From an uncultured Thermoleophilia bacterium (GTDB lineage Bacteria > Actinomycetota > Thermoleophilia > UBA2241), in contig CAVPCT010000005.1 in NCBI GenBank assembly GCA_963702475.1, forward strand, positions 320,001-384,000: DNA of 64,000 nucleotides, in the 5' to 3' direction. The notes beneath the pieces are model-generated. The model had not been told where the DNA came from, did no database searches, and saw only the letters and a program-made list of their open reading frames with translations. Made by a program: the position numbers and the translations under genes. Shown here piece after piece: positions 1 through 64,000 of the stretch (positions within the stretch are counted from its first letter, which is position 1; each line of letters begins with the position of its first letter).

Positions 1-156
1 GGGATGTGCGCCTGTGCGCAGAAGATCCGGCCAGTCCCGCAAGTCGAAGAGCTGGCCGCGCCGGTAGAGCAGCGCCTCGCCGTACTCGAAGAAGTACGCC
101 GGACGACCGCTCTCGCGGACCTCCGCGAGCGACAGGATCGTGCGCCTCACCTCCAT
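1..156 (-). CDS. hypothetical protein, 5' part only (runs off window edge)
   Basis: ATG at 156 opens MEVRRTILSLAEVRESGRPAYFFEYGEALLYRRGQLFDLRDW with GC3-biased codons and no stop before position 1. Confidence 0.4.
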   Translation of the reverse strand, partial: MEVRRTILSLAEVRESGRPAYFFEYGEALLYRRGQLFDLRDWPDLLRTGAHP

Positions 157-359
157 GTCGGCAGTGTTCCCACCGTTCGGTGACGACAACAGTGTTAGAC
201 CGACATGCAAGCGGGAGGTCCTCGTCGGGCACGGGGCTACGCGTCCCCCACCGCGATGGACGGCGGTACGGCGGTGCCTCGGCTTCGTGGTCGTGGAGAC
301 GGTCTACCGGCAGGCGAGAGGGACGGAACGCACGGCGAGAGACGAACTGCTGATAAGAG

Positions 360-436
360 TGGTAGCGGCGGTAGGACTCGAACCTACGACACGCGGATTA
401 TGATTCCGCTGCTCTGACCAGCTGAGCTACGCCGCC
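360..436 (-). tRNA. tRNA-Met (CAT)
   Basis: Reverse complement GGCGGCGTAGCTCAGCTGGTCAGAGCAGCGGAATCATAATCCGCGTGTCGTAGGTTCGAGTCCTACCGCCGCTACCA; cloverleaf, CAT anticodon, encoded CCA. Confidence 0.93.
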
Positions 437-656
437 ACGCGGGGATGCATACGGTACCACAGGCGAACGGGGACGCTCAATCCACGGCCGGTCCGAGTGG
501 CCTGACCCGGAACGGGGTTCGGACCAGCGTTCGGGACCGCACGGCCCGAGGTCGTCTGCGGCATCTCCGGGCGCGCCCGGCACATCACCAGCCGCCATGT
601 CCCCGAAGGCGCCCGGCACGGTCGGAGGGGCCGCCGGCGGCCGCCCTCGCGCACGG

Positions 657-685
657 TTGAAAGCGCTCCGGCTTTGGGCTAGGAT
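657..685 (+). promoter_or_regulatory. sigma70-type promoter for tRNA-Tyr/tRNA-Thr
   Basis: TTGAAA-17bp-TAGGAT, 12 nt upstream of tRNA-Tyr. Confidence 0.6.
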
Positions 686-697
686 TCCTCGGCTCCC

Positions 698-782
698 GGG
701 GGAGTGCCCGAGTGGTTAAAGGGGGCGGACTGTAAATCCGTTGGCGCAGCCTACCCAGGTTCAAATCCTGGCTCCCCCACCA
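698..782 (+). tRNA. tRNA-Tyr (GTA)
   Basis: GGGGGAG/CTCCCCC acceptor stem, GGACTGTAAATCC anticodon arm, long variable arm, GGTTCAAATCC T arm, CCA. Confidence 0.95.
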
Positions 783-786
783 GCAG

Positions 787-862
787 GCCCGGTTAGCTCA
801 GTCGGCAGAGCACCTCCATGGTAAGGAGGGGGTCCGCGGTTCGAATCCGCGACCGGGCTCCA
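787..862 (+). tRNA. tRNA-Thr (GGT)
   Basis: GCCCGGTTAGCTCAG...CTCCATGGTAAGGAG...GGTTCGAATCC...ACCGGGCTCCA. Confidence 0.95.
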
Positions 863-1006
863 GTCTCTCCCCCACCTCTCTCGTTTCTCTCCGCCGCACG
901 CTCCTCACGCCGCCCCGTCGGGGGAGACGCCGTGGTCCCCGCTGCACCGGGTGTGGGCGACCTGCGGCAAGCACGAGGCCCTGGACGAGGCGGGCTCCGA
1001 GTGCCA

Positions 1007-2431
1007 CTAGGCCATCGGGATGCTCGTGCTCGCGCAGGCCTGAGCAGCCTCGGACCCCGCGGCCTCGCCCGCGGCGGCGGCGCCGGCCGACGACACGCTG
1101 CCGCAGACGGTGCCGGCCAGCAAGAGCGGCACGCCGCCGGGCAGACGGTGACGGGCGACGCCGTCTGCCGCCGGCGGCGCAGCCGCGACGACAGGCTCGA
1201 GCACGAACGCGCCGGCGGCGAGCGCCTGTCTCACCAGCTCGTCGGCCGCGAGGCCGCCCGCGGCCACGCACACGAGGTCGCACGTGAGGCGCACGCACCG
1301 GCGTCCGGCGCCGCCCGGGCCCTCGAGCGCGAGCGTCGCGGCCCGCACCGAGACACGCCCGTGGGCGCGTAAGTCGCGCACACCGCCGAAGACCGGCGCG
1401 GGCGGACCGGTGGCGGCGCGTGCGGACCCGAGCGGCTCGCGTCCGCCGGCGCGCAAGTCGGCGACGGCGACCACCTCCACGCCTCCCGCGGCGAGCTCGG
1501 CGGCCAGCACGTAGCCGTCGTCGCGGTCGGTGACGACGAGGGCTCGACGACGCGCGAGCGCGCCGCAGCGCAGCAGGCGGCGCGCGGCTCCGCAAGCGAG
1601 GACGCCGGGCAGGTCGCCGCCGCGGAACGGCGGGATCCGCTCGTGCACTCCCGTGGCCAGGACCACGGCGGCGGGCTCCACAAGCAGCAGGTCGTCGCCG
1701 GCGACCACGGCGAGGACGCCCTCCTCGTACCAGCCGGCGACCTCCGCGCCGGTCAGCACGCGGAGACCCCCTCCCCGCGCCAGCTCGCCGACGCGCGTCC
1801 GCAGGCGCCGCGGCTCGGGGCCGTCGACGGCGCGCCCGCCGAGGAGCGGGTGACGCTCCACCAGCAGCGTCGGCGCGCCTGCGCCGGCGGCCGCCACGGC
1901 GGCGCTCATGCCGGCGACCCCTCCCCCGGTCACGACCACGCCGCCGCGCACGCGCTCGAGCCGCGCCCGCGCCAGCAGCCGCGCAGCCGCCTCGCGCTCC
2001 GGCAGGGCGGTCTGCCCCGCGGCGCGGGCCAGGACGCGTTCCGCCACGTGCCAGGCGCGCGGCGAACGCCGGAACCACGAGTAGTAGAAGCCGGCGTGCA
2101 GCAGGGGCGCGGCAAGCTCCGCCGCGCGCCCCAGGTCTGCGCCGGCCGACGGCCACCCTCCTTCCCGCTCGACCGCCATGCCCTCGCGCACCGGCGTGAT
2201 GCACGTGCGCACGCCGGGGAGCCCGTCCACGCGCATGGCGCAGCACGAGCACGTCCCGTTACCGCAGCGTACGCCTCGGGGGCGGTGGAACTTCGACGAC
2301 CGCCCGAACACCCGCAGCCCGTGTGCGGTCAGGGCCGCGGCCACGGTCACACCCTCGGGCGCCGTGAGCGTCCGACCTTCGAACCTGAACCGCACCAGCG
2401 GTACGCCGGGGTCGGCGGAGCCGCGCATCAC
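1007..2431 (-). CDS. sarcosine oxidase alpha / dye-linked proline dehydrogenase alpha-like subunit (2Fe-2S + FAD/NAD oxidoreductase)
   Basis: N-terminal RSSKFHRPRGVRCGNGTCSCC...RTC Fe-S domain and GGGVAGMSAA Rossmann motif; overlaps the upstream beta subunit gene. Confidence 0.8.
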   Translation of the reverse strand: MMRGSADPGVPLVRFRFEGRTLTAPEGVTVAAALTAHGLRVFGRSSKFHRPRGVRCGNGTCSCCAMRVDGLPGVRTCITPVREGMAVEREGGWPSAGADLGRAAELAAPLLHAGFYYSWFRRSPRAWHVAERVLARAAGQTALPEREAAARLLARARLERVRGGVVVTGGGVAGMSAAVAAAGAGAPTLLVERHPLLGGRAVDGPEPRRLRTRVGELARGGGLRVLTGAEVAGWYEEGVLAVVAGDDLLLVEPAAVVLATGVHERIPPFRGGDLPGVLACGAARRLLRCGALARRRALVVTDRDDGYVLAAELAAGGVEVVAVADLRAGGREPLGSARAATGPPAPVFGGVRDLRAHGRVSVRAATLALEGPGGAGRRCVRLTCDLVCVAAGGLAADELVRQALAAGAFVLEPVVAAAPPAADGVARHRLPGGVPLLLAGTVCGSVSSAGAAAAGEAAGSEAAQACASTSIPMA

Positions 2432-3651
2432 CCCTCCTCCCCCGCGGACACGACCAGAGACGGCTCATGGATGAGCCTGCCCTCGCGCAGACGGTCGATG
2501 GTGAACGGCGCCAGCAGCTCCGGAGTCCTGCCGGTGGCGATCAGCTCCCCGAGCAGCGCGCCGGCGGCCGGGGCGCCCATGAACCCGTACACCCAGCCGC
2601 AGTCGAGGTAGAAGCCGTCGAGCTCGGGCACGGGCCCGAGCACCGGCGCCACGTCCTCGGCCTGGGTGCACACGCCGGCCCAGTGCCGCATGAGGCGGAC
2701 CCCGGCGAGGGACGGGAGCAGGCGCGTGAACTTGGCGGCCATGTCGCGCGCGCCCGCCAGCGATGCGCGCAGGTCCTGCTCCTCCCGGACGGGCACCGGT
2801 TCGGTGCCTCCGACGATCTCGCCGCGCGTAGTCTGATGGCAGTACGCGAGGTGGCGCGGCGAGCTGAGAGCGGGGCGGAGGAACGGCCGCAGGGGCTCGG
2901 TGACCATGGCCTCCAGGACGTAGGTGCGCAGCGGCACCTCGACGCCGGCCAGGCGGGCGACGCCGGCAGCGTGGCCGCCGGCGGCGTCCACCACCAGCGG
3001 CGTCGCGACGTGGCCGCGGCTGGTGCAGACCCCGGTCACGCGGCCGGCGACGGTCTCCACCGCGGTCACCTCGGTGCACGGGTGGACCTCGGCGCCGAGT
3101 CCGGCCCCGGCCCGGATGTAGCCCCACACCACGGCGTCGTGATGGGCGAACCCGGCGTCCGGCTGGTACATGGCGCCGCGGACCTGGCCGGGGGCCAGCG
3201 CCGGCGCCAGCTCGAGGGTCTCGGCGGCGCCGAGCACGCGCGTGCGCAGGCCGAGCGCACGCTGCATGCGCACGTGACGCTCGAAGGCGGCGACCTCGTC
3301 GTCGCTCGCCGCGAGCACCGCGTAGCCGGCCGCCGTGAACAGCACGTTGAAGTCCAGCTCGGCGGACAGCGTGCGCCAGCGCCGCAGGCTCTCGTCGAAC
3401 AGGCCCATCCACTCCTTCGAGGCGAAGGCCGAGCGGATGAGCTCGCCGTTGCGGCCGCTGGCGCCGGCGCCGGGGTACGCCGCGTCGAGGACGGCGACGC
3501 GGCCGACGCCCCGGCGCGCCAGTTCGTGCGCGACGGCCAGCCCCTGCACACCCGCCCCGATGACGACCACGTCGTAGGCGCGCCGGAGCGCGCCGGTGCA
3601 GGCGCCGGGGACGACCCTACCGCCGGGCATGACCCGGTCACGGACGCTCAT
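2428..3651 (-). CDS. FAD-dependent oxidoreductase, sarcosine oxidase beta / DAO family
   Basis: VVIGAGVQG, GASGRNG, RHWAG and GFMGAPAAG motifs. Confidence 0.85.
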   Translation of the reverse strand: MSVRDRVMPGGRVVPGACTGALRRAYDVVVIGAGVQGLAVAHELARRGVGRVAVLDAAYPGAGASGRNGELIRSAFASKEWMGLFDESLRRWRTLSAELDFNVLFTAAGYAVLAASDDEVAAFERHVRMQRALGLRTRVLGAAETLELAPALAPGQVRGAMYQPDAGFAHHDAVVWGYIRAGAGLGAEVHPCTEVTAVETVAGRVTGVCTSRGHVATPLVVDAAGGHAAGVARLAGVEVPLRTYVLEAMVTEPLRPFLRPALSSPRHLAYCHQTTRGEIVGGTEPVPVREEQDLRASLAGARDMAAKFTRLLPSLAGVRLMRHWAGVCTQAEDVAPVLGPVPELDGFYLDCGWVYGFMGAPAAGALLGELIATGRTPELLAPFTIDRLREGRLIHEPSLVVSAGEEG

Positions 3652-3934
3652 CGCCGCCTTCGCCCGCGCCGGCCGCCAGCGTACCCAGCCGCACCGGCCA
3701 CAGCGGCGGACGCACCGGCGGAGCCGGCACGTCCGCCGGATCCCGCCCCGTCAGCTCGGCGAGGAGCAGGCGCACGGCCTCGCCGCAGCTCTTGCCCTGG
3801 CACGGCCCGGTGAACGCGCCGGTGAACCGTTTGAGCGTCTCGACGTCGGCGTAGCCGGCGGCGACGGCGCGCCGCACATCTCCGGCGGTCACGTCACGGC
3901 AGAGGCAGAGGATGACCCTGTCGTCCATCGTCAC
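3638..3934 (-). CDS. BFD-like (2Fe-2S)-binding small subunit
   Basis: CLCRDVT...LKRFTGAFTGPCQGKSC...RPPLWPV pattern of SoxA/BFD-like domains. Confidence 0.85.
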   Translation of the reverse strand: MTMDDRVILCLCRDVTAGDVRRAVAAGYADVETLKRFTGAFTGPCQGKSCGEAVRLLLAELTGRDPADVPAPPVRPPLWPVRLGTLAAGAGEGGDERP

Positions 3935-3979
3935 CTCAGGGGTCGACGGTGCGTCCCGGTCGCCCGCCTCCGCGACACG

Positions 3980-5164
3980 TCAGTACGCGCAGGTCAGGGT
4001 CGCGTCCACGTGGATGTCGCGGCGGTTGCACTCGGCGAAGTACGCCTCGGGCGGGATACAGGCCTCGCCGCCGAACGCGCCGCGCTCTGTGATCACGCCA
4101 CGCCCGAGCAGCAGCACCGTCACGGCCGAGAGGAACCCCACCGTGAACGCCCCGCACGACATGTCCCACGGCGGGTACGGGTGCTGGATGCTCTCGAGGC
4201 GGTAGTCCTGCAGCTGCCCGTCCCTGGTACCGCGCACGTCCACGCGCAGCACCTTGTGGTCGTCGGGTCTCGGCGGCGGGCCTGCGGCGGCCGCCTCCTT
4301 CAGCGACTCCTCCACCAGCTTCATGAGCAGGGCGCGCGGGACGACCTCCACCCCGTCCACCCCCAGCGGCTCCTTGCCGGCCAGGCCGAGCTCCACCACG
4401 AAACGCAGCTTGTCCTCGAACGCCTTGGGCAGCGACAGCTGGAAGCTCACCTCGCGGATGCCCTTGTCGCGGAACGACACGGGGATCGTCTGCGGCTCGG
4501 AGTGGATCGTGTAGAAGCAGGTCTGCGTGCCGACCGGCTCCGGGAAGTCGATGACCTCGGCGCCGGAGAACGGCGTCATCTCGCACCAGTCGCCGTCCTT
4601 GAAGATCCACGGGTCCATCATGAACTCGTTGAGAAGGGTGTCGAGAGAATACGGGGGGACGAGAGGCGCCCAGGCCGGCGCGAAGTTGACGATGCCGTCG
4701 CGGATCCTGACCCATTCGACGGTGTCCAGGCGGAGCGACGCATACCGCGCCATCACGTTGACGATTCCGGGCGCCGAGCCCGAGCCGCAGACCGCCGTGA
4801 GCCCGGCGGCCTCGAACCGGTCGTGCATCTCGAGCTGCTTCTTCGCCCAGTGGAAGAGGCCGCCCATATCGGTGTAGTGGCACCCGGCGGCGAGGCACGC
4901 CTCCATGATGCCCTCGTTGAAGTAGGGCAGCGTGGCGTTGAGACAGACGTCGATGCCGTCGAGCGCCGTCGCCGTGGCGGCGCGGTCGGTGACGTCCACG
5001 ACCGCCTGGGAGACCTTGGCGGCATCGAGAGCCTCCACGCGACCGCGCAGCGCGGTCGCGTCGGCGTCCGCCAGAAGGAGCGCCTCGACCTCGTCGTTCT
5101 CCACGAGCTCACGCACGGCGCCCTGCGCCATCTTGCCGGCGCCGCCCATCACGCAGACCTTCAC
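3980..5164 (-). CDS. saccharopine dehydrogenase family protein (lysine 6-dehydrogenase-like)
   Basis: GGAGKMA NAD-binding motif, GCHYTDMGG, GSAPGIVN and HSE motifs; GGAGGG RBS. Confidence 0.85.
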   Translation of the reverse strand: MKVCVMGGAGKMAQGAVRELVENDEVEALLLADADATALRGRVEALDAAKVSQAVVDVTDRAATATALDGIDVCLNATLPYFNEGIMEACLAAGCHYTDMGGLFHWAKKQLEMHDRFEAAGLTAVCGSGSAPGIVNVMARYASLRLDTVEWVRIRDGIVNFAPAWAPLVPPYSLDTLLNEFMMDPWIFKDGDWCEMTPFSGAEVIDFPEPVGTQTCFYTIHSEPQTIPVSFRDKGIREVSFQLSLPKAFEDKLRFVVELGLAGKEPLGVDGVEVVPRALLMKLVEESLKEAAAAGPPPRPDDHKVLRVDVRGTRDGQLQDYRLESIQHPYPPWDMSCGAFTVGFLSAVTVLLLGRGVITERGAFGGEACIPPEAYFAECNRRDIHVDATLTCAY

Positions 5165-5369
5165 GGAGCCCTCCTCTCCCGGGAAGCCGCCGCCGAGCCC
5201 CCCTCCGGGGGCAGGGCGGCGGCTGCTGCTGTCGCCTCGACGCTAGCACCCGGACTCGGCGACGGGCAAGGTCGGCGGCGAGAGGACGGGAAGCGCTCGG
5301 CCGCGCCGCCGAGCGCGCCGCCGGCCGCGTCTCAGCGCGCGACGACGAGCCGCCGGCCGCCGCGCCCGC

Positions 5370-6245
5370 TCAGCCCGGGCAGCGGAACTGGAAGTCGTCC
5401 TTGTAGTAGACCTCGCCGCACTCCGGGCAGCGCAGCTCGTACCAGTACCCGATGGCCACGCCGTGACGCTCGCAGAAGCGGATGCGGGCAGCCAGGACCT
5501 CGAGCTCGCTGCTGCCGCAGGCCATGCAGGTGAGGAGCACGTCGTCACCCAGGTCGTAGGCCTGCTCCAGCCGCTGCATGGCCCCGGTCGCGCCCTGATG
5601 GGCCGGCAGCTCGGCCTCGTGGGCGCAGGCGTCGTTCGCCTTGGGCACCTCGTGGACGTCGAGCGCCGTCACGAGCCCGGGGAGAAAGGCCAGCCTGAGA
5701 CCCTGGGAGCGCAGGTACCCCTGGAACGCGCAGTGGCCGCGGCGCTCACCGAACAGCTTGCACTCGTGCTGGGTGACCAGAGCACGTCGCGCGACGTAGC
5801 AGCGCATGTCGAGGTGGTCCACCTCCACCGGCTCCACGTGCACCGAGCGCGGCCGGCCGCGGCCGCGGCGGTAGTCGGCCGGCTGGACCAGGGAGAGGCA
5901 GCCGAGCGTGGGATCGGACTCGAGCGCCGCGACGGCGCGCTCGAGCCAGCCGGGCTCGAACTGGAGGGTGTCGTCCACCCGCACCAGGTAGTCCCCTTCC
6001 ACCATGTGGAAGGCGCGGTCGAGGCCGCAGTGCGTGCCGTGGCGGTCGCCGTTGTCGAGCTGGATGGCGTCCACGCGACCGCGCAGGTACTGCCGCACCA
6101 GGTAGGTGGCCACCATCTCGTCGGCGTCGTCGGCGAAGACCACGACGCCAGCGGGCCTGTCCACCGTCTCACGCACCCCACGCAGCACCGTCCGCAGGGC
6201 TGCGACGCCGTGGCTGGTGTGTACGACGATGCCTGCGCTGCTCAC
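5370..6245 (-). CDS. glycosyltransferase family 2-like protein with C-terminal zinc ribbon
   Basis: GDYLVRVDD...PGWLE GT-A-like motif; C-terminal CMAC...CPEC. Confidence 0.6.
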   Translation of the reverse strand: MSSAGIVVHTSHGVAALRTVLRGVRETVDRPAGVVVFADDADEMVATYLVRQYLRGRVDAIQLDNGDRHGTHCGLDRAFHMVEGDYLVRVDDTLQFEPGWLERAVAALESDPTLGCLSLVQPADYRRGRGRPRSVHVEPVEVDHLDMRCYVARRALVTQHECKLFGERRGHCAFQGYLRSQGLRLAFLPGLVTALDVHEVPKANDACAHEAELPAHQGATGAMQRLEQAYDLGDDVLLTCMACGSSELEVLAARIRFCERHGVAIGYWYELRCPECGEVYYKDDFQFRCPG

Positions 6246-6389
6246 GACCGGCCCTCGCCGGCCGGCAGACTTCCGGTACTGTGCCCGCTCGCCCTCACGG
6301 GCCTAATTATCTCTGCGTGTGAAGGAGAGCACAAGTGGGCGCACCGCGGCGCGCCCTGAGACTCGGACGGCGGCCGCGGCCCCGAGCCG

Positions 6390-7058
6390 TCAGTCGAGCC
6401 CGACCAGGCCTTCCCTGATCGCGTACTTCACGAGGTCGGTGACCTTGTGGAGCTTGAGCTTCTCCATGATGTTGCCGCGGTGCGTCTCGACGGTCTTGCG
6501 GCTGAGACACAGCAGATCGGCGATGTCCTGGTTGGAGTTGCCCTCGGCGATGAGCTTGAGGACCTCCCGCTCCCGGGCCGTGAGCTCCTCCGCGGGGCGG
6601 AACGAGACCGGGTCGTGCACGCGCGCCAGGTAGTCGTTCAGTACTGTCTCCAGAGCGGACGGCTGCAGCACCTGCGAGCCCCCCATCACGGCGCGGATGG
6701 CGGAGATGAGCTCCTCCGTGGACACCGTCTTGAGGAGGTACCCGCTGGCGCCGGCCTGCACGAGGCGCAGCACGCAGTCTTTGCGGTCGTTGCGCGTGAG
6801 CGCCAGCACCTTGATGTGAGGGTAGCGGCGCAGCACCGACCCCGTGAGCTCGAGGCCGTTCATGCGCGGCATGATGGTCTCGGTGACGATGACGTCGGGG
6901 TGGGTGGCGCCGACCACGCGGAGAGCCTCGAGGCCGTCGGGCGCCTCGCCCACCACCTCGATGTCGGGCTGCGCGTCGAGCAGGGCTTTGACGCCCTGTC
7001 GCTCGATGGCGTGGTCGTCCACGAGCAGGACGCGGATGGTGACTCCCACGCCGTTCAC
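6390..7058 (-). CDS. NarL/LuxR-family response regulator (atypical receiver)
   Basis: IRVLLVDDH receiver and LTAREREVL...NQDIA..LCLSRKTVETHRGNIMEKL HTH; GTG start at 7058 after GAGGAGG. Confidence 0.9.
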   Translation of the reverse strand: MNGVGVTIRVLLVDDHAIERQGVKALLDAQPDIEVVGEAPDGLEALRVVGATHPDVIVTETIMPRMNGLELTGSVLRRYPHIKVLALTRNDRKDCVLRLVQAGASGYLLKTVSTEELISAIRAVMGGSQVLQPSALETVLNDYLARVHDPVSFRPAEELTAREREVLKLIAEGNSNQDIADLLCLSRKTVETHRGNIMEKLKLHKVTDLVKYAIREGLVGLD

Positions 7059-7250
7059 ACGACCCCTCCTCTGCGCGACGAGCCCGTCCCCCTGGGCCGC
7101 CGCCCGTCGGGTAGCTCCACTCCATGTGATTCTAGGTGCAAGCACCTAGCCGCAGCAAGGGTGATGGCCCGAGGCGCGCGTAGGGGCGGCCGCGGCCCCG
7201 TCTTTCCGCCGCGGCCCCGGCGTCGCCGCCCCGACCACGATCGCGCGCCG

Positions 7251-7652
7251 TCACCTCACCTTGACAGTCACGACCTCGGAGGTGTTCGCCGTCGACTGGC
7301 GTGTCACGCGCACGCGCAGCTCGTAGAGGCCCTTCTTGGCCGGCGACTTCCACTTGAGCGAGTAGGCGCCGTTCGTGAGGTTCTCGGAGGCGGCGTTCCT
7401 CCACGCCTTCTTGGAGGCGAGCCTGTACTGCAAGGTGGCCTTCACGGTGTGTGTCGGCGGGACGGCCTCGGCCCCCACCACCGTGATGGTCTTGCGTGCC
7501 TTGACCACCGACGGCGCGTCGATGGACACGGCCGTCATGTGGCACAGCGCCGTCGTCGCCCCGGTGCGCGGCGCTCCGACGACGGCGAACGCCAGGACGG
7601 CGACGGTCAGCACGACGGCGGCCGCGGTGAGCCCTGTGAGCATGCCCTTCAT
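7251..7652 (-). CDS. secreted Lys-rich beta-sandwich protein
   Basis: MKGMLTG signal peptide after GAGGGGAG RBS; beta-rich basic C-terminus ending TVKVR. Confidence 0.65.
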   Translation of the reverse strand: MKGMLTGLTAAAVVLTVAVLAFAVVGAPRTGATTALCHMTAVSIDAPSVVKARKTITVVGAEAVPPTHTVKATLQYRLASKKAWRNAASENLTNGAYSLKWKSPAKKGLYELRVRVTRQSTANTSEVVTVKVR

Positions 7653-7784
7653 GCGTCTCCCCCTCTTCTCCCTGCGGCGCGTGCGCGCCGCGCCCAGCGA
7701 CACCATCGTAGCGCGACCGGCGGGGGCGGCGCCGTTTTGCGCCCAGCCACGCGTTGCCCTAGAATCCCTAGGCTTGTTTCGTGG

Positions 7785-7860
7785 GCCGACGTAGCTCAGC
7801 TGGCAGAGCACATCACTCGTAATGATGGGGTCCGGGGTTCGATTCCCCGCGTCGGCTCCA
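7785..7860 (+). tRNA. tRNA-Thr (CGT)
   Basis: GCCGACGTAGCTCAG...CATCACTCGTAATGATG...GGTTCGATTCC...CGTCGGCTCCA. Confidence 0.95.
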
Positions 7861-7963
7861 GTTTCTTTCCTGCTGCACCGGTGCTACACGGGGCTTTCGC
7901 GTGTCTCGCTTGCCTTCCCTTTCGTACCAGAGATGCCACGCTGCCCACATCTGCCACTTGCGG

Positions 7964-8659
7964 TCACTTCACTACGAGCGTGTTGCGGCCCACGGAAACC
8001 TGCGCGTTGCCCGTTCTGTCGATGGCCATCACGAGCCACCGGTACCGGCCCTTCGGCAGGCAGATCTTCTTCTTGAAGCTTGTCAGAGCGTTGATCTCCG
8101 TCCGCCCAACGAGGTAGCTGGCCACGCGCTTCCCGTGCTTCTTCAGCACGATGCGAACGATATCTGCGTCGCTCCCCTTGTCCCGCACCTTGAACCGAAA
8201 CGTGGCAGCCCCGTGCCGCCGGACCTTGACCGCATACGGGGCCTTCGTTGCCGGACCCGTGGTATCCAGGGCCAGGTACAACCCCATCTCTCCCGCTGCG
8301 TACACCTCGTTGCCTTCCGAGTCCACGTACCGGGCGAAGACCGTGTGGAGCGATCCCTGCTCGCCGGCAACGGTGAACGTCACGGAGTCCGCGAACGGCA
8401 CCCACGAGGCCTGGTCGACGTTGTACTGGGGTATCAGACCCTTATCGTTCGGGGCCCTCAGGGTGTTGCGAGGCCCGCACCAGTCGTAGTAGATGGTCTC
8501 GTCGCCTGCCTCGACGTAGATGCCGCCGAAGCCCATGCTCATGCCGGTGGCGTCCCAGGAATCGTCTTCGGCCGCCGCTGCGGCACAGTAAGTACCGAAG
8601 ATCACGGTGAGCAGGAGGAGTGTAGGGAGGAATGCCCCGACCCTGGCTCGCTGCGACAT
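7964..8659 (-). CDS. secreted hypothetical protein with Ig-like domains
   Basis: Signal peptide ending AAAAA, LDTTGPAT linker, Lys-rich C-terminal domain ending TLVVK. Confidence 0.7.
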   Translation of the reverse strand: MSQRARVGAFLPTLLLLTVIFGTYCAAAAAEDDSWDATGMSMGFGGIYVEAGDETIYYDWCGPRNTLRAPNDKGLIPQYNVDQASWVPFADSVTFTVAGEQGSLHTVFARYVDSEGNEVYAAGEMGLYLALDTTGPATKAPYAVKVRRHGAATFRFKVRDKGSDADIVRIVLKKHGKRVASYLVGRTEINALTSFKKKICLPKGRYRWLVMAIDRTGNAQVSVGRNTLVVK

Positions 8660-8984
8660 GTGCCCCCCTCAGTCGGCCAGCCTACTCTAGCACCTTCGCA
8701 GAGGTGACGATCTCCCAACAGGGCTGCTTCCCCGAGAGATGGGTCATGCCAAGGATACGAGACTCCCGGCAGGAGCACGGCCGTGAACGGGAGGCTGTTG
8801 TCCGCCGGGCGCACCACGCGGCCACCGCAGTCAGGCGGAGTCTTCGCGGTGCTTCACGCGCCGTTGTCAGGTGACCACCCCACGCCCGTCTGAGGCCCTC
8901 ACCCCATGTTCCCGATAGGGGTGTTGTGTCGTACTACACGGTGAGAGTCGTGTGGAGCGGCTCCAGTCAAAGAAAGGGGGCGTC

Positions 8985-9128
8985 ATGAGTGGCTGGGTTA
9001 TCCTGGCGTGGCTCGGCGTCACCGCCATCACCATTCTCCGGATCGCGCTCATCGTAGGCCTCGTGGCCATCGCAGTGCTGGTCGTGAGGGGCGTCTGGCG
9101 TTACCACATGGCACAGCCTATGTCCTGA
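8985..9128 (+). CDS. small hydrophobic membrane protein (47 aa), absent from ORF track
   Basis: AAGAAAGGGGG RBS then MSGWVILAWLGVTAITILRIALIVGLVAIAVLVVRGVWRYHMAQPMS-TGA. Confidence 0.55.
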   Translation: MSGWVILAWLGVTAITILRIALIVGLVAIAVLVVRGVWRYHMAQPMS

Positions 9129-9558
9129 CGGGCCGTCGTCGACGCCGGCGGAGCAGGCGACCACCACCTGCCCGCCCCCGTCACGTCCCGCCCCATCGTG
9201 CTCCACACGCGGCCGGTGGGTGAGAGAGCTTCCTCACCCGCCGGCCGCTTCTTCGTCTGACGGCGCGAGCGCCGAACGGCACCGTTATGCTGCCAAGCGG
9301 GTAGACCCGCTCTCGAAGGTGCTCCTGACATGCGCTGCACGCACGGGAGGCCATGATCCGCCGGGGCACGACGCGGCCACCACTGCCTGGCGGGGAGCCA
9401 CTGGTGAGACCGGCCCGAGGGCCGGTCTCGCTTCGTTCCGGGCGGGCCGGCGGCCGGGAGCTGTCGAGACCGCGGGACGAAGGAGGCGGCGATGGCGGAG
9501 CCTTCCTGCCGGACGTCGGCAGCATCCCAATCCACACGCGAGATCGCAGGGGAAGCAG

Positions 9559-9870
9559 ATGAGCGAGCACCTTGAGAGGTACCTCGGAGGCTGGCGCAGC
9601 GGGGACCCGGACATGATCCTGAACGCCTGCGCCGACGACTTCGTCATCGACGACGCCGTGGAAGGGCGCTTCAGCAAGGCCGAGTTCGGCTCGTACTGGG
9701 GCGTGCAGCCTGAAGCGGCCATCGAGTTCAGCGACGTCGTCTCCGAGGAGAGCGACGGACAGGTGACCCAGTGGGGTTGGTGGACCCAGGCGTCGCAGAC
9801 GGGCTCCTTCATGAACAAGGCGGACCGCGACGGCGTGCACCTGACCAGGGTCACCTACTTCACGCGGTAG
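9559..9870 (+). CDS. SnoaL-like / NTF2-fold protein
   Basis: YLGGWRSGDPDMILNACADDFVIDD pattern; ATG at 9559 after AGGGGA; ends TAG. Confidence 0.7.
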   Translation: MSEHLERYLGGWRSGDPDMILNACADDFVIDDAVEGRFSKAEFGSYWGVQPEAAIEFSDVVSEESDGQVTQWGWWTQASQTGSFMNKADRDGVHLTRVTYFTR

Positions 9871-9988
9871 TCGAGGATCGGGCCGGCGAGGCGGGAGCGC
9901 CCATCGCCGGCCCGGCCTTCTGGTCGACCCCGGTGCGGCCCGGGCGCTCGCAGGTGCGCCCGGGCCCCACGCCGCGACAGCCGCCCGC

Positions 9989-11559
9989 TCAGCGTTTCAC
10001 CCGGAACGTCTTCGTGTTGCTCCTGCCCGCGGACGTGGTCACGGTGACCTTCACCTTGCCGATCTTGGCCTTCGCCGGCACGCGGCAGGTGATGCGCTTG
10101 TCGGTCCACGAGAGGTACGCGGTGCACTTCTTGCCGCCGAACTTGACGTAGCTGCTTCCTCTGGGGCTCCCGAAGAGGAGGCCGCTCACCACCACCACCG
10201 CCTTGCGCTTGCCGGCCGAGGGCGAGAGTCTGAGGACCATCGGCCGCGGGGCGTCGCCGCCGGTGATGGTCGCGAGGATCAGGCCGCCGCTCCCCACCAC
10301 GAGGCCGTGCTTGGCGTCGGCGAAGTCGATGGCGCCGAAGTCGGCGGTCGAGCCCGTCGTCTGGGGCTTCCAGGTCGTGCCGCCGTTCCCGGTCACGAGG
10401 ATGGTGCCGCCGCGGCCGGTCGCCCACCCGAGCTTCGTCCCGAACGAGGTCACGGACGTGAGGTCGGTCGTCGTCCCGGACGACTGTCCCTTCCACGTGG
10501 TGCCGCCGTTGCCGGTCACGAGGATGGTGCCGCGGTCGCCCACGGCCCAGCCCACCGAGTCGTGGGTCATCGTGACCGACGTCAGGTCGGCGAGCGTCCC
10601 GGACGACTGCGTCGTCCACGTGGAGCCACCGTCGTCCGTGGCGATCACGGTGCCGTCTTCGCCCGCGGCCCAGGCGTGGGTCGAGTCCGTGCACGTGACG
10701 GCGTCGAGGTGCGCCGACGTGCCCGACTCCTGCGGCTTCCACGTGTCGCCTCCGTCGCGGGTCACGACGACCGTGCCGTCGTCGCCGACGGCCCAGGCGG
10801 TCGCGCCGCTCGCGGTCACGGAGGTGAGGTCGCCGGCGGTGCCGGCAGGCGCCTTGTCCCACGTCGAGCCGCCGTTGGAGGTGACCACGACGGCGCCGCT
10901 GTCTCCCACGGCCACGCCGTGCACGGCGTCGATGAAGACGACGGAGCGCAGGTCGGCCGTGGTGCCGGACGTCTGGGGACGCCAGGTGGCGCCGGCGTCG
11001 GCGGTGACGAGCACGGTGCCGCCGTCGCCCACGGCCCAGCTCTTCGTCGTGCTCACGACGGCCGTCGCGCGGAGCGTCTGCGTCGTGCCCGACTGCTGTC
11101 GCGGTCCAGCCGCCTGCGGCCGTGCCGGTGACGGTGAAGCTCGCGGCGCTGGTGGTGCTGCCGAAGGACGTGGTCACCGAGATGCGGGCCCGACGTGGCG
11201 CCGGCGGGCACGGTGCACTCGAGCTGCGTGAACGGCGAGACGTGCACGCTGGTCGCGAGCGTGCCGTTGAAGCGCACCTGAGTGTCGACGGCGAACCAGT
11301 AACCCTTCACGGTGACGAGGGTGCCCACGGGCCCACTGGTCGGCGAGAAGCCCTCGATGACCGGCGGCTCCAGCGGGACGGAGGAGAGCGTGGACGGGGC
11401 GCCGGCCGCGGGACCAGGCGGGGCGGCGGGACCGGCGCGCAGCGCCGCGGCGCCGCCCGCCGCGACCAGTGACACCACGACGAGCGCGATGACAAGCGCC
11501 GGGACGCCCGCTCGACGCCTCCGGGCCGTCGCGTGACAGGACGATGCAGTCCGGGTCAT
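9989..11559 (-). CDS. secreted YCF48/BNR-repeat beta-propeller protein with IPT/TIG domains (frameshifted near 11190 and 11100)
   Basis: Signal peptide, IPT domain (FSPTSGPVGTLVTVKG), about seven ~41-aa WAVG..G..L.T.DGG.TW repeats, C-terminal IPT domain; split across three ORFs. Confidence 0.75.
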
Positions 11560-11686
11560 GGCTCCCCTCCCTCGCCGGGCGAGGCCGAACGCCATCGGCC
11601 GGGCCCCGTGGCCTTCCACACTCGTGTTGTGTCCGCGACGGCGCCTTCGCGAAACGCCCAAGGCGAGGAGCCCGCTGTCGCCGGCC

Positions 11687-13156
11687 TCAGCCGACGCCGT
11701 GCCGGCGGTCGGCCTCCGCGACGATCGCACGCATCTGCGCGGCGACGTCGGGGTCGACGGGCTCGCACCGGTGTGACTCGAGCAGCTCCAGCGCCCGCTC
11801 GCGGGCGCGCTGCGCCAGGTCGGTCGAGCCCTGCGCCTGCCAGTCGTCGCGCACGCGACGGTCGAGCAGGTCGGAGCGGCTGAGGTCGCGCATGTGGCGC
11901 AGCGTGGAGTCGAGGGAGAGGAAGTCGCCGGACGAGCCGACCGCGGCGATGTCGTCCGCGGCGAGGCTCTCTTCGTCGACGCGGACGCCACCCACGGCCA
12001 TCTTGATCATGTGGGCGATCTCGTCGTCCATGACGAGCTGGCCGAAGTCGAAGGCCACGCCCGACTCGATCATCCCCGCACCGTAGATCTGGTTGGCCCC
12101 TGCCAACGCAGCCAGCAAGCCGGTGAGGGTCTTCTCGTGCCCCGCCTGGGCGTCGCCGAGCTTCGCGTCCGTCTACAACCCCGCCACGAAGCTGGGGAGG
12201 CCGTAGCGCCGCGCCAGCTGCGCGACGGCGGCGCTGATCACGGCGAGCTCGGGCGAGCCGACCGCGGCGGTGGCGAGTCTGAGGTCCATCGCGGTGGTGG
12301 ACGACCCGTAGACCATCGGGCACCCTCGCTCGGTGAGCTGCGCCAGCACGATGCTGCCGAGCACCTCGGCGTTGTGCGTCACCAGCGTGCCCGCCAGCGT
12401 GACCGGCGACGAGCCGCCGGCCATGGCCATGCTGACGACGGTGTTGGACATGCCGGAACGCGCCGCCTCGATGATGACCTCGGTGGCGTCGCGCGGCAGC
12501 TGCAGCGGGCTGACGGGGCACACGCCGAAGCCGACGAGCGGGCGGCGACGCAGCTCGTCCTCGCCGCCCGCGAGCACCCGGGCCATCGCCACGATGGCGC
12601 GCACGTCCTCCGCCGTCGTCGCCTCGCTGCCCACCGGCTTGGTGGTCTCGTGGACGGCCTCCTGCCACTTGTGCAGGCTGGCGGTGGCCGCCGGGACGTC
12701 CTCCGCTCCGACCGCCGACTCGTAGGCGTCCATACTGTCCAGGGCGTCGACCAGACGCGCCACCTCGCGCACGTCCCCGATGCCCGGTTTGCGGTACTCC
12801 CCCGTGCGCGGGTCGACGAGCATGATGCCCTCGTCGAAGTTGGAGAAGTGGACGCTGCCGGCCTCGAGCACCACGTCGTCAGCTGGGTCGCGGCCGCACA
12901 GGTGGACGGCTGGCGGACACGCGGCCACCGCGTCCTCAACGATGTGCGGAGGGATGCGCACCGTGCGCGACCCGCGGTCCACGCGACAGCCTCCGTCGGC
13001 GAAGAGGTCGAGCGGCTCGTCGTCCTCCACGAACAGGCCGGTGCGCTCCAGGACCTCGAGCGTGGCGAGGTGGATGTGGTCGATGTCGGCTTCGCTGAGG
13101 ACGTCGAGCCTCAGACCCGGGCTCCCCGGCCGGCCGGACTGCAGCGGGCGTTTCAC
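11687..13156 (-). CDS. mttB: trimethylamine:corrinoid methyltransferase, pyrrolysine-containing (in-frame TAG 12173-12175)
   Basis: ORF 12173..13324 and ORF 11687..12118 are in frame: SFVAGL-TAG-TDAKLGDAQAGHEKT, matching the MttB Pyl motif; GTG start 13156 after GGGAGG. Confidence 0.9.
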
Positions 13157-13205
13157 GGAGCGCCTCCCTCGTGGTCGGTGGTGGTGAGGTGAGCAGCCGC
13201 GCCGG

Positions 13206-14711
13206 TCACGCGCGCGCCGCCTCGTCGGCGGCGGCCACGAGGCGACGCAGCTCGCGCTGCGCGTCGTCGCCGAGCGGCTCCGGCCGGTAGTGGTCCAAGA
13301 TGTCCCCGGCGCGCTCGCGCGCAACCTCGACGGCGTCGCGGAAGTGGCGCCCGTCGGCGGCGACCTCCTGCGTGATGGCGCGCACCACCGAGGTACGCAT
13401 GTGCCGCCGCGTGTGCACGTGGCCGAGGAAGTTGCCGCCCGGGCCGACCGCGGCGATGGCCTCGAGAGCGAGCGCCTCCTCGTCGGCCGCGACGTCGAGG
13501 AACGCCGCGCGGGCGCGGTGGTAGAGGTCGTCGTCCAGGATCAGGTCCTCGGGCGCGAACACCGTGAAGGTGCCGTGCAGACCGATACCGGTGTAGGTCT
13601 CGCAGCCGTCCAGCGGGAGCTGCAGGAGCTGCGAGGCCTGTTCCACGCCGTGCTGCCAGGTGCCGGGCTCGGTGGCGTCGGTGCCGCCGAAGGCGCCCAG
13701 CGCCGGCAGACCGAAGGCGTGCAGCAGCTCGGTCGCCAGGAAGCGGCAGCGGTCCTCGAGCGGCGCGGACAGCGTGAGCGCGCTCCGCGGGTCGGCGTAG
13801 CTGCTCATGATCGACCCCCACACCGGCGCGCCCGGCGCCGCCAGCTGGTGGAGCACGGCGGCGGCCACGATCTCGGCGGCGCCCACCACCAGGGCGCCGG
13901 CCGGCGTGGCCGGGGCCGTGGTGCCCAGGGTCGGCATGGTCACGTAGCACACGGGGATGCCGGCCTCCGCGAACACCAGTCCGGCGCCGGTGCCGTCGTC
14001 GTCGAGGACGAGCGGCGACACCGTCCCGATGAGGTCGCTGAGCGCTGAGGGAGCGCCGACGCCGCGTGCGTCAGCGACCACAGCGGCCATCTCCACGGCG
14101 CAGCGCGCCAGCGTCTCTCCCTGCACCATGCCCATCAGGTGTTTGGTCGTGTTGTTCCAGCCCGCCTCGAGCTCGTGCACCTGCGCGGCGGGGCCGCAGT
14201 CGCCGGCGCCCACAGTGGGCCACCAGAACGCGATGGACCCGAGGTAGTCCTGCATGCGCGTGACGCCGGCGAGGTCGGCCTTGGTGGACGGGCGCGGCTC
14301 GCCGGTGTGCCGGTCGACGACGTGGGTGCCGCTGCCGTCGGTGGTGCCGTAGGTCTCGCCGGAGGCGAGATCCAGGTCGGTGAGGCCGTCGCGCGAGCCC
14401 AGCACGAAGGTGCGCGGGGCGAGCGCCAGCGACTCCTGGACGAGCCGGCGCGGCAGCCGCACGAGGCCGGAGGCCTCGTCCACGTCCGCGCCGGCCTTCG
14501 CGAACAGCTTGAGGCCCTTGCGCGAGCGGCACTTGACGCCGGTGCCGGCGAGGACGGCGAACGTCGCGTCCAGGTACGGCACCAGCCTCTCCGCGTCGTG
14601 CACCTGCAGGCGGAACTCGGACCGCAGGGGCGCCAGCGGCTGCCTGCGCAGCCGCTGGGCGCCCGGCGCCGTCACGCCCGACGGTCCGGCGTCGGTCGCT
14701 CCGGCGCTCAC
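13206..14711 (-). CDS. MttB-superfamily methyltransferase, non-Pyl
   Basis: MttB-family motifs (P..LV..AL..AP..F.L, G.TAP.T.AG, VGPGGNFL..HT); no amber; start overlaps the upstream mtbB stop (GTGA). Confidence 0.85.
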   Translation of the reverse strand: MSAGATDAGPSGVTAPGAQRLRRQPLAPLRSEFRLQVHDAERLVPYLDATFAVLAGTGVKCRSRKGLKLFAKAGADVDEASGLVRLPRRLVQESLALAPRTFVLGSRDGLTDLDLASGETYGTTDGSGTHVVDRHTGEPRPSTKADLAGVTRMQDYLGSIAFWWPTVGAGDCGPAAQVHELEAGWNNTTKHLMGMVQGETLARCAVEMAAVVADARGVGAPSALSDLIGTVSPLVLDDDGTGAGLVFAEAGIPVCYVTMPTLGTTAPATPAGALVVGAAEIVAAAVLHQLAAPGAPVWGSIMSSYADPRSALTLSAPLEDRCRFLATELLHAFGLPALGAFGGTDATEPGTWQHGVEQASQLLQLPLDGCETYTGIGLHGTFTVFAPEDLILDDDLYHRARAAFLDVAADEEALALEAIAAVGPGGNFLGHVHTRRHMRTSVVRAITQEVAADGRHFRDAVEVARERAGDILDHYRPEPLGDDAQRELRRLVAAADEAARA

Positions 14712-16120
14712 CGCGGCACCGCCCCTCTGCGCGTCCTGACCAGGGAGCTGCGCTCACGGAACCGGTCCACGCAGTTGATGGGCAGGTCGAGAAGGTCGGC
14801 GATGTTCATCTTGGCCTCCATCGCCGTCGCGGCACCCGGGAACGGGGCCTCGGAGTCGATGATCCTGCCGAGGCCCAGCTCGCCGCGGACCTCCTGCATC
14901 GCCACGCAGTCGGAGAGGTCGGCGATGCTCACGCCGAGCCTCTCGGCCACCACACGCTTCGCCTCCGGGAGCCGCAGTCCCCGCGTCATCTGCATGCGCG
15001 CCACCAGGTCTCCGGCGGCGCGTAGCCCGTTCATCCCGCAGGCTGTCGCGTGAGCGCTGGGCATCCCGAAGATGTCGCCTGTACCCACCTACAACCCGTC
15101 CACGCGCAGCAGATCGACGAAGGCGCGCCCCACACGCGACACGGCGTCCACGGGCGGGCAGACGCTCATGGGCACGCCGCCGACCCCCATCCCGGCGTTG
15201 ACGTGCACGGGGATGCTCGCTGCGGCCACGCAGGGCTTGAGGATCGTGGCCGCGCGGGCCACGTTCCAGGCCACGGAGTGCGTGGTGTTGACGTTGACGC
15301 AGGGGCCGAAGATGGTGGCGCCGGCCTGCTCGACCACGCGCAGCTGGTCGTGAGGCCACAGGCCGGCCAGGCGCACGCCGTCGAACTCGAGCCGCCCGTG
15401 CATCCCCAGCACGAACTCGGAGGCCATGCCGACCTCGATGCTCATGGTGGGGAAGTCGCGGCGCAGCGCGCGCACCACCTCGAGCACGGCCAGGAACTCG
15501 GCGTCGCCGGCCGCGCCGCTGGTGTCGAAGTCCAGACCGTCGGCGCCGGCCTCCCAGAGCCTCTCGGCGACGTGGCGCATGTCGGCGGTCGCGTAGGCGA
15601 CCGCCGCCTCCTGCGCCTCACGCGCCTCGTCGGCACGGCCCTGCGGCAACAGCTCGGACCAGTTCGGCACGGGGCCGTCCGGCATCGAGTACCGCCCGAG
15701 GTCGGCCTGCGACCCGTAGTGCAGCGGCATCGTGAGCCGGTGCTGGGCGTCGTGCATGGCCTGGGCCTCGCCGGCGACCACTTTGGCGGCGGCGTTGTAG
15801 CAGTAGTCCTGGTGGAACAGCTCGCCGGAGTCGGCGCCGAGCATCTGCTCGTAGATCACAAGGCCGTCGATGCGCTCGTTCTGCTGCGTGCCGGTGCCGT
15901 CGTAGCTCAGGACGACCTCCTCGCCGATGTCCACGGCCGAGAAGCGCGCGGGAGAGGCGAAGATGTCGAGCAGGTGGTCGAGCTCCGCGGCGTCGAGCGG
16001 CTCGACCTTGGCCCGTTTCGCGCCGAGCGCCGAGCCCTCTTCGAGGTCGGCGCGCAGCTCGGAGCGCGTGAGGTGGACGAGCGCGCCGTCTCCCATCCTC
16101 GTCGGGATCTTCACTTCCAT
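14708..16120 (-). CDS. mtbB: dimethylamine:corrinoid methyltransferase, pyrrolysine-containing (in-frame TAG 15089-15091)
   Basis: TRMGDG N-terminus, GMGVGGVP, RVDGL-TAG-VGTGD, RAAGDLVARMQM, AKMNIA..LD..IN.V; ATG 16120 with RBS. Confidence 0.9.
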
Positions 16121-16206
16121 GAGCGTGCTCTCCCCTCCGGCTGAGCTGCGGGACCGGTCAGCGCACACACAACCCCAGTCCGGCCGCCCGCTCAAGAGCG
16201 GACGCA

Positions 16207-16226
16207 AGGTTTGCCCAAGAATCGGC
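16207..16226 (+). promoter_or_regulatory. conserved 20-bp box AGGTTTGCCCAAGAATCGGC (copy 1), putative regulator site
   Basis: Identical to 18982-19001; both lie 25 nt upstream of a (G/C)ATACT -10 hexamer. Confidence 0.7.
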
Positions 16227-16306
16227 GGTGGCGGCGCGCGATCCAGGCCCGGATACTCCGTCTCAACGACTGTGCCGGCCGCGGCCGGCGGACGAAAGGG
16301 GCGCCC

Positions 16307-17725
16307 GTGGCGCGTGCGCGCATCCAGTACCTGTCGCCTCGGGAGAGCGACTTCATCCACGAGCAGACGCTGGAGCTCCTGGCGCGAGTGGGCGTCGCCT
16401 ACAACTCACCCAGGGCGCTCGACGTGCTGGAGGCAGCCGGCGTGGAGGTCGACCGGGAGAAGCTCACCGCGAAGCTCGGCTGGGAGGTGATCGAAGAGGC
16501 GCTCCGCACCGTGCCCGGACGAGTGCTGCTGGCCGGGCGGCTCCCCGAGCACGACCGCGTGCTCGGCGACGGCCGGCTGGTCACCACGAGTGACGGCATG
16601 ACCACGTACGTGCTGGACGAGCCCGGCGGCGCCCGCCGCGAGGGCACCGCCGCCGACCTGGCCACCGTCACCCGGCTCTGCGACGCGCTCGACGAGATCG
16701 ACGTGGTGTGGCCCTCGCCGCAGGCCGGCGACGTGGACGCCTGGATGATGCCGCTGGTGATGCAGGCGACGGTGGTGCGCAACACCGGCAAGCACGTGCA
16801 GGACGAGGTACGCACCCCGGAGATGGTCGAGCCGATCCTGGCGGTGTACGAGGCGGCCGCGGGCGCGACGCTGCGCGAGCGCCCGGTGTTCTCGGTGACG
16901 AACTGCACGATCGCGCCGCTGCAACACGACCGCGAGATGACGGAGGCCGGCCTGGAGCTTGCGGCACGCGGCGTGCCCATCTTCGTGCTGCCCATGCCCC
17001 AGGCCGGTACGACAGGGCCCATGACCCTGCTCGGCACCTGCATCGTGCACATGGCCGAGCTGCTCTCGGCGGTCGTGCTCTACCAGCTGGCCGTGCCCGG
17101 CTGCCCGCTCATCGCCGGGGTCGGGGCCGCCGTGGCCGACATGCGCAGCGGCGGCTACATCTCGGCGGCGCCCGAGATCGGCCTCATCAACCTGATCTGC
17201 CTCACGATGAGCAAGCGCTACGGGCTGCTCACGCAAGCCACGGGGATCTCGCCCGACGCCAAGGTGAGCGACTTCCAGGCGGGCTCGGAGGGCGGCATGA
17301 CGGGGCTCGTGGCCGCCCTCGCCGGCGCCGACTCGCTCATCGCCGCCGGCAGTCTGGACGGCGTACAGTGCTCGAGCCTCGCCAAGCTGGTGCTGGACGA
17401 CGACCAGCTCGGCGCCATCCGCCGCTACCTGCGCGAGGACCCCATCGACAAGACGGCGGCGCTCATGGACGACATCCTCGAGGTCGGCATCGGCGGCCAC
17501 TTCCTCGCGCGCCGCAGCACCCGCCACGCCGCGCGCACGGAGGTCTGGCGGCCGCGCGTGTTCCAGCGCGGGAGCTACGCCGAGCTGGCCGGTCGGTCGG
17601 TGGTGCAGGCGGCCGCCGAGCGCGCCGAGGAGCTGCTGGCGACGCACGACGCGCCGCCGCTCGCGCCCGCGGCCGAGGCGGCGATCGCCGAGGTACTGGC
17701 GGCCTGGGAGGCGCGCCGGCCCTGA
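16307..17725 (+). CDS. MttB-superfamily methyltransferase, non-Pyl
   Basis: IHEQTLELLARVGV, AGTTGPMTLLG, TGISPDAKVSDFQAGSE (Ser at Pyl position), VGIGGHFL; GTG start after GAAAGGGG. Confidence 0.88.
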   Translation: MARARIQYLSPRESDFIHEQTLELLARVGVAYNSPRALDVLEAAGVEVDREKLTAKLGWEVIEEALRTVPGRVLLAGRLPEHDRVLGDGRLVTTSDGMTTYVLDEPGGARREGTAADLATVTRLCDALDEIDVVWPSPQAGDVDAWMMPLVMQATVVRNTGKHVQDEVRTPEMVEPILAVYEAAAGATLRERPVFSVTNCTIAPLQHDREMTEAGLELAARGVPIFVLPMPQAGTTGPMTLLGTCIVHMAELLSAVVLYQLAVPGCPLIAGVGAAVADMRSGGYISAAPEIGLINLICLTMSKRYGLLTQATGISPDAKVSDFQAGSEGGMTGLVAALAGADSLIAAGSLDGVQCSSLAKLVLDDDQLGAIRRYLREDPIDKTAALMDDILEVGIGGHFLARRSTRHAARTEVWRPRVFQRGSYAELAGRSVVQAAAERAEELLATHDAPPLAPAAEAAIAEVLAAWEARRP

Positions 17726-17815
17726 CCCCGTCAGTGGGCACTGGGCCGTCGGCCGCGGGCGCGGCGCCCGCCCCGGCAGGCGGCCGTTCCTTCGACACGC
17801 CGGCGGGCGCCGCCG

Positions 17816-18898
17816 TCAGCCCAGGCGCAGTAGCGCCTGGGCAGCCGCGGCGGCGACCAGACGGAGCACGCGCTCCTCCTGGCCGCCCGCCGCACGTGGC
17901 AGGGCGACGCGCAGTACCAGTTTCCCCACGGGCGTGACCTCCTCGGCCTCCACCAGCCCGGCCGCGTCCGCGGTGTCGCGCCACCTCCCGCGCGCGACCG
18001 CTCCTTCGTCGCGCGCGCGGCCGGTCAGGTCGTCCCACTCCGCCTCCGCCGACGCGCCACCGAGGGCGCGGCACGCGAGGGCGGCGGCGGCGGCCAGCAC
18101 CTCGTCCACCGTGCGGCCGGCCACGAGCTCCGGGAGGCCGGCCACGACCGCGTCCACCGCGCTCGCCAGCAGCCGGCCGTCGGCGTCGCTGCGCGCGAGG
18201 CGGGCGAAGGTGCCCGCGTTCTGCAGCGCCACCGCGGCGAGGCCCGCGAGGGCGCGCGCGAGGCGCAGCTCCTGGTGCGTGAAACGACGCTCCCTGAGGT
18301 GGTCGTACACCTCGAGCGTGCCGACCGTGCGCCCCGCGAACACGAGCGGCACCACGAGGAGCGTCTTGTCGCCCCACTGGCGCATGATGGCGGTCTCCGC
18401 CGGGTCCGCCGCCGGGTCGCTCACCGTGATGACCCCGAGCTCCTGCACCTCGACCAGGCGGTGCGTGAAGGGGAAGCCCTTCAGCGAGTACGGGTTCCAG
18501 TCGGCTATGCGCTGCCCGTTGCGGTCGTAGTCCGCCAGCACCGACACGACGTCCGTCTCGGGGTCGTACTCCGACACGGCGCAGAAGTGACAGTCCAGCG
18601 TGGCCGTGACGCGCCGTGCTATCTCGCCGAGCAGCTCGGGCAGGTCGAGCCGGCTGGTGAGCGCCACGGAGGCGTCCACGAGGGTGTCGACCTCGCGCTC
18701 GCGGGCGAGGCGCGCGGCGGCCTGGTCGCTCGCCGCGACGAGCGTGGCGAGCTCGTCCACGTCCTCGCGCCGCATGCGCCGGTGACCGCCGGCCGTGCGG
18801 ATGCAGGGGAGGAAGCCCGAGTCGGTCCAGCGACGGATGGTGTCGGGCGAGACGCCCAGCCGGCGGGCCGCGAGCTGCACGCTCAGGTACACGGACAT
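17816..18898 (-). CDS. BldC/MerR-like (excisionase-family HTH) regulator with GAF domain
   Basis: LSVQLAARRLGVSPDTIRRWTDSGFLPCIRTAGGHRR HTH; GAF motif VPLVFAGRTVGTLEV...RFTHQEL. Confidence 0.85.
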   Translation of the reverse strand: MSVYLSVQLAARRLGVSPDTIRRWTDSGFLPCIRTAGGHRRMRREDVDELATLVAASDQAAARLAREREVDTLVDASVALTSRLDLPELLGEIARRVTATLDCHFCAVSEYDPETDVVSVLADYDRNGQRIADWNPYSLKGFPFTHRLVEVQELGVITVSDPAADPAETAIMRQWGDKTLLVVPLVFAGRTVGTLEVYDHLRERRFTHQELRLARALAGLAAVALQNAGTFARLARSDADGRLLASAVDAVVAGLPELVAGRTVDEVLAAAAALACRALGGASAEAEWDDLTGRARDEGAVARGRWRDTADAAGLVEAEEVTPVGKLVLRVALPRAAGGQEERVLRLVAAAAAQALLRLG

Positions 18899-18904
18899 GG
18901 GCGC

Positions 18905-18933
18905 AAGCTAGTCGCAAAGCCGGAGGGGGTCAA
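18905..18933 (-). promoter_or_regulatory. leaderless promoter of the HTH-GAF regulator
   Basis: TTGACC-17bp-TAGCTT ending 6 nt before the ATG. Confidence 0.65.
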
Positions 18934-18981
18934 CAGCGCGACGGCGCGGGCCCCGGCGCCCCGGCCCGACAAGAGCCTGCG

Positions 18982-19001
18982 AGGTTTGCCCAAGAATCGG
19001 C
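18982..19001 (+). promoter_or_regulatory. conserved 20-bp box (copy 2) just upstream of a TTACAC-17-CATACT promoter
   Basis: Identical to 16207-16226. Confidence 0.7.
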
Positions 19002-19072
19002 TCTTACACGCCCCGTGCCCCGTGCGCATACTGCGGCGACGCAGCCGGGGATCACACTGAGGGAGGGTGCAC

Positions 19073-20587
19073 GTGGAACTGACGACCGCGAGCCAGACCG
19101 CCGCCCGGAGCCAGGGCCTCAAGCGCACCAGCGTCCGCCTTCTCACGGTGTTCTTCATGATCTACATCCTCGTCTCGGGCGGGTCGTTCGGCATAGAGGA
19201 CATGGTGTCATGGTCCGGCCCGGGCCTCACGATCCTGCTGCTCATGGTGCTGCCGATCGTCTGGAGCTTGCCCATGGCGCTGGTCGCGAGCGAGTTGGGG
19301 TCGGCGCTGCCCGGCGAGGGCGGCTTCTACATCTGGGCGCGGCGCGGGCTCGGCGACTTCTGGGGATTCCAGACCGCCTGGTGGTGGACCCTCTCCATCT
19401 TCGTGGACTCGTCGGTCTACGTCGTCCTGGCCGTCGGCTACCTGCAGAACTGGCTGGGCTTCGGACAGCTCTGGTTCTACGTCACCTGCTGGGCGATCAT
19501 CGCCGTGTTCACACTCGTCAACGTCTTCGGGGTCAAGCTGGTGGCACTCAGTTCGACCGTCTTCTCGGTGCTGATCATCGCGCCGTTCCTCGTGCTGATC
19601 GTGGTCGGCCTGGCGAAGTGGCAGTTCAACCCCCTGACGCCGGTGACGCCGCCGGGCGTACCGTTCTTCGGCACCAACGGCGCCCTCGGCCTCGGGCTGG
19701 CCATCGGCGTGTGGATGTACTCCGGCTACGAGTCCATGTCCACGCTTTCGGGAGAGATCCGCGATCCCCAGCGCGTGATCCCGCGCGCGCTCCTGCTCGC
19801 GGTGCCGTTCATCATCGCCATGTACGTGCTGCCCACGGTGGCCGCCCTGGCCGGCTACGGCCAGTGGGACATGTGGGCGACAGACGCCGGCGACGGCTAC
19901 GTCTCGTTCGTGGAGATCGGCAGGGCCCTCGGCGGCTCCGCGCTCGGCGTCGCGCTGCTGGCGTCGGCCCTGCTCGGCAACCTGGCGCTGTACCTGGACT
20001 ACCTGGCCTCGGGCGCGCGCCCACTCTTCGCACTCTCTACCGATCGCCTCTTCCCCGCCGCGGCGTCTCGCGTCAGCAGGCGGTTCGGTACGCCGGTCGT
20101 GGCCATCCTGCTGATGGCCGGGCTGAACGCCGTTCTCATCGTCGGACCGTTCCGGAACCTGGTGGTGATCGACGTGATCCTGTTCACGGCGTCGTACGTG
20201 CTGATCTTCATCGCCGCGGTCGCTCTGCGCGTGAAGGAGCCCGGGCTAAGAAGGCCGTTCCGCGTGCCGCTGGGGACAAAGGGCATGGCGCTCATGGTGG
20301 CACCGCCCATCGCCATCGTGCTCTTCACGATCTACGTGAACGCCATCGACCGCAGCACGGAGATCCTCGGCGTCACCGGCTTCCGGGTGCTGGGCATCGA
20401 CGTGGGCTGGTACGGCATCGGCGGCTTCCTCGCGCTGGCCTCCGGACCGGTGTGCTACCTGGCCTTCCGCCGCGCGTTCGGCGGACCGGCCACGCCGGCG
20501 GCGCAAGCCGGCGACGACGAGCTGGCGGCGCTCGCGGCGGCCGCCGAAGACGGGGACGACGAGGCCGGCCCAGGAGCGCTCGCATGA
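19073..20587 (+). CDS. APC-family amino acid/polyamine/methylamine permease
   Basis: About 12 TM segments; SGGSFGIED, ELGSALPGEGG.Y.W, YSGYES, RRPFRVP motifs. Confidence 0.9.
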   Translation: MELTTASQTAARSQGLKRTSVRLLTVFFMIYILVSGGSFGIEDMVSWSGPGLTILLLMVLPIVWSLPMALVASELGSALPGEGGFYIWARRGLGDFWGFQTAWWWTLSIFVDSSVYVVLAVGYLQNWLGFGQLWFYVTCWAIIAVFTLVNVFGVKLVALSSTVFSVLIIAPFLVLIVVGLAKWQFNPLTPVTPPGVPFFGTNGALGLGLAIGVWMYSGYESMSTLSGEIRDPQRVIPRALLLAVPFIIAMYVLPTVAALAGYGQWDMWATDAGDGYVSFVEIGRALGGSALGVALLASALLGNLALYLDYLASGARPLFALSTDRLFPAAASRVSRRFGTPVVAILLMAGLNAVLIVGPFRNLVVIDVILFTASYVLIFIAAVALRVKEPGLRRPFRVPLGTKGMALMVAPPIAIVLFTIYVNAIDRSTEILGVTGFRVLGIDVGWYGIGGFLALASGPVCYLAFRRAFGGPATPAAQAGDDELAALAAAAEDGDDEAGPGALA

Positions 20588-22023
20588 GGGCGCGGCTCGA
20601 GATCCTGACCGCCGGGGAGCGCGCCCAGGTCCACGAGCGCACCCTGGGGGTGCTCGAGCGGACGGGGATGCGCTGCGACTCGATCGAGGGTCGCCGGATC
20701 CTCGCCGACGCCGGCGCCCGGGTGGACGAACACACCGGCGTCGTGCGCTTTCCGGCGGTGCTCGTCGAGCAGGCGCTGGCGCAGGCGCCGAAGGCGTTCA
20801 CGCTCGGAGGCCGCCGTCCCGGCTGGAGGTTCGCCCTCTGTGAGGGCGAACAGACCCTGCTCGCCGACGGCGGCGCCACCGCCGTGTTCGACAGCGCGAC
20901 CGGCGAGCGACGGCCACCGACCCGCGGCGACTGGCTGGCGGCCACGCGCATCCTCGACGCGCTCGACGAGGTCGGCCTCTACTGGTGCCCGACGGACTAC
21001 CCGGCGGACTACGAGCGCGCCGGCGGCTTCGTGCGCTACTACGCGGACGCGTTCGCCACCTTCGGCAAGCACGTACAGGACTCGTTCGGCACGCCCGAGC
21101 TGGCGCCGTGGCTCGGCGAGGTCCTCGAGGCGGTGTTCGGCGGCCGCGCGCGCGTGCGCGACCTGCGGCCGCTCTCGTTCCTCATCACGCCGGCCTCTCC
21201 GCTCACCATCGAGCGCAACTACACGGACTCGTGGCTCGCGCTGCGGGACTACCGGTTGCCGGTCGCCATCATGCCGATGCCGCTGCAGGGGGCGACGGCG
21301 CCGGGCAGCCGGCTGGGCACCCTGCTGGCCGCCAACTGCGAGACCCTGGGCACGCTCTGTCTGGTGCAGGCCGCGGCGCCGGGCACGCCCGTCATCTACG
21401 CGCCGGTCGTGGCCACGATGGACCCGCGCACCGGGCTGTACGCCGCCGGCGCCGTGGAGCACGCCGTGCTCTGCGCCGCCGGCACGGAGATGGCCCGGTT
21501 CTACGGCCTGCCGGCCGAATCCTCGGGCTTCTGCACGCAGACCCACGAGCCTGACCTGCAGACCGCCTGGGAGAAGGCCAACGGCGCCCTGCTCGTCACG
21601 CTCTCCGACCCCGACATCCTGGTCGGGCCGGGGCTGCTGGCGGGCGCGACGGTGCTGTGCCTCGAGCAGCTCGTGCTCGACGTGGCGGAGTGGCGCCTGG
21701 CACGCCAGGCGCAGACGGGCATCCCGGTGCGCGACGACCTCTGGCTCGACGACGTGCTCGACCGCGTCGGGGCCGGCGGCTCGTTCCTCTCCGCGCGCTC
21801 CACGCGTGCCAACGCGCGCGGGGGCGAGGAGTGGCGCCTCGGCGACCTCGGCTTCCACGGCAGCCACGACGCGTGGCGCGCGGCCGGCGCGCCGACGACG
21901 CTGCAGTACGCGCGAGAACGTGTCACGGAGATCCTCGCCGCGCACCAGCCGGTGCCCTTCGACGACGACGTCACCGCTGCGCTCGCGGAGCTCCAACGGC
22001 GGGCCGACGCAGCCGACGCGTGA
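20584..22023 (+). CDS. MttB-superfamily methyltransferase, non-Pyl
   Basis: ATG at 20584 overlaps the permease stop; GATAPGS, MDPRTG, SGFCTQTHEPDLQTAWEK (Cys at Pyl position). Confidence 0.88.
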   Translation: MRARLEILTAGERAQVHERTLGVLERTGMRCDSIEGRRILADAGARVDEHTGVVRFPAVLVEQALAQAPKAFTLGGRRPGWRFALCEGEQTLLADGGATAVFDSATGERRPPTRGDWLAATRILDALDEVGLYWCPTDYPADYERAGGFVRYYADAFATFGKHVQDSFGTPELAPWLGEVLEAVFGGRARVRDLRPLSFLITPASPLTIERNYTDSWLALRDYRLPVAIMPMPLQGATAPGSRLGTLLAANCETLGTLCLVQAAAPGTPVIYAPVVATMDPRTGLYAAGAVEHAVLCAAGTEMARFYGLPAESSGFCTQTHEPDLQTAWEKANGALLVTLSDPDILVGPGLLAGATVLCLEQLVLDVAEWRLARQAQTGIPVRDDLWLDDVLDRVGAGGSFLSARSTRANARGGEEWRLGDLGFHGSHDAWRAAGAPTTLQYARERVTEILAAHQPVPFDDDVTAALAELQRRADAADA

Positions 22024-22120
22024 GCTGCGGACGGTCGTCCGGGCGCACGAGACGGGTGGCCCACGGGCCACCGGGACGTGCGCCCGGACGACAGCGGCTC
22101 GCTCGCTGGCGCGCGCCGGG

Positions 22121-22516
22121 TCAGGCGTGCTCGGCGTGCACCCCGATGCGGTTGCCCTCGCTGTCCCGGAAGAAGCCCATGCGGCCGACCATCTCCCCCA
22201 TGTCCTGCACCGGCATGAGGATCTCGCCGCCGGCGTCGGCGGCCCGCTGCAGCATGCCGTCCGGATCGCCGTTGCTCTGGAGGTAGATGGTGCACCCGTC
22301 GAGGCTCGGCCTGGTGTCGGTGACCGCGGCGAGATCGAACGCGACGGGGCCCGGGCCTTCCGCGTCCGCCGACTCGCCTTCGTCGGGACCCGGCAGTGCG
22401 ATACCGTCCATGCCGGGCACCTTCACGAACGGGCGCTGGAGCACGGCGGAGTAGAACGCGATGGCGCGGTCGAGATCTGTGACCGGGATGTCGGCCCAGA
22501 CGATGAGGTTCTCCAT
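22121..22516 (-). CDS. VOC/glyoxalase family protein
   Basis: WADIPVTDLDRAIAFY...FRDSEGNRIG. Confidence 0.88.
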   Translation of the reverse strand: MENLIVWADIPVTDLDRAIAFYSAVLQRPFVKVPGMDGIALPGPDEGESADAEGPGPVAFDLAAVTDTRPSLDGCTIYLQSNGDPDGMLQRAADAGGEILMPVQDMGEMVGRMGFFRDSEGNRIGVHAEHA

Positions 22517-22677
22517 GGTGACGCCTCCGTCACGAGAGTCGTGGACGACCGGCGCCGCTGAGCGGCGCCGGACAGTGGCTGATGACCTCGGTACTCTTCC
22601 CCCCGAGCCAGGGATTCAGGCCCGAGGCCGGCAGGCCCGGCCCGGCAGGCGAGGCGGGCGGGCCGGGACCGGCGACG

Positions 22678-23064
22678 TCAGCCCGGCGGGTTCTCGACGA
22701 TGTACAGCAGGTTCCCGTCCGGGTCGCGCAGCGAGAACATGGGCGGCGCTCCCTCGACGCGCAGCAGACCGGTACCCATGTCGACGCCCAGACCCTGCAG
22801 TTCGGCGTAGGCGGCGCCCGCGTCGCCCGTCGTCAGGCGGATGCCGGTGTCGACGCCGCCGCGGTCCGGCCCATGGGCCAGAGCGATGGTGGTGGACGAG
22901 CCACACGGCGCCACCTCGATCCACCGCCGGCCCCCGCCGAACGTCACGTCCACGCGTTTCTCGAAGCCGAGCGTACCCACGTAGAACTCGAGCGCCCGGT
23001 CCTGGTCCGTCACAGGGACGGCGACCGTGCGCAGTGCGGTGATGTGCGTGGTGATCTCGGGCAT
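22678..23064 (-). CDS. VOC/glyoxalase family protein
   Basis: VPVTDQDRALEFYVGTLGF...LRDPDGN; ATG at 23064 after GGGAGG. Confidence 0.88.
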   Translation of the reverse strand: MPEITTHITALRTVAVPVTDQDRALEFYVGTLGFEKRVDVTFGGGRRWIEVAPCGSSTTIALAHGPDRGGVDTGIRLTTGDAGAAYAELQGLGVDMGTGLLRVEGAPPMFSLRDPDGNLLYIVENPPG

Positions 23065-23269
23065 CACGACCTCCCCGGGGTGAGCAGACACGGGAGAGAT
23101 ACCCGGCGGGGCGTGAAGGGGCACCCCCGCGGCGAAGAGCGACCGCTGCAGCCGCGACCGGTGTGTGCCGCCGCGGCCGGCTGCGAAGCGTCCGTGGGCG
23201 AGACCGTCAGGGCGAAGAAGAAGGTCGCGAGGCACGCCAGCCGGCGCCCCGGCGGAGCGCCGGCGTAGC

Positions 23270-24079
23270 TCAGCAAGCGTCCGGCCGCGGCAGCCAGATG
23301 GTGTCGTCGGCGGGCCCGCCGACGCCCTCGCGCCCGTTTCCGTCCAGACTCGCCACCCAGGCGCACAGGTAGGCGTCCAGCTTGTCGTGACGGGCGCCGA
23401 AGGCGACGTCGTCGAGGGCGGCCGCCACGGGAGGGCCCGGCCAGCCGGTGCGCAGGGCGACGGCGGCGAGACGGTCGTCCAGGCCGCCGCGCGTGAGCTT
23501 GCGCTGCCCGGCGGCTCCCAGCACCAGGCCGACCGCGTGTGGGAACGTCTCCAGACACTCCCACTCGCGCTGCAGACGTGCGAACAGCGCAAAGCCGGCG
23601 AGCATCCACAACCTGTTGGCGTGCGGGAGCCGGGCGGCGGAGACCCCTGCCGCGAGATGCCGGCGGACCTCTTTGCGCATCCGCGTCCACGCCGCCTCGT
23701 CCGGCGTCGGGTAGAACGGGATGCCGCGGGCCGTGAGGCCGACCTCGCTCACGCGGCGCCCGCCGGAAGGCGCAGGGCCGCGCGGCGCGTCGACGGCCAC
23801 GCGGCGGATGGTCACGCCGAACGCGGTCTCGAGGGCACGCAGGTACGCGGCGGCCGCGGCGGCGAAGGCGAGCGTCGCCGCGACGTCCAGCGCCACGGCC
23901 GCGTTGCCGATGCCCCGAGGAGGCCGCACGGCAGCGCCGCGGAGCGGCAGCGGCAGCAGCCGGCCCGCGTCGCGTACGCAGACGCACACGGGCAGACGTT
24001 TCGCCCGCGCCACGGCGACGTCGATACCGGCGAACGCGTCGCGGCGGCCGGCGGGCCGCCCGCCCCCGGCCGCCGTCAC
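23270..24079 (-). CDS. DUF429-like protein (RNase H-like fold)
   Basis: FAGIDVA, VAVDAP, ETFPHA and DKLDAYLCA motifs. Confidence 0.7.
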   Translation of the reverse strand: MTAAGGGRPAGRRDAFAGIDVAVARAKRLPVCVCVRDAGRLLPLPLRGAAVRPPRGIGNAAVALDVAATLAFAAAAAAYLRALETAFGVTIRRVAVDAPRGPAPSGGRRVSEVGLTARGIPFYPTPDEAAWTRMRKEVRRHLAAGVSAARLPHANRLWMLAGFALFARLQREWECLETFPHAVGLVLGAAGQRKLTRGGLDDRLAAVALRTGWPGPPVAAALDDVAFGARHDKLDAYLCAWVASLDGNGREGVGGPADDTIWLPRPDAC

Positions 24080-24083
24080 CGGA

Positions 24084-24506
24084 TCACGCCCTGAGGACCA
24101 GCTTGCCCGCCACGGCATCGACCAGCACGCGGTCGCCGTCCTTGACCGCTTCGTAGAAGGCCGGATCGGCACGGTCCACGAGCGGCACGTCCATGACGAT
24201 GGCGCCGGAGACGAGCACGGTGTCGGGCGCCGCCACGATGATGGCCGCCGGCGCTTTGCCGTTCTTCATGAGCTTGTAGAGCCCGTCGGCCTGCACCACG
24301 GAGCTGCCCTTGCCCGACGGCATCACCAGCACCTTGCCGGCGATGTTGCGGCCGTTGATATCGTGCGGGTGCTCCACCACGACGCCGCTCTCGTACTCGA
24401 CGAGGTAGAAGCACACGGCGTCCCTGGAGATGACGACCTCGCCCTCGGCGACCCCCTCGGAGAGGGACCGGCAGCCGAACTCGCGCTCGGTACCCACCTG
24501 GCTCAC
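24084..24506 (-). CDS. aconitase X small (swiveling) subunit, DUF126
   Basis: G.AEGEVVIS, HPHDING.NIAGKVLV.P.GKGSS, APAAII; GTG start overlaps the large-subunit stop. Confidence 0.85.
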   Translation of the reverse strand: MSQVGTEREFGCRSLSEGVAEGEVVISRDAVCFYLVEYESGVVVEHPHDINGRNIAGKVLVMPSGKGSSVVQADGLYKLMKNGKAPAAIIVAAPDTVLVSGAIVMDVPLVDRADPAFYEAVKDGDRVLVDAVAGKLVLRA

Positions 24507-25720
24507 GTCGTCACCTCCCCCTTGACGGCGGCTTCGATGGCCTCCCGGAGCGGGCGGATCATGAAGTCCGTCTTGTTGATCTGGTGGTAGTAGGCGCACT
24601 TGGGCGAGTCGGTGACTCCCGTGGCGCCGTAGATGGGGCCCCAGCAGGGCGGCACGTCGATGCAGGTGTCGGCGACGACGTGCCCGCCGGCCCGCCGGAT
24701 GACGTTCAGGTAGCCCATCCGGTCCGCCAGCTCCCTGGTGAGCGAGCTGGTGAGGATCCATGCCGGCACCGCCAGGTGCCGGCCGTCGAGCACCTCGGCG
24801 ATCTCCGCGACCTGGCGGATGGAGAGGTGCGGGCAGCCGAACATGGCGAAGTCGATCTTGCCCGGGCGCCCGCAGACGGCCTCCCGGGCCGCGTCGATGT
24901 CGGCGTCGGCGATGACGACCGTCTCGAGCACTTCGTTGCCGCCGAACGCGGCCTCGAGCGTCGGCGCCTCCGGGGTGATGCCGGGGATGTGGTACATGGA
25001 GACACAACCCGAGGTGTTGAGCTCGGCGCCGAACTGCAGGAAGCCCTCGGGCGTCGGCCGGGCCTCGATCCCGGTGAACACCGGCACCTCGAGGCCCTTG
25101 TACTTCATCGGGTAGGCCCAGCCGAGCAGGGTCCAGTCGAAGTCGTCGCGGACCTCGGTGCGCACCTCGACGAGGACCCGGCCCTTGCGCTCGTCGTCGA
25201 GCAGCAGGCCGTACTCGGGCACCACGCCCGTGACCGCCGCGCACAGGGCGCTGTGCGCCGACTCGCGGTTCGTGCGCGCGCCGATCACCGAGTTCACGTA
25301 CGGAGTCGCGCTCGACTCGGAGAAGGCGATGACCTCGCCGAACGCGGGCACGTTCTTCTCCAGGCCCGGCGCGCAGTCCAGCGTCATGGTGGCGCCGATC
25401 TTCGTGTAGGCGGCATTGGTCTGCGACACGATGTCCAAGCCGGCCTGCGGGATCTCCCACAGGTGCTCGTCGAGGTACTTCAGGTCGATGCTCGGGTTCA
25501 CGGTCGGCGACACCCTGCAGCGCGCCCCACCGTCCACCAGCTTGCTCACGAACCACAGGTCGGCGTCCTGGGCGCTCAGCGCCACATGGGCGCGGGTGAT
25601 GGGCACCATACGCTCGGCGTCGAACGCCTTGCCCACGCCCACCTGTACGCGCATGGCGAGCGCCACGCCTTCACCGTGCTCGCCGTCCAGCATGCTCTGC
25701 TCGAGACTCGTCAACTCCAC
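24503..25720 (-). CDS. aconitase X catalytic subunit, DUF521
   Basis: MLDGEHG, ESSA..YVNSV.GARTNRES, GCPHLS, DTC, TDSPKCAYY motifs. Confidence 0.9.
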   Translation of the reverse strand: MELTSLEQSMLDGEHGEGVALAMRVQVGVGKAFDAERMVPITRAHVALSAQDADLWFVSKLVDGGARCRVSPTVNPSIDLKYLDEHLWEIPQAGLDIVSQTNAAYTKIGATMTLDCAPGLEKNVPAFGEVIAFSESSATPYVNSVIGARTNRESAHSALCAAVTGVVPEYGLLLDDERKGRVLVEVRTEVRDDFDWTLLGWAYPMKYKGLEVPVFTGIEARPTPEGFLQFGAELNTSGCVSMYHIPGITPEAPTLEAAFGGNEVLETVVIADADIDAAREAVCGRPGKIDFAMFGCPHLSIRQVAEIAEVLDGRHLAVPAWILTSSLTRELADRMGYLNVIRRAGGHVVADTCIDVPPCWGPIYGATGVTDSPKCAYYHQINKTDFMIRPLREAIEAAVKGEVTT

Positions 25721-26131
25721 TGCGGCTCTCCCTTCCCGCGGCCTCTGCCGGGACGTCCCCATCATCCCCCCGGCCTCCCGCAGGTCAACGGGCACGCCGG
25801 GCGCGGTCCTCAGGGGTGGACACCAACCGCGGCAGAAGGGGGGCCGACCGCCGTCATCGACGTTCCACATATGGGACCATGCGCCCGAGACCCTTGCACT
25901 CGCCTGCGGGCGCTCGTCATATCCTCGTATGGCGAGGATGTCGGCGGCCGACGGGCGCCGTCGGCGGGGGCCACAGGGGAGACCCTTGCTTGTGGTATGG
26001 ACCAGCATGCATACTGACTCAGGGGCACCGGCCGCAGGGGGCTGCGCGCCGGGTCGGAGACCACGCCGCGCGACCCCGGCCTCTCCACACCAAGACCCAC
26101 CCGCTCGGACGAGCCGTACGAAGGAGGACCT

Positions 26132-27763
26132 GTGACAGGCAACGAACCCACGCACAGCGAGGGGATCCTGAAGACGCCGCTCACGCGCCGCCAGATCCTC
26201 GGCGGAGCCGCCGCGTTCGCCGGGGCGGCGGCGCTCGGCCCGCTCGCCTCCGCCTGCGGCAGCGAGGAGAGCTCCGGCGGCGAGTCCGCGTCCGCCAGCC
26301 CTTCGGCGGCAGCCGGACCCCAGAAAGGCGGCGACCTCGTCGCCGGCATCTACACCGGGTCCGCCAAGGATTCCTACGACCCGCACCGGCTCGCCTACGA
26401 GCCGGAGATCGTCGCGGGCTACCAGCTGTACGACGGGCTGATGACGTTCACGCCCGACTACAAGATCACCCCCGCGCTGGCCGAGGAGGTCACGCCGAGC
26501 GCGGACGCCATGACCTGGACGGCTAAGCTCAAGTCAGGTCTGGTGTTCTCGGACGGTTCTCCGGTGAACGCGGACGCCGTGGTGTGGAGCATCAAGCGCA
26601 TCCTCGACCCCAAGTTCCCCGGCAACAGCGCCGAGATGTTCGTGGGGCTCACGCAGAGCGGCGTACGCAAGGTCGACGACCTCACCGTGGAGTTCGCCCT
26701 GGACACGCCCAACGCCGTGTTCCCCGAAGCGCTCGCCTCCCGCGAGAGCAACATCGTCCCCTCCACCTGGACGGTGGAGAAGCCCGTCGGCAGCGGCCCG
26801 TTCACCCTCAAGAGCTGGACGGCCGGGCAGCAGATGGAGTTCCTCCCGAACCCCAACTACTGGGGTGAGGGGCCCTACGTCGACTCCCTGACGGTCATCG
26901 AGTACCCGGAGCCCACGGCGCGCCTCAACGCCCTGCTCAGCGGGCAGATCGACTGGGCCGGCTACATGGACGGCGCCCAGCTGCAGACCATCCAGAGCAC
27001 GCCCGGGTACGCCGCCTGGCAGACCAAGAACGGCGGCTGGTTCCCGTTCACCATGCGCATCGACGTCAAGCCGTTCGACGACGTCAAGGTGCGCCAGGCG
27101 ATGCGCCTCATCGTCGACCGCGACCAGATGATCGCGCAGGCCTACAACGACCTGGGCTGGGCCGGCAACGACATGTACGCCGTGTACGACCCTGGCTATC
27201 CGGCCGGCCTGCCGCAGCGCACCCAGGATCTCGAGCAGGCCAAGTCGCTGCTCAAGCAGGCCGGACAGGAGAACCTCGCCGTCGAGCTCGTGTGCTCGGA
27301 CGGCGTCGGCGCCGGCACCGTGAACGCCGCCGCCGTGTTCTCCCAGCAGGCCAAGGGCGCAGGCGTGGACATCAAGGTCCGCAAGGTCGACTCAAGCGTC
27401 ATGTACGGCGACGAGTACCTCAAGTGGCCGTTCGCCATGGACTACTGGGGCACGCGCAACTACCTGCCGCAGACCTCCATGGGCACCACCGACGGGGCGC
27501 CGTACAACGAGACCCACTGGCCGGGCCCGTACACCAACTGGCTCGATCTCGTGAACGAGGCCTGGAAGACCACCGACGAGGCCAAGCGCAACGAGCTGGT
27601 CACCGAGGCCTCCACCATCGAGTACAACGAGGGCGGCTACATCGTGTGGTCGTACAACATCTCGTCGGACGGCTACAGGGACGCGATCGGCGGCATGGTG
27701 CACGACGTGTTCGGCGGCTCGTCCATCGGCTACCGGTACCACCTGCTGTACTACAAGGCCTGA
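26132..27763 (+). CDS. ABC substrate-binding lipoprotein, family 5 (peptide/nickel), Tat-exported
   Basis: TRRQILG twin-arginine motif, LASAC lipobox, PALAE..., PVGSGPF, VRQAM motifs. Confidence 0.9.
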   Translation: MTGNEPTHSEGILKTPLTRRQILGGAAAFAGAAALGPLASACGSEESSGGESASASPSAAAGPQKGGDLVAGIYTGSAKDSYDPHRLAYEPEIVAGYQLYDGLMTFTPDYKITPALAEEVTPSADAMTWTAKLKSGLVFSDGSPVNADAVVWSIKRILDPKFPGNSAEMFVGLTQSGVRKVDDLTVEFALDTPNAVFPEALASRESNIVPSTWTVEKPVGSGPFTLKSWTAGQQMEFLPNPNYWGEGPYVDSLTVIEYPEPTARLNALLSGQIDWAGYMDGAQLQTIQSTPGYAAWQTKNGGWFPFTMRIDVKPFDDVKVRQAMRLIVDRDQMIAQAYNDLGWAGNDMYAVYDPGYPAGLPQRTQDLEQAKSLLKQAGQENLAVELVCSDGVGAGTVNAAAVFSQQAKGAGVDIKVRKVDSSVMYGDEYLKWPFAMDYWGTRNYLPQTSMGTTDGAPYNETHWPGPYTNWLDLVNEAWKTTDEAKRNELVTEASTIEYNEGGYIVWSYNISSDGYRDAIGGMVHDVFGGSSIGYRYHLLYYKA

Positions 27764-27787
27764 GCCGGCCTCGACCGGCCGGAGTGA

Positions 27788-27826
27788 GCCGAGGGCCCGG
27801 CGCGCTGCGCGCGCCGGGCCCTCGGC
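27788..27826. terminator. GC-rich hairpin between convergent genes
   Basis: 18-bp perfect stem GCCGAGGGCCCGGCGCGC/GCGCGCCGGGCCCTCGGC with 3-nt loop. Confidence 0.7.
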
Positions 27827-27878
27827 CGTCAGGGCGGCGGGCGGCGGCAGAGCCGAGGCGCCGCCTCCACCCGCCCCA

Positions 27879-29072
27879 TCACTCGTACCGCAGGGCCATG
27901 GTCGGCTCTACCGAGGCGGCCTGCACGGCCGGGCCGAGCCCGGCCAGGATGCCGACCGCGGCGGCCACGACCAGGGCGAGCGTCACCGTGAGCGCCGAGA
28001 ACGCCGGCGCCACGTCAAGGGCGGAACCGCCGATGTACGCGGCGCCGATCCCGATGCCCAGACCCAGCACGCCGCCGATGATGCTCGTCACCACGGCGTA
28101 GATCAGGAACTCCATGACGATGTCGCGCCGCGTCGCCCCGACGGCGCGCCGCACACCGATCTCGCGGGTACGCTCGCGCACGGTCACCAGCATGACGTTG
28201 GCCACGCCGATGCCGCCCACCACGAGGCTGATGGCGGCGATCGCCGCCATCAGCCCCGTCAGCGTCTTCGTGCTCGACGACACCGCCGAGGCGATGGAGC
28301 TGGCGTTGACGACCTGGAAGTCGTTCTGGTCTGTCGTCGCCAGACCGCGCTCCGAACGCAGCGTGCTCTCCACGGCCGACGTGAAGGTGTCCACCGCGTC
28401 CGCGTCGGCCTGCACGCGGATGGTCGAGATCTCCGGATGGTAGGAGACCAGCGTGCCCTCGATGGCGGTGAGCGGCACGATGATGCTGTCGTCCACAGAC
28501 GCGAAGGCGATGCCGCCCTGCGAGTCGAGCACGCCGACCACGGTGAACGGCTGGCCGCCCACCTTGACCGTCTCACCGAGCGCGCGCAGCGGCGTGAGCT
28601 CCAGGTTCTCGCAGGTCGTCGACCCGAGCACCGCCACCGGAAGCGCGTTGTCCACCTGGAACCGGCTGAAGAAGGCACCCGCGACCACGGTCAGGTGGTT
28701 GATGGTCCTGAAGCCGGGAAAGGTGCCGGTCACGGTGGCGTTGACGGTGGTCGACCCGGACGTCACGGAGGCGTTGGTGTCCACCGTGTAGACGGTCTTC
28801 TTCACGCCGGGCGTGTCGTCGATCGCCGCGAGGTCGCTCGACGAGAGCCCCGACGAGCTCGACGAGAACCTGCTGGCCTGCACCGTGATGGTGTCCGTAC
28901 CGAACGCGTTGAACCGGTCCTCGACGGCCTTGGTGGAACCGCCGCCGATGGCAGTCAGCGCCACCACCGCACCCACGCCGATGACGATGCCGAGAATGGT
29001 CAGCACCGCGCGCAGCGGGTTGGCCCGCAGGCTCGAGAAGGCGAGACGCAGCGACTCGAGGAAGACGATCAC
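27879..29072 (-). CDS. MacB/FtsX-family ABC permease
   Basis: LRAVLTILGIVIGV and GGIGVANVMLVTVRERTREIGVRRAVGA motifs. Confidence 0.92.
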   Translation of the reverse strand: MIVFLESLRLAFSSLRANPLRAVLTILGIVIGVGAVVALTAIGGGSTKAVEDRFNAFGTDTITVQASRFSSSSSGLSSSDLAAIDDTPGVKKTVYTVDTNASVTSGSTTVNATVTGTFPGFRTINHLTVVAGAFFSRFQVDNALPVAVLGSTTCENLELTPLRALGETVKVGGQPFTVVGVLDSQGGIAFASVDDSIIVPLTAIEGTLVSYHPEISTIRVQADADAVDTFTSAVESTLRSERGLATTDQNDFQVVNASSIASAVSSSTKTLTGLMAAIAAISLVVGGIGVANVMLVTVRERTREIGVRRAVGATRRDIVMEFLIYAVVTSIIGGVLGLGIGIGAAYIGGSALDVAPAFSALTVTLALVVAAAVGILAGLGPAVQAASVEPTMALRYE

Positions 29073-29075
29073 TGA

Positions 29076-30653
29076 CTACCGCCCTGCAGCACCGGCGGCG
29101 TCCCCTGCGGCATGCCACCCGCCGGCGGCCCGCCGGCGCCGTTGAGCACGCTGCCGAGGCCGGAGCGCTCCGAGCGGCTCGTCGACGTGCCCTCGACGTA
29201 CTGTCCGGTGACGACGGTCTCGCCCTCGGCGAGACCGCTCGTGACTCTCCGTGTACGACGAGGTGGCCATGCCGGTCTCCACCTGGCGGACGACCGGCAC
29301 GCCGTTCTGCATCACCCGGACATAGGACGTGCTCGAGGTGCCCGTCACCGCGCTGGTCGGCACGAGCAGCACGTCGCTGTGCTCCTCGAGCACGATCTCG
29401 AGCGTGCCGGTCATCCCGGAGCGGGCCACGGAGGGCAGCTCCTCAGGGCGTATGGTGATGGTGTACTGGGTGGAGCCCGAGGACGAGCTTCCCAGGGACG
29501 ACGAGGAGGAGGACGCCGGCTCGTCGGAGATCGCGGTGATGACCCCGGTGAACGCCTGGTCGGTGTACCCGTCGATGGTCATCTGCGCCTTCTGCCCGAC
29601 CTTCAGCTGCCCGAGGTCGCTCTGGCCCACCAGGGCCTGTGCTTCGAGAGCTGTCGGGGCGCTGATCGTCGCGAGCTGAGTGCCGCCGCCGACACGGCTG
29701 CCCAGCGTCACACCCCACGAGGAGAGCGTCGACCCGTCGGGCATCCACACGAAGCGATCCACGTCCACGACGCCGGTCTTGCTCATGCCGTTGTCGGCCT
29801 GCCACTTCTTGTACGCGCTCTCGGTGGCCGCGGTGAACCTCCCGTTGACCTTGCCGTCGTAGTAGCCCTCGTCCCTGAGGGAGCGCTGGAGCACGGCGAC
29901 GTTGACGCGCTGGTCGCCCGACGAGAGGTCGGTGGAGAGGTCCTTCCACAACGGGGCGGAGCTGACGAAGGCGTACACGCCCTTGCCCGACACGGTGAGG
30001 AGCCGCTGCAGCGTGTGCGGCATGCCGCCCTCCTTGGCCACCAGGCGTGTGACGATGCCGCTGAGGCCGGACGATACCGACGTGGACGTGGCGGCGCTGC
30101 CGGTGGAGGCCGCCGCGGAGGACGCGCCTCCACTGCTCGCCGTCATGCCGCCGCTCACGCCGCCGGAGAACGAGCCCCCGGAGGACTGGCTCGGCGAGGG
30201 GACCGGCACCGAGCTCCCGCTCGGCGACGGCCTCACCGTCGGAGTGGCGGTGGGCGTGGGCGTCGCGGTGGGCTCCACGCTGGCCGACGAGCTCGGGCTC
30301 GGCGAGCTCACGTCGAACGACGCGAAGAGCGTCGCGGCCCCGGCCGTCCCCGAGGAGCTGGTCGCGGCGCCCGTCGCACTCCCGCCGTCGGCGGAGCTGT
30401 CGGAGCTCGACGAGCTCCCCGAGAGCGAGATGGCGGAGACGCCGCCGTCGGAGGCCAGCGTGAAGTCGGACTCCACCGTCTGTGAGATCGTCCCCGCAGT
30501 CACCGTCGACGTGAGATACCTCACGGCGCCCGTGGTGTCACGGCCGACGAACCACCACACGCCGCCGCCCGCGGCCGCAGCCAGGGCGACGACGACCAGG
30601 GCCAGGAGCCACCAGCGCTTGCGCTTCCTCTTGCCTGCTGTCGCCGCACTCAC
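29076..30653 (-). CDS. efflux membrane-fusion (adaptor) protein with peptidoglycan-binding domain; likely C-terminal frameshift near 29245
   Basis: N-terminal TM, PG-binding VAVLQRSL...GYY.G.V.G.F...TE.A.KKWQ, LKVGQKA, VLLVPTSAV. Confidence 0.8.
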   Translation of the reverse strand: MSAATAGKRKRKRWWLLALVVVALAAAAGGGVWWFVGRDTTGAVRYLTSTVTAGTISQTVESDFTLASDGGVSAISLSGSSSSSDSSADGGSATGAATSSSGTAGAATLFASFDVSSPSPSSSASVEPTATPTPTATPTVRPSPSGSSVPVPSPSQSSGGSFSGGVSGGMTASSGGASSAAASTGSAATSTSVSSGLSGIVTRLVAKEGGMPHTLQRLLTVSGKGVYAFVSSAPLWKDLSTDLSSGDQRVNVAVLQRSLRDEGYYDGKVNGRFTAATESAYKKWQADNGMSKTGVVDVDRFVWMPDGSTLSSWGVTLGSRVGGGTQLATISAPTALEAQALVGQSDLGQLKVGQKAQMTIDGYTDQAFTGVITAISDEPASSSSSSLGSSSSGSTQYTITIRPEELPSVARSGMTGTLEIVLEEHSDVLLVPTSAVTGTSSTSYVRVMQNGVPVVRQVETGMATSSYTESHERSRRGRDRRHRTVRRGHVDEPLGALRPRQRAQRRRRAAGGWHAAGDAAGAAGR

Positions 30654-31576
30654 TGGTACCCTCCTCCGGCCTGGCCGGCGCCGCCCGCCTGGCTCTCTCC
30701 GCCGCCGGTCTCGCCGGCGCCCGGGAACGACCGGTACCAGACGACGCTCTCGCCCTCGCTCAGCCCGGAGACGATCTCCGACTGACTCCCCGACTGCTGT
30801 CCCACCTGCACGGTGCGGGTCTCGATCTTGCCGTCGGTCATCACGTCGACGGTGGCGGAGCTCCCGCTGCCCTTGATGGCGGCAGTCGGGATCACGATGA
30901 CGTCCGCGGCCAGCACCTGCGTCTCGATGGCCGCGAGACCGCTGGTGTCGGCGGCGACGTCGGCCTGGGCCTCGTCCAGGCGGATGGTCGCCGTGACCGT
31001 GCCGTCGGCATTGGCCTCGACGGCGGTCACGGTGCCCGGTGTACCCCGCTCCCCGAGGTCTCCGCTCAAGCCCCCTCCGGGAGAGCCGCCCTGCCCGGGC
31101 TGGGGCATGCCGCTCTGGCCCGGCTGAGGCATGCCGCTGCCCTGCGGCACGGGCATGCCGCTCGGCGCGCCCTGTGACATGCCGCTGGCGCCAGGCTCAG
31201 GCATACCGCTCGGCGCGCCCTGCGGGAAGTCGCCGCGCGCGCCCATCAGCATGACCGTGGCGGACTGTCCCTCGGCCACGGCGGAGGCGCTCTCCGCCGG
31301 CACCGTGGCCTCCACGACCGCCTCGTCGCCGAGTGAGGAGACCCTCACAGGCGCGACGATGCTCTCGGTGAGGTCGCCGCGCTCCACTCTGGTGAGCACC
31401 TGCATGGCGGTCGGCGCGACCTGGCCGGGCTGCGCAGCGCCGTCCTGCGCGCCGCTCGAGCCGCAGGCGGCGACCGCCGTGGCGAGCGCCGCCACGGCGA
31501 CTCCCGCGACGATCGCTCCCGTCATCTTGGTGCGCCCGCCCCGTCGGAGGCCGCGGCGCCTGCTGAACGGCTTCAT
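30650..31576 (-). CDS. second adaptor-like lipoprotein
   Basis: VAAC lipobox, VERGDLTESI, VIVIPTAAI, EIVSGLSEGE. Confidence 0.7.
   Translation of the reverse strand: MKPFSRRRGLRRGGRTKMTGAIVAGVAVAALATAVAACGSSGAQDGAAQPGQVAPTAMQVLTRVERGDLTESIVAPVRVSSLGDEAVVEATVPAESASAVAEGQSATVMLMGARGDFPQGAPSGMPEPGASGMSQGAPSGMPVPQGSGMPQPGQSGMPQPGQGGSPGGGLSGDLGERGTPGTVTAVEANADGTVTATIRLDEAQADVAADTSGLAAIETQVLAADVIVIPTAAIKGSGSSATVDVMTDGKIETRTVQVGQQSGSQSEIVSGLSEGESVVWYRSFPGAGETGGGESQAGGAGQAGGGYQ
31082..31226 (-). repeat. 24-nt (8-aa) tandem repeat, about 6 units, PxxxxSGM
   Basis: CAT(G/A)CCGCT recurs at 31106, 31130, 31154, 31178, 31202. Confidence 0.8.
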
Positions 31577-32301
31577 ACGTGAGCCTCCGAGTAGGTCGCG
31601 TGGTCGTGCAGTCTTCCTTCGCCGAGCACCAGCCGCCGATCGGCGTGCTCGGCCACGTCTTCTTCGTGCGTGATCATGAAGATGGTGCGGCCCTCCGCGT
31701 GGAGTCTGTCCAGGATCTCCAGCACCTCCGCCGTGGCCGTGAGGTCCAGGTTGCCGGTGGGCTCGTCCACCAACAGCACCTCGGGGTCGCCCACCAGGGC
31801 CCTGGCGATGGCGACGCGCTGCATCTGCCCGCCGGAGAGCTCACTGGGGTCGTGGTCGGCGCGGTCGCCGAGCCCGACCGAGACGAGCGCCTCGCGAGCC
31901 CGCTCGAGGCGCTCCTTGCGCCGCATGCCGCGGTACACGAGCGGCGTGGCGACGTTCTCCAGGGCCGTCGTGCGGGGCAGCAGATTGTGCAGCTGGAAGA
32001 CGAAGCCCAGGAGATGGTTGCGCAGGCGCGAGCGCTCGGTGTCGTCGAGGTCGGACACGTCGTGCCCGCCGAGCCGGTACGCGCCGCCGTCGGCCCGGTC
32101 GAGCAGCCCGAGCACGTTGAGCAGCGTGGACTTGCCGGCGCCCGAGCGGCCGGTGCACGCGACCCACTCCCCGCGCGTCACGCGCAGGTCCAAGTCCCAG
32201 AGCACCGGCACCGCGATCTCGCCGCGCCGGTAGGTCCGCTCGAGCCCGGCGGTCTCCATCACGACGTCCGCGGCAGGTGCGGCGCCGGCGTGAGCTTCCA
32301 T
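31573..32301 (-). CDS. ABC ATP-binding protein (LolD/MacB type)
   Basis: [28 protein letters not shown]; ATG at 32301 after GGAGGAGG. Confidence 0.92.
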
Positions 32302-32536
32302 GTCCCTCCTCCCGGTGATCGGTAGGCGACCCCGGGACGGCGTGCCGCCGGGGACCACAGCCAGCTTGGCTACCATCGCTGTGAGCCGGCTGTGACCATG
32401 GTGAGACGACGCTGAAAGGAGGGTCGCGCCGGTAGGCGGCGCCGGAGTGCGGCGCCGGCACTTGTGACTCGCCGCGGGCGACCCGGCGCAGGCGACGCGC
32501 CGCCGGGTCCGGAGCGGACCGCCGGCAGCCGCCGGA

Positions 32537-33316
32537 TCAGAGGAGAGCGCGGACCTCTCTAGCCACGCGCCGGGCCACGAGGCCGTAACCGGCCGGCGTG
32601 AGGTGGACGGTGTCGCGGAAGTAAACCTCGTCGAACTCGGCGCCGGCCCGGCCGAGCTCCGGGTCGGCCGCCACGTCGGCGAGGCCGTCGGCGAAGCCGC
32701 GCCACCCGGCGCGGAGCTTCGCATTGAGCGCGGTACGCGCCGCCTCGAACTCCGCGGAGCCCTCGCGCGGCAACACCGTGAGGACGACGACCTTGTAGCC
32801 GGCCAGCTGCCGCGCGCGGCAGTACGACGCCAGGCGCCGGTACGCGGTGTCCGGGGCGAACGGAGGGTCGGTGCCGTACATCAGGTCGTTGGTGCCCTCC
32901 CACACCACGAGCACCGGGTCACGGCGCCCGGCGGCCAGCGGATCGACCTCGTCGGCGGCGTCGGCCAGCATCATCTGGGTGGTCTGGCCGGGCACCCCGA
33001 GGTTGACGCCTTCGAACCCGGCCGGCAGCACGGCCATGACTTGGGCGGGCATCATGCCGGCCTCGTCAAGGCCCGTGTCCATGACCAGCGAGCAGCCGTC
33101 GAACACGATGAGCCGGGACGCCGGCGCGGGAGTGGTCTGGGACGCCGCCGCCGAAGCCGGCAAGGAGACCGCGGCGGCCGGGAAGACGTCGGGCCCGCCG
33201 GTGCCCGCCCCGCAGGCGAGAAGCGAAGCGGCCGCGGCGACCGCCACGGCCGGCATCAGGATGGCGCGCGCGAGCTTCACAGGCTGCCCCATCTCACGCG
33301 GGCGGCGCCGGACCAT
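32537..33316 (-). CDS. SGNH/GDSL hydrolase family lipoprotein
   Basis: FDGCSL, NLGVPG, EGTND and DTVH blocks; LLAC lipobox; start uncertain. Confidence 0.8.
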   Translation of the reverse strand: MVRRRPREMGQPVKLARAILMPAVAVAAAASLLACGAGTGGPDVFPAAAVSLPASAAASQTTPAPASRLIVFDGCSLVMDTGLDEAGMMPAQVMAVLPAGFEGVNLGVPGQTTQMMLADAADEVDPLAAGRRDPVLVVWEGTNDLMYGTDPPFAPDTAYRRLASYCRARQLAGYKVVVLTVLPREGSAEFEAARTALNAKLRAGWRGFADGLADVAADPELGRAGAEFDEVYFRDTVHLTPAGYGLVARRVAREVRALL

Positions 33317-33391
33317 GCCGGACGCCGTCCCGCCACGGCGGCCGGCGTCGCGGCAGCGACGCCGGCGCCACGGGAGAGCCGCAGAACGAGG

Positions 33392-33694
33392 TCAGCGGGG
33401 GCGTCGACCGCCCTTCTCGATGCCCTTGGCTTCTGAGACGTAGGGCAGCAGCGCCATCTCGCGAGCGCGCTTGACGGCCGTAGCCAGCTGCCGCTGATGG
33501 CGGCGGCAGGTGCCGGTGACGCGCGGCGACTTGATCTTGCCGCGGTCGCTGATGAAGCGCCGGAGGCCCGTGGCGTCCTTGTAGTCGACCTCGTCGATCT
33601 TCTCTTTGCAGAAGTGGCAGAAGCGACGACGCGACGGGTCGAACGGTCGACCCCGCTTCTTGTCGGTCCTGGTCCTGCTCTTGGCCTGCGGCAT
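33392..33694 (-). CDS. rpsR: 30S ribosomal protein S18
   Basis: RRRFCHFC...VDYKD...[39 protein letters not shown]. Confidence 0.95.
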
Positions 33695-33852
33695 GTACGT
33701 TCCTTTCCCGTCAGCCCATGCGGCGCGTCCGCCCATGCGGCTGCGACCTGTGCGCACTGGAACGTGAATCATGCCGGGATATGGCCTTCAGTGCAAGCCG
33801 AGGCGGGCCGCACGCGCGTAGGGCGGTCCGGAGAGGTCCCCGGCACAGAAGC

Positions 33853-33888
33853 GGGCGGGCGGCGGGCCTTTCGGCCCGCCGCCCGCCC
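33853..33888 (-). terminator. intrinsic terminator after the cytochrome c gene
   Basis: GGGCGGGCGGCGGGCC-TTTC-GGCCCGCCGCCCGCCC 16-bp stem. Confidence 0.7.
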
Positions 33889-33940
33889 GGCGACTCAGCT
33901 CTCGTGCGCCTCACCGCAAGCGAGGCGACGCGATCTCAGC

Positions 33941-34579
33941 TCACTTGGCCTTGAACAGGATAGCCTTCGAGGTGGTCTTCGGACCGCCGAGCAGGTTGTA
34001 GAACGACGTGCTCGTGCGGAAGCTGCCCTTCTTGAGCGGCTTGTAGGAGTACGCGAAGCGCATCGCGCCACCCAGGAAGCCCAGCTTGGCCGAGCCCTTC
34101 TTGACCTGCTTCCAGCTGTTGCCCGACTTCATCTCCACGACCCAGCTGACGCCCGTGGCGGCCGTGTCGACCGGCGTGACGCCGCCGCTGAACTTGATGG
34201 TCTTCTTGACCTTGACGACCTTGTTGGACGGCACGACGGTGTCGATGGCGATGGTCGCCACGACCGGCGCAACGTGACAGCCGGCGGTGCCGCATGTCGC
34301 GGCCGGGTGCTTGGCCACGATGCTGGCCGCCCCGTGGCAGCTCGCGCAGCCTGATGGGGTCGGCTTCTCGGCAGCACCGTTGGTGTGGCACTTGGTGCAG
34401 TCGGTCACGGTCGCATGCTTGGCGTGCGTAGCTGTCTTGTCGTGGCAGGCCGCGCAGATCGTGAACGTCTGGGCAGCCAGCGCCTGCTGCGCGGCCATCC
34501 CGAACACGGCGACCAGGGCCACCGCGAGGAGCAGGACGAGGCCGACGCGACCTCTGGCCTTCTTGGTCTCTCGATGCAT
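33941..34579 (-). CDS. secreted multiheme (tetraheme) cytochrome c with C-terminal beta-sandwich domain
   Basis: Signal peptide ending ALA; CAACH, CTKCH, CASCH, CGTAGCH; AAGGAGG RBS. Confidence 0.85.
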   Translation of the reverse strand: MHRETKKARGRVGLVLLLAVALVAVFGMAAQQALAAQTFTICAACHDKTATHAKHATVTDCTKCHTNGAAEKPTPSGCASCHGAASIVAKHPAATCGTAGCHVAPVVATIAIDTVVPSNKVVKVKKTIKFSGGVTPVDTAATGVSWVVEMKSGNSWKQVKKGSAKLGFLGGAMRFAYSYKPLKKGSFRTSTSFYNLLGGPKTTSKAILFKAK

Positions 34580-34834
34580 GAAGCCTCCTTGGCTCGTGTT
34601 CACAGTTCCTTCACACCCGGACAGTGTGGCCCCTCCACCCCTGCGAAGCAACCGCTCCGAGCCCGCGGAAGAGAGGGCCTGCCCCTACCTGCTTCGGCTT
34701 GCGCCGGTCGTGCCTGAAGAGCAACGTCGCGCGGACCCGCGTGCTTAACGGGACGCGCGGGAAACGTCGTCGTCGGCCGAACGATCGTCTCAGGGACGGG
34801 CGAGAAGACGGCCGTGTTCGGCGCGCCGGCTCCC

Positions 34835-35639
34835 TCATCCTTTCGCCGGCGTCCGCGCCGCGGCCCGTACGACCGTGGTCTCGCCCGGCGCCAGGATGCG
34901 GACCTCCACCTGCGGCGCCAGGTGGGCCGCGTACCGCTCGAAGGCGCGCGGCCACTCCGCGAACTTCGGGTTCACCCGCGGTGGGTACCACGGCGCGTAC
35001 AGCGTGCCCCAGTGCACCGGCACGCAGGCCGCCGGCCGCAGGAGCGCCAGCGCCTTCGCGGCCGTGAGCGGGTTGAGGTGGTCGTCGGGCAGCCGCGGCC
35101 CCCACCCGCCGACCGGCAGTAGGGCGACGTCGAGGTCGCCGGCCAGACCGGCCATCCCGTCGAAGAGGCCGGTGTCGCCGGCGAAGTACGCGCTCTGGGC
35201 TGCCGCGCACGACGAAACCGAGCGCGTTGCCCTCCTCGGCGAACGGGTGCCGGCTGGTGCCGTGGTCGGCGGGTGTGGCCGTGACCACCACACCCCCGCC
35301 GATGTCCCGGCTCTGCCCCGGCTCCATCTCGGTGACGTCGGCGAACCCGAGGCGCCGCAGGAGCTTCTCCGTGGCCCGCGGCGCCAGGATCGGCGTCGTC
35401 TTGTCGATGAGCCGCAGCGACGGCACGTCGAGGTGGTCGATGTGCGCGTGCGAGATGACGACCGCCGCCAGGTCGCCGTGCACGCTCGCCGGCGGCACCG
35501 GACTGCGCCGGATGAGCGGGCCCACGTGCAGGCGCAGGAGCGGGTCGGTGAGGACCCGCCTGCCATCCACTTCGAGCAGCACCGTTGCGTGCCCTACGAA
35601 GGTCACGGCCATGGTCGATGTCGTCGCCTCGACGGTCAT
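34835..35639 (-). CDS. MBL-fold metallo-hydrolase (UlaG-like), frameshift near 35200
   Basis: FVGHATVLL, LTDP and SHAHIDHL in one frame; YFAGDTG and PVHWGT in the next. Confidence 0.8.
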
Positions 35640-35768
35640 GAGTGCACGATACCCGCTCCGCCGGACGCGGACGCAACGCCGCGGCCGTCCGCCGTCTCCG
35701 TTCGGATCCTGTGCGGATTCGGTAGAATCTGTTGCGGCGCATCCACAACCCCCTGAAGGAGACCTTCC

Positions 35769-37049
35769 ATGGCGTACGCAGAGGATTTCGAGAGAGCCCT
35801 CCAGGTGGGCCGTCCCCCCAACGTGCAGACCCTCTTCCCCAACTCCAAGGCGCTGCTCGTCAGCGGCAAAGCCGTCGACCGCGCGATGCGGGCCAAGGGC
35901 AACGCCATCGCGATCGCCGCCAACGGGCGCAACGCCTTCGTCATCAAGGGTGCCCTGCGGGCCGCGCAGCGCGCCAACGCCGCGCTCATCATCGAGATCG
36001 CCAAGTCCGAAGGCGGGCAGAAGGCCTACTGCGCCGTGAACTACTGGAACATGGCGACCATCGTCGACGCTCTGTGCAACGAGATGGGCATCACCGTCCC
36101 CGTCGCCGTGCACGCCGACCACTACGGCATCAAGAACGACAAGGACCTCGAGGCGGCAATGGTGGAGGTCCCCAGCATGTTCGAGGCCGGCATCACATCC
36201 ATCGCCATCGACGCCTCGCACCAGCCCAACGACAAGAACGTGCTGGCCAACATCACCCTCGCCCCGTACATCCCCGCGTGGGCCAGCCTCGAGACAGAGG
36301 TCGGCGAGATCAAGGGCGCCTCGGGGCTCTCCACGCCGGCCGAGGCGCTGTTCCAGATCCAGGGCCTCAACGCGCACGACATGTTCGCCGACTGGATCGC
36401 CCTCAACAACGGCACCACCCACGGCATCGAGGCATCGGACGCCGGCATCCAGGTCGGTCTCACCGCCGAGGTGCACAAGGCCCTCGAGCCCTACGAGGTG
36501 AGCGGCGCCCAGCACGGCACCTCGGGCAACAGCTCCGACCGCCTGCGCGAGATCGCCGCGAAGACACACACCACGAAGGCGAACGTGGCCACCGCCCTGC
36601 AGATGATCTCCTGGGGCCTCGAGGTCAACGACTACGGCAACGCCCAGCTCGACGCGGACGGCAACTTCATCAAGGTCGTGGGCGAAGGCGTCACCGAGGA
36701 GATGTGGGCCAAGGTGGTCGCCTACGCCGACGAGAAGGGCTGGAAGAAGGGCGACTACAAGAACCTCAACATCGTGTTCGAGAACCAGTTCTTCGCGCAG
36801 CCGCTCGAGATCCGCGAACGCATGGCGAAGCGGGTCGAGGACTTCGCCTACAAGATGATGACCGAGGTGCTGAACGGCGGCGACACCGCGCCGCTCGCCG
36901 TGGAGGCCATCCTGGCCGCAGGGTCCTACGACCTCGGCCCCAAGGTGGGCCGCATCGAGGACCCCGCGCAGTGGACCGAGGCAGACATCATCGAGCGCGC
37001 CAAGCACCTCGACTCCGACAAGGGCGCCGCGGGCAACTTCGACGATTGA
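35769..37049 (+). CDS. fba: class II fructose-bisphosphate aldolase
   Basis: VHADHY, IDAS, ETEVGEI, GTTHG, AQHGTSG and KANVAT motifs; AAGGAG RBS. Confidence 0.9.
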   Translation: MAYAEDFERALQVGRPPNVQTLFPNSKALLVSGKAVDRAMRAKGNAIAIAANGRNAFVIKGALRAAQRANAALIIEIAKSEGGQKAYCAVNYWNMATIVDALCNEMGITVPVAVHADHYGIKNDKDLEAAMVEVPSMFEAGITSIAIDASHQPNDKNVLANITLAPYIPAWASLETEVGEIKGASGLSTPAEALFQIQGLNAHDMFADWIALNNGTTHGIEASDAGIQVGLTAEVHKALEPYEVSGAQHGTSGNSSDRLREIAAKTHTTKANVATALQMISWGLEVNDYGNAQLDADGNFIKVVGEGVTEEMWAKVVAYADEKGWKKGDYKNLNIVFENQFFAQPLEIRERMAKRVEDFAYKMMTEVLNGGDTAPLAVEAILAAGSYDLGPKVGRIEDPAQWTEADIIERAKHLDSDKGAAGNFDD

Positions 37050-37306
37050 GCGACGGAAGCGGGCTCAACGTGAAGTGCAGCGCCAGCGGCACCTCACACT
37101 CCTGCCCGTAGGCGGCGCAGCCGCCGTAGTGCTAGTGGGCGGCTTGCGACCCGTCAGGGCCCAGCGCAAGACGGATTGAGCTCCGCAGGCGAGTCAGTGC
37201 CGGCGCGCAAGCACTGACCGCCGCAGGCGGCTCAACGTGAGGTAGGCCGCAGGCGCACCTCGCCTCTCCTCGTCCTCGGCCGCCGACGAGGATAGGATGC
37301 GGGCCG

Positions 37307-38188
37307 ATGCTGACCATCGTCCTTGGCCTCACGGCGGCGTGCGCGTACTCCCTCTACGGCTTTGGCAGCCAACGGCTCGTGCGCGGGGTCTCCTGGGTGA
37401 CCCTCGCGGTGGCCATGTTCGGAGTCGGGGTCGTGCTCCTGCTCGTGCCGGCGCTGGTGGTGGACGGGCTGCCGTTCGCCCGGGCGCAGCTGCGCGACCT
37501 CTGTCTCGCCGCCGGCGGCGGACTGCTGTACACCGCGGCCACGGCCGCGTTCCTGCTCGCCCTGCGCGTCGGCAAGCTCTCGCTCGTGACGGTGCTCGCC
37601 TGCCTGGACGGCGCCTTCGCAGCCGTCGTGTCGCTCACGCTCGGCGAACGCGTCGGCGCGTTGGCTGCGGCCGGCCTGGTCTGCGCCGTGGCCGGCGGAT
37701 TGCTCGCAGCAGTCGAGCCGCGGCGTCCGGACGCTCGGGACGCAGAAGCGGGCGTGCCGGGCCGGCGCCGGTTGCGGATCGCCGCCGGCGCCGGCCTGGC
37801 GCTCGTCACCAGCCTCGCCATGGCCGGCGTCTTCGTCTCGTACGGCGCCATCGAGGCCTTCTCGCCCTTCACCACCGTGACGGTCGCGTCGTTCGCCGGG
37901 CTGGCCATCGTGCTCCCCATCGCCGCCGTCCGCCAAGCCGTCCTCCCCCCGCGGGCTCGGACGGCAGGGGTCGTTGGGGTCGGCGTCCTCGATATCCTCG
38001 CGTTCCTGGCGGGAAGCGCGGCCCTCGCCCTGGGACCGGTGTCCGTCGCATCGGTCCTGCAGGCGCAGACGGCCACGCTCTCCACGCTCCTCGGCGTCGC
38101 GGCGCTGCACGAACGGCCGGCGTGGTGGCAGACGGTGGGCATCGTGGCCACGATCGCGGGCGTCAGCATGCTCGCCTGGGCGATGTGA
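37307..38188 (+). CDS. DMT/EamA family transporter
   Basis: Ten hydrophobic segments in two repeats, LGER / LHER loops. Confidence 0.85.
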   Translation: MLTIVLGLTAACAYSLYGFGSQRLVRGVSWVTLAVAMFGVGVVLLLVPALVVDGLPFARAQLRDLCLAAGGGLLYTAATAAFLLALRVGKLSLVTVLACLDGAFAAVVSLTLGERVGALAAAGLVCAVAGGLLAAVEPRRPDARDAEAGVPGRRRLRIAAGAGLALVTSLAMAGVFVSYGAIEAFSPFTTVTVASFAGLAIVLPIAAVRQAVLPPRARTAGVVGVGVLDILAFLAGSAALALGPVSVASVLQAQTATLSTLLGVAALHERPAWWQTVGIVATIAGVSMLAWAM

Positions 38189-38229
38189 CCGCGGGCCGGG
38201 CGTGAGGATGAAGCCGGCGAGGTGCTCCC

Positions 38230-38291
38230 TTGACACCTTCGAGCGCCGCTCAGTATGGTGACACGGCGCTTTTAGTTATGTAAGTAACTAA
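38230..38291 (+). promoter_or_regulatory. promoter TTGACA-18-TATGGT with palindromic operator TTAGTTA-N6-TAACTAA (38272-38291)
   Basis: AT-rich inverted repeat just downstream of the -10; 19/20 identical to 42118-42137. Confidence 0.8.
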
Positions 38292-38323
38292 CGCACCGCT
38301 CGGGGCGGTGACTGGAGGTGCCA

Positions 38324-39712
38324 ATGGCTCGTCGCATCCCCACAAGACTCGGGGACGGCTCGCTCGTCGCGCTCACCGCCGCCGAGATCGAGGCGGACCT
38401 TGTCTCCGGCTGTGAGGCGGCGGTGAAGCGCGCCAAGGTGGAGCCGCTCACCGACGACGACCTCGCCCACCTGCTCGACATCTTCACGTCACCCGCCAAG
38501 TTCAGCGCCGTGGACTACGGCGACGAGGTCGTCCTGAGCTTCGACGGGTCGGGCAACTCTGACCTCAACGCGCCGATCCTCGAGCAACTCGTCTACCAGA
38601 ACCACCACGGCGCCGACATGATCGAGCTTTGGCATCAGGACTACTCGTACAAAGCCGTGCGCACCGTGCTCTCCTTCCAGACGCAGACGGTCAAGGAGGC
38701 ACAGCTCCAGACGGTGATCCCGCTGAACTACGGGGCCATGCCGGACCTGGGCCGCTACTCGATGCCCGACGGCCCGGCCCCCAACTGGTCGGAGCTGCTG
38801 CCGCTCGGCAGGTACGAGGAGGCCCGCGAGGCCCAACTCGAGGCCGTGAAACACCTCGAGAAGGACATGTGGTACGTGATCGAGGCCATGGTGGCCGCGG
38901 GCGTGGACGGCATCGATTTCGACACGGCGGGAGCGGCCGGGGACGCCGACCTGCTGGCCACGCTGCGCACCGCGCGCAAGGTGCGCGACACGTGGCCGCA
39001 CATCGGCGTGGAGATCGGCCAGGCCTCCGAGCTGGTGCTCGGCATGCACGGGCAGCTCGAGTACGAGGGCACCAGGCTGGCCGGCCAGTGGCCCCTCGGC
39101 CAGCTGCGCGCGTGCACCGCAGCCGGCGCCACCATCTTCGGGCCGGCCGTGAACGTGAACACCACCAGGTCGTTGCCGTGGAACACGGCCCGCGCCTGCG
39201 CGCTCATCAAGCCCGTCACCGCCGAGGCCACCATCCCCGTGCACGCCAACGCGGGGATGGGCGTCGGCGGCGTCCCCATGACGCCGTACCCGCCGGTCGA
39301 CGCCACGTCCCGGGCGTCCCGCGCCCTCGTCGACATCTGCAAGGTCGACGGGTTGTAGGTCGGGATCGGGGACCCCGTGGGGATGGCCTCGACACACGCG
39401 CTCGCCTCGGGCATGGGCGGCATGCGGACCGCCGGAGATCTGGTGGCCCGCATGCAGATGACCCGGGGCATGCGTCTCCCGCAGGCCAAGCAGTACGTGG
39501 CGGAGAAGCTCGGCTGCTCCGTGGACGACCTCAACGACACCGTGGTCATGCACGACATCCGCCGCGACCTCGGCCTCGGCCGTATCCAGGTGCAGGACCT
39601 CACCTACGCCGACCACCCGGGAGCGATGGAGGCGAAGTTCCGTATCGCCGAGGTGCTGGACATCCCCATCAACTCGGTCCAGCGCTTCAAGGCGCACGCC
39701 GGGCTGGCGTGA
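38324..39712 (+). CDS. mtbB: dimethylamine:corrinoid methyltransferase, pyrrolysine-containing (in-frame TAG 39356-39358)
   Basis: [42 protein letters not shown]; GGAGG RBS. Confidence 0.92.
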
Positions 39713-39782
39713 CGGCGGCGGCGACGCAATGACGGCTGCGGCGAGGTCACCTCGCGACGGTGAGCCGGGACGGAGGACACGC

Positions 39783-41251
39783 ATGACTTCACAGCTGGAC
39801 CTGACGCAGCGCCAGCCGCTGCTGCCGCTGGGCTCCGACTTCCGCGTGCAGTTCTACGGTGCGGCGAAGCTGGACCGTTACAAGGAGGCCGTCCTGACGG
39901 TGCTGGAGCGGACCGGCGTCAGGTTCGGGTCGGCCAAGGCCCTCGCCGTCCTGGATGCGCACGGCGCCCGCGTCGACCGCGCGTCCGGCGTCGTCCGTCT
40001 CCAGCCCGACCTCGTCGAGCGAGCCCTCGGCACCGCCCCGCGCTCGCTCTGGCTGGGGTCGCGGGACGGCACGCTCGACCTCGATCTGGCGTCAGGCGAC
40101 ACCTACAACACCACCAACGGGTGCGGTACTGAGGTCGTCGACTGGCGCACCGCCGAGCGGCGGCCGCCGACCAAGGACGACCTCTGCGCCATCACGCGCA
40201 TGATCGACTACCTGGGCTCGGTCCAGTTCTGGTGGCCCAACGTGGCCGCCGCGGACAAGGGCGACACCCACACCCTGCACGAGCTGGACGCCGCCTGGAA
40301 CAACACGGCCAAGCACCTGCAGGGCATGGTGCAGGGCGAGCGCGAGGCGCGGTACGCCGTGGAGATGGCGACCGTCGTCGCCGGAGGGGCGGAGCAGCTG
40401 CGCCGCCGCCCCCCGATGAGCAACCTCATCGGCACCGTCCAGCCACTCATCAACGACAAGGACGGCATCGAGGCGGCCCTGGTGTTCGCCGAGGCCGGTG
40501 TGCCCGTGTGCTTCGTCACGATGCCGACCTACGGGACGACGGCGCCGGCCACCAAGGCAGGCGCCTACGTCATGGGGTTCGCGGAGCTCATCAGCGCCGC
40601 GGTCTGCGTGCAGCTGGCGCACCCGGGGGCGCCGGTCATCCTCTTCCCCCTCCCCGTGCACGCCGACCCGCGCACGGCCGCGCTGACCACCGCCCCGCTC
40701 AACCACCGCGGCCTCTTCTTGCCCGGCGAGCTCGTGCACCACTTCGGGCTGCCGGCCATGACCGGGTACGCAGGCACCGACGACGACCTGCCGGGCAGCT
40801 GGCTGGCGGCGGCCGAGACGGCGCACACCGTGATGCTGGCCGGCATCGTCGGCTCCGAGCTCATGACCACCATCGGCCTCACCAACCGCTACCAGCTGTT
40901 CACGCCCGAGCACATGATGCTCGACGACGACCTCTACCGGCGGGCGGCCAGCGCCTTCCGCGACCTCGAGCTCGACGACGAGACGCTGGCGCTGGACGTG
41001 ATCGACGCCGTGGGCCCCGGCGGGCACTTCCTGGGCCAGGCGCACACCCGCCGGCACATGAAGGAGACCGTCGAGCGCTCGATCGGCCAGGAGATCGGCC
41101 CCGACGGCACGCACCTGCGCGACGCCGTCGAGGTCGCGCGCGAGCGCGGCCTCGATATCCTCGAGCACTACGTACCGGAGCCGCTCGACGAAGCGAAAGC
41201 GGTGGAACTGGGCGCATCGTGGCGGCGGCCGACGCCGAGCTGCTCAGCTGA
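39783..41251 (+). CDS. MttB-superfamily methyltransferase, non-Pyl (frameshift near 41211)
   Basis: Close paralog of 13206..14711; C-terminus RIVAAADAELLS lies in another frame. Confidence 0.85.
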
Positions 41252-41925
41252 GCATGGCCGGCCGCGGCCGGCGCCCCGTCCCAGGCGCCCGTGTCCTCGG
41301 CGCCGGCGTCCTGCACGCTGCTCTTCACACAGTCGAGCACGAGGGCGCGCCACAGCTCGAATGCCGGGGTCAGGTCGAGGTCGGGGTCGGCGATGGCCTG
41401 TAGCGCGAGTCCGTCGGTCATGGCGACCGTCAGCACGGCCAGCGGTTCGCTCCTGGCCTGACGCGGACGCCCGTCGCTCCCCTCGTCCAGGGCCCACGTG
41501 TCCAGGCGCCTGTACCACTCGAAGAGCTGGCGCAGGTGCGGCTGGAGCTGCTCGTCGCGCAGGACATGGGGGATCAGCTCGTAGAACATCTGGTACGAGT
41601 CGCGGTCGGACGACATGCTTTCGTGGATGCTCAGGAGCGTCTGGCGACGCTCCTCCCCCGCCGGTACGGCGGTGAGCTTCTCGATGAGCTCCACGGCCTC
41701 CTGGTACAGCACGGAGTCCACAAGCGCGGTGAGCAACCCGGCCTTGCTGCCGAAGTGGTAGCGGATGAGCGCAGGGTTCTCGCCGGCCTCTCTCGCGATC
41801 GTCTCGAACGTGAGAGCACGGAAACCGTCCCGATACAGCACGCGCTTCGCCGCGTCGAGAATGCGCAGGGCGGTCGGCGACAGGTCCGGCGTCGGGTCGT
41901 CGATGGGCAGCTCGTATCTCGCCAT
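41168..41925 (-). CDS. TetR/AcrR family regulator (3' end uncertain)
   Basis: RILDAAKRVLYRDGFRALTFETIAREAGENPALIRYHFGSKAGLL HTH; restoring the 41211 indel gives a stop at 41168. Confidence 0.85.
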
Positions 41926-42079
41926 ACTCCCTCTCCCCCACTACGTTGCGGCTTCGAGCCGGGTCGGCGGCGCTCCCCTGAAGGGGACGCCGGGACGGGA
42001 CGGAAGATACCCTCAGCCGACCCGGCCGGACAAGGTCCGCCGCCCGGTCACCAACCCGGCCCGGCCCGGGAGCTCTTCC

Positions 42080-42137
42080 TTGACAGCCTCACGTCCTCTG
42101 CTAGTGTATCGCACATCTTAGTTATGTAACTAACTAA
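42080..42137 (+). promoter_or_regulatory. promoter TTGACA-16-(TG)TAGTGT with palindromic operator TTAGTTA-N6-TAACTAA (42118-42137)
   Basis: Second copy of the operator, divergent from the TetR gene. Confidence 0.8.
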
Positions 42138-42167
42138 TCTCCTTCACCCAGGCGACAGGGGGAACGC

Positions 42168-43573
42168 TTGAGCAGCAAGGTACGCACCCGTCTCGGCGAC
42201 GGGTCGCTCGTCGAGATGACGCCCGGGGAGATCCGCGCCGACCTCGAGGCCGGCACCGAGCTCGGGGCCAGGCGGTCCAAGGCGCCGCAACTCACCTCCG
42301 CCGAGCTCGACCAGCTGCAGGACATCTTCACCACCGAGGCCAAGTTCAGCGCCGTCGACATGGGCGACGAGGTCGTCCTCAGCTTCGACGGCTCAGGCAA
42401 TCTGGACTCGGGCACACGTGTCGACGAGCTCTACAGCTACCAGTGCCACCGCGGCGCCGACATGCTGGAGCTCTTCGGCATCGACTACTCGTACAAGGCC
42501 GTGAAGACCATCCTGAGCTACGAAGCGCAGGCGATGAAGACGGCCCAGCTCAACCTCATCGCGCCGCTGCAGTACGGCGCGATGCCGGACCTCGGCCGGT
42601 ACTCGATGCCGGACGGCCCGATCCCCAACTGGTCCGAGCTCATGCCCAGGGCCGCATCCCGGAGGCGCGCGACGCGCAGGTGGCGGCCATCGAGCTGGCC
42701 GTCGCCGACATGATCTTCTGCGCCGAGGGCATGTGGGAGGCCGGCGCGGACGGCCTGGACTTCGACACGGCCGGGGCCGCCGGCGACGGGGACTTCCTGG
42801 CGGCCCTCACCGCCATCGAGGCCATCAAGGGCCGCTACCCGGACTGCGGCATCGAGCTCGGCATGGCCAGTGAGTACGTGCTGGGCATGCACGGCGAGCT
42901 CGAGTACAAGGGCCGGCGTCTGGCCGGCATGTGGCCGGTCGAGCAGGTCAAGGTCGCACAGGAGGCCGGCGCCACCATGTTCGGGCCGGCTGTCAACGTG
43001 AACACCACGAGGAGCGTGGCCTGGAACGTGGCCCGCGCCTGCACGATCATCAAGCCCTGCATGGAGGTCGCCGAGATCCCCGTGCACCCCAACGTGGGCA
43101 TGGGCGTCGGCGGCGTACCCATGAGCCCCTACCCCCCGGCCGACGCCGTCTCGCGCGTCTCGCGCGCCCTCGTCGACATCCTGCAGCTGCGACGGGTTGT
43201 AGGTCGGCGTGGGTGACCCTCTGGGCATGGCGTGCACGCACGCGCTGGCCTCGGGCATGGGAGGGATGCGGGCCGCCGGAGACCTGGTGGGCCGCATGCA
43301 GATGACCCGGGGCATGCGTCTCGAGGACGCCAAGACCTACGTGGCCGGCAAGCTCGGCTGTGCCGTCGCGGACCTGGCCGACCCCATCGCCATGCACGAC
43401 GTGCGCCGCGACCTCGGCCTGGGCCGCATCACGGTGCAGGAGCTCACCTACCCACGCACGCCGGCGCGATGGAAGCCAAGTTCCGCATCGCCGACGTGCT
43501 GGACGTGCCCATCAACAGCGTGACGCGCTTCGCCGAGAACGCGAAGCTGACGACGACAGGAGGACGGGTGTGA
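42168..43573 (+). CDS. mtbB: dimethylamine:corrinoid methyltransferase, pyrrolysine-containing (TAG 43200-43202; frameshifts near 42650, 43189, 43455)
   Basis: Four ORF pieces assemble into a full MtbB with DGL-TAG-VGVGDPLGM. Confidence 0.82.
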
Positions 43574-45051
43574 AACGGAACCTGCAGGTCGGAGGCGGCC
43601 GCAGCCGGGGGCTCAGCTTCTCCGTGTTCACCGAGACGGAGCTCGACCAGATCCACTACGCGACGCTCGAGGTCCTGGAGCGCACCGGCATCTTCGTCGA
43701 GGACGACGAGGCGCTGGACATCTTCAAGGACGGCGGCTGCCGGGTCGACCGCGAGCACCGGGTGGTGCGCATCCCGCCGCACGTGGTGGAGGACGCGATC
43801 CGCAGCGCCCCGAGCAAGTACGTGCTCTGCGGGCGCGACCCGAAGAACGACTTCCTCATGGAGCCGGGGCGCGTGGCGTTCACCAACTTCAGCGAGGGCA
43901 TCGCCGTGATCGACCTCGAGAGCGGCGAGCACCGCAACTGCACCCTGGAGGACGTAGCGACGATCGCGCGCCTCAACGACTACCTCCCGAGTTCGACACG
44001 CACGAGATCGCCGTGGGCGCCCGCGACGTGCCGCCGCAGACGGCGGCGGTGCACAACACCGAGGCCCAGCTGCACAACACCACCAAGCCGATCGGCATCG
44101 GCCCGCTCTCCGGCCTGGAGTGCCGCGCGATCCTGCAGATGTGCGCCGCGGTCGTGGGTGGCGAGGACGAACTGCGCGAGCGCCCGATCGTGTACGGCGG
44201 CGTGTGCCCGGTGAGCCCGCTCAAGCTGCCGCGCGACGCCACCGAGGTCATCATCGAGTGCTCGCGCTGGTGGATCCCCGACAACGTGCTAGAGCATGGC
44301 CATGTCGGGCGGGTCCAGCCCGGTCACCCTTTCCGGCACGCTCGTGGTGCACAACGCCGAGGTGCTCAGCGGCATCGTGCTGGCGCAGCTCACCGAGCGC
44401 GGCTGCCCGGTGATGTACGGCTCGTCCACCACGGCCATGGACCTCAAGCTCGCGGCGGCCTCCGTCGGCTCGCCCGAGATCTGCCTGATCAGCGCCGCGG
44501 TGGCGGAGCTGGCGCGGCGCTACCAGATCCCGAGCTTCGTGGCCGGGTTGTAGGCGGACGGCAAGGTCGGTGACGAGCAGGTCGGTCACGAGAAGACCCT
44601 CACCGGACTCACGGCAGCGTTGGCAGGGGCCAACCTGATCTACGGTGCGGGGATGATCGAGTCGGGCGTCACCTTCGATTGCGCGCAGTTCGTCATCGAC
44701 AACGAGATCGCGCGCATGATCCGGCGGGTCGCCGAAGGCATCCGCGTGGACGACGAGAGCCTCGCCGTGGACGACATCCACAGCGTGGGGCCGTTCGGCG
44801 ACTTCCTCTCGCTGGACTCCACCTACCGCCACATGCGCGACCTGACCCAGCCGGAGATCCTGGACCGGCGCACCCGCGAGGAGTGGCAGGCGAGCGGGTC
44901 CCGCGACCTGTATTCCGAGGCGGTCATCAAGGCCCGCGGCATCGTCGAGGAGCACCGGCCGGAGCCGCTGCCCGACGACGTGGCCGCGCGGATCCGCGCC
45001 ATCGTCGAAGAGACTGACCGCGTCGCCGGCGCCACCGCCGGCGTCGCCTGA
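43570..45051 (+). CDS. mttB: trimethylamine:corrinoid methyltransferase, pyrrolysine-containing (TAG 44551-44553; frameshifts near 43985, 44290)
   Basis: [24 protein letters not shown]; close paralog of 11687..13156; GTGA coupling to mtbB. Confidence 0.85.
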
Positions 45052-45062
45052 GGAGGGGAAAG

Positions 45063-46663
45063 ATGGCCGCTGAACCGCAGCTGCTCGCCGGAGGGGGCGC
45101 GCTCGGCGAGGAGCGCAAGAAGCTCAAGAAGGTGCTGCACCGCTTCGACCTCGTGTTCTTCACGATCGCGGCGTTCATCAGCCTCGACACCATCGCGCGT
45201 GACGGCAGCCTACGGCGGCGGCGAGACGTTCTGTCTGGCTCGCCTTCCTCATCATCGTGTACCTGATCCCCTACGGGATGATCATCGCCGAGATGGGATC
45301 CGCCTTCCCCGTGGAGGGCGGACCGTACGCGTGGGTGCGTATGGCGTTCGGCCGCCTGGCCGCCTCGTACACCGCGGTCATCTATTGGGGCTCGAACCCC
45401 GTGTGGATCGGCGGCACGCTCGCGGCGACCTCCGTGGCCGCCATCAACAGCCTGATCCTCGAGGAGCCGATGAGTACCGGCTGGTCGATCGTCGTCGGCC
45501 TGGTCGTCGTCTGGGTCACCGTGATGCTGTCGATGATCGAGATGAAGTACGGCAAGTGGACCGGCATCATCGGCACCATCGTGCGTCTGCTGACGCTCTT
45601 CATCTTCCTCGCGCTCGTCATCGTCTTCCTCGTGCAGAACGGCAAGCCCGAGGGGACGGTCACGGTCGCGGACATGAAGCCGACGCTCCTGGGATTCCTC
45701 GGCGGTCATCGGCCTGCTGCAGTTCATGTTCGTCGGCTTCGAGCTCTCCAGCGGCGCAGCAGAGGAGATGACGGACCCGCAGAAGGACGTCCCCAAGATG
45801 ATCATCCGCTCGGGCCTGATCGCGGCGGCCATCACCGGCTCGATGATCCTGGGCGTGCTGCTCGTCATGAACGGCGACGCGCTCACGAGCGTGGCCGGCT
45901 TCACCGACGCCTACAACGCGGTGGCCAGCGTGCTGGGTGGCGCCCAGACGGCGTTCAACTGGTTCATCTGCGCGCTCATCATCATCACCATCATCAGCGC
46001 CGGCGGCGTATGGCAGCAGGGTGGCGTGCGCATCCAGGCCATGGCCGGCCTGGACGGTGCGGCTCCACTCTGGTTCGGCAAGTTCAGCAAGGCGGGCACG
46101 CCGCTCACCATGAACATCCTCTCGGCGATCATCGGCTCCATCTTCGTGGTGCTCGTGTTCCTCATCGCCGAGGGCAGCCTCGCGACCTTCTTCGGCATCA
46201 TGGTCTCGGTGATCATCTCGCTCACGGCGATGATGTACGTGTTCCAGTTCCCGGCCGTGATCATGCTGCGCAAGAAGTACCCGGACCATCCCCGGCCGTT
46301 CCGCATTCCCGGCGGCCGGTTCTCATGTGGCTGTGCGTCATCGGCGCCGAGACGATCGTGATCATCACGATCATCACGCTGCTGTGGCCGGGCTTGCTCG
46401 ACAACGCTTTGGGTCAGCCCTACGACATCAACTACTGGTGGGGCGTCTCCCGCGCCTACTTCGAGACCGTGACGCTCGGCATCGTCGGGCTCTTCCTGGT
46501 GATGGCGGTCGCGTTCTGGGCCATCGGCAGGCGCAACATCAGGAAGGGGCTCGTGGGTGAGAACGACCTGCTCGCCATCGACCCTGAAGCTGTGGCCGAG
46601 GAGCTCGAAGTACGGAGGCCGCAGCACCCGCATCACCAGAGCTGCGCCGCGAGGAGCGTGTGA
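45063..46663 (+). CDS. APC-family amino acid/amine permease (frameshifts near 45200-45240, 45705, 46318)
   Basis: EMGSAFPVEGGPYAW, FVGFELSS.AAEEM.DP and RPFRIPGG motifs across frames. Confidence 0.8.
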
Positions 46664-48103
46664 GCGTGATCGAGCGGTCGACGACAGCCGATCGCGCCGA
46701 TCCGCTCGGACTTCGCCGTCCGCTTCCACGACGACGCGGCCATCGCGCCGCTGCACGATGCCACCCTGCGGCTGCTCGAAACGACCGGCATGCGCTTCGA
46801 GTCGCCCAGAGGCCGCTCGCGATCCTGAAGAAGGCCGGCGCCCACGCGGACGAGGGCTCTTCCCTCGTCCGCCTGCCCGCCGGCTGGTCGAAGAAGCGCT
46901 CGCGCAGGCGCCGCGGCAGTTCACGCTCGGCGCCCGCGACCCTTCCTGCGACCTGCAGGCCGGCTCCGGCTGGACCTACGGCACCACCGACGGCTGCGGC
47001 GTGGAGGTCGTCGACTGGCACACCGGCGAGCGGCGGGCGTCGACCAAGGCCGACCTCGAGGCCGTCACGCGCATGCAGGACTGCCTCGGCTCCATCAGCT
47101 ACTGGTGGCCCACCGTGAGTGCCGGCGACTGCGGCGAGACGGCCCAGATCCACGAGATCGAGGCCGGCTGGAACAACACGAGCAAGCACCTCATGGGCAT
47201 GGTGCAGGGCGAGCGGCTCGCCCGGGCGGCCGTGGAGATGGCGGCCGCGGTGGCCGGCGGGCTAGAAGGACTCCGCCGCCGGCCCGTCATGAGCAACCTC
47301 ATCGGCACAGTCTCGCCCCTCATCCACGACAAAGACGGGCTGGAGGCCGGCCTGGTCTTCGCCGAGGCCGGCGTGCCGGTCTGCTACGTGACCATGCCCA
47401 ACCTGGGCACGACGGCCCCGGCCACCAAGGCCGGCGCTTTCGTGCTCGGCGCGGCCGAGATCGTCGGCGCGGCGGTGCTCCACGAGCTCGCCGCGCCCGG
47501 CAGCCCTGTGCTCGGCTCGATCATGCAGATCTACGCCGATCCGCGCACTGCGCTGACGATGACGACGCCGCTCGACGACCGCTGCCGCTTCCTGGCCACG
47601 CGCTGCTGCACAGCTTCGGCCTGCCTGCGCTCGGCCCGTTCGGAGGCACCGACGCGGAGCTTCCCGGCACCTGGCTCGCGGGAGTCGAGACCATGCTGCA
47701 ACTGGCTCAGCTGCCCCTGGACGGGTGCGAGCTGTACACCGGCATCGGCCTCACCAACACCTATCAGCTCTTCAAGATGGACATCTACCACCGCGCACGG
47801 CACGCCTTCCTCGACATCCCTGTGAACGACGAAGAGCTGGCCCTCGACGTGATCGACACGGTCGGTCCCGGTGGGCACTTTCTCGCGCAGCCGCACACGC
47901 GCAGGCACATGCGCGACGCGGTCCTGCGCGCCGTCAGCCAGGAGATCGCGGCCGACGGCCAGCACTACCGCGACCCAGTGGAGGTGGCCCGCGAGCGCGC
48001 CCTCGACATCCTGGAGGACTACCAGCCGGAACCGCTCGCGGAGGAGGTTCGCGCCGAGCTGCGCCGGATAGTCGACGAGGTGGACGCGGCCGTGAAGGCC
48101 TGA
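46660..48103 (+). CDS. MttB-superfamily methyltransferase, non-Pyl (several frameshifts; possible pseudogene)
   Basis: Paralog of 13206 and 39783 genes: GTTDGCG..VVDW, WWPTV, WNNTSKHLMGMVQGE, VGPGGHFL. Confidence 0.78.
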
Positions 48104-48119
48104 CGGCAGCTGCGCGGCG

Positions 48120-48929
48120 TCAGTCCAACAGCATGCGGTCGACGGCGAACGCCTCGCCGGCGACCTCGTGGAACTTCTGGATGAGGTCGCTCACCTGCAG
48201 GCAGCACTTCTGGTCCTGAGGCAGGTCGAGGACGATCCTGCCGGCGTGCATCATGATGAGCCGGTCGCCGTAGCGCAGCGCCAGCTCCATGTTGTGTGTG
48301 ACCATCAGCGTCGTGAGGCCGCGCTCCTGCACGATGGCGTCGGTGAGCTCCATGATGGTGGCCGCCACCTTCGGGTCGAGCGCGGCCGTGTGCTCGTCGA
48401 GCAGCAGCAGGCTCGGCTCGGCCACCGTGGCCATGAGCAGCGACATCGCCTGGCGCTGCCCGCCCGAGAGCTTGTTGACGTGCGTCTTGAGACGGTGCTC
48501 CAGGCCCATGTCCAGGCGCGAGAGCTGGCTGCGCATCACCTCGCGCCGCTTGTTGGTCACACCCCGGCCCAGCCCGCTGCGTTTCTGGCGCAGCAGCGAG
48601 AGCGCCAGGTTCTCCTCGATGGTCATGTCGGGCGCGGTGCCGGCGCGAGGGTCCTGGAACACACGCCCGATCACGCGGCTGCGCACGTGCTCGCGCTGCC
48701 TCGTGACGTCAACGCCGCCGAGCCGTACCGCGCCGGCCGTCACGGCGAAGGTGCCGGCCACCGCGTTGAGCAGCGTGGACTTGCCGGAGCCGTTGGAGCC
48801 GATGATGCTCACGAACTGGCCCGCCGGCACGTCGAGATCGATGCCGGTCAGAGCCACCACTTCATTGGCCGTGCCGGGGTAGAAGACCTTGCGCAACCCG
48901 CCGAGGGTGAGCGGGGCCGGGGCGCTCAT
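48120..48929 (-). CDS. ABC ATP-binding protein (putative Trp/Tyr-type uptake system)
   Basis: GSNGSGKST, VFQDP..GTAP, LSGGQRQA, LLLDEHTAALDP. Confidence 0.92.
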   Translation of the reverse strand: MSAPAPLTLGGLRKVFYPGTANEVVALTGIDLDVPAGQFVSIIGSNGSGKSTLLNAVAGTFAVTAGAVRLGGVDVTRQREHVRSRVIGRVFQDPRAGTAPDMTIEENLALSLLRQKRSGLGRGVTNKRREVMRSQLSRLDMGLEHRLKTHVNKLSGGQRQAMSLLMATVAEPSLLLLDEHTAALDPKVAATIMELTDAIVQERGLTTLMVTHNMELALRYGDRLIMMHAGRIVLDLPQDQKCCLQVSDLIQKFHEVAGEAFAVDRMLLD

Positions 48930-49825
48930 GAGCGCACCACCTTCTTGCGGATGGTGGGCACCGACAGCGCCACCACGACGAGCACGGCCGTGAGCAGCTT
49001 GAGGTCGGTCGGGGCGATGCCGAAGCGCAGGCTCACAGCGATGAGCAGGCGGTAGACGATGGAGCCGCCGATGACGCTGAACAGCACCCAGCTGACGCTG
49101 CGCTCGCCGAAGATGACCTCGCCCATGATGACGCCGGCGAGGCCGGCGACGATGGTGCCGATGCCCATGCCCACGTCGGCGAACCCCTGCTGCTGCGCGA
49201 CCAGCGCGCCGGTGAGCGCGACGAGCGCGTTGGCGATGCCCAGGCCGATGATGCGCGTCAGCTGGGTGTTGGTGCCCATGGCGCGGATCATCTGCTCGTT
49301 GTCGCCGGTGGCCTGCAGCGTGAGCCCGAACTCGGTGTGCAGGAACCAGTCGAGCAGGTACTTGACGACGAGGGCGATGGCCGCCAGCGCGAGGATCAGG
49401 TTCCACGACACCATGGTGGCGGAGAGGAAGTCCCCGATCTTCTCGAACACGCCGTCCACGCCGAGCAGCGGGATGTTGCTGCGGCCCATGATACGAAGGT
49501 TGATGGTGTAGAGCGCGGTCATGGTGAGGATGCCGGCGAGCAGCTTGGGCCCGTAGTTGGTGTCGGAGCCGCCGGACTTGAGGAGCATGTGGAGCAGGCC
49601 GGTCACGCACCCGGCGCAGAGCCCGGCGGCCACCCCTGCGGCGGTCGCCGCGAAGGGTGAGGCGCCGTTGGTGATGAACATGGCCGTGACCGCCGCTCCC
49701 AGCGGCAGGCTGCCGTCCACGGTGAGGTCAGGGAAGTCGAGCACGCGGAACGTGATGAACACACCGAGGACCATGAAGCAGTACAGCAGGCCCTGTTCGA
49801 GCGCGCTGGTGACGATCACTTCCAC
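48926..49825 (-). CDS. ABC permease (putative Trp/Tyr-type)
   Basis: FRVLDFPDLTVDGSLPLG and QQGFADVGMGIG motifs. Confidence 0.92.
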   Translation of the reverse strand: MEVIVTSALEQGLLYCFMVLGVFITFRVLDFPDLTVDGSLPLGAAVTAMFITNGASPFAATAAGVAAGLCAGCVTGLLHMLLKSGGSDTNYGPKLLAGILTMTALYTINLRIMGRSNIPLLGVDGVFEKIGDFLSATMVSWNLILALAAIALVVKYLLDWFLHTEFGLTLQATGDNEQMIRAMGTNTQLTRIIGLGIANALVALTGALVAQQQGFADVGMGIGTIVAGLAGVIMGEVIFGERSVSWVLFSVIGGSIVYRLLIAVSLRFGIAPTDLKLLTAVLVVVALSVPTIRKKVVRS

Positions 49826-49844
49826 GTGCGCTGTCTCCTCGTGT

Positions 49845-49880
49845 CCGGGGCCGGGGCCGCAGGCGCGGCCCCGGCCCCGG
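49845..49880 (-). terminator. intercistronic 16-bp hairpin between SBP and permease genes
   Basis: CCGGGGCCGGGGCCGC-AGGC-GCGGCCCCGGCCCCGG. Confidence 0.6.
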
Positions 49881-49960
49881 GAAGTCTACGCGGCCGCAGC
49901 GGGTGCGGCCAACCGTGGCTCGGCGACGGGTCCCCTGCCGTGCACGGCCTCTTCCGTCGC

Positions 49961-50979
49961 TCAGTACTTGTTGACGGCCTGGTCGATGAGCTCCTGCGGG
50001 ATGGTGACGCCCTGCGCCTTGGCGGCCTTCTCGTTGATGGAGAGCTGCAGGTTCTCAGCGAACACGACGGGGATGTCGGAGATCGGCGTGCCTCTGAGGA
50101 CCTTGGCGGCCAATGTCGCCCGCCTGCTTGCCGTGATCGTAGTAGTCGAATCCGTAGGCCGGCGACGGCGCCGCGCTTGACGCTGTCCGGATCGCCGGCG
50201 ACGAGCGGCATCTGGTTCTGCTCGGCCACCTTGACGATGGCCTCGAGGGCCGAGACGGCGGTGTTGTCGCCGACGACCATGATGGCGTCTGCGCGGCCGA
50301 TCAGCGACTGCGCCGCGGCTTGAACCTCGGCCGAGGTGCCGGCCGGCGCCTTGACGATGGTGAGGCCCATGGTGGCGGCGTCCTTCTCGGCCTGCTCGAC
50401 GAGGAACACCGAGTTGGACTCGCCGGCGTTGTAGACCATGCCCACGGCTTTCGCGTCGGGACGGAAGGCCTTGACGAGCTCGAGGATGGGCTCGGTCGGC
50501 TGCATGTCGCTGGCGCCGGTTACGTTGGCCGAGGGGGCGTCAGGATCGTGCACCAGGCCAGCGCCCACGGGATCAGTGACGGCGGTGAACAGGACCGGCG
50601 AGTCGGTGACCGCCTTGGCGAGCGCCTGGGCCGTGGGCGTGCCGACACCCAGGACCAGGTCGAGGTCGTCTCCGGCGAACTTCTGCGCGATGCTGGCCGT
50701 GGTGGCCATGTCACCCTCGGCGTTCTGCAGGTCGAAGGTGATGTTGGTGAAGCCGGCCTCAGCGAGCGCGTCCTGGAAGCCTTGAACGGTGGCGTCGAGC
50801 GCAGGGTGCGTCGCGATCTGGCTGATGCCGATGGTGTACGCCTGGCTGGTGGCGTCGGCGCTCGCACTGGGACTTGCGGACGAGGTCTCCTCCGTGGTCT
50901 CGCCGCAGCCGGCCACGAGCGCGGCAGCGATGAGGACCACGAGGACCAGGGCCGCGGCCGTCTTGAGGGCGCGGGACAT
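49961..50979 (-). CDS. ABC substrate-binding lipoprotein (ABC_sub_bind, TrpX-like; frameshifts near 50115-50160)
   Basis: LVAGC lipobox, HPALD, FTAVTDPVGAGL, YNAGESNS; true C-terminus LSINEKAAKAQGVTIPQELIDQAVNKY in another frame. Confidence 0.85.
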
Positions 50980-51145
50980 TGTTCTCCTTTCGGATGCGAG
51001 ACGAGTGGAGCATTCTAGTTCTCACTACCGAGAGGTTACAAGCACCCGATGCGCGAGCGCGACGGGAATAGCGTACGCGCGCCGGGCGGGGAACCGCTCC
51101 CGCAGGCGCCCCGCCCGGCCGTCAACGTTCGCACACGCGTCGTCG

Positions 51146-52549
51146 TCAGACCGGCGCGCGACCCTTGAGTCCCGCGCGCTCCTTGAACAGCTCCACGCAG
51201 TTGATGGGGATGTCGAGCGTGCGCGCGATGTTGAACTTGGCCTCCATCATCCCGGCCTCTGACGGGTGTGCCGTAGAGGTCATGGCGATCACGCCCAGGC
51301 CCTTGTCGCGGCGGATGGTCTCCATCGCCACGGGGTCGCTGAGGTCACGCGTCGAACAGCCGAGCTTGCCGGCCACGTACTGCTTGGCTTCCTTGAGTCG
51401 CATGCGCCTGGTCATCTGCATGCGGGCCACCAGGTCTCCGGCTGCCCGCATCCCGCCCATGCCGGACGCTTGCGTGTGGGCCGACTCCATCCCGAGGGGG
51501 TCGCCCGTACCCGCCTAGAACCCGTCGATCTTGAGGATCTCGACGAACGCCTTGCTCGCCCGGCTCGTGGCGTCGGCCGGCGGATACACGCAGTTCGGCA
51601 CCCCGCCGACGCCCATGCCGCAGTTGACGTGCACGGGGATCTCGGCGATCTCCGCGGCCGGCTTGATGAAGGTGATGGCGCGGGCGATGTTCCACGCCGT
51701 CGACTTGCCGGAGTTGATGTTGACGGCCGGCCCGTACACGCTGGCGCCGGCCTGCTGCACCATGCGCAGCTGGTCCCTGGGCCACATGCCGGCCAGGCGG
51801 TCGCCGTCGAAGGTGAGCTTGCCGTGCATGCCCAGCACGAACTCGCTGGCCATGCCGATCTCGATGCCCAGCCACGGGTACTGTTCCCGGAGCCTGCGGC
51901 AAGCGGTGAGGGCGGCCAGGAAGTCGGCGTCGCCGGCCGCTCCGGTGGTGTCCATATCGATGCCGTCGGTGCCGGCCGCCACCATGTGGTCGGCGACGTA
52001 GCCGATGTCGTCGATCAGCATCGCCATGGCGGCTTGCTGCGCGTCGCGGGCCTCGTCGATCCTGTTGAGCGGAAGGAGCTCCGACCAGTTGGGGATGGGC
52101 CCGTCAGGACGTGAGTAGCGCCCCAGGTCCGGCATGGCGCCGTACTGGATGGGGTTGGTGAGCAGGCTCTGGGCGATCTTCATGCCCTGCCCCTCGTGGG
52201 CGACGTTCACCTTGATCGCCTTGTACGAGTAGTCGATCTGCCAGAGCTCGACCATGTCCACGCCGATGAGCGTCTCGTAGCTCTGCAGGTCCTGCACGCG
52301 ATTGCCGATGTGCTTGGTCCCGGTGCCGTCGTTGCTCATCACCACTTCGTCGCCGATGTCCACTGCGGTGAACCGCGCCGGCGAGGCGTAGATGTCGAGC
52401 AGATGCTCGAGCTCGTCCTGCGTGAGCGTCGGCACCTTGGCCCGTTTGGCCGCGAGCTGCGTGCCGTCCTCGAGATCGGTCTTGATCTCCGAACGGGTCA
52501 TCTCGACCAGCGACCCATCCCCCATGCGGGTGGGGATCCTGGGTTCCAC
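51146..52549 (-). CDS. mtbB: dimethylamine:corrinoid methyltransferase, pyrrolysine-containing (in-frame TAG 51515-51517)
   Basis: [42 protein letters not shown]; GTG start 52549 after GGAGG. Confidence 0.92.
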
Positions 52550-52746
52550 CGCGTCACCTCCGTGCGTCGTCCGGACCCCGTTCGTGAGGGCGCGCGGCGC
52601 AGCGCAGCGCGGCGGGCGCGCTCCACTGCGCGCGGTCCGGGGGGTCTCCGCGGCTGACTCTACCGCAGGGCGCCGAGAGCACGCCACCGCTGCGACAGCG
52701 GGAGCGCGGAGCCCACGGCGGCGCCCGACGCGGCCGCCTCGCGGCG

Positions 52747-54165
52747 TTAGTCAGAAGGTCCGCCGACGACGACGTCCTCGTCCACGAACGGCAGCGCCGG
52801 CAGCTCCCAGTCCGAGTGCTCGGCCGGGACGTCCTGCCCGGCCGCGTCGCGGCCGCTGCCGAGGGAGACCACCAGCGGCTCCGTCACCGGCGAGTACAGG
52901 TAGACGGACACGCTGTCCGGACCGGTCACGGCGGCGTACTGGAACGCGACCGCGTCGCCGTCCTGAGTCCGGAGCATGAGCCCGCCCACCCGGCCGGGAC
53001 GCAGCTCCCCGCCGGACACGTCGAATGTCAGGCCGACGGTCAGCCACTCGTCGTAGGAGGCCTCGAGCAGCCGCGGCGCCACGGGTACGTCGAGCCGGCC
53101 GACGCCGGCCAGGATGGCCGCCGTCCAGCGCCGCGCGGCGGCGCGAAGCTCGTACGCCTGGGTGAAGTGCACGCGGCCGTGCAGGTCGATGTCGTAGAGC
53201 ACCGGCCCGGCGACGACATCGCCCCTGCCCCAGACGTCCTGTTGGGCCAGGCGGATGCCGTTGATGCCGTCGGCCGTGTACCGCATGTCGTAGTCCCCGA
53301 TCTGCGCCGCCACGAGCGGTGCTCCCAGGTCCTCCCCGACATGCGCCGCGAGGGTGCTCAGCGCCTCTTCGTAGTCTTGCTGAGGGACGAGCGACCTCGC
53401 ATCGGCCTCTCCCTGCCAGAAGAGCACGGCGCGTACTCCGCCCGCAGCCTTGGCGCGGCGCACCATGGAGCCGTACAGGGTCGCCCGCGAGAAGGGGCGG
53501 ACGCGGTCGGGCAGCCACCGGAAGATGCTCGTCGTGCTCTTGGGACAGGGCACGAACGCCACCGGGACCGGGTCGGCCGCCGCCAGGCCTTCCGCCACGA
53601 ACGGCCACACCGAACCCCACGCGAGCGAGTCCCTGCTCACCGTGTCGACCTGCTTGACGGGGGAGTCGACCGGATCCAGCAGCTCCTTCCACCGGTCGTC
53701 GTTGCCGAACATGCCCGCGCGCAGCTCCGCGTTCTCGTAGCGGCTGTAGGCGACCCCGCGGCCGCTCGCGTTGCTCTGCCCGGCGATGACGTACACGTCG
53801 CCGACACCGACGAACCGCAACGACTTCGACAGCGCCGGACGAGCGATACTGCGCACCACGAGGGTGGCCTGACCCGCCGGCTGTCTCTTCAGGACCACCT
53901 TGAACGTGCCGTTTGCGGCCACCCGCCCCGCGGCCCAGGCGCCGCCGTGCCACCGCGCCTGCACCTGCGTGCCCAAGCCGCGAGCGACACCTCTTACCAC
54001 GATGTCGGCGGTGCCCTTCGGGCCTCGCTGGACCACCTGGTACGGGCGGGGAGAAGTGACGCTCAGCGTGCCGGCGGCGGCCGCGACCGGGGTCGCAAGG
54101 ACGGCCGCCGCCAGACCGGCGACGAAGAGTGTCGTCAGCCCCACTCTGAACGCCCGCGACCGCAT
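52747..54165 (-). CDS. secreted sialate O-acetylesterase / CE6-type SGNH esterase
   Basis: Signal peptide, GDVYVIAGQSNA, FWQGEAD and VHF motifs. Confidence 0.82.
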   Translation of the reverse strand: MRSRAFRVGLTTLFVAGLAAAVLATPVAAAAGTLSVTSPRPYQVVQRGPKGTADIVVRGVARGLGTQVQARWHGGAWAAGRVAANGTFKVVLKRQPAGQATLVVRSIARPALSKSLRFVGVGDVYVIAGQSNASGRGVAYSRYENAELRAGMFGNDDRWKELLDPVDSPVKQVDTVSRDSLAWGSVWPFVAEGLAAADPVPVAFVPCPKSTTSIFRWLPDRVRPFSRATLYGSMVRRAKAAGGVRAVLFWQGEADARSLVPQQDYEEALSTLAAHVGEDLGAPLVAAQIGDYDMRYTADGINGIRLAQQDVWGRGDVVAGPVLYDIDLHGRVHFTQAYELRAAARRWTAAILAGVGRLDVPVAPRLLEASYDEWLTVGLTFDVSGGELRPGRVGGLMLRTQDGDAVAFQYAAVTGPDSVSVYLYSPVTEPLVVSLGSGRDAAGQDVPAEHSDWELPALPFVDEDVVVGGPSD

Positions 54166-54211
54166 GCACCCTCCTCCGCGCCGTCCCGGCTGCCGCGATC
54201 GGGCGGCCCGT

Positions 54212-54287
54212 TGGAGCCGGCGGGCGGGATCGAACCGCCGACCTGCCGCTTACAAGGCGGCTGCTCTGCCAGCTGAGCTACGCCGGC
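54212..54287 (-). tRNA. tRNA-Thr (TGT)
   Basis: Reverse complement GCCGGCGTAGCTCAG...GCCGCCTTGTAAGCGGC...GGTTCGATCC...CGCCGGCTCCA. Confidence 0.95.
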
Positions 54288-54378
54288 GCCGTGCTGGACA
54301 GCGCCGACAGTGTACCGGACGACCCCAAGGGTCACGAACCGACGCTCCCGGCGCTCCCTTCGGGACTATACTCGGCTG

Positions 54379-55524
54379 ATGAAGCCCGCTTCTTCAGCGC
54401 ACGAGCTCGGCGCCCTACGCGGCCGGGTCTTGCTCGCCGTCGTGGCGGCGCTGGCGGCCGCGGGCGCCGCGCTGACGTTCCTGTTCGTCACCTTCCCCGC
54501 CCCGGGCCCCGCGGCTCCACCGGCCTCCGTCGTCGCCGCACCGCCGCCGCGGGTCAGCGCATGGTCGGCCGTGGTGATGGACCAGGCCAGCGGCGTCATC
54601 GTGTACGCGAAGGCGCCCCGGCGTCACCTGCCCACCGCATCGCTGACGAAGATCATGACGGCCGTGCTCGTGCTCGAGCGGGCGTCGGACCTGGAGGCCT
54701 ACGTGGAGGTGCCGGAAGCAGCGGTGGGCCAGAACGGCGCCGGCCTCGGACTCCACCCCGGAGACAGCATCAAGGTACGTCAGCTCCTCCTCGGACTGAT
54801 GGTGAGGAGCGCGACCGACTGCGCCGTCACGCTGGCCACGCACATCGCCGGCGGCGAGCCGGCGTTCGTCAGGCTGATGAACCGGCGCGCCGCCGAGCTG
54901 GGACTGAAGGACACGCACTTCGTCAATTGCACCGGCCTCAACGTACCCGGCCACTACTCCTGCGCCCGCGACCTCTCCGAGCTCGGGCGCGTCGCCATGC
55001 GGGACCGCCGCTTCCGCAAGCTGGCGGGGCGGGTGTGGGCGCGGGTCACGTGGCCGCCCGCGCACGAGGCCTTCATCGTCTCGCGCAACCGCCTCAACGC
55101 TCGGTACGACTGGGTCGACGGCATCAAGACGGGTTCGACCTACGGCACCGGCGCCTGCATGGTGGCGAGCGGCGAGTACGGCGGCCGCCGGCTCATCGTC
55201 ACCACCCTGCACGAGCCCAACCGCACTGAGGAGGTGCGGGACGCGCTCAGCCTGTTCGCCTACGGCGCCTCGCACTTCGCGCGCAGCGTCGTCGTGCGCC
55301 GCGGCGAACGGGTCGGTGAGATCAGTGTGGCCGGCGGGACGGTGCCCCTCGTGGCGGCAGACGACCTCACCCGCGTGGTACGCCGCGGGGCCACGTTGAA
55401 GAGCAGCGTGCGGGCGCCCACCGCGCTCACCAGCCCTACCGACGCCGTGGTCGGCTACGCGCGGTTCTGGGCAGACGGCGTGCTGCTGGGCGCGGTGCCC
55501 GTCCGCGCCGCGGCAGCGCCCTGA
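54379..55524 (+). CDS. D-alanyl-D-alanine carboxypeptidase (peptidase S11)
   Basis: ASLTKIMTA, FV.LMN.RA.ELGL.DTHF.N and GIKTG motifs; leaderless TATACT promoter. Confidence 0.88.
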   Translation: MKPASSAHELGALRGRVLLAVVAALAAAGAALTFLFVTFPAPGPAAPPASVVAAPPPRVSAWSAVVMDQASGVIVYAKAPRRHLPTASLTKIMTAVLVLERASDLEAYVEVPEAAVGQNGAGLGLHPGDSIKVRQLLLGLMVRSATDCAVTLATHIAGGEPAFVRLMNRRAAELGLKDTHFVNCTGLNVPGHYSCARDLSELGRVAMRDRRFRKLAGRVWARVTWPPAHEAFIVSRNRLNARYDWVDGIKTGSTYGTGACMVASGEYGGRRLIVTTLHEPNRTEEVRDALSLFAYGASHFARSVVVRRGERVGEISVAGGTVPLVAADDLTRVVRRGATLKSSVRAPTALTSPTDAVVGYARFWADGVLLGAVPVRAAAAP

Positions 55525-55641
55525 CGGCGGCCTCCGGCCCCGGACCCTTGGCTTGGGGGGGCTGTCGCTTGCCGGCGCCGTGGTACGCCGCGGCGCAGGT
55601 CGCGTGTGGGTACGCGTGAAGTCCGTGACGGACGCCTTGAC

Positions 55642-55928
55642 GCGAAGGCGCGGATCCGGGGTGACATGGATCCGCGCCTTCGGTCTTGTGGCCTGGGGCC
55701 GGGGGACTCCCGCGTTGGGGGGCGGAGGCCGCTCCGACCTTCAGGCCTTGGTCCACCCGGGGCCGGGGTGGACCAAGAAGAAGATAGGAGGTACCAGCGC
55801 TTGGTCGCCGGCAGCGGGCTTCTCGGAGACGGGAAGCGCTCGCAGGGCAGACCTTACGAAGGACATGCGAAGGGTTTGTTAACTCACTATTGCGCTCTGT
55901 GAAGTGAGCAGGTCGAAGGGCCTGCGCC
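55642..55928 (-). ncRNA. candidate structured non-coding RNA (~290 nt)
   Basis: Low-GC intergenic segment with a long-range closing helix, internal hairpins, a 15-bp terminal hairpin and an upstream TATCAT -10; family not recognised. Confidence 0.4.
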
Positions 55929-56107
55929 ATGTGTGATGATACTGGTTGATTCACGACCGGATTGACAGGCCCATCGTCCCCGCCTGGTTACCTCACCCGG
56001 TGGTCAGGAGGACGGCGATCGCCCCGTGTTGCGGGCGTCCTGAGTCGTGGTGGCGCGTCGGGCGAGGGGTCCCGCCCATCTGGAGCGCAGGCGGCCTCTC
56101 CCGCCTC

Positions 56108-59008
<2,901 letters not shown>

Positions 59009-59016
<8 letters not shown>

Positions 59017-59800
59017 GGATGGCCGCGAGATCGAGGTCCCAGGCGGCGAGCTCCTCGAGGAGGTCCGCGTCCAGAAGATCGTAGCTGAGCGGAGTCACCG
59101 CCACCGCACCGGAGGCGACCACGTCGAAGTCGGTCGCCGCGCCGTGCACCGACGGCGGATGGTCGCACAACACCGGGTACTCGCGAGGCGCCTCGTCCCC
59201 ATGACCATCCTCCGGGACGAGGGTGATGAAGTCGTAGCAGCTGGCCCCGCCGAGACGGGCCGGGTGGATGCCCGTGAACCCGGCCAGGGGGCGGTCCGGG
59301 AGGTTCACGTTGAGCATCGTGTGCTGCGGGAGCCCGCGCGCGACGACGTGACCCACGATCGCGCGGATCACCGGCGACGCCTCCGGCAGCCAGCCGGGAG
59401 CCTCGCTCTCCACGGAGAAGGCCAGCGCCGGGAAGCCACGGAGCGCCGCCTCGAACGCGGCGCCGACGGTGCCGGAGTAGGTGATGTCGGCGCCCATGTT
59501 GGAGCCCGCGTTCACGCCCGACACCACGAGGTCGGGGACGGGGCAGCGCACCCCCACCAGGGCGACGCGTACGCAGTCGGAGGGCGTGCCGTCGCACGCG
59601 GACCCCTGCCAGCCCTCGCCGAACCGCTCCGCGCGCACGTGCAGCGGCCGGTGGATGGTGATGCCGCGAGCCACGGCGCTGGCATCGTGGTCCGGCGCGA
59701 TCGTCCAGATGTCGCCGAGCCCGTCGAGCGCGGCGCGCAGCACCGCCAGCCCGGGCGCATGAAGACCGTCGTCGTTGGTGAGGAGGATCTGCAGGGTCAC
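59009..59800 (-). CDS. surE: 5'/3'-nucleotidase SurE
   Basis: ILLTNDDG..APG, GTPSDCV, VSGVNAGSNMG, YSGTVGAA. Confidence 0.95.
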
Positions 59801-59942
59801 GCCGTCATTGTAGCCGAGGAGGTCTCACGTCACCCTCGCTCATCGGTGCTCGGAGCCGTACGCTTACGCCGGCCCGCGGAGCCCGGCAGGAGACGGACGC
59901 GGACCGTCGTAAGTGTGACGAAGGCGAGCACGAGGGAGTCGG

Positions 59943-60845
59943 GTGGCACGAGCCAGGCAGGTCGCGCAGCCGCCGCAGGGAGGCCGGTTCACGGTACGCC
60001 GCGTCGCGGTGGTGCTCGCGTCGCTGCTGGCCGTGTCGGCCCTGGTCGTCCTGCTCGGGGCCGCGTACCTCTGGCCGCTCTTCGTCTTTCCCCTGCTCCT
60101 GGCCGCGGTGTTCTTCTTCGAGCTGGGCAGCCTCGTGGTCACCTTCTGGCTCGGCAACTTCTTCGTCCTGTACTACAGCCTGCTCCAGCCCGCCGACGAC
60201 GCCACCGTGCGCCAGGCCCTGCTGGGCACGGCCCTGTTCCTCGCGGCCGGCCTCCTTCTGGGCCGCGTCCTGCGCCGCGAGCGCGCGAAGAACGACGAGC
60301 TCGCGGCGTCCTCGCTCACCGACCGGCTCACCGGCCTCTACAACTACGGCACCTTCGCGGACTACCTGCACAACGAGGTCACCAAGGTCGACCGGTACGG
60401 CGGCGAGCTGACGCTCGTCATGCTCGACCTCGACCACTTCAAGCAGTTCAACGACAGACACGGGCACGAGACCGGCAACGCGCTGCTTCGGCGGGTCGGC
60501 GCCACGCTCGGCACGGCGGTGCGCGAGGCCGACCTCGCCGCCCGGTACGGGGGTGAGGAGTTCGCGGTGCTCATCCGCGGCGACGAGTCGCACGGCTACG
60601 AGCTGGCCGAGCGCCTGCGCCGGTCGGTGGAGACCATCGCCGTCGCCGCTCGCGGCGGAGAGGCCGTCTGCTGCACGGTCTCCGCCGGGGTCGCGACCTA
60701 TCCCTACGGGGCGGGCGACGAGACCGAGCTCGTCGAACGCGCCGACGACGCCCTGTACGAGTCCAAGCGGCGCGGTCGCAACAGGGTGACCATCTACACC
60801 GGCGTCGCCGACCACGCGGAGCTGCCGGCGAGCCTCTCGGCCTGA
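59943..60845 (+). CDS. membrane-bound diguanylate cyclase
   Basis: N-terminal TMs, DRLTGLYN, DLDHFKQFND..GH, RxxD I-site, RYGGEEF. Confidence 0.92.
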   Translation: MARARQVAQPPQGGRFTVRRVAVVLASLLAVSALVVLLGAAYLWPLFVFPLLLAAVFFFELGSLVVTFWLGNFFVLYYSLLQPADDATVRQALLGTALFLAAGLLLGRVLRRERAKNDELAASSLTDRLTGLYNYGTFADYLHNEVTKVDRYGGELTLVMLDLDHFKQFNDRHGHETGNALLRRVGATLGTAVREADLAARYGGEEFAVLIRGDESHGYELAERLRRSVETIAVAARGGEAVCCTVSAGVATYPYGAGDETELVERADDALYESKRRGRNRVTIYTGVADHAELPASLSA

Positions 60846-60953
60846 GGCGCACGGTTCAGAGGCGGTGGCCTCTGGCGCCCCTCCGTGAGCCAGGTTCGTC
60901 GCTCACTGACCGGTGCCCTGTCGGCTCACCCGTCGTTGACCCGCCTACGGTGG

Positions 60954-62273
60954 TCAGTCGGGGAACGTGACGGCAGGCAGACGCGTGTCGGGGCGCGCGT
61001 ACAGCTCGCCGCAGAACAACTCCACGCCATTGCGGCCCAGGACCTGCGCCTGCTCGCTCGTGCGCACTCCGGAGGCGATCACCTGGGCGCCGATGCGGTC
61101 ACCGAAGCGCACCAGCAACTGCACGACGTCCACCGCCGTGAGCTGATCGCCGACGCCGGCGACGAGCGTGGGGTCCAGGCACAGGAAGTCCGGCTCCGCC
61201 TCGGCCACCAGCTCCAGCGACGTGAACTGACCGCCCAACGACGCGAGACAGAGCTGGAACCCCATCTGACGGACGTCGGCCAGGGTGCGCAGCAGCGACG
61301 CCGTGTTGGACGTGAGCTCCTCAGCCTCGAGCTCGAACACCACGTGCTGCGGCACCAGGGCCCTGTTGAGCGAGTAGAACTCACTGAGGGCCACCACGGC
61401 GGCATTGGGCAGCTCGGCCGCGGCGCAGCCGACGAAGAGCAGGTCGTCCGGATGCAGACCGGCGGCCGACGCCACGGTCGCCTCGCGTGCCGCGACGCCG
61501 TAGGCCTCCAGCATCGTCGAGCGACGCGCCACGTCGAGCAGCACATCCGGCAGGCGCAGGGGCGAGTAGAACGGGCCCCGCACCGTGCTGCGATAGCCGA
61601 GGACCTTGCCGACGGCGGACTCGACCACCGGCTCGAACAGCGGCTCGAGCTCGCCGTGCTCGACGCAGGCCGAGAGCGTGCGACGCAGCCCGTCCTCGTA
61701 GGCGGCGGCGCTCCCGGCCGCCGCCTCCATGGCCAGCGCCAGACCCCGCTGCAGGTTCTGCTCGAAGGTGAGGTCCCCGTCGGCGCGCATCACGGCGGCG
61801 CCGACGGCGGGGTGAACCCGGTCGTACACGCCGGGGGCGAGGTCGTTGAGCAGCAGCGACTGCAGGCGCTCGTAGACCCGGCGCGTGACCGCCGCCAGAT
61901 CCTCATCAGCGATGACGCCCTCGGTGCCGCTCGAGCTGCGCGGCGGCGACAGCAGCACGATGAATGCGTCGTCGGTCAGCGTGAAGTCGCTGACCACGTC
62001 CAGACGCCGCAGCGTGCTGCCCACCATGCTCGAGAGGCTTGCGGCCACGGCGTCGAGGATGTCGGCCACCACGTGCCAGCCGAAGATGGGTTCCAGGCGG
62101 CCGTACCGGTCGAGGCTCACGTACAGGATGGCGACGGCGCCGCGACGCTCCAGCGCCACGCGGATGGAGTCGGCCACGAGGTTCAGCGACGGCAGTCGGC
62201 TGGGGCCGTCGCTGACGAGGCTGCGCAACGTCCTGCGCGCCTTCTGCAGGGAGTCTTCAGTGGGTCGGGGCAC
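60954..62273 (-). CDS. degenerate GGDEF-EAL domain protein
   Basis: FEPVV...VFELE..., VIASGV...G.ELFCG.LYARP EAL scaffold with catalytic motifs replaced. Confidence 0.75.
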   Translation of the reverse strand: MPRPTEDSLQKARRTLRSLVSDGPSRLPSLNLVADSIRVALERRGAVAILYVSLDRYGRLEPIFGWHVVADILDAVAASLSSMVGSTLRRLDVVSDFTLTDDAFIVLLSPPRSSSGTEGVIADEDLAAVTRRVYERLQSLLLNDLAPGVYDRVHPAVGAAVMRADGDLTFEQNLQRGLALAMEAAAGSAAAYEDGLRRTLSACVEHGELEPLFEPVVESAVGKVLGYRSTVRGPFYSPLRLPDVLLDVARRSTMLEAYGVAAREATVASAAGLHPDDLLFVGCAAAELPNAAVVALSEFYSLNRALVPQHVVFELEAEELTSNTASLLRTLADVRQMGFQLCLASLGGQFTSLELVAEAEPDFLCLDPTLVAGVGDQLTAVDVVQLLVRFGDRIGAQVIASGVRTSEQAQVLGRNGVELFCGELYARPDTRLPAVTFPD

Positions 62274-62297
62274 GGGTCCTCGCTCCCGGCACGCGCC

Positions 62298-62645
62298 TCA
62301 GGAGGCCTTCTGTTTCTCCTTGGCCTTGCCGCCCTTGGCTGCCGGCTCGGCACCGCTCTTCGCGGCATCGCCCGCGGGCTTGGAGGCGTCGGAGGTCGTT
62401 GAAGCCGGCTGGTCTGCCTTGGACGACGCGTCGTCGGAGGAGGAGCCGCTCGTGGGCCGCCCCGACCCCTTGCCGTAGTCGGTCGTGTAGAAGCCGGAGC
62501 CTTTGAAGTGGATGGCGACGGGGTGCAGCACCTTGCGCAGGTGACCGCCGCACTGCTCGCACGCCTCCAGTGGGTCGTCGCTCATCCGCTGCAGGACCTC
62601 GAGTGACACCCCACAGTCGTCGCAGCGATACTCGTAGATGGGCAC
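62298..62645 (-). CDS. FmdB-family zinc-ribbon protein
   Basis: MPIYEYRC..CG...C..CGG...FKGSGFYTTDY. Confidence 0.92.
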   Translation of the reverse strand: MPIYEYRCDDCGVSLEVLQRMSDDPLEACEQCGGHLRKVLHPVAIHFKGSGFYTTDYGKGSGRPTSGSSSDDASSKADQPASTTSDASKPAGDAAKSGAEPAAKGGKAKEKQKAS

Positions 62646-62727
62646 GCAGGTGACTCCTTCGCGTGGGTGGAGAACGGCCAGTTTAGCACACGGCCTGAGC
62701 CGAGCGGCGCGACGGCCCCGCCCGGCG

Positions 62728-63426
62728 CTACGGCGCGAACGGGGCCAGGTGACCGGCGACGATGCGCGCCGGCCGCCACGCGCGAATGAGCCGCCACGAC
62801 CGCAGCAGGTCGGGGCCGGCCGGGCCCGAGGGCGCCATCGCGTCGAACTCGGCCCGGCCCGGGCCGATGGTGTCGCCGCACACGACCACAGACCCTTCGG
62901 TGGTCGTCACACACAGGCTGATGTGCCCGGGGCAGTGTCCAGGAGTGCGCGCCCACGCGACGCCGGGCGCCAGTTCGCCGCCGTCTCCGCTCAGCAGCTC
63001 GAGCGGCAGCGCCTCGAGCAGGCCGCCGACCAGCAACCAGTGCGGCGCCCGCGTCTCACGCTCGTGCACTGCTACGGGCGCCGGGAGGTCGACGCAGGCG
63101 CCGGCGTGATCGAGGTGGGCGTGCGTGAGCACAACGAGGTCGACGTCGTCGGGCCTCAGGCCGCGAGCCGCAAGCGCCCGCACCACCGGCTCGTTCTGCA
63201 AAGGAAGCCCCGGGTCGACGACGATGGTCTTCTCGCCCCGCAGCAACACCGTGTTGGGAAAAGTGGTCATGCCGACCACCGGGCGCTGGTCGCGCAGCGC
63301 CCTGTACTCGACGAACGCCTCCGGAGACCGATGCTCGGGCAGCACCTCCACGGAGTCGCCCTCGACGCTGAACACGAAACGCGCCGTGGGGATGAGGACG
63401 TCGACCCGGTACTGCGTCTCGCTCAC
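62728..63426 (-). CDS. MBL-fold metallo-hydrolase
   Basis: VVDPG, LTHAHLDHAG, TPGHCPGH, CGD and GH motifs; ends TAG. Confidence 0.85.
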   Translation of the reverse strand: MSETQYRVDVLIPTARFVFSVEGDSVEVLPEHRSPEAFVEYRALRDQRPVVGMTTFPNTVLLRGEKTIVVDPGLPLQNEPVVRALAARGLRPDDVDLVVLTHAHLDHAGACVDLPAPVAVHERETRAPHWLLVGGLLEALPLELLSGDGGELAPGVAWARTPGHCPGHISLCVTTTEGSVVVCGDTIGPGRAEFDAMAPSGPAGPDLLRSWRLIRAWRPARIVAGHLAPFAP

Positions 63427-63764
63427 GACTCGGTCGGGCCTCCCACTCTGCCCGGCTCCACCGACGGTGTCTCGTCGCGGCCGTAGAGAAAGTCCACCTT
63501 TTCCATGTTGAGCAGGACGAACGGCGCCGTGTCGATGAGCTCCTTGGTCGCCTTGTTGTAGATGCGTACACACGACAACGTCAGACGAGCGTCGTTGAAC
63601 GAGCGGAGGTAGTCGGAGGCGCGCCGGGAGGTAGCCCGCTGGCCGAGACCGAAGTGGGCGACGCCGACGATGCGGAACTCGCCGATGTAGGCGATGATCT
63701 CCATCTCCCTGAACTCGGCGTCGTTGCGCCAGGGGTCTGTGTCGATGTCGTGCTGGTCTTCCAT
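63423..63764 (-). CDS. hypothetical protein (small beta-barrel-like)
   Basis: MEDQHD...RIVG.AH...RASDYL...FVLLNMEKVDFL with strong codon bias. Confidence 0.65.
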   Translation of the reverse strand: MEDQHDIDTDPWRNDAEFREMEIIAYIGEFRIVGVAHFGLGQRATSRRASDYLRSFNDARLTLSCVRIYNKATKELIDTAPFVLLNMEKVDFLYGRDETPSVEPGRVGGPTES

Positions 63765-64000
63765 CGTGCTCCGTCCGGGACGTGTGGTCAGGGTCAGTCG
63801 CAGGCCGGACGGGGCCTCCGCTTGGGCGGAGGCCGGTCCGGCCTGCGAGCACGGCGTCCCGGCGAAGGCACCGAGAGAGCCGCGGCCGGGACGCAGCGAG
63901 AGACGCAGCCGGGCCAGGGCAGTACGGCGGGACTCTCCGCGGCGCGGCGCCAGGAGCACGCCCAGCGCCGCTCCCACGGTCCCGCCGGAGAGTGGTGTCC
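63765..64000 (-). CDS. YtxH-like protein, partial (enters from window edge)
   Basis: GTVGAALGVLLAPRRGESRR resembles the YtxH motif; in frame with the downstream ORF, boundary unclear. Confidence 0.4.

Follow-up and report, generated by a model that had tools for sequence, protein, structure and literature searches.

Results

Methylamine methyltransferase genes with an in-frame TAG

The window, i.e., the whole stretch of 64,000 nucleotides analyzed here, contains six occurrences of GGGTTSTAG against 0.18 expected, and none of 100 shuffles reached six. Three are located on the minus strand (12173-12181, 15089-15097, and 51515-51523) and three on the plus strand (39350-39358, 43194-43202, and 44545-44553); five read GGG TTG TAG and one reads GGG TTC TAG. 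When TAG is read as a residue, the six sites fall in two MttB (PF06253) and four MtbB (PF09505) frames, five of the six frames having been covered by the Pfam search, and all six TAGs occupy the pyrrolysine (Pyl) position of methyltransferase genes. The motif count and the Pfam matches bear out an earlier note on this DNA, which had described six recoded sites in two enzyme families with this spelling, except that two of its six recoded genes are broken copies (MtbB at 42168-43523 and MttB at 43561-45051). The genes are the following:

11687..13324, minus strand: Pyl-type trimethylamine methyltransferase MttB, longest ORF (PF06253, 317.6 bits, residues 71-537)
12173-12175, minus strand: Pyl codon TAG of this MttB, preceded by GGG TTG at 12176-12181
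13206..14711, minus strand: MttB-superfamily paralog without TAG
14708..16360, minus strand: Pyl-type dimethylamine methyltransferase MtbB (PF09505, 534.8 bits), GGG TTG before TAG at 15089-15091
16211-17725, plus strand: MttB-superfamily paralog without TAG
38318..39712, plus strand: Pyl-type MtbB (526.6 bits), GGG TTG before TAG at 39356-39358
39729-41675, plus strand: MttB-superfamily paralog without TAG
42168..43523, plus strand: broken MtbB copy with frameshifts and stops, GGG TTG TAG kept at 43194-43202
43561..45051, plus strand: MttB copy in three frames, GGG TTG TAG at 44545-44553
44296-45051, plus strand: intact C-terminal frame of this MttB copy (196.3 bits for the C-terminal part)
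51146..52687, minus strand: Pyl-type MtbB (547 bits), GGG TTC (Phe) before TAG at 51515-51517

The six TAGs in the window are best explained as Pyl codons of methylamine methyltransferase genes, at which Pyl insertion is predicted.

Pyl machinery, RF1, and stop codon usage

The genome contains pylD (209 bits, over the cut-off) with tRNA-Pyl(CUA) directly 3' of it, and the presence of the Pyl machinery (pylBCD, pylS, and tRNA-Pyl CUA) was judged on these two genes. The RF1 gene prfA is found in the same genome (477 bits, over the cut-off). Among 2266 long ORFs, 1867 stop at TGA, 343 at TAG, and 56 at TAA. The best explanation of these data is a Thermoleophilia-like actinobacterial host that has a Pyl cassette as well as RF1, and in which TAG serves as a real stop in ~15% of the genes.

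Genome-wide, there are 26 Pyl-TAGs, 15 in MttB, 10 in MtbB, and 1 in an MtmB (PF05369, 658.6 bits) encoded outside the window. In the frames of the 25 MttB/MtbB sites, a single in-frame TAG is located at the conserved Pyl column, coding continues past it, and termination occurs at TGA (22 frames), TAA (2), or TAG (1). A genome scan for read-through candidates mostly returned antisense frames or adjacent genes and was set aside. Three further TAGs in the window had been regarded as true stops; the hexamers given for them are present at 1007 (minus strand), 9868 (plus strand), and 62728 (minus strand), but only the TAG at 1007 ends an ORF accepted by a rough GC3-based call, while those at 9868 and 62728 are not established as gene ends.

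Leu before Pyl-TAG is spelled TTG in this genome

In the 2266 long ORFs, Gly is encoded by GGC in 67.5% and by GGG in 18.2% of cases, and Leu by CTC or CTG in 93% and by TTG in 3.05%. The Pyl genes themselves have the same Gly and Leu usage, and the premise that Gly is mostly GGC and Leu mostly CTG/CTC is correct at both levels. Leu precedes 17 of the 26 Pyl-TAGs and is encoded by TTG at 16 of these and by CTG at 1, in three unrelated families. For the window, the probability that five of five Leu codons are TTG is 2.6e-8 with the sites independent and, corrected for paralogy, 9e-4 with only the two families counted as independent. In the MttB paralogs without TAG, a Leu at the aligned position is encoded by CTC or CTG. 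Leu before Tyr-TAC is TTG in 3.4% of cases genome-wide, and Leu before other TAG ends is CTG 17 times, CTC 6 times, CTT once, and TTG 3 times. These observations support that the TTG bias is specific to Pyl-TAG, with no such bias before TAC or true TAG stops. Three other ORFs with TTG-TAG were considered as extra Pyl genes and rejected; their translations are low-complexity and antisense-like, and they look noncoding. The genome has one gene each for tRNA-Leu CAA and tRNA-Leu UAA.

Paralogy does not explain TTG, because elsewhere in these paralogs the columns with conserved Leu are mixes of CTC and CTG; identical-codon sharing between paralogs is 0.60-0.62, compared with 0.52-0.55 from codon usage alone. 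The earlier suggestion that paralog descent could explain part of the context is thus not sustained for TTG, nor does the refuting condition named in the earlier note, equal conservation of synonymous sites elsewhere among paralogs, apply.

The TTG/TTA bias in relatives and across bacterial phyla

In 31 MtbB rows from relatives, the codon at -1 is TTG in 28, TTA in 2 (from a second genus, 62% GC), and ATG in 1. A PylD homolog search, in which the 120 of 428 matches listed were all close relatives (at least 66% identity), was left for a codon-blind DNA pattern scan with one genome per species, which gave at least 125 MtbB sites at at least 117 loci. In the 99 full-length MtbB genes among the matches listed, the -1 column contains TTG 67 times, TTA 8 times, CTC 3 times, and CTG 2 times, while TTR accounts for 1-18% of the codons in the 21 further columns of these genes at which Leu is conserved. 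By synonymous deviation, the -1 column is the first of 171 conserved MtbB columns among these matches (TTG 67 versus 7.9 expected). On the MtbB tree, other Leu columns flip between TTR and CTN 8-11 times, and the five CTN codons at -1 are scattered tips.

Pooling gave 254 distinct Pyl sites among the matches listed, from several bacterial phyla. Leu at -1 is encoded by TTG 142 times, TTA 17 times, CTC 5 times, and CTG 3 times, whereas usage in the same genes predicts 13.0, 5.2, 68.0, and 63.9, respectively. TTG and TTA thus make up 159 of the 167 preceding Leu codons among the matches listed, against 3-24% elsewhere in the same genes, and the bias suspected from the window extends to several phyla. 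In genes with <60% GC among these matches, 38 of 41 Leu codons at -1 are TTR, and TTR makes up 24% of the other Leu codons; since the bias persists in low-GC genes, we rejected codon rarity as its driver. We note that raw P values overstate the case because the sites share common descent and most of the records are metagenome bins.

Leu-UUR is not required, because at many MttB sites the residue before Pyl is Ala, Gly, Gln, Tyr, or Met. CTC or CTG occurs at 8 of the 167 Leu sites among the matches listed, and these exceptions are not explained by loss of RF1, as prfA exceeded the cut-off in each of the six genomes tested that have such a site. Archaeal-labelled records have AUA, AUU, or GUN at -1 instead of UUR. 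Separately, neither RF1 nor RF2 was matched in an "Eggerthellaceae" bin whose -1 codon is GTA; this bin may be archaeal or incomplete.

GGG and other weaker parts of the context

GGG was found at 14 of the 25 MttB/MtbB Pyl sites of the genome, and Gly before TTG is GGG in 38.8% of cases genome-wide. At -2 in the wide set among the matches listed, GGG was observed 97 times in 242 versus 39 expected, GGC 71 versus 126.5, and GGT 54 versus 34. With this background and with GGC and GGT at so many sites, GGG is not well supported as a fixed part of a signal; it is a weaker feature that partly reflects ordinary codon-pair bias. RNA-level selection had been proposed for GGG and TTG together, and the data uphold it for TTG but do not support GGG well as a fixed part. 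At nucleotide -1 of the ordinary TAG stops of the genome, C is depleted (67 versus 134 expected) and G is enriched, and the same trend at Pyl sites is therefore not Pyl-specific. Ala at -1 is encoded by GCG in 20 of 21 cases in the wide set among the matches listed, and a purine follows UAG at every Pyl site here. Weaker parts of a C-poor context may be GGG at -2, a G or A at nucleotide -1, and a +1 codon whose third base is not C; generic biases explain these three features in part.

Hairpins downstream of UAG

Covarying hairpins are present 70-95 nt 3' of UAG in bacterial mtbB and mttB. In the window, these are:

12092..12107, minus strand: mttB hairpin G-UUGGC-AGGG-GCCAA-C, 69-84 nt 3' of UAG (folding energy for 12088-12111, -12.5 kcal/mol, z -2.8)
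14997..15022, minus strand: mtbB hairpin CGC.GCCGCCGG-AGAC-CUGGUGGC.GCG, 3' of UAG (-21.5 kcal/mol, z -5.1; covariation)
39425..39450, plus strand: mtbB hairpin with AGAU loop (-15.1 kcal/mol, z -3.3; covariation)
43269-43294, plus strand: hairpin of the broken MtbB copy, kept despite the frameshifts
44619-44634, plus strand: hairpin of the split MttB copy
51423-51448, minus strand: hairpin of the MtbB at 51146..52687

In the mttB hairpin, a U of the TTG codon located 22 codons after UAG pairs with A. RNAalifold on positions -18 to +120 of 99 MtbB and 55 MttB genes gave no PYLIS-type stem-loop adjoining UAG; the hairpins begin 69-74 nt 3' of UAG.

Discussion

As judged from these codon comparisons, the Leu codon 5' of the Pyl-UAG is held as UUG or UUA (UUR) by purifying selection in this genome and across bacteria, in all three unrelated families, and its synonymous site is constrained beyond what paralogy and generic bias account for. 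The opposing reading is that there is no selection and that UUR was inherited from a common, possibly low-GC, ancestor or reflects neighbor bias such as CTAG avoidance or codon-pair bias. The Pyl genes are indeed paralogs and orthologs, and the frequency of GGG before TTG together with the depletion of C before ordinary TAG stops means that codon-pair bias and C depletion account for much of GGG and of the G before TAG. For TTG, however, the other Leu columns are scrambled and paralogs share the same codon only 0.08 over expectation; CTG-TAG contains no CTAG and is nevertheless found 3 times against 63.9 expected; and TTG is not favored before TAC, while three nonhomologous families agree. For TTG, absence of selection is thus already largely refuted, and we consider it highly improbable.

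As for what is selected, we tentatively take it to be a local 5' codon-context effect, a serious possibility, in which UUR in the P site would raise Pyl read-through. With UUR occupying the P site of the ribosome while UAG is in the A site, tRNA-Leu(UUR), or U at nucleotide -3, might tilt the A-site competition toward Pyl-tRNA(CUA) and away from RF1, such that UUR would boost read-through where it is needed and may aid the ribosome in distinguishing sense UAG from stop UAG. According to the excerpted text of two reviews, Pyl can be inserted at UAGs in foreign contexts and no sequence cue is essential (PMC12626013, PMC2933860), so that any such effect would be modulatory and not obligatory. Alternatively, UUR could serve frame keeping: at a slow UAG, a CUN-bound peptidyl-tRNA-Leu could slip or hop onto CUN-like triplets nearby, whereas a UUR tRNA would re-pair less easily, giving fewer frameshifts or hops rather than less RF1 action. 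That a Leu tRNA can hop across a stop codon is a classical finding. The selection depends on a following UAG, as it is not seen before TAC, and a longer ribosome dwell at UAG is described for Methanosarcina in the excerpted part of PMC13663744. Yet landing sites are not rare where TTR makes up 24% of Leu, as in the <60% GC genes, and there TTR is still kept at -1; moreover, GC-rich mRNA abounds in the GCG and GGG triplets found at -1. We regard frame keeping as unlikely. That base pairing in an RNA structure preserves U at nucleotide -3 appears quite unlikely. The rare TTG and GCA at mttB +22/+23 are explained by the downstream hairpin with its U-A to C-G exchange, so that the choice of codons in these genes is indeed influenced by real hairpins; but the RNAalifold search returned no consensus helix including the UAG region in MtbB or MttB, the same UUR occurs in three families with unrelated flanks, and a search from -60 to +110 codons with the five CTN exceptions, which has low power, gave no compensating column for nucleotide -3. 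Very unlikely, finally, is supply gating, by which UUR would tie synthesis of the Pyl enzymes to tRNA-Leu(CAA/UAA) or to modification of that tRNA, much as in the TTA/bldA switch of Streptomyces. It would fit the rarity of UUG (3%) and the single genes for the two tRNAs, but not the position fixed at exactly -1 to UAG, the other TTG codons within the same genes, or the persistence of the bias in low-GC bacteria with common UUR.

The 5' codon-context effect proposed here can be set beside known systems. PYLIS, like UUR, is a cis feature of Pyl genes; in the excerpted texts it is a stem-loop 3' of UAG in archaeal mtmB, helpful and not essential, with a presumed role in promoting translation of UAG or reducing termination (PMC2933860, PMC12626013). 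UUR differs from it as a single 5' codon choice that is bacterial and found in all three families. SECIS, with SelB at selenocysteine UGA, likewise marks in-frame stops read as an amino acid, but is an obligatory hairpin with a dedicated elongation factor, whereas UUR is no structure and is absent from some Pyl sites; no dedicated elongation factor is known for Pyl, according to the part of PMC12626013 excerpted. On E. coli ribosomes, codons 5' of the stop and a purine after it alter UAG read-through (excerpts of PMC10415131). In that study, E-site GGC lowers read-through, matching the depletion of GGC at -2 here, while its GGU result mismatches our enrichment of GGT; UUG lies outside its tested set because only VVN codons were used, and its excerpted text does not describe any 5' codon that evolution has naturally conserved at Pyl sites. 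In Streptomyces, the TTA codon of the bldA system is a rare Leu codon that can be located anywhere in a gene and acts via tRNA supply. As in the effect proposed here, a UUR codon that is rare among the Leu codons of a high-GC actinobacterium carries regulatory meaning, but the UUR described here is fixed beside UAG and present in low-GC bacteria too.

It is possible, though rather doubtful, that bacteria in which RF1 is retained and UAG still serves as a stop mark their Pyl codons in two parts, by P-site UUR in a C-poor stretch and by the small hairpin 70-95 nt 3', which together may raise Pyl insertion at the right UAGs. If true, this two-part signature would be the counterpart of a Pyl insertion signal that has long been sought in bacteria, and one absent from archaeal genes.

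How bacteria discriminate UAG as stop from UAG as pyrrolysine has been an open question since about 2005. In 2007, bacterial Pyl genes were searched for a cis element and gave no common RNA structure, by the excerpted account (PMC1976440), and a 2025 paper states, in the portion excerpted, that no organism has a known mechanism by which Pyl insertion is targeted (PMC12626013). The papers we searched, a set without subscription journals and supplementary files, contain no prior description of UUR before UAG; an earlier notice may exist. UUR before UAG is simple and strongly conserved. Should it raise read-through, amber suppression with the Pyl system in bacteria could be improved cheaply. It would also allow Pyl genes to be predicted better in genomic and metagenomic sequences.

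Pyrrolysine codons and the ambiguity of UAG in this genome

The window has a GC content of 70% and belongs to a genome of 4.3 Mb in nine contigs. The six sites reported in the earlier note, at which GGG TTG TAG (five) or GGG TTC TAG (one) surrounds a pyrrolysine (Pyl) codon, were all found where that note had placed them; GGGTTSTAG matches the window 6 times compared to 0.18 expected, and no shuffle out of 100 contained as many. Translating TAG as a residue gives two MttB (trimethylamine methyltransferase) and four MtbB (dimethylamine methyltransferase) reading frames, and Pfam matches (PF06253 and PF09505) support this identity for the five of the six frames run. Nearby are a MerR/GAF regulator, amino-acid permeases and three further genes of the MttB superfamily, which lack TAG. 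Two of the six Pyl copies, adjoining each other, are damaged as follows.

42168-43523, + strand: MtbB copy with frameshifts and stops; GGG TTG TAG context and hairpin kept
~43561-45051, + strand: MttB copy split across three frames; GGG TTG TAG context and hairpin kept

Frameshifts in neighboring copies that keep context and hairpins suggest that the decay is recent or that the assembly contains errors.

PylD is encoded in the genome and immediately followed by a tRNA-Pyl(CUA) gene; RF1 is also encoded (match above the curated cut-off), and TAG is the stop of 343 of 2266 long, GC3-supported ORFs as called by a GC3 heuristic. Because these three coexist, UAG is truly ambiguous in this organism. 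Close relatives in the PylD search and in the pattern scan are, among the matches listed, labeled Thermoleophilia or Actinomycetota. Methylamine methyltransferase genes are very greatly expanded: the MttB superfamily has ~70 matches, of which 15 carry a Pyl codon; such a codon is also present in 10 MtbB genes and in one of the five homologs of MtmB (monomethylamine methyltransferase). A tRNA-Sec (UCA) gene is present at 167171-167268 of contig C3, and UGA is therefore probably also recoded as selenocysteine.

TTG is preferred directly before Pyl-TAG

At the 26 Pyl-TAG sites of the genome (15 MttB, 10 MtbB and 1 MtmB), the codon immediately 5' of TAG (codon −1) encodes Leu in 17, as TTG in 16 and CTG in 1, while TTG represents 3.05% of Leu codons genome-wide; the remaining nine codons are GCG (3), CAG (2), TAC (2), ATG (1) and TTC (1). 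GGG TTG TAG also occurs at the MtmB site, and MtmB is unrelated to MttB and MtbB. Codon −2 at the 25 MttB/MtbB sites is GGG (14), GGC (7) or GGT (4), compared to a genome-wide GGG share of 18.2% of Gly.

Generic neighbor bias accounts for only part of this context. When the next codon is Tyr TAC, Leu is encoded by TTG in 3.4% of cases (n = 1858), and in 323 TAG-ended ORFs outside the 25 sites, Leu before TAG is CTG (17), CTC (6), CTT (1) or TTG (4), the last four comprising the MtmB Pyl site and three antisense-like low-complexity translations. Gly before TTG is already GGG in 38.8% of cases genome-wide (n = 325), so that ordinary codon-pair bias accounts for most of the GGG in the motif. GGG stands at 11 of 16 TTG sites (P = 0.015), and this part of the motif is weak. 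The suggestion in the earlier note that GGG-TTG is a selected context is well supported for TTG and poorly for GGG. At the nucleotide directly before ordinary TAG stops, C is depleted (67 vs 134 expected) and G is enriched, a pattern absent before TGA stops in this genome. Accordingly, G before TAG is not Pyl specific, and much of the effect at the nucleotide preceding Pyl-TAG is a generic TAG effect.

That note had also cautioned that descent from common paralogs could explain part of the context. Conserved Leu columns, 28 in the 15 MttB and 23 in the 10 MtbB paralogs, are CTC/CTG mixtures, and the only Leu columns rich in TTG are codon −1 and, 24 alignment columns downstream in MttB, one that a hairpin explains (see below). 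At same-amino-acid positions, the codon is identical between two paralogs with a frequency of 0.60-0.62 vs 0.52-0.55 from codon usage alone, and synonymous sites are therefore nearly randomized. In MttB paralogs without TAG, Leu at the aligned position is CTC or CTG. Paralogy is, therefore, not the explanation of TTG at −1.

The Leu codon bias is widespread at bacterial Pyl sites

MtbB matches were present in 24 of 24 sampled same-genus genomes, with an in-frame TAG in every one among the matches listed. In 31 MtbB rows of relatives, codon −1 is TTG (28), TTA (2; both from a second genus with 62% GC) or ATG (1). A wider scan covering one genome per prokaryote species used a DNA pattern that left codon −1 free and demanded Val at +1, the first codon 3' of TAG, and a G-x-G-D-x-x-G-M frame. 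It yielded at least 117 loci with at least 125 MtbB Pyl sites; the records are largely metagenome bins, with labels that are doubtful in some cases. Among the matches listed, TTG/TTA-Leu at −1 occurs under the labels Thermoleophilia or Actinomycetota, Desulfobacterales and other Deltaproteobacteria, Desulfohalobiaceae, Thermodesulfovibrionales, several Bacillota families, Spirochaetes and the Olavius Delta 1 symbiont. Among these matches are 99 full-length mtbB genes, in which codon −1 is TTG in 67 (7.9 expected), TTA in 8, CTC in 3 and CTG in 2; TTG or TTA (TTR) makes up 1-18% of 21 other conserved Leu columns, and codon −1 deviates most strongly from same-class codon usage of 171 conserved columns. 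In MttB and MtmB sequences from the scan loci and from an MtmB search in 50 of the underlying genomes, Leu before Pyl-TAG is TTG or TTA in 20/20 and 8/8 cases, respectively. Among 254 distinct pooled sites, Leu at −1 is TTG in 142, TTA in 17, CTC in 5 and CTG in 3, compared to 13.0, 5.2, 68.0 and 63.9 expected from same-gene usage. A TTR bias is thus found widely in bacteria (159/167 Leu), beyond the high-GC bacteria in which the earlier note proposed to survey Pyl sites.

In genes with <60% GC, where TTR is not rare, the bias is equally strong (38/41 Leu codons), which rules out codon rarity as the driver. The sites are phylogenetically related, and column ranking and tree counts handle this kinship better than raw P values. 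On the MtbB tree, TTR and other Leu codons (CTN) switch 8-11 times at other Leu columns, and the five CTN cases at −1 are scattered tips. In our reading, the Leu codon at −1 is under selection tied to Pyl-UAG.

Codon preferences of other residues at the pooled sites extend this to a broader C-poor context. Ala at −1 is GCG in 20/21 (7.7 expected) and Gly at −1 is GGG in 6/9; Gly at −2 is GGG, GGC, GGT and GGA in 97, 71, 54 and 20 cases (39, 126.5, 34 and 42 expected), and GTC encodes Val at +1 in just 28 cases (71 expected). Archaeal-labeled MtbB and MtmB have Ile or Val at −1 (mtbB loci L041, L044, L057, L059, L085, L112, L114, L129 and L156, plus MtmB loci), and the rare ATA is used at 16/21 Ile sites (4.0 expected), a preference that persists at ≥60% GC; these sequences hint that archaea have a 5' context preference of their own. 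Five gut "cleanbin" records (L081, L099, L100, L118 and L130), labeled Eggerthellaceae, Prevotella, Acutalibacteraceae, Firmicutes and Faecalibacterium, have archaeal-type mtbB contexts. Because RF1 and RF2 gave no match in the Eggerthellaceae-labeled genome, these are likely mis-binned archaeal contigs.

Conserved hairpins downstream of Pyl-UAG

Two further stretches stood out in the scan of synonymous sites: in mtbB, GGA-GAT-CTG at codons +26 to +28, and in mttB, GCG-TTG-GCA at alignment columns +23 to +25, which correspond in most sequences to codons +22 to +24. Both stretches belong to hairpins; the mttB hairpin accounts for the use of rare TTG and GCA at this place.

mtbB hairpin: CCGCCGG-AGAY-CUGGUGG, nt +74 to +91 3' of UAG, often with 3 more outer pairs (~70-95 nt 3'), in bacterial mtbB
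Window copies: 39425-39450 (+), 43269-43294 (+), 14997-15022 (−), 51423-51448 (−)
mttB hairpin: G-YUGGC-AGGN-GCCAR-C, +69 to +84 3' of UAG, in bacterial Pyl-type mttB
Window copies: 12092-12107 (−), 44619-44634 (+)

In 131 mtbB sequences, 93.9% of cells pair (slid controls, ≤54%), and 51 cells changed on both sides vs 14.5 in shuffles (0/500 as many), with compensatory changes at three synonymous-site pairs; including the extension, the helix has 93 double changes vs 32.1. For mttB, 89.3% of cells pair, with 9 double changes vs 2.0 in shuffles (0/500 as many) and a U-A pair swapped for C-G in five paralogs; GTTGGC-N4-GCCAAC occurs at seven sites in the genome, all in Pyl-mttB at a common offset. 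The six window copies have folding energies of −12.5 to −21.5 kcal/mol. Both hairpins are missing from most archaeal-labeled sequences. For mtbB, a review states that nothing resembling PYLIS, the stem-loop 3' of UAG in archaeal mtmB, could be seen (PMC2933860). By eye, in single-sequence folds, mtmB of both domains has a small candidate hairpin, CAGCUC-AAY-GAGCUG, encoded by Q-L-N-E-L at ~+91 to +105 after UAG (loci L157-L175 and L005).

Possible roles of UUR before UAG

The distance between the A site and the downstream hairpins is too great for these to contact a ribosome paused at UAG. We favor an effect at the decoding step, in which UUR in the P site, with UAG in the A site, would tip the balance from RF1 toward Pyl-tRNA. 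That UUR serves to keep the frame during the pause at UAG is unlikely. RNA pairing involving the first base of codon −1 is slightly less probable still, as no partner for this base and no consensus helix around UAG were found, and gating by tRNA supply through UUR appears the most doubtful of these three. An effect at decoding can be compared with an E. coli read-through library (PMC10415131), in which UUG is not represented, the GGC result fits the GGC depletion observed here, and the GGU result disagrees with our pattern. An obligatory signal is argued against by Pyl insertion at UAGs in foreign contexts, as described in PMC12626013 and PMC2933860, by the many MttB Pyl sites without Leu at −1, and by the eight CTN exceptions, with RF1 kept in all six such genomes tested.

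PMC12626013 says explicitly that how Pyl insertion is targeted is not known, and PMC1976440 reports having looked for a cis element in bacterial Pyl genes and found no shared RNA structure. We found no mention of a preferred codon 5' of Pyl-UAG or of the bacterial hairpins in the openly accessible main-text passages searched, which include PMC13663744, PMC3639795, PMC8318568 and PMC11441406 as well as the papers cited above. TTG before UAG is a strong, selected feature of bacterial Pyl codons that is much more general than the window and apparently undescribed so far, and a read-through function for UUR in this position is plausible.

Follow-up and report, generated by a model that had tools for sequence, protein, structure and literature searches.

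The window, a stretch of 64,000 nt on contig CAVPCT010000005.1, belongs to the 4.3-Mb metagenome-assembled genome (MAG) of an uncultured high-GC Thermoleophilia bacterium (Actinomycetota), which encodes tRNA-Pyl, PylS and PylD, and thus pyrrolysine (Pyl) decoding. Genes for Pyl-type dimethylamine and trimethylamine methyltransferases (mtbB and mttB) lie here next to genes for MttB-family proteins lacking Pyl, in three cassettes designated A, B and C (Table 1). The MttB family is greatly expanded in this organism, with approximately 63 loci in the genome, 10 of them in pieces. Approximately 27 corrinoid protein genes are found elsewhere in the genome, none of them within 110 kb of the window. 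Excerpts of a previous study indicate that Pyl mttB and mtbB are expressed by some Actinobacteriota MAGs (PMC10805028). The pairing of mtbB with a non-Pyl MttB gene is undescribed in the literature we searched on pyrrolysine in Thermoleophilia and on mttB-mtbB in Actinobacteria.

Table 1. Genes and putative regulatory sites of the window
Feature	Position	Strand	Evidence and remarks
Pyl mttB_A, trimethylamine methyltransferase	11687..13156	-	TIGR02369 658 bits (cut-off 525); TAG 12173-12175
Non-Pyl MttB_A, 501 aa	13206..14711	-	PF06253 E 2.3e-50, 171.5 bits; C/A-type subclade
mtbB_A, Pyl-type dimethylamine methyltransferase	14708..16120	-	PF09505 E 2e-160; TIGR02368 433 bits (cut-off 369); TAG 15089-15091
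Non-Pyl MttB no. 3	16211..17725	+	PF06253 E 5.5e-75; different clade in the tree; divergent from mtbB_A
APC permease upstream of non-Pyl MttB no. 4	19067-20587		PF13520
Non-Pyl MttB no. 4	20560..22023	+	PF06253 E 4.6e-61; different clade in the tree; downstream of APC permease
Putative TetR operator 1, 20-bp AT-rich palindrome	38272..38291	+	27 nt before mtbB_B; behind TTGACA/TATGGT promoter-like site
mtbB_B, Pyl-type	38318..39712	+	PF09505 E 6e-158; TIGR02368 399 bits (cut-off 369); TAG 39356-39358
Non-Pyl MttB_B	39729 or 39783 to 41251	+	PF06253 E 6e-52, 176.8 bits (cut-off 25)
TetR-family regulator	40900..41925	-	Between operons B and C; PF00440, PF17940, PF13977
Putative TetR operator 2	42118..42137	+	30 nt before mtbB_C; behind TTGACA/TAGTGT promoter-like site
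mtbB_C	42168..43558	+	4 pieces; frame changes near 42640, 43187, 43455
Pyl mttB_C	43561..45051	+	3 pieces; frame changes near 43990, 44300; TAG 44551-44553
APC-family permease	45257..46663	+	At least 2 pieces; PF13520 positions 43-183 and 193-392 in different frames
Non-Pyl MttB_C	46679..48103	+	3-4 pieces; frames 2, 1, 3, 2; changes near 46800, 46878, 47600; pieces 94 and 42 bits to PF06253 (cut-off 25)
ABC transporter (ATPase, BPD_transp_2 permease, PF04392 binding protein)	48120..50979	-	Downstream of mtbB_D
mtbB_D, Pyl-type	51146..52573	-	PF09505 E 4e-164; TIGR02368 428 bits (cut-off 369); TAG 51515-51517

In cassette A, the order mtbB-mttB(non-Pyl)-mttB(Pyl) on the minus strand (16120-11687), as proposed in the first-pass annotation of this DNA, was borne out. 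The GTG start codon of non-Pyl MttB_A overlaps the TGA stop codon of mtbB_A (junction sequence GTGA), and this gene is the sole one of the three cassette-borne non-Pyl copies that is fully intact as assembled. The Pyl mttB_A gene likely starts with the GTG at 13156, which is preceded by a GAGGGAGG ribosome-binding site, and its TAG codon aligns with the Pyl of PDB 7xcl. The mtbB_A gene has a single in-frame TAG; the TAG-derived residue occupies one invariant column in 24/24 aligned MtbBs.

For cassette B, which had been delimited as 38324-41251, the gene order holds; mtbB_B, however, begins at 38318 and the non-Pyl ORF carries a 1-nt frameshift near 41210, 13 codons before the ancestral stop at 41251. 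Since the frameshift bypasses this stop, the assembled ORF runs to 41675. As the start of this gene, the ATG at 39783 behind GGAGGA is likelier than 39729; the orthologs have lengths of 489-490 aa. Homologies to the four genes listed for cassette C (42168-48103; mtbB, Pyl mttB, APC permease and non-Pyl mttB) were all recovered, but every one of these genes is frameshifted as assembled. Related environmental contigs, which are short pieces from relatives, differ from the window by 1 nt at 43187 in mtbB_C and by 1-nt indels at 46809, 46813, 46875 and 47598 in non-Pyl MttB_C, and they show that in-frame versions of cassette C are present in other samples. A search of sequencing runs with the window listed no RNA run, and the best DNA run among those listed contains only 0.21 of the words of the query. 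Altogether, two of the three non-Pyl copies (B and C) are not intact in the assembly. In this host, the island shows partial decay or mis-assembly, cassette C being frameshifted and the corrinoid protein gene described below missing.

Two operons with sigma-70-type promoter-like sites flank the tetR gene, each opening with a common 20-bp palindrome, TTAGTTATGTAA[G/C]TAACTAA, which is a putative operator. It occurs only twice in the whole 4.3-Mb genome, ahead of mtbB_B and mtbB_C (0 copies expected by chance), and among 78 related loci, 22 carry it ahead of the corresponding operons. The tetR gene is found at the same site in the related loci L001, L012, L016, L034 and L041. Its product matches the BetI-type C-terminal domain PF13977 with 28 bits, and all its domains fall within the first approximately 200 codons from 41925, the tail of the ORF being probably spurious. 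Operon 1 has the order mtbB(Pyl) - non-Pyl MttB (B-type), and operon 2 the order mtbB(Pyl) - mttB(Pyl) - corrinoid protein - APC permease - non-Pyl MttB (C-type), in which the corrinoid protein gene exists in relatives only. There it is represented by an approximately 675-bp gene between mttB and the permease gene (L069, L013, L008 and L034), and a B12-binding protein is encoded after Pyl mttB in 14 related loci; between mttB_C and the APC permease gene of our host it is absent. Gene content varies among the islands of different genomes: some lack mtbB_C, some the corrinoid gene and some the permease gene. In the genome-wide search no operator was found at cassette A, so the predicted co-regulation applies to B and C only. 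The proposal that three operons repeat the same pairing stands as far as a non-Pyl mttB accompanies a Pyl-type mtbB in A, B and C. Cassettes B and C, however, together make up one conserved island, of which they are the neighbouring halves, and are not independent recurrences; cassette A is an older, lineage-specific paralogous copy elsewhere in the window.

In the paralog tree of the host genome (61 MttB-family rows), the non-Pyl proteins A, B and C form an exclusive clade with an SH-aLRT support of 100. They share the motifs LGSxxxWWP, WNNTxKHLxGMVQGE and GTDxxxPGxW, which, as had been noted before, are absent from the other two non-Pyl MttBs of the window; they are also absent from its Pyl copy. 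The linkage to mtbB was then found to be kept in other genomes. In a cross-genome tree with 188 rows, the subclade containing our sequences comprises 41 rows, 38 of them non-own, and mtbB is present in the locus in 34 of these 38 rows vs 0 of the 40 rows of the sister subclade. According to gene distances taken from HMM coordinates, mtbB lies at most 200 bp upstream in 21 of 23 non-own B-type rows, all from other species (one of the two exceptions is at a contig edge, the other has mtbB 1.3 kb upstream), and within 4 kb in 10 of 12 non-own C/A-type rows. This conservation extends over approximately 22 other species-level genomes at 55-90% protein identity. Further, the MtbBs encoded ahead of non-Pyl genes, including mtbB_B, form their own 18-row clade, in every row of which the non-Pyl MttB gene is next; it is sister to a 13-row clade of MtbBs encoded ahead of Pyl mttB. 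This matching split indicates that mtbB and its non-Pyl partner were inherited together.

The conservation of the locus bears on the possibility that the non-Pyl genes are merely co-located paralogs without pathway coupling, which act on an unrelated methylated substrate and entered the island by an old duplication that was then inherited. The size and partial fragmentation of the MttB family in this genome would fit such a history, as would the 40-row sister subclade living without mtbB, the varying gene content of the island, and the frequent fragmentation of the C-type copy in long-read MAGs. The tight synteny across approximately 22 species, the matching MtbB and MttB clades and the single operator and repressor predicted for both operons argue against it, and we regard it as unlikely. 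Conserved mtbB/non-Pyl pairs are separated by gaps of at most 50 bp, in some cases with overlapping stop and start codons as in cassette A. This arrangement, together with the divergence in step of the two protein families, could also be expected if the non-Pyl protein were not free-standing but bound MtbB in a heteromer, in which it acted as a scaffold or supplied a second active site for a common corrinoid protein. We consider this improbable, because C-type copies lie two or three genes away from mtbB and because the pocket positions are strictly conserved within the B-type and within the C/A-type, as expected of an enzyme. Moreover, excerpts of the structural papers describe MttB as a homo-hexamer (PMC9842639) and MtgB as a homodimer (PMC13080624), each assembled via its own C-terminal loops.

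The clade belongs to the MttB superfamily PF06253, the sole family matched, and the best relatives with a solved structure are MttB (7xcl) and MtgB (9yce/2qne). No NCBIfam model names it; the only match was to TIGR02369, with sub-threshold scores of 253 and 267 bits (cut-off 525), and there is no in-frame TAG. The Pyl column is occupied by Gly in 38/38 linked B- and C/A-type rows, and the column of Tyr364 of Pyl MttB by Thr in 37 of 38 rows and by Ser in one. In the excerpts of PMC9842639, this Tyr is described as 100% conserved, hydrogen-bonded to a water on the pyrroline ring and catalytically important. As in MtgB of Desulfitobacterium hafniense (2QNE, 9YCE), the clade proteins belong to the PF06253 TIM-barrel superfamily and lack Pyl (approximately 440 residues aligned, 115-140 bits with HMMER). 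Unlike those of MtgB, however, the genes of the clade are embedded among Pyl genes, and their surroundings yielded no gene for a betaine transporter. Of the residues reported to bind glycine betaine in MtgB, Y97, R312, H348 and F356 (PMC13080624, in part), only the aromatic F356 is retained: the HMMER alignment to 9yce and the column counts over the rows gave Met in 24/24 B-type and Leu in 14/14 C/A-type rows at R312, Thr at H348, Cys or Ser at Y97, and Tyr or Phe at F356. Four Trp residues are invariant or nearly so, and the pocket is hydrophobic and aromatic, without a basic residue.

According to the same excerpts (PMC13080624), R312 forms a salt bridge with the acidic group of the substrate and is conserved in MtgB, MtpB, MtcB, MtyB and MthB, of which the last four were compared through the paper's description. 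By these residues, the clade falls outside the characterised families: it has neither the substrate residues of MtgB nor the Arg reported for all five. Arg is found at this column in only 3 of the 42 other non-Pyl paralogs of the host, as judged from a MAFFT alignment of distant sequences, so its absence is not special to the clade in this genome.

The pocket also permits the idea that the non-Pyl proteins are Pyl-independent isozymes, which demethylate trimethylamine (TMA) or another simple methylamine with an aromatic cage in place of Pyl and need no UAG read-through. Indeed, the non-Pyl gene behind mtbB takes the exact place of Pyl mttB in the neighbouring operon, and in the HMMER alignment the clade and M. 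barkeri MttB both have the NTxKH motif. This idea is hardly likely: the clade is not nested inside the Pyl MttB clade and scores far below the TIGR02369 cut-off, and the Tyr described as catalytically important in Pyl MttB (PMC9842639) is replaced by Thr. To our knowledge, no member of the MttB family is known to activate a neutral tertiary amine unless it contains Pyl.

Taking these data together, we propose, with a probability of roughly 0.55, that the clade comprises methyltransferases that depend on a corrinoid, act on a non-acidic methylated amine, share their regulation with the TMA and dimethylamine enzymes and use the same corrinoid protein as these. As judged from sequence, the non-Pyl members of the MttB TIM-barrel superfamily considered here would be substrate:corrinoid (MT1) methyltransferases whose methyl donor is a methylated amine without acidic group. 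The substrate would be held in the Trp/Tyr-rich pocket, with Met or Leu replacing the salt-bridging Arg, and the methyl group would go to the corrinoid protein that MttB and MtbB also use. Five non-Pyl MttBs have a demonstrated function, all on acidic quaternary amines, and the clade is therefore a candidate for a new substrate class. The genomic context, mtbB/mttB operons under a common putative repressor, points towards the candidate substrate: one repressor over all island genes would imply that it is probably a relative or a precursor of tri- and dimethylamine, although genes regulated together need not belong to one pathway. The island could strip several N-methyl groups, either successively or in parallel, and a putative stepwise demethylation from quaternary to tertiary to secondary amine would be compatible with the gene content and the co-regulation.

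The methylamine operons of Methanosarcina barkeri (MtbB/MtbC, MttB/MttC, MttP) resemble the island in that Pyl MtbB and MttB exceed the NCBIfam equivalog cut-offs and in that, in relatives of our host, a corrinoid protein and an APC-type permease gene follow mttB. In contrast to them, the island resides in a high-GC bacterium, has a single corrinoid gene, is equipped with a TetR repressor and a palindromic operator (both putative in this role), and contains one or two non-Pyl MttB paralogs in its operons, one of them at the place expected for mtbC. With no corrinoid gene in the island of our host and a frameshifted cassette C, cassettes A and B would need one of the approximately 27 corrinoid proteins encoded elsewhere. 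A precedent for a corrinoid protein common to several MT1s is MtqC of E. limosum, whose gene, as stated in excerpts of PMC8604678, lies away from those of its MT1 enzymes and which serves three of them. Similar to the E. limosum system with MtpB, MtcB, MtyB and MthB, our host has many MT1 paralogs and probably a shared corrinoid protein encoded elsewhere; unlike these enzymes, which act on acidic quaternary amines and keep R312 according to the partial description in PMC13080624, the clade is devoid of R312.

It is tempting to speculate further that the clade is a Pyl-independent methyltransferase which binds a simple non-acidic methylammonium (tetramethylammonium, choline or similar, or TMA) in a tryptophan cage, and that the island provides a full N-demethylation chain; this more specific version is tentative and rather doubtful. 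If it applied, TMA or a TMA-like tertiary amine would be the product from the quaternary substrate, the B-type (Met) and C-type (Leu) proteins would cover two related substrates, and the chain of quaternary, tertiary, secondary and primary amine would be complete in a bacterium under TetR control. A comparable role is played by MtqB of Methanococcoides methylutens Q3c, which lacks Pyl and demethylates the non-acidic quaternary amines tetramethylammonium and choline; the TMA made from tetramethylammonium feeds the Pyl enzymes. MtqB is described as a homolog of MtmB and not of MttB (PMC13044021). Because of this different ancestry, any common function would be convergent, which is possible, and we rejected tetramethylammonium demethylation as a known function of the clade. 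MAGs of such Thermoleophilia have been recovered from soils, wetlands, lakes and sediments, where their use of methylamines and quaternary amines would compete with methylotrophic methanogens for methane precursors.

The fourth Pyl-mtbB of the window, mtbB_D, has no MttB neighbour and forms a separate MtbB clade with sequences from L002 and L041. The ABC transporter genes next to it are found at the identical position in L001 and L041.

In our literature searches we found no description of the clade studied here or of its pairing with mtbB. The accessible text of PMC10805028 describes Pyl-type mttB and mtbB genes of Actinobacteriota MAGs and reports that they are expressed in a mire. The present analysis adds that the non-Pyl mttB genes of the island represent a distinct clade which diverged in step with its mtbB partner, that sub-types of this clade have an invariant Met, Leu or Glu in place of the acid-binding Arg, and that the island in the studied genome has lost its corrinoid gene and contains one operon that is broken as assembled. 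We regard the clade as a concrete, clonable candidate for a new substrate class of the MttB superfamily, not as a new kind of system.

The window, which related loci place in the class Thermoleophilia, contains seven genes of the MttB family and four mtbB genes. TAG was taken as a residue, and intact copies were mapped back to the DNA by tblastn. For cassette A (mtbB, non-Pyl mttB, Pyl mttB) we arrived at the same gene order and outer limits as the first-pass annotation; the GTG start codon of its non-Pyl gene overlaps the TGA stop codon of mtbB (junction GTGA). The likelier start of the non-Pyl gene in cassette B is the ATG at 39783, which has GGAGGA ahead of it and agrees with orthologs of 489-490 aa. 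One base is missing near 41210, 13 codons ahead of the ancestral stop codon at 41251, and the assembled ORF reads on to 41675. Cassette C had been listed as an operon; all four of its genes are in pieces or frame-changed as assembled. A fourth Pyl-mtbB (mtbB_D), which was absent from the first list, is followed by an ABC transporter and no MttB gene. On the strand opposite to non-Pyl B, a TetR ORF (40900-41925, minus) has 341 codons compared to about 220-235 in relatives, and it overlaps the non-Pyl B read-through (39729-41675, plus) in antisense by about 350-780 bp. Since long stop-free antisense frames are expected in DNA with 70% G+C, the tails of both ORFs are probably not translated as drawn.

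Positions of the mtbB genes and of the genes of cassettes A to C in the window
Feature	Position	Strand	Remark
Cassette A mtbB	14708-16120	minus	
Cassette A non-Pyl mttB	13206-14711	minus	
Cassette A Pyl mttB	11687-13156	minus	
Cassette B mtbB	38318-39712	plus	non-Pyl mttB directly after
Cassette C mtbB	42168-43558		four pieces
Cassette C Pyl mttB	43561-45051		three pieces
Cassette C permease	45257-46663		at least two pieces
Cassette C non-Pyl mttB	46679-48103		three frame changes
mtbB_D	51146-52573	minus	

The motifs LGSxxxWWP, WNNTxKHLxGMVQGE and GTDxxxPGxW, which had been read from the sequence, are present and within the window restricted to the three non-Pyl copies of the cassettes. Among the 61 paralogs of the genome, these three copies form an exclusive clade (SH-aLRT 100). 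When species-representative genomes were scanned with an alignment of non-Pyl A and B, 78 loci were obtained. The majority come from MAGs of Thermoleophilia or of unclassified Actinomycetota; about ten loci belong to Anaerolineae and other Chloroflexota, and one MAG carries the label Deltaproteobacteria. Six-frame ORFs of all loci were searched with profiles built on the MttB and MtbB copies of the window. The 188-row tree (FastTree) contains an 81-row clade (support 100) with two subclades of 41 and 40 rows, the first of which is embedded in Pyl methylamine clusters. In 21 of the 23 B-type rows from other genomes (24 with our own), mtbB is located at most 200 bp upstream on the same strand; of the other two, one begins at the edge of its contig, and in the second the distance to the upstream mtbB is 1.3 kb. 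The 14 C/A-type rows stand at the end of the order mtbB, mttB(Pyl), corrinoid gene and permease, with the window's own A copy as the earliest branch and its C copy deep within. No mtbB was found in any locus of the 40-row sister subclade, of which the studied genome showed no member. Pfam annotation of three sister loci (L007, L029 and L055) shows a DNA_alkylation (PF08713) gene and a GAF/SpoIIE phosphatase gene downstream of the non-Pyl gene.

The MtbB tree shows a corresponding pattern: all 18 MtbBs preceding a non-Pyl gene form one clade, and its sister is a 13-row clade preceding Pyl mttB. MtbB_A and MtbB_D fall in other MtbB groups, and canonical-looking MtbB copies, including the one at C9:308734 with a corrinoid gene downstream of it, branch outside. 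The mirrored MtbB tree and the conserved linkage indicate that the pair of mtbB and non-Pyl gene is inherited as a unit in about 22 species-level genomes. Thus, the linkage to mtbB on which the first-pass annotation had staked its proposal is conserved in other genomes. One of the two roles it had offered, that of a heteromeric partner of MtbB, appears to us quite improbable.

Two further observations concern the distribution of these genes. The locus L021, from a MAG labelled Deltaproteobacteria / Myxococcota, carries a B-type pair and mtbB genes which are nearly identical to those of Thermoleophilia MAGs in arrangement and sequence; mis-binning is more likely than transfer. In seven Anaerolineae/Chloroflexota loci (L068, L070-L073, L076 and L077), tandem arrays of 3-6 non-Pyl MttB genes without mtbB lie beside peptide-type ABC permease genes, and L068, L070 and L072 additionally contain a corrinoid gene. 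With one array member each, the seven loci provide the nearest outgroup to the Thermoleophilia clade.

Three operons had been counted as repeats of the pairing. The pairing itself holds, but the operons are not independent, since cassettes B and C belong to a single collinear island. In DNA alignments, the window from 38.3 to 52.6 kb is collinear with the related loci L001, L010, L011, L038, L040, L046 and others at 80-85% identity. The common plan begins with mtbB_B and non-Pyl_B, tetR on the other strand, an optional mtbB_C and mttB(Pyl), and continues with the corrinoid gene, an optional permease, an optional non-Pyl_C, and the ABC transporter and mtbB_D on the other strand. A 20-bp palindrome, TTAGTTATGTAA[G/C]TAACTAA, is located at 38272-38291 and at 42118-42137, in each case directly downstream of a promoter-like site of the TTGACA type and 27-30 nt ahead of mtbB_B or mtbB_C. 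With up to four mismatches allowed, and its own reverse reading aside, it occurs only at these two sites in the 4.3-Mb genome; none would be expected in the window by chance, and it was found at the corresponding places in 22 of the 78 related loci. The shared palindrome suggests that both operons, including their non-Pyl genes, are most probably controlled by the TetR protein encoded between them. That the non-Pyl genes are unrelated paralogs, merely co-located with the methylamine genes, we consider unlikely.

No such palindrome was found at cassette A. The closest paralogs of its Pyl mttB and of non-Pyl no. 3, an MttB gene of another clade in the window, are located at C4:176.5-181.1 kb beside an mtbB remnant, so that cassette A looks like a rearranged older duplicate. 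At the level of single genes, C4:176594-181120 of the studied genome and 11687-17725 of the window are segmental paralogs: the Pyl mttB C4_179475 is sister to Pyl mttB_A, the non-Pyl C4_178018 falls in the same 5-row clade as non-Pyl no. 3, and the mtbB remnant lies at C4:180884-181120. Among the paralogs of this genome, the broken gene C4_176594 branches closest to the studied clade, as its outgroup.

The non-Pyl proteins are full-length members of PF06253. With the NCBIfam equivalog model for Pyl-MttB (cut-off 525) they reach only 253-267 bits, while the window's Pyl mttB_A scores 658; the scores of mtbB A, B and D are 399-433 (cut-off 369). Their best solved relatives, at 115-152 bits, are M. 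barkeri MttB (7xcl) and D. hafniense MtgB (9yce, 2qne). As far as the 2026 study of MtgB is accessible (PMC13080624), glycine betaine is bound by cation-pi contacts of Y97 and F356 and through its carboxylate by R312 and H348, and R312 is stated to be conserved in MtcB, MtpB, MthB and MtyB, all of which have acidic substrates. The MtgB positions were transferred by HMMER alignment to 9yce (numbering offset 2), and the columns were counted in the 188-row alignment.

Residues of the clade in the columns of the MtgB substrate site and of pyrrolysine
Column	B-type	C/A-type	Sister subclade
R312	Met 24/24	Leu 14/14	Glu 40/40
H348 (MttB Tyr364)	Thr 24/24	Thr 13, Ser 1	Pro 40/40
Y97	Cys 24/24	Cys 12, Ser 1, gap 1	Cys 37, Ser 3
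F356	Tyr 24/24	Tyr 13, Phe 1	Tyr 40/40
Pyl	Gly 24/24	Gly 14/14	Gly 40/40

In addition, the four Trp residues of the motifs are invariant or nearly so in both mtbB-linked types. By the pocket columns and the Pyl column, the clade is not a Pyl-type MttB and also not a betaine enzyme of the MtgB kind. It appears to lack the Arg common to the five characterised non-Pyl members, of which MtpB, MtcB, MtyB and MthB were compared via the accessible text of PMC13080624. The R312 column rests on alignments of distant sequences, and Arg is found there in only 3 of the 42 other non-Pyl paralogs of the genome. A Pyl-free isozyme for TMA is hardly probable, because the clade has lost Tyr364 and does not branch within the Pyl MttBs. 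In the sister subclade, the acidic Glu in the pocket suggests a substrate with a second positive charge.

Our observations comprise gene order and its conservation, the shared operator, family membership and the pocket substitutions. In our main reading, to which we assign a probability of about 0.55, the non-Pyl protein is an MT1 for a non-acidic methylated amine and is metabolically tied to the TMA/DMA enzymes. Such an enzyme would pass the methyl group to a corrinoid protein. In the relatives, the partner would be the single corrinoid protein encoded in the island (14 loci), an example of which is L016:10738-11448. The corrinoid cap domain has 28 matches in the studied genome and none inside the window, the nearest on the same contig being at C5:208430 and C5:570415; here the partner could be one of the proteins encoded elsewhere, as with E. 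limosum MtqC, which according to the accessible part of PMC8604678 serves several MT1s from a separate locus. The substrate would be a methylated amine that carries no acidic group and occupies a hydrophobic pocket of aromatic character, and control of the non-Pyl genes and the TMA/DMA enzymes by one repressor implies that it is probably metabolically connected to them. A hypothetical stepwise demethylation of the kind proposed by the first-pass annotation, such as one from a quaternary amine via TMA and DMA to MMA, would fit the three-enzyme content of cassettes A and C. MtqB, the tetramethylammonium/choline enzyme, belongs to the MtmB family according to the accessible text of PMC13044021, and therefore such a role of the studied clade would be convergent.

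Cassette C is broken as assembled. At least nine frameshifts were found in its 5.9 kb versus one in about 58 kb outside, and the inspected frame-change sites contain no homopolymer runs. Four public runs yielded short contigs, 90-99% alike, in which single bases are inserted or deleted relative to the window at or beside the frame changes (43187, 46809, 46813, 46875 and 47598), which indicates that in-frame versions of cassette C exist in other samples. Further, a corrinoid gene of ~675 bp between Pyl mttB and permease is present in the related loci L069, L013, L008 and L034 and absent from the window, a structural difference which base-level error cannot produce. On the other hand, fragmented genes of relatives were found only in long-read 'MFD' assemblies (related loci L008, L011, L013, L024, L034, L038, L040 and L046), where they are confined to the segment that begins with Pyl mttB, includes the corrinoid gene and ends with non-Pyl C; this counts against real decay. 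In the MFD assemblies, Pyl mttB is fragmented in 3/15 cases and non-Pyl C in 3/10, compared to 0/20 for mtbB and 0/14 for non-Pyl B, and split corrinoid genes make up five more fragmented cases; in other assemblies the count is 0/29. Either the segment has decayed repeatedly, or something in it provokes assembly errors.

The MAG comprises 4.3 Mb in 9 contigs (70% G+C, 93.8% completeness, 6.5% contamination). With tRNA-Pyl(CUA) at C3:641046, PylD at C3:640193-640975 and PylS at C3:657647-658372, it can read UAG as pyrrolysine. In addition to tRNA-Pyl, a tRNA-Sec(UCA) gene is present at C3:167171-167268, and the organism may use both amino acids of the expanded code. The genome contains 63 MttB-family loci, ten of them in at least two pieces, and 38 of its 61 rows in the MttB tree are without Pyl; of the 14 MtbB matches, seven are full-length and in one piece. 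This MttB paralog expansion is very large and comparable to that of E. limosum, for which 42 MttB copies have reportedly been counted. Of the 63 loci in the studied genome, about 35 lie on contig C4 alone (about 2-235 kb); many of them stand in tandem, and several are in pieces. In the window, 6.5 kb from cassette A, the region 1007-5164 (minus) encodes a 2Fe-2S/FAD oxidoreductase, a DAO-family FAD oxidoreductase and a saccharopine dehydrogenase-like protein; these genes resemble parts of sarcosine/opine oxidases and could serve in the oxidation of secondary amines left by demethylation.
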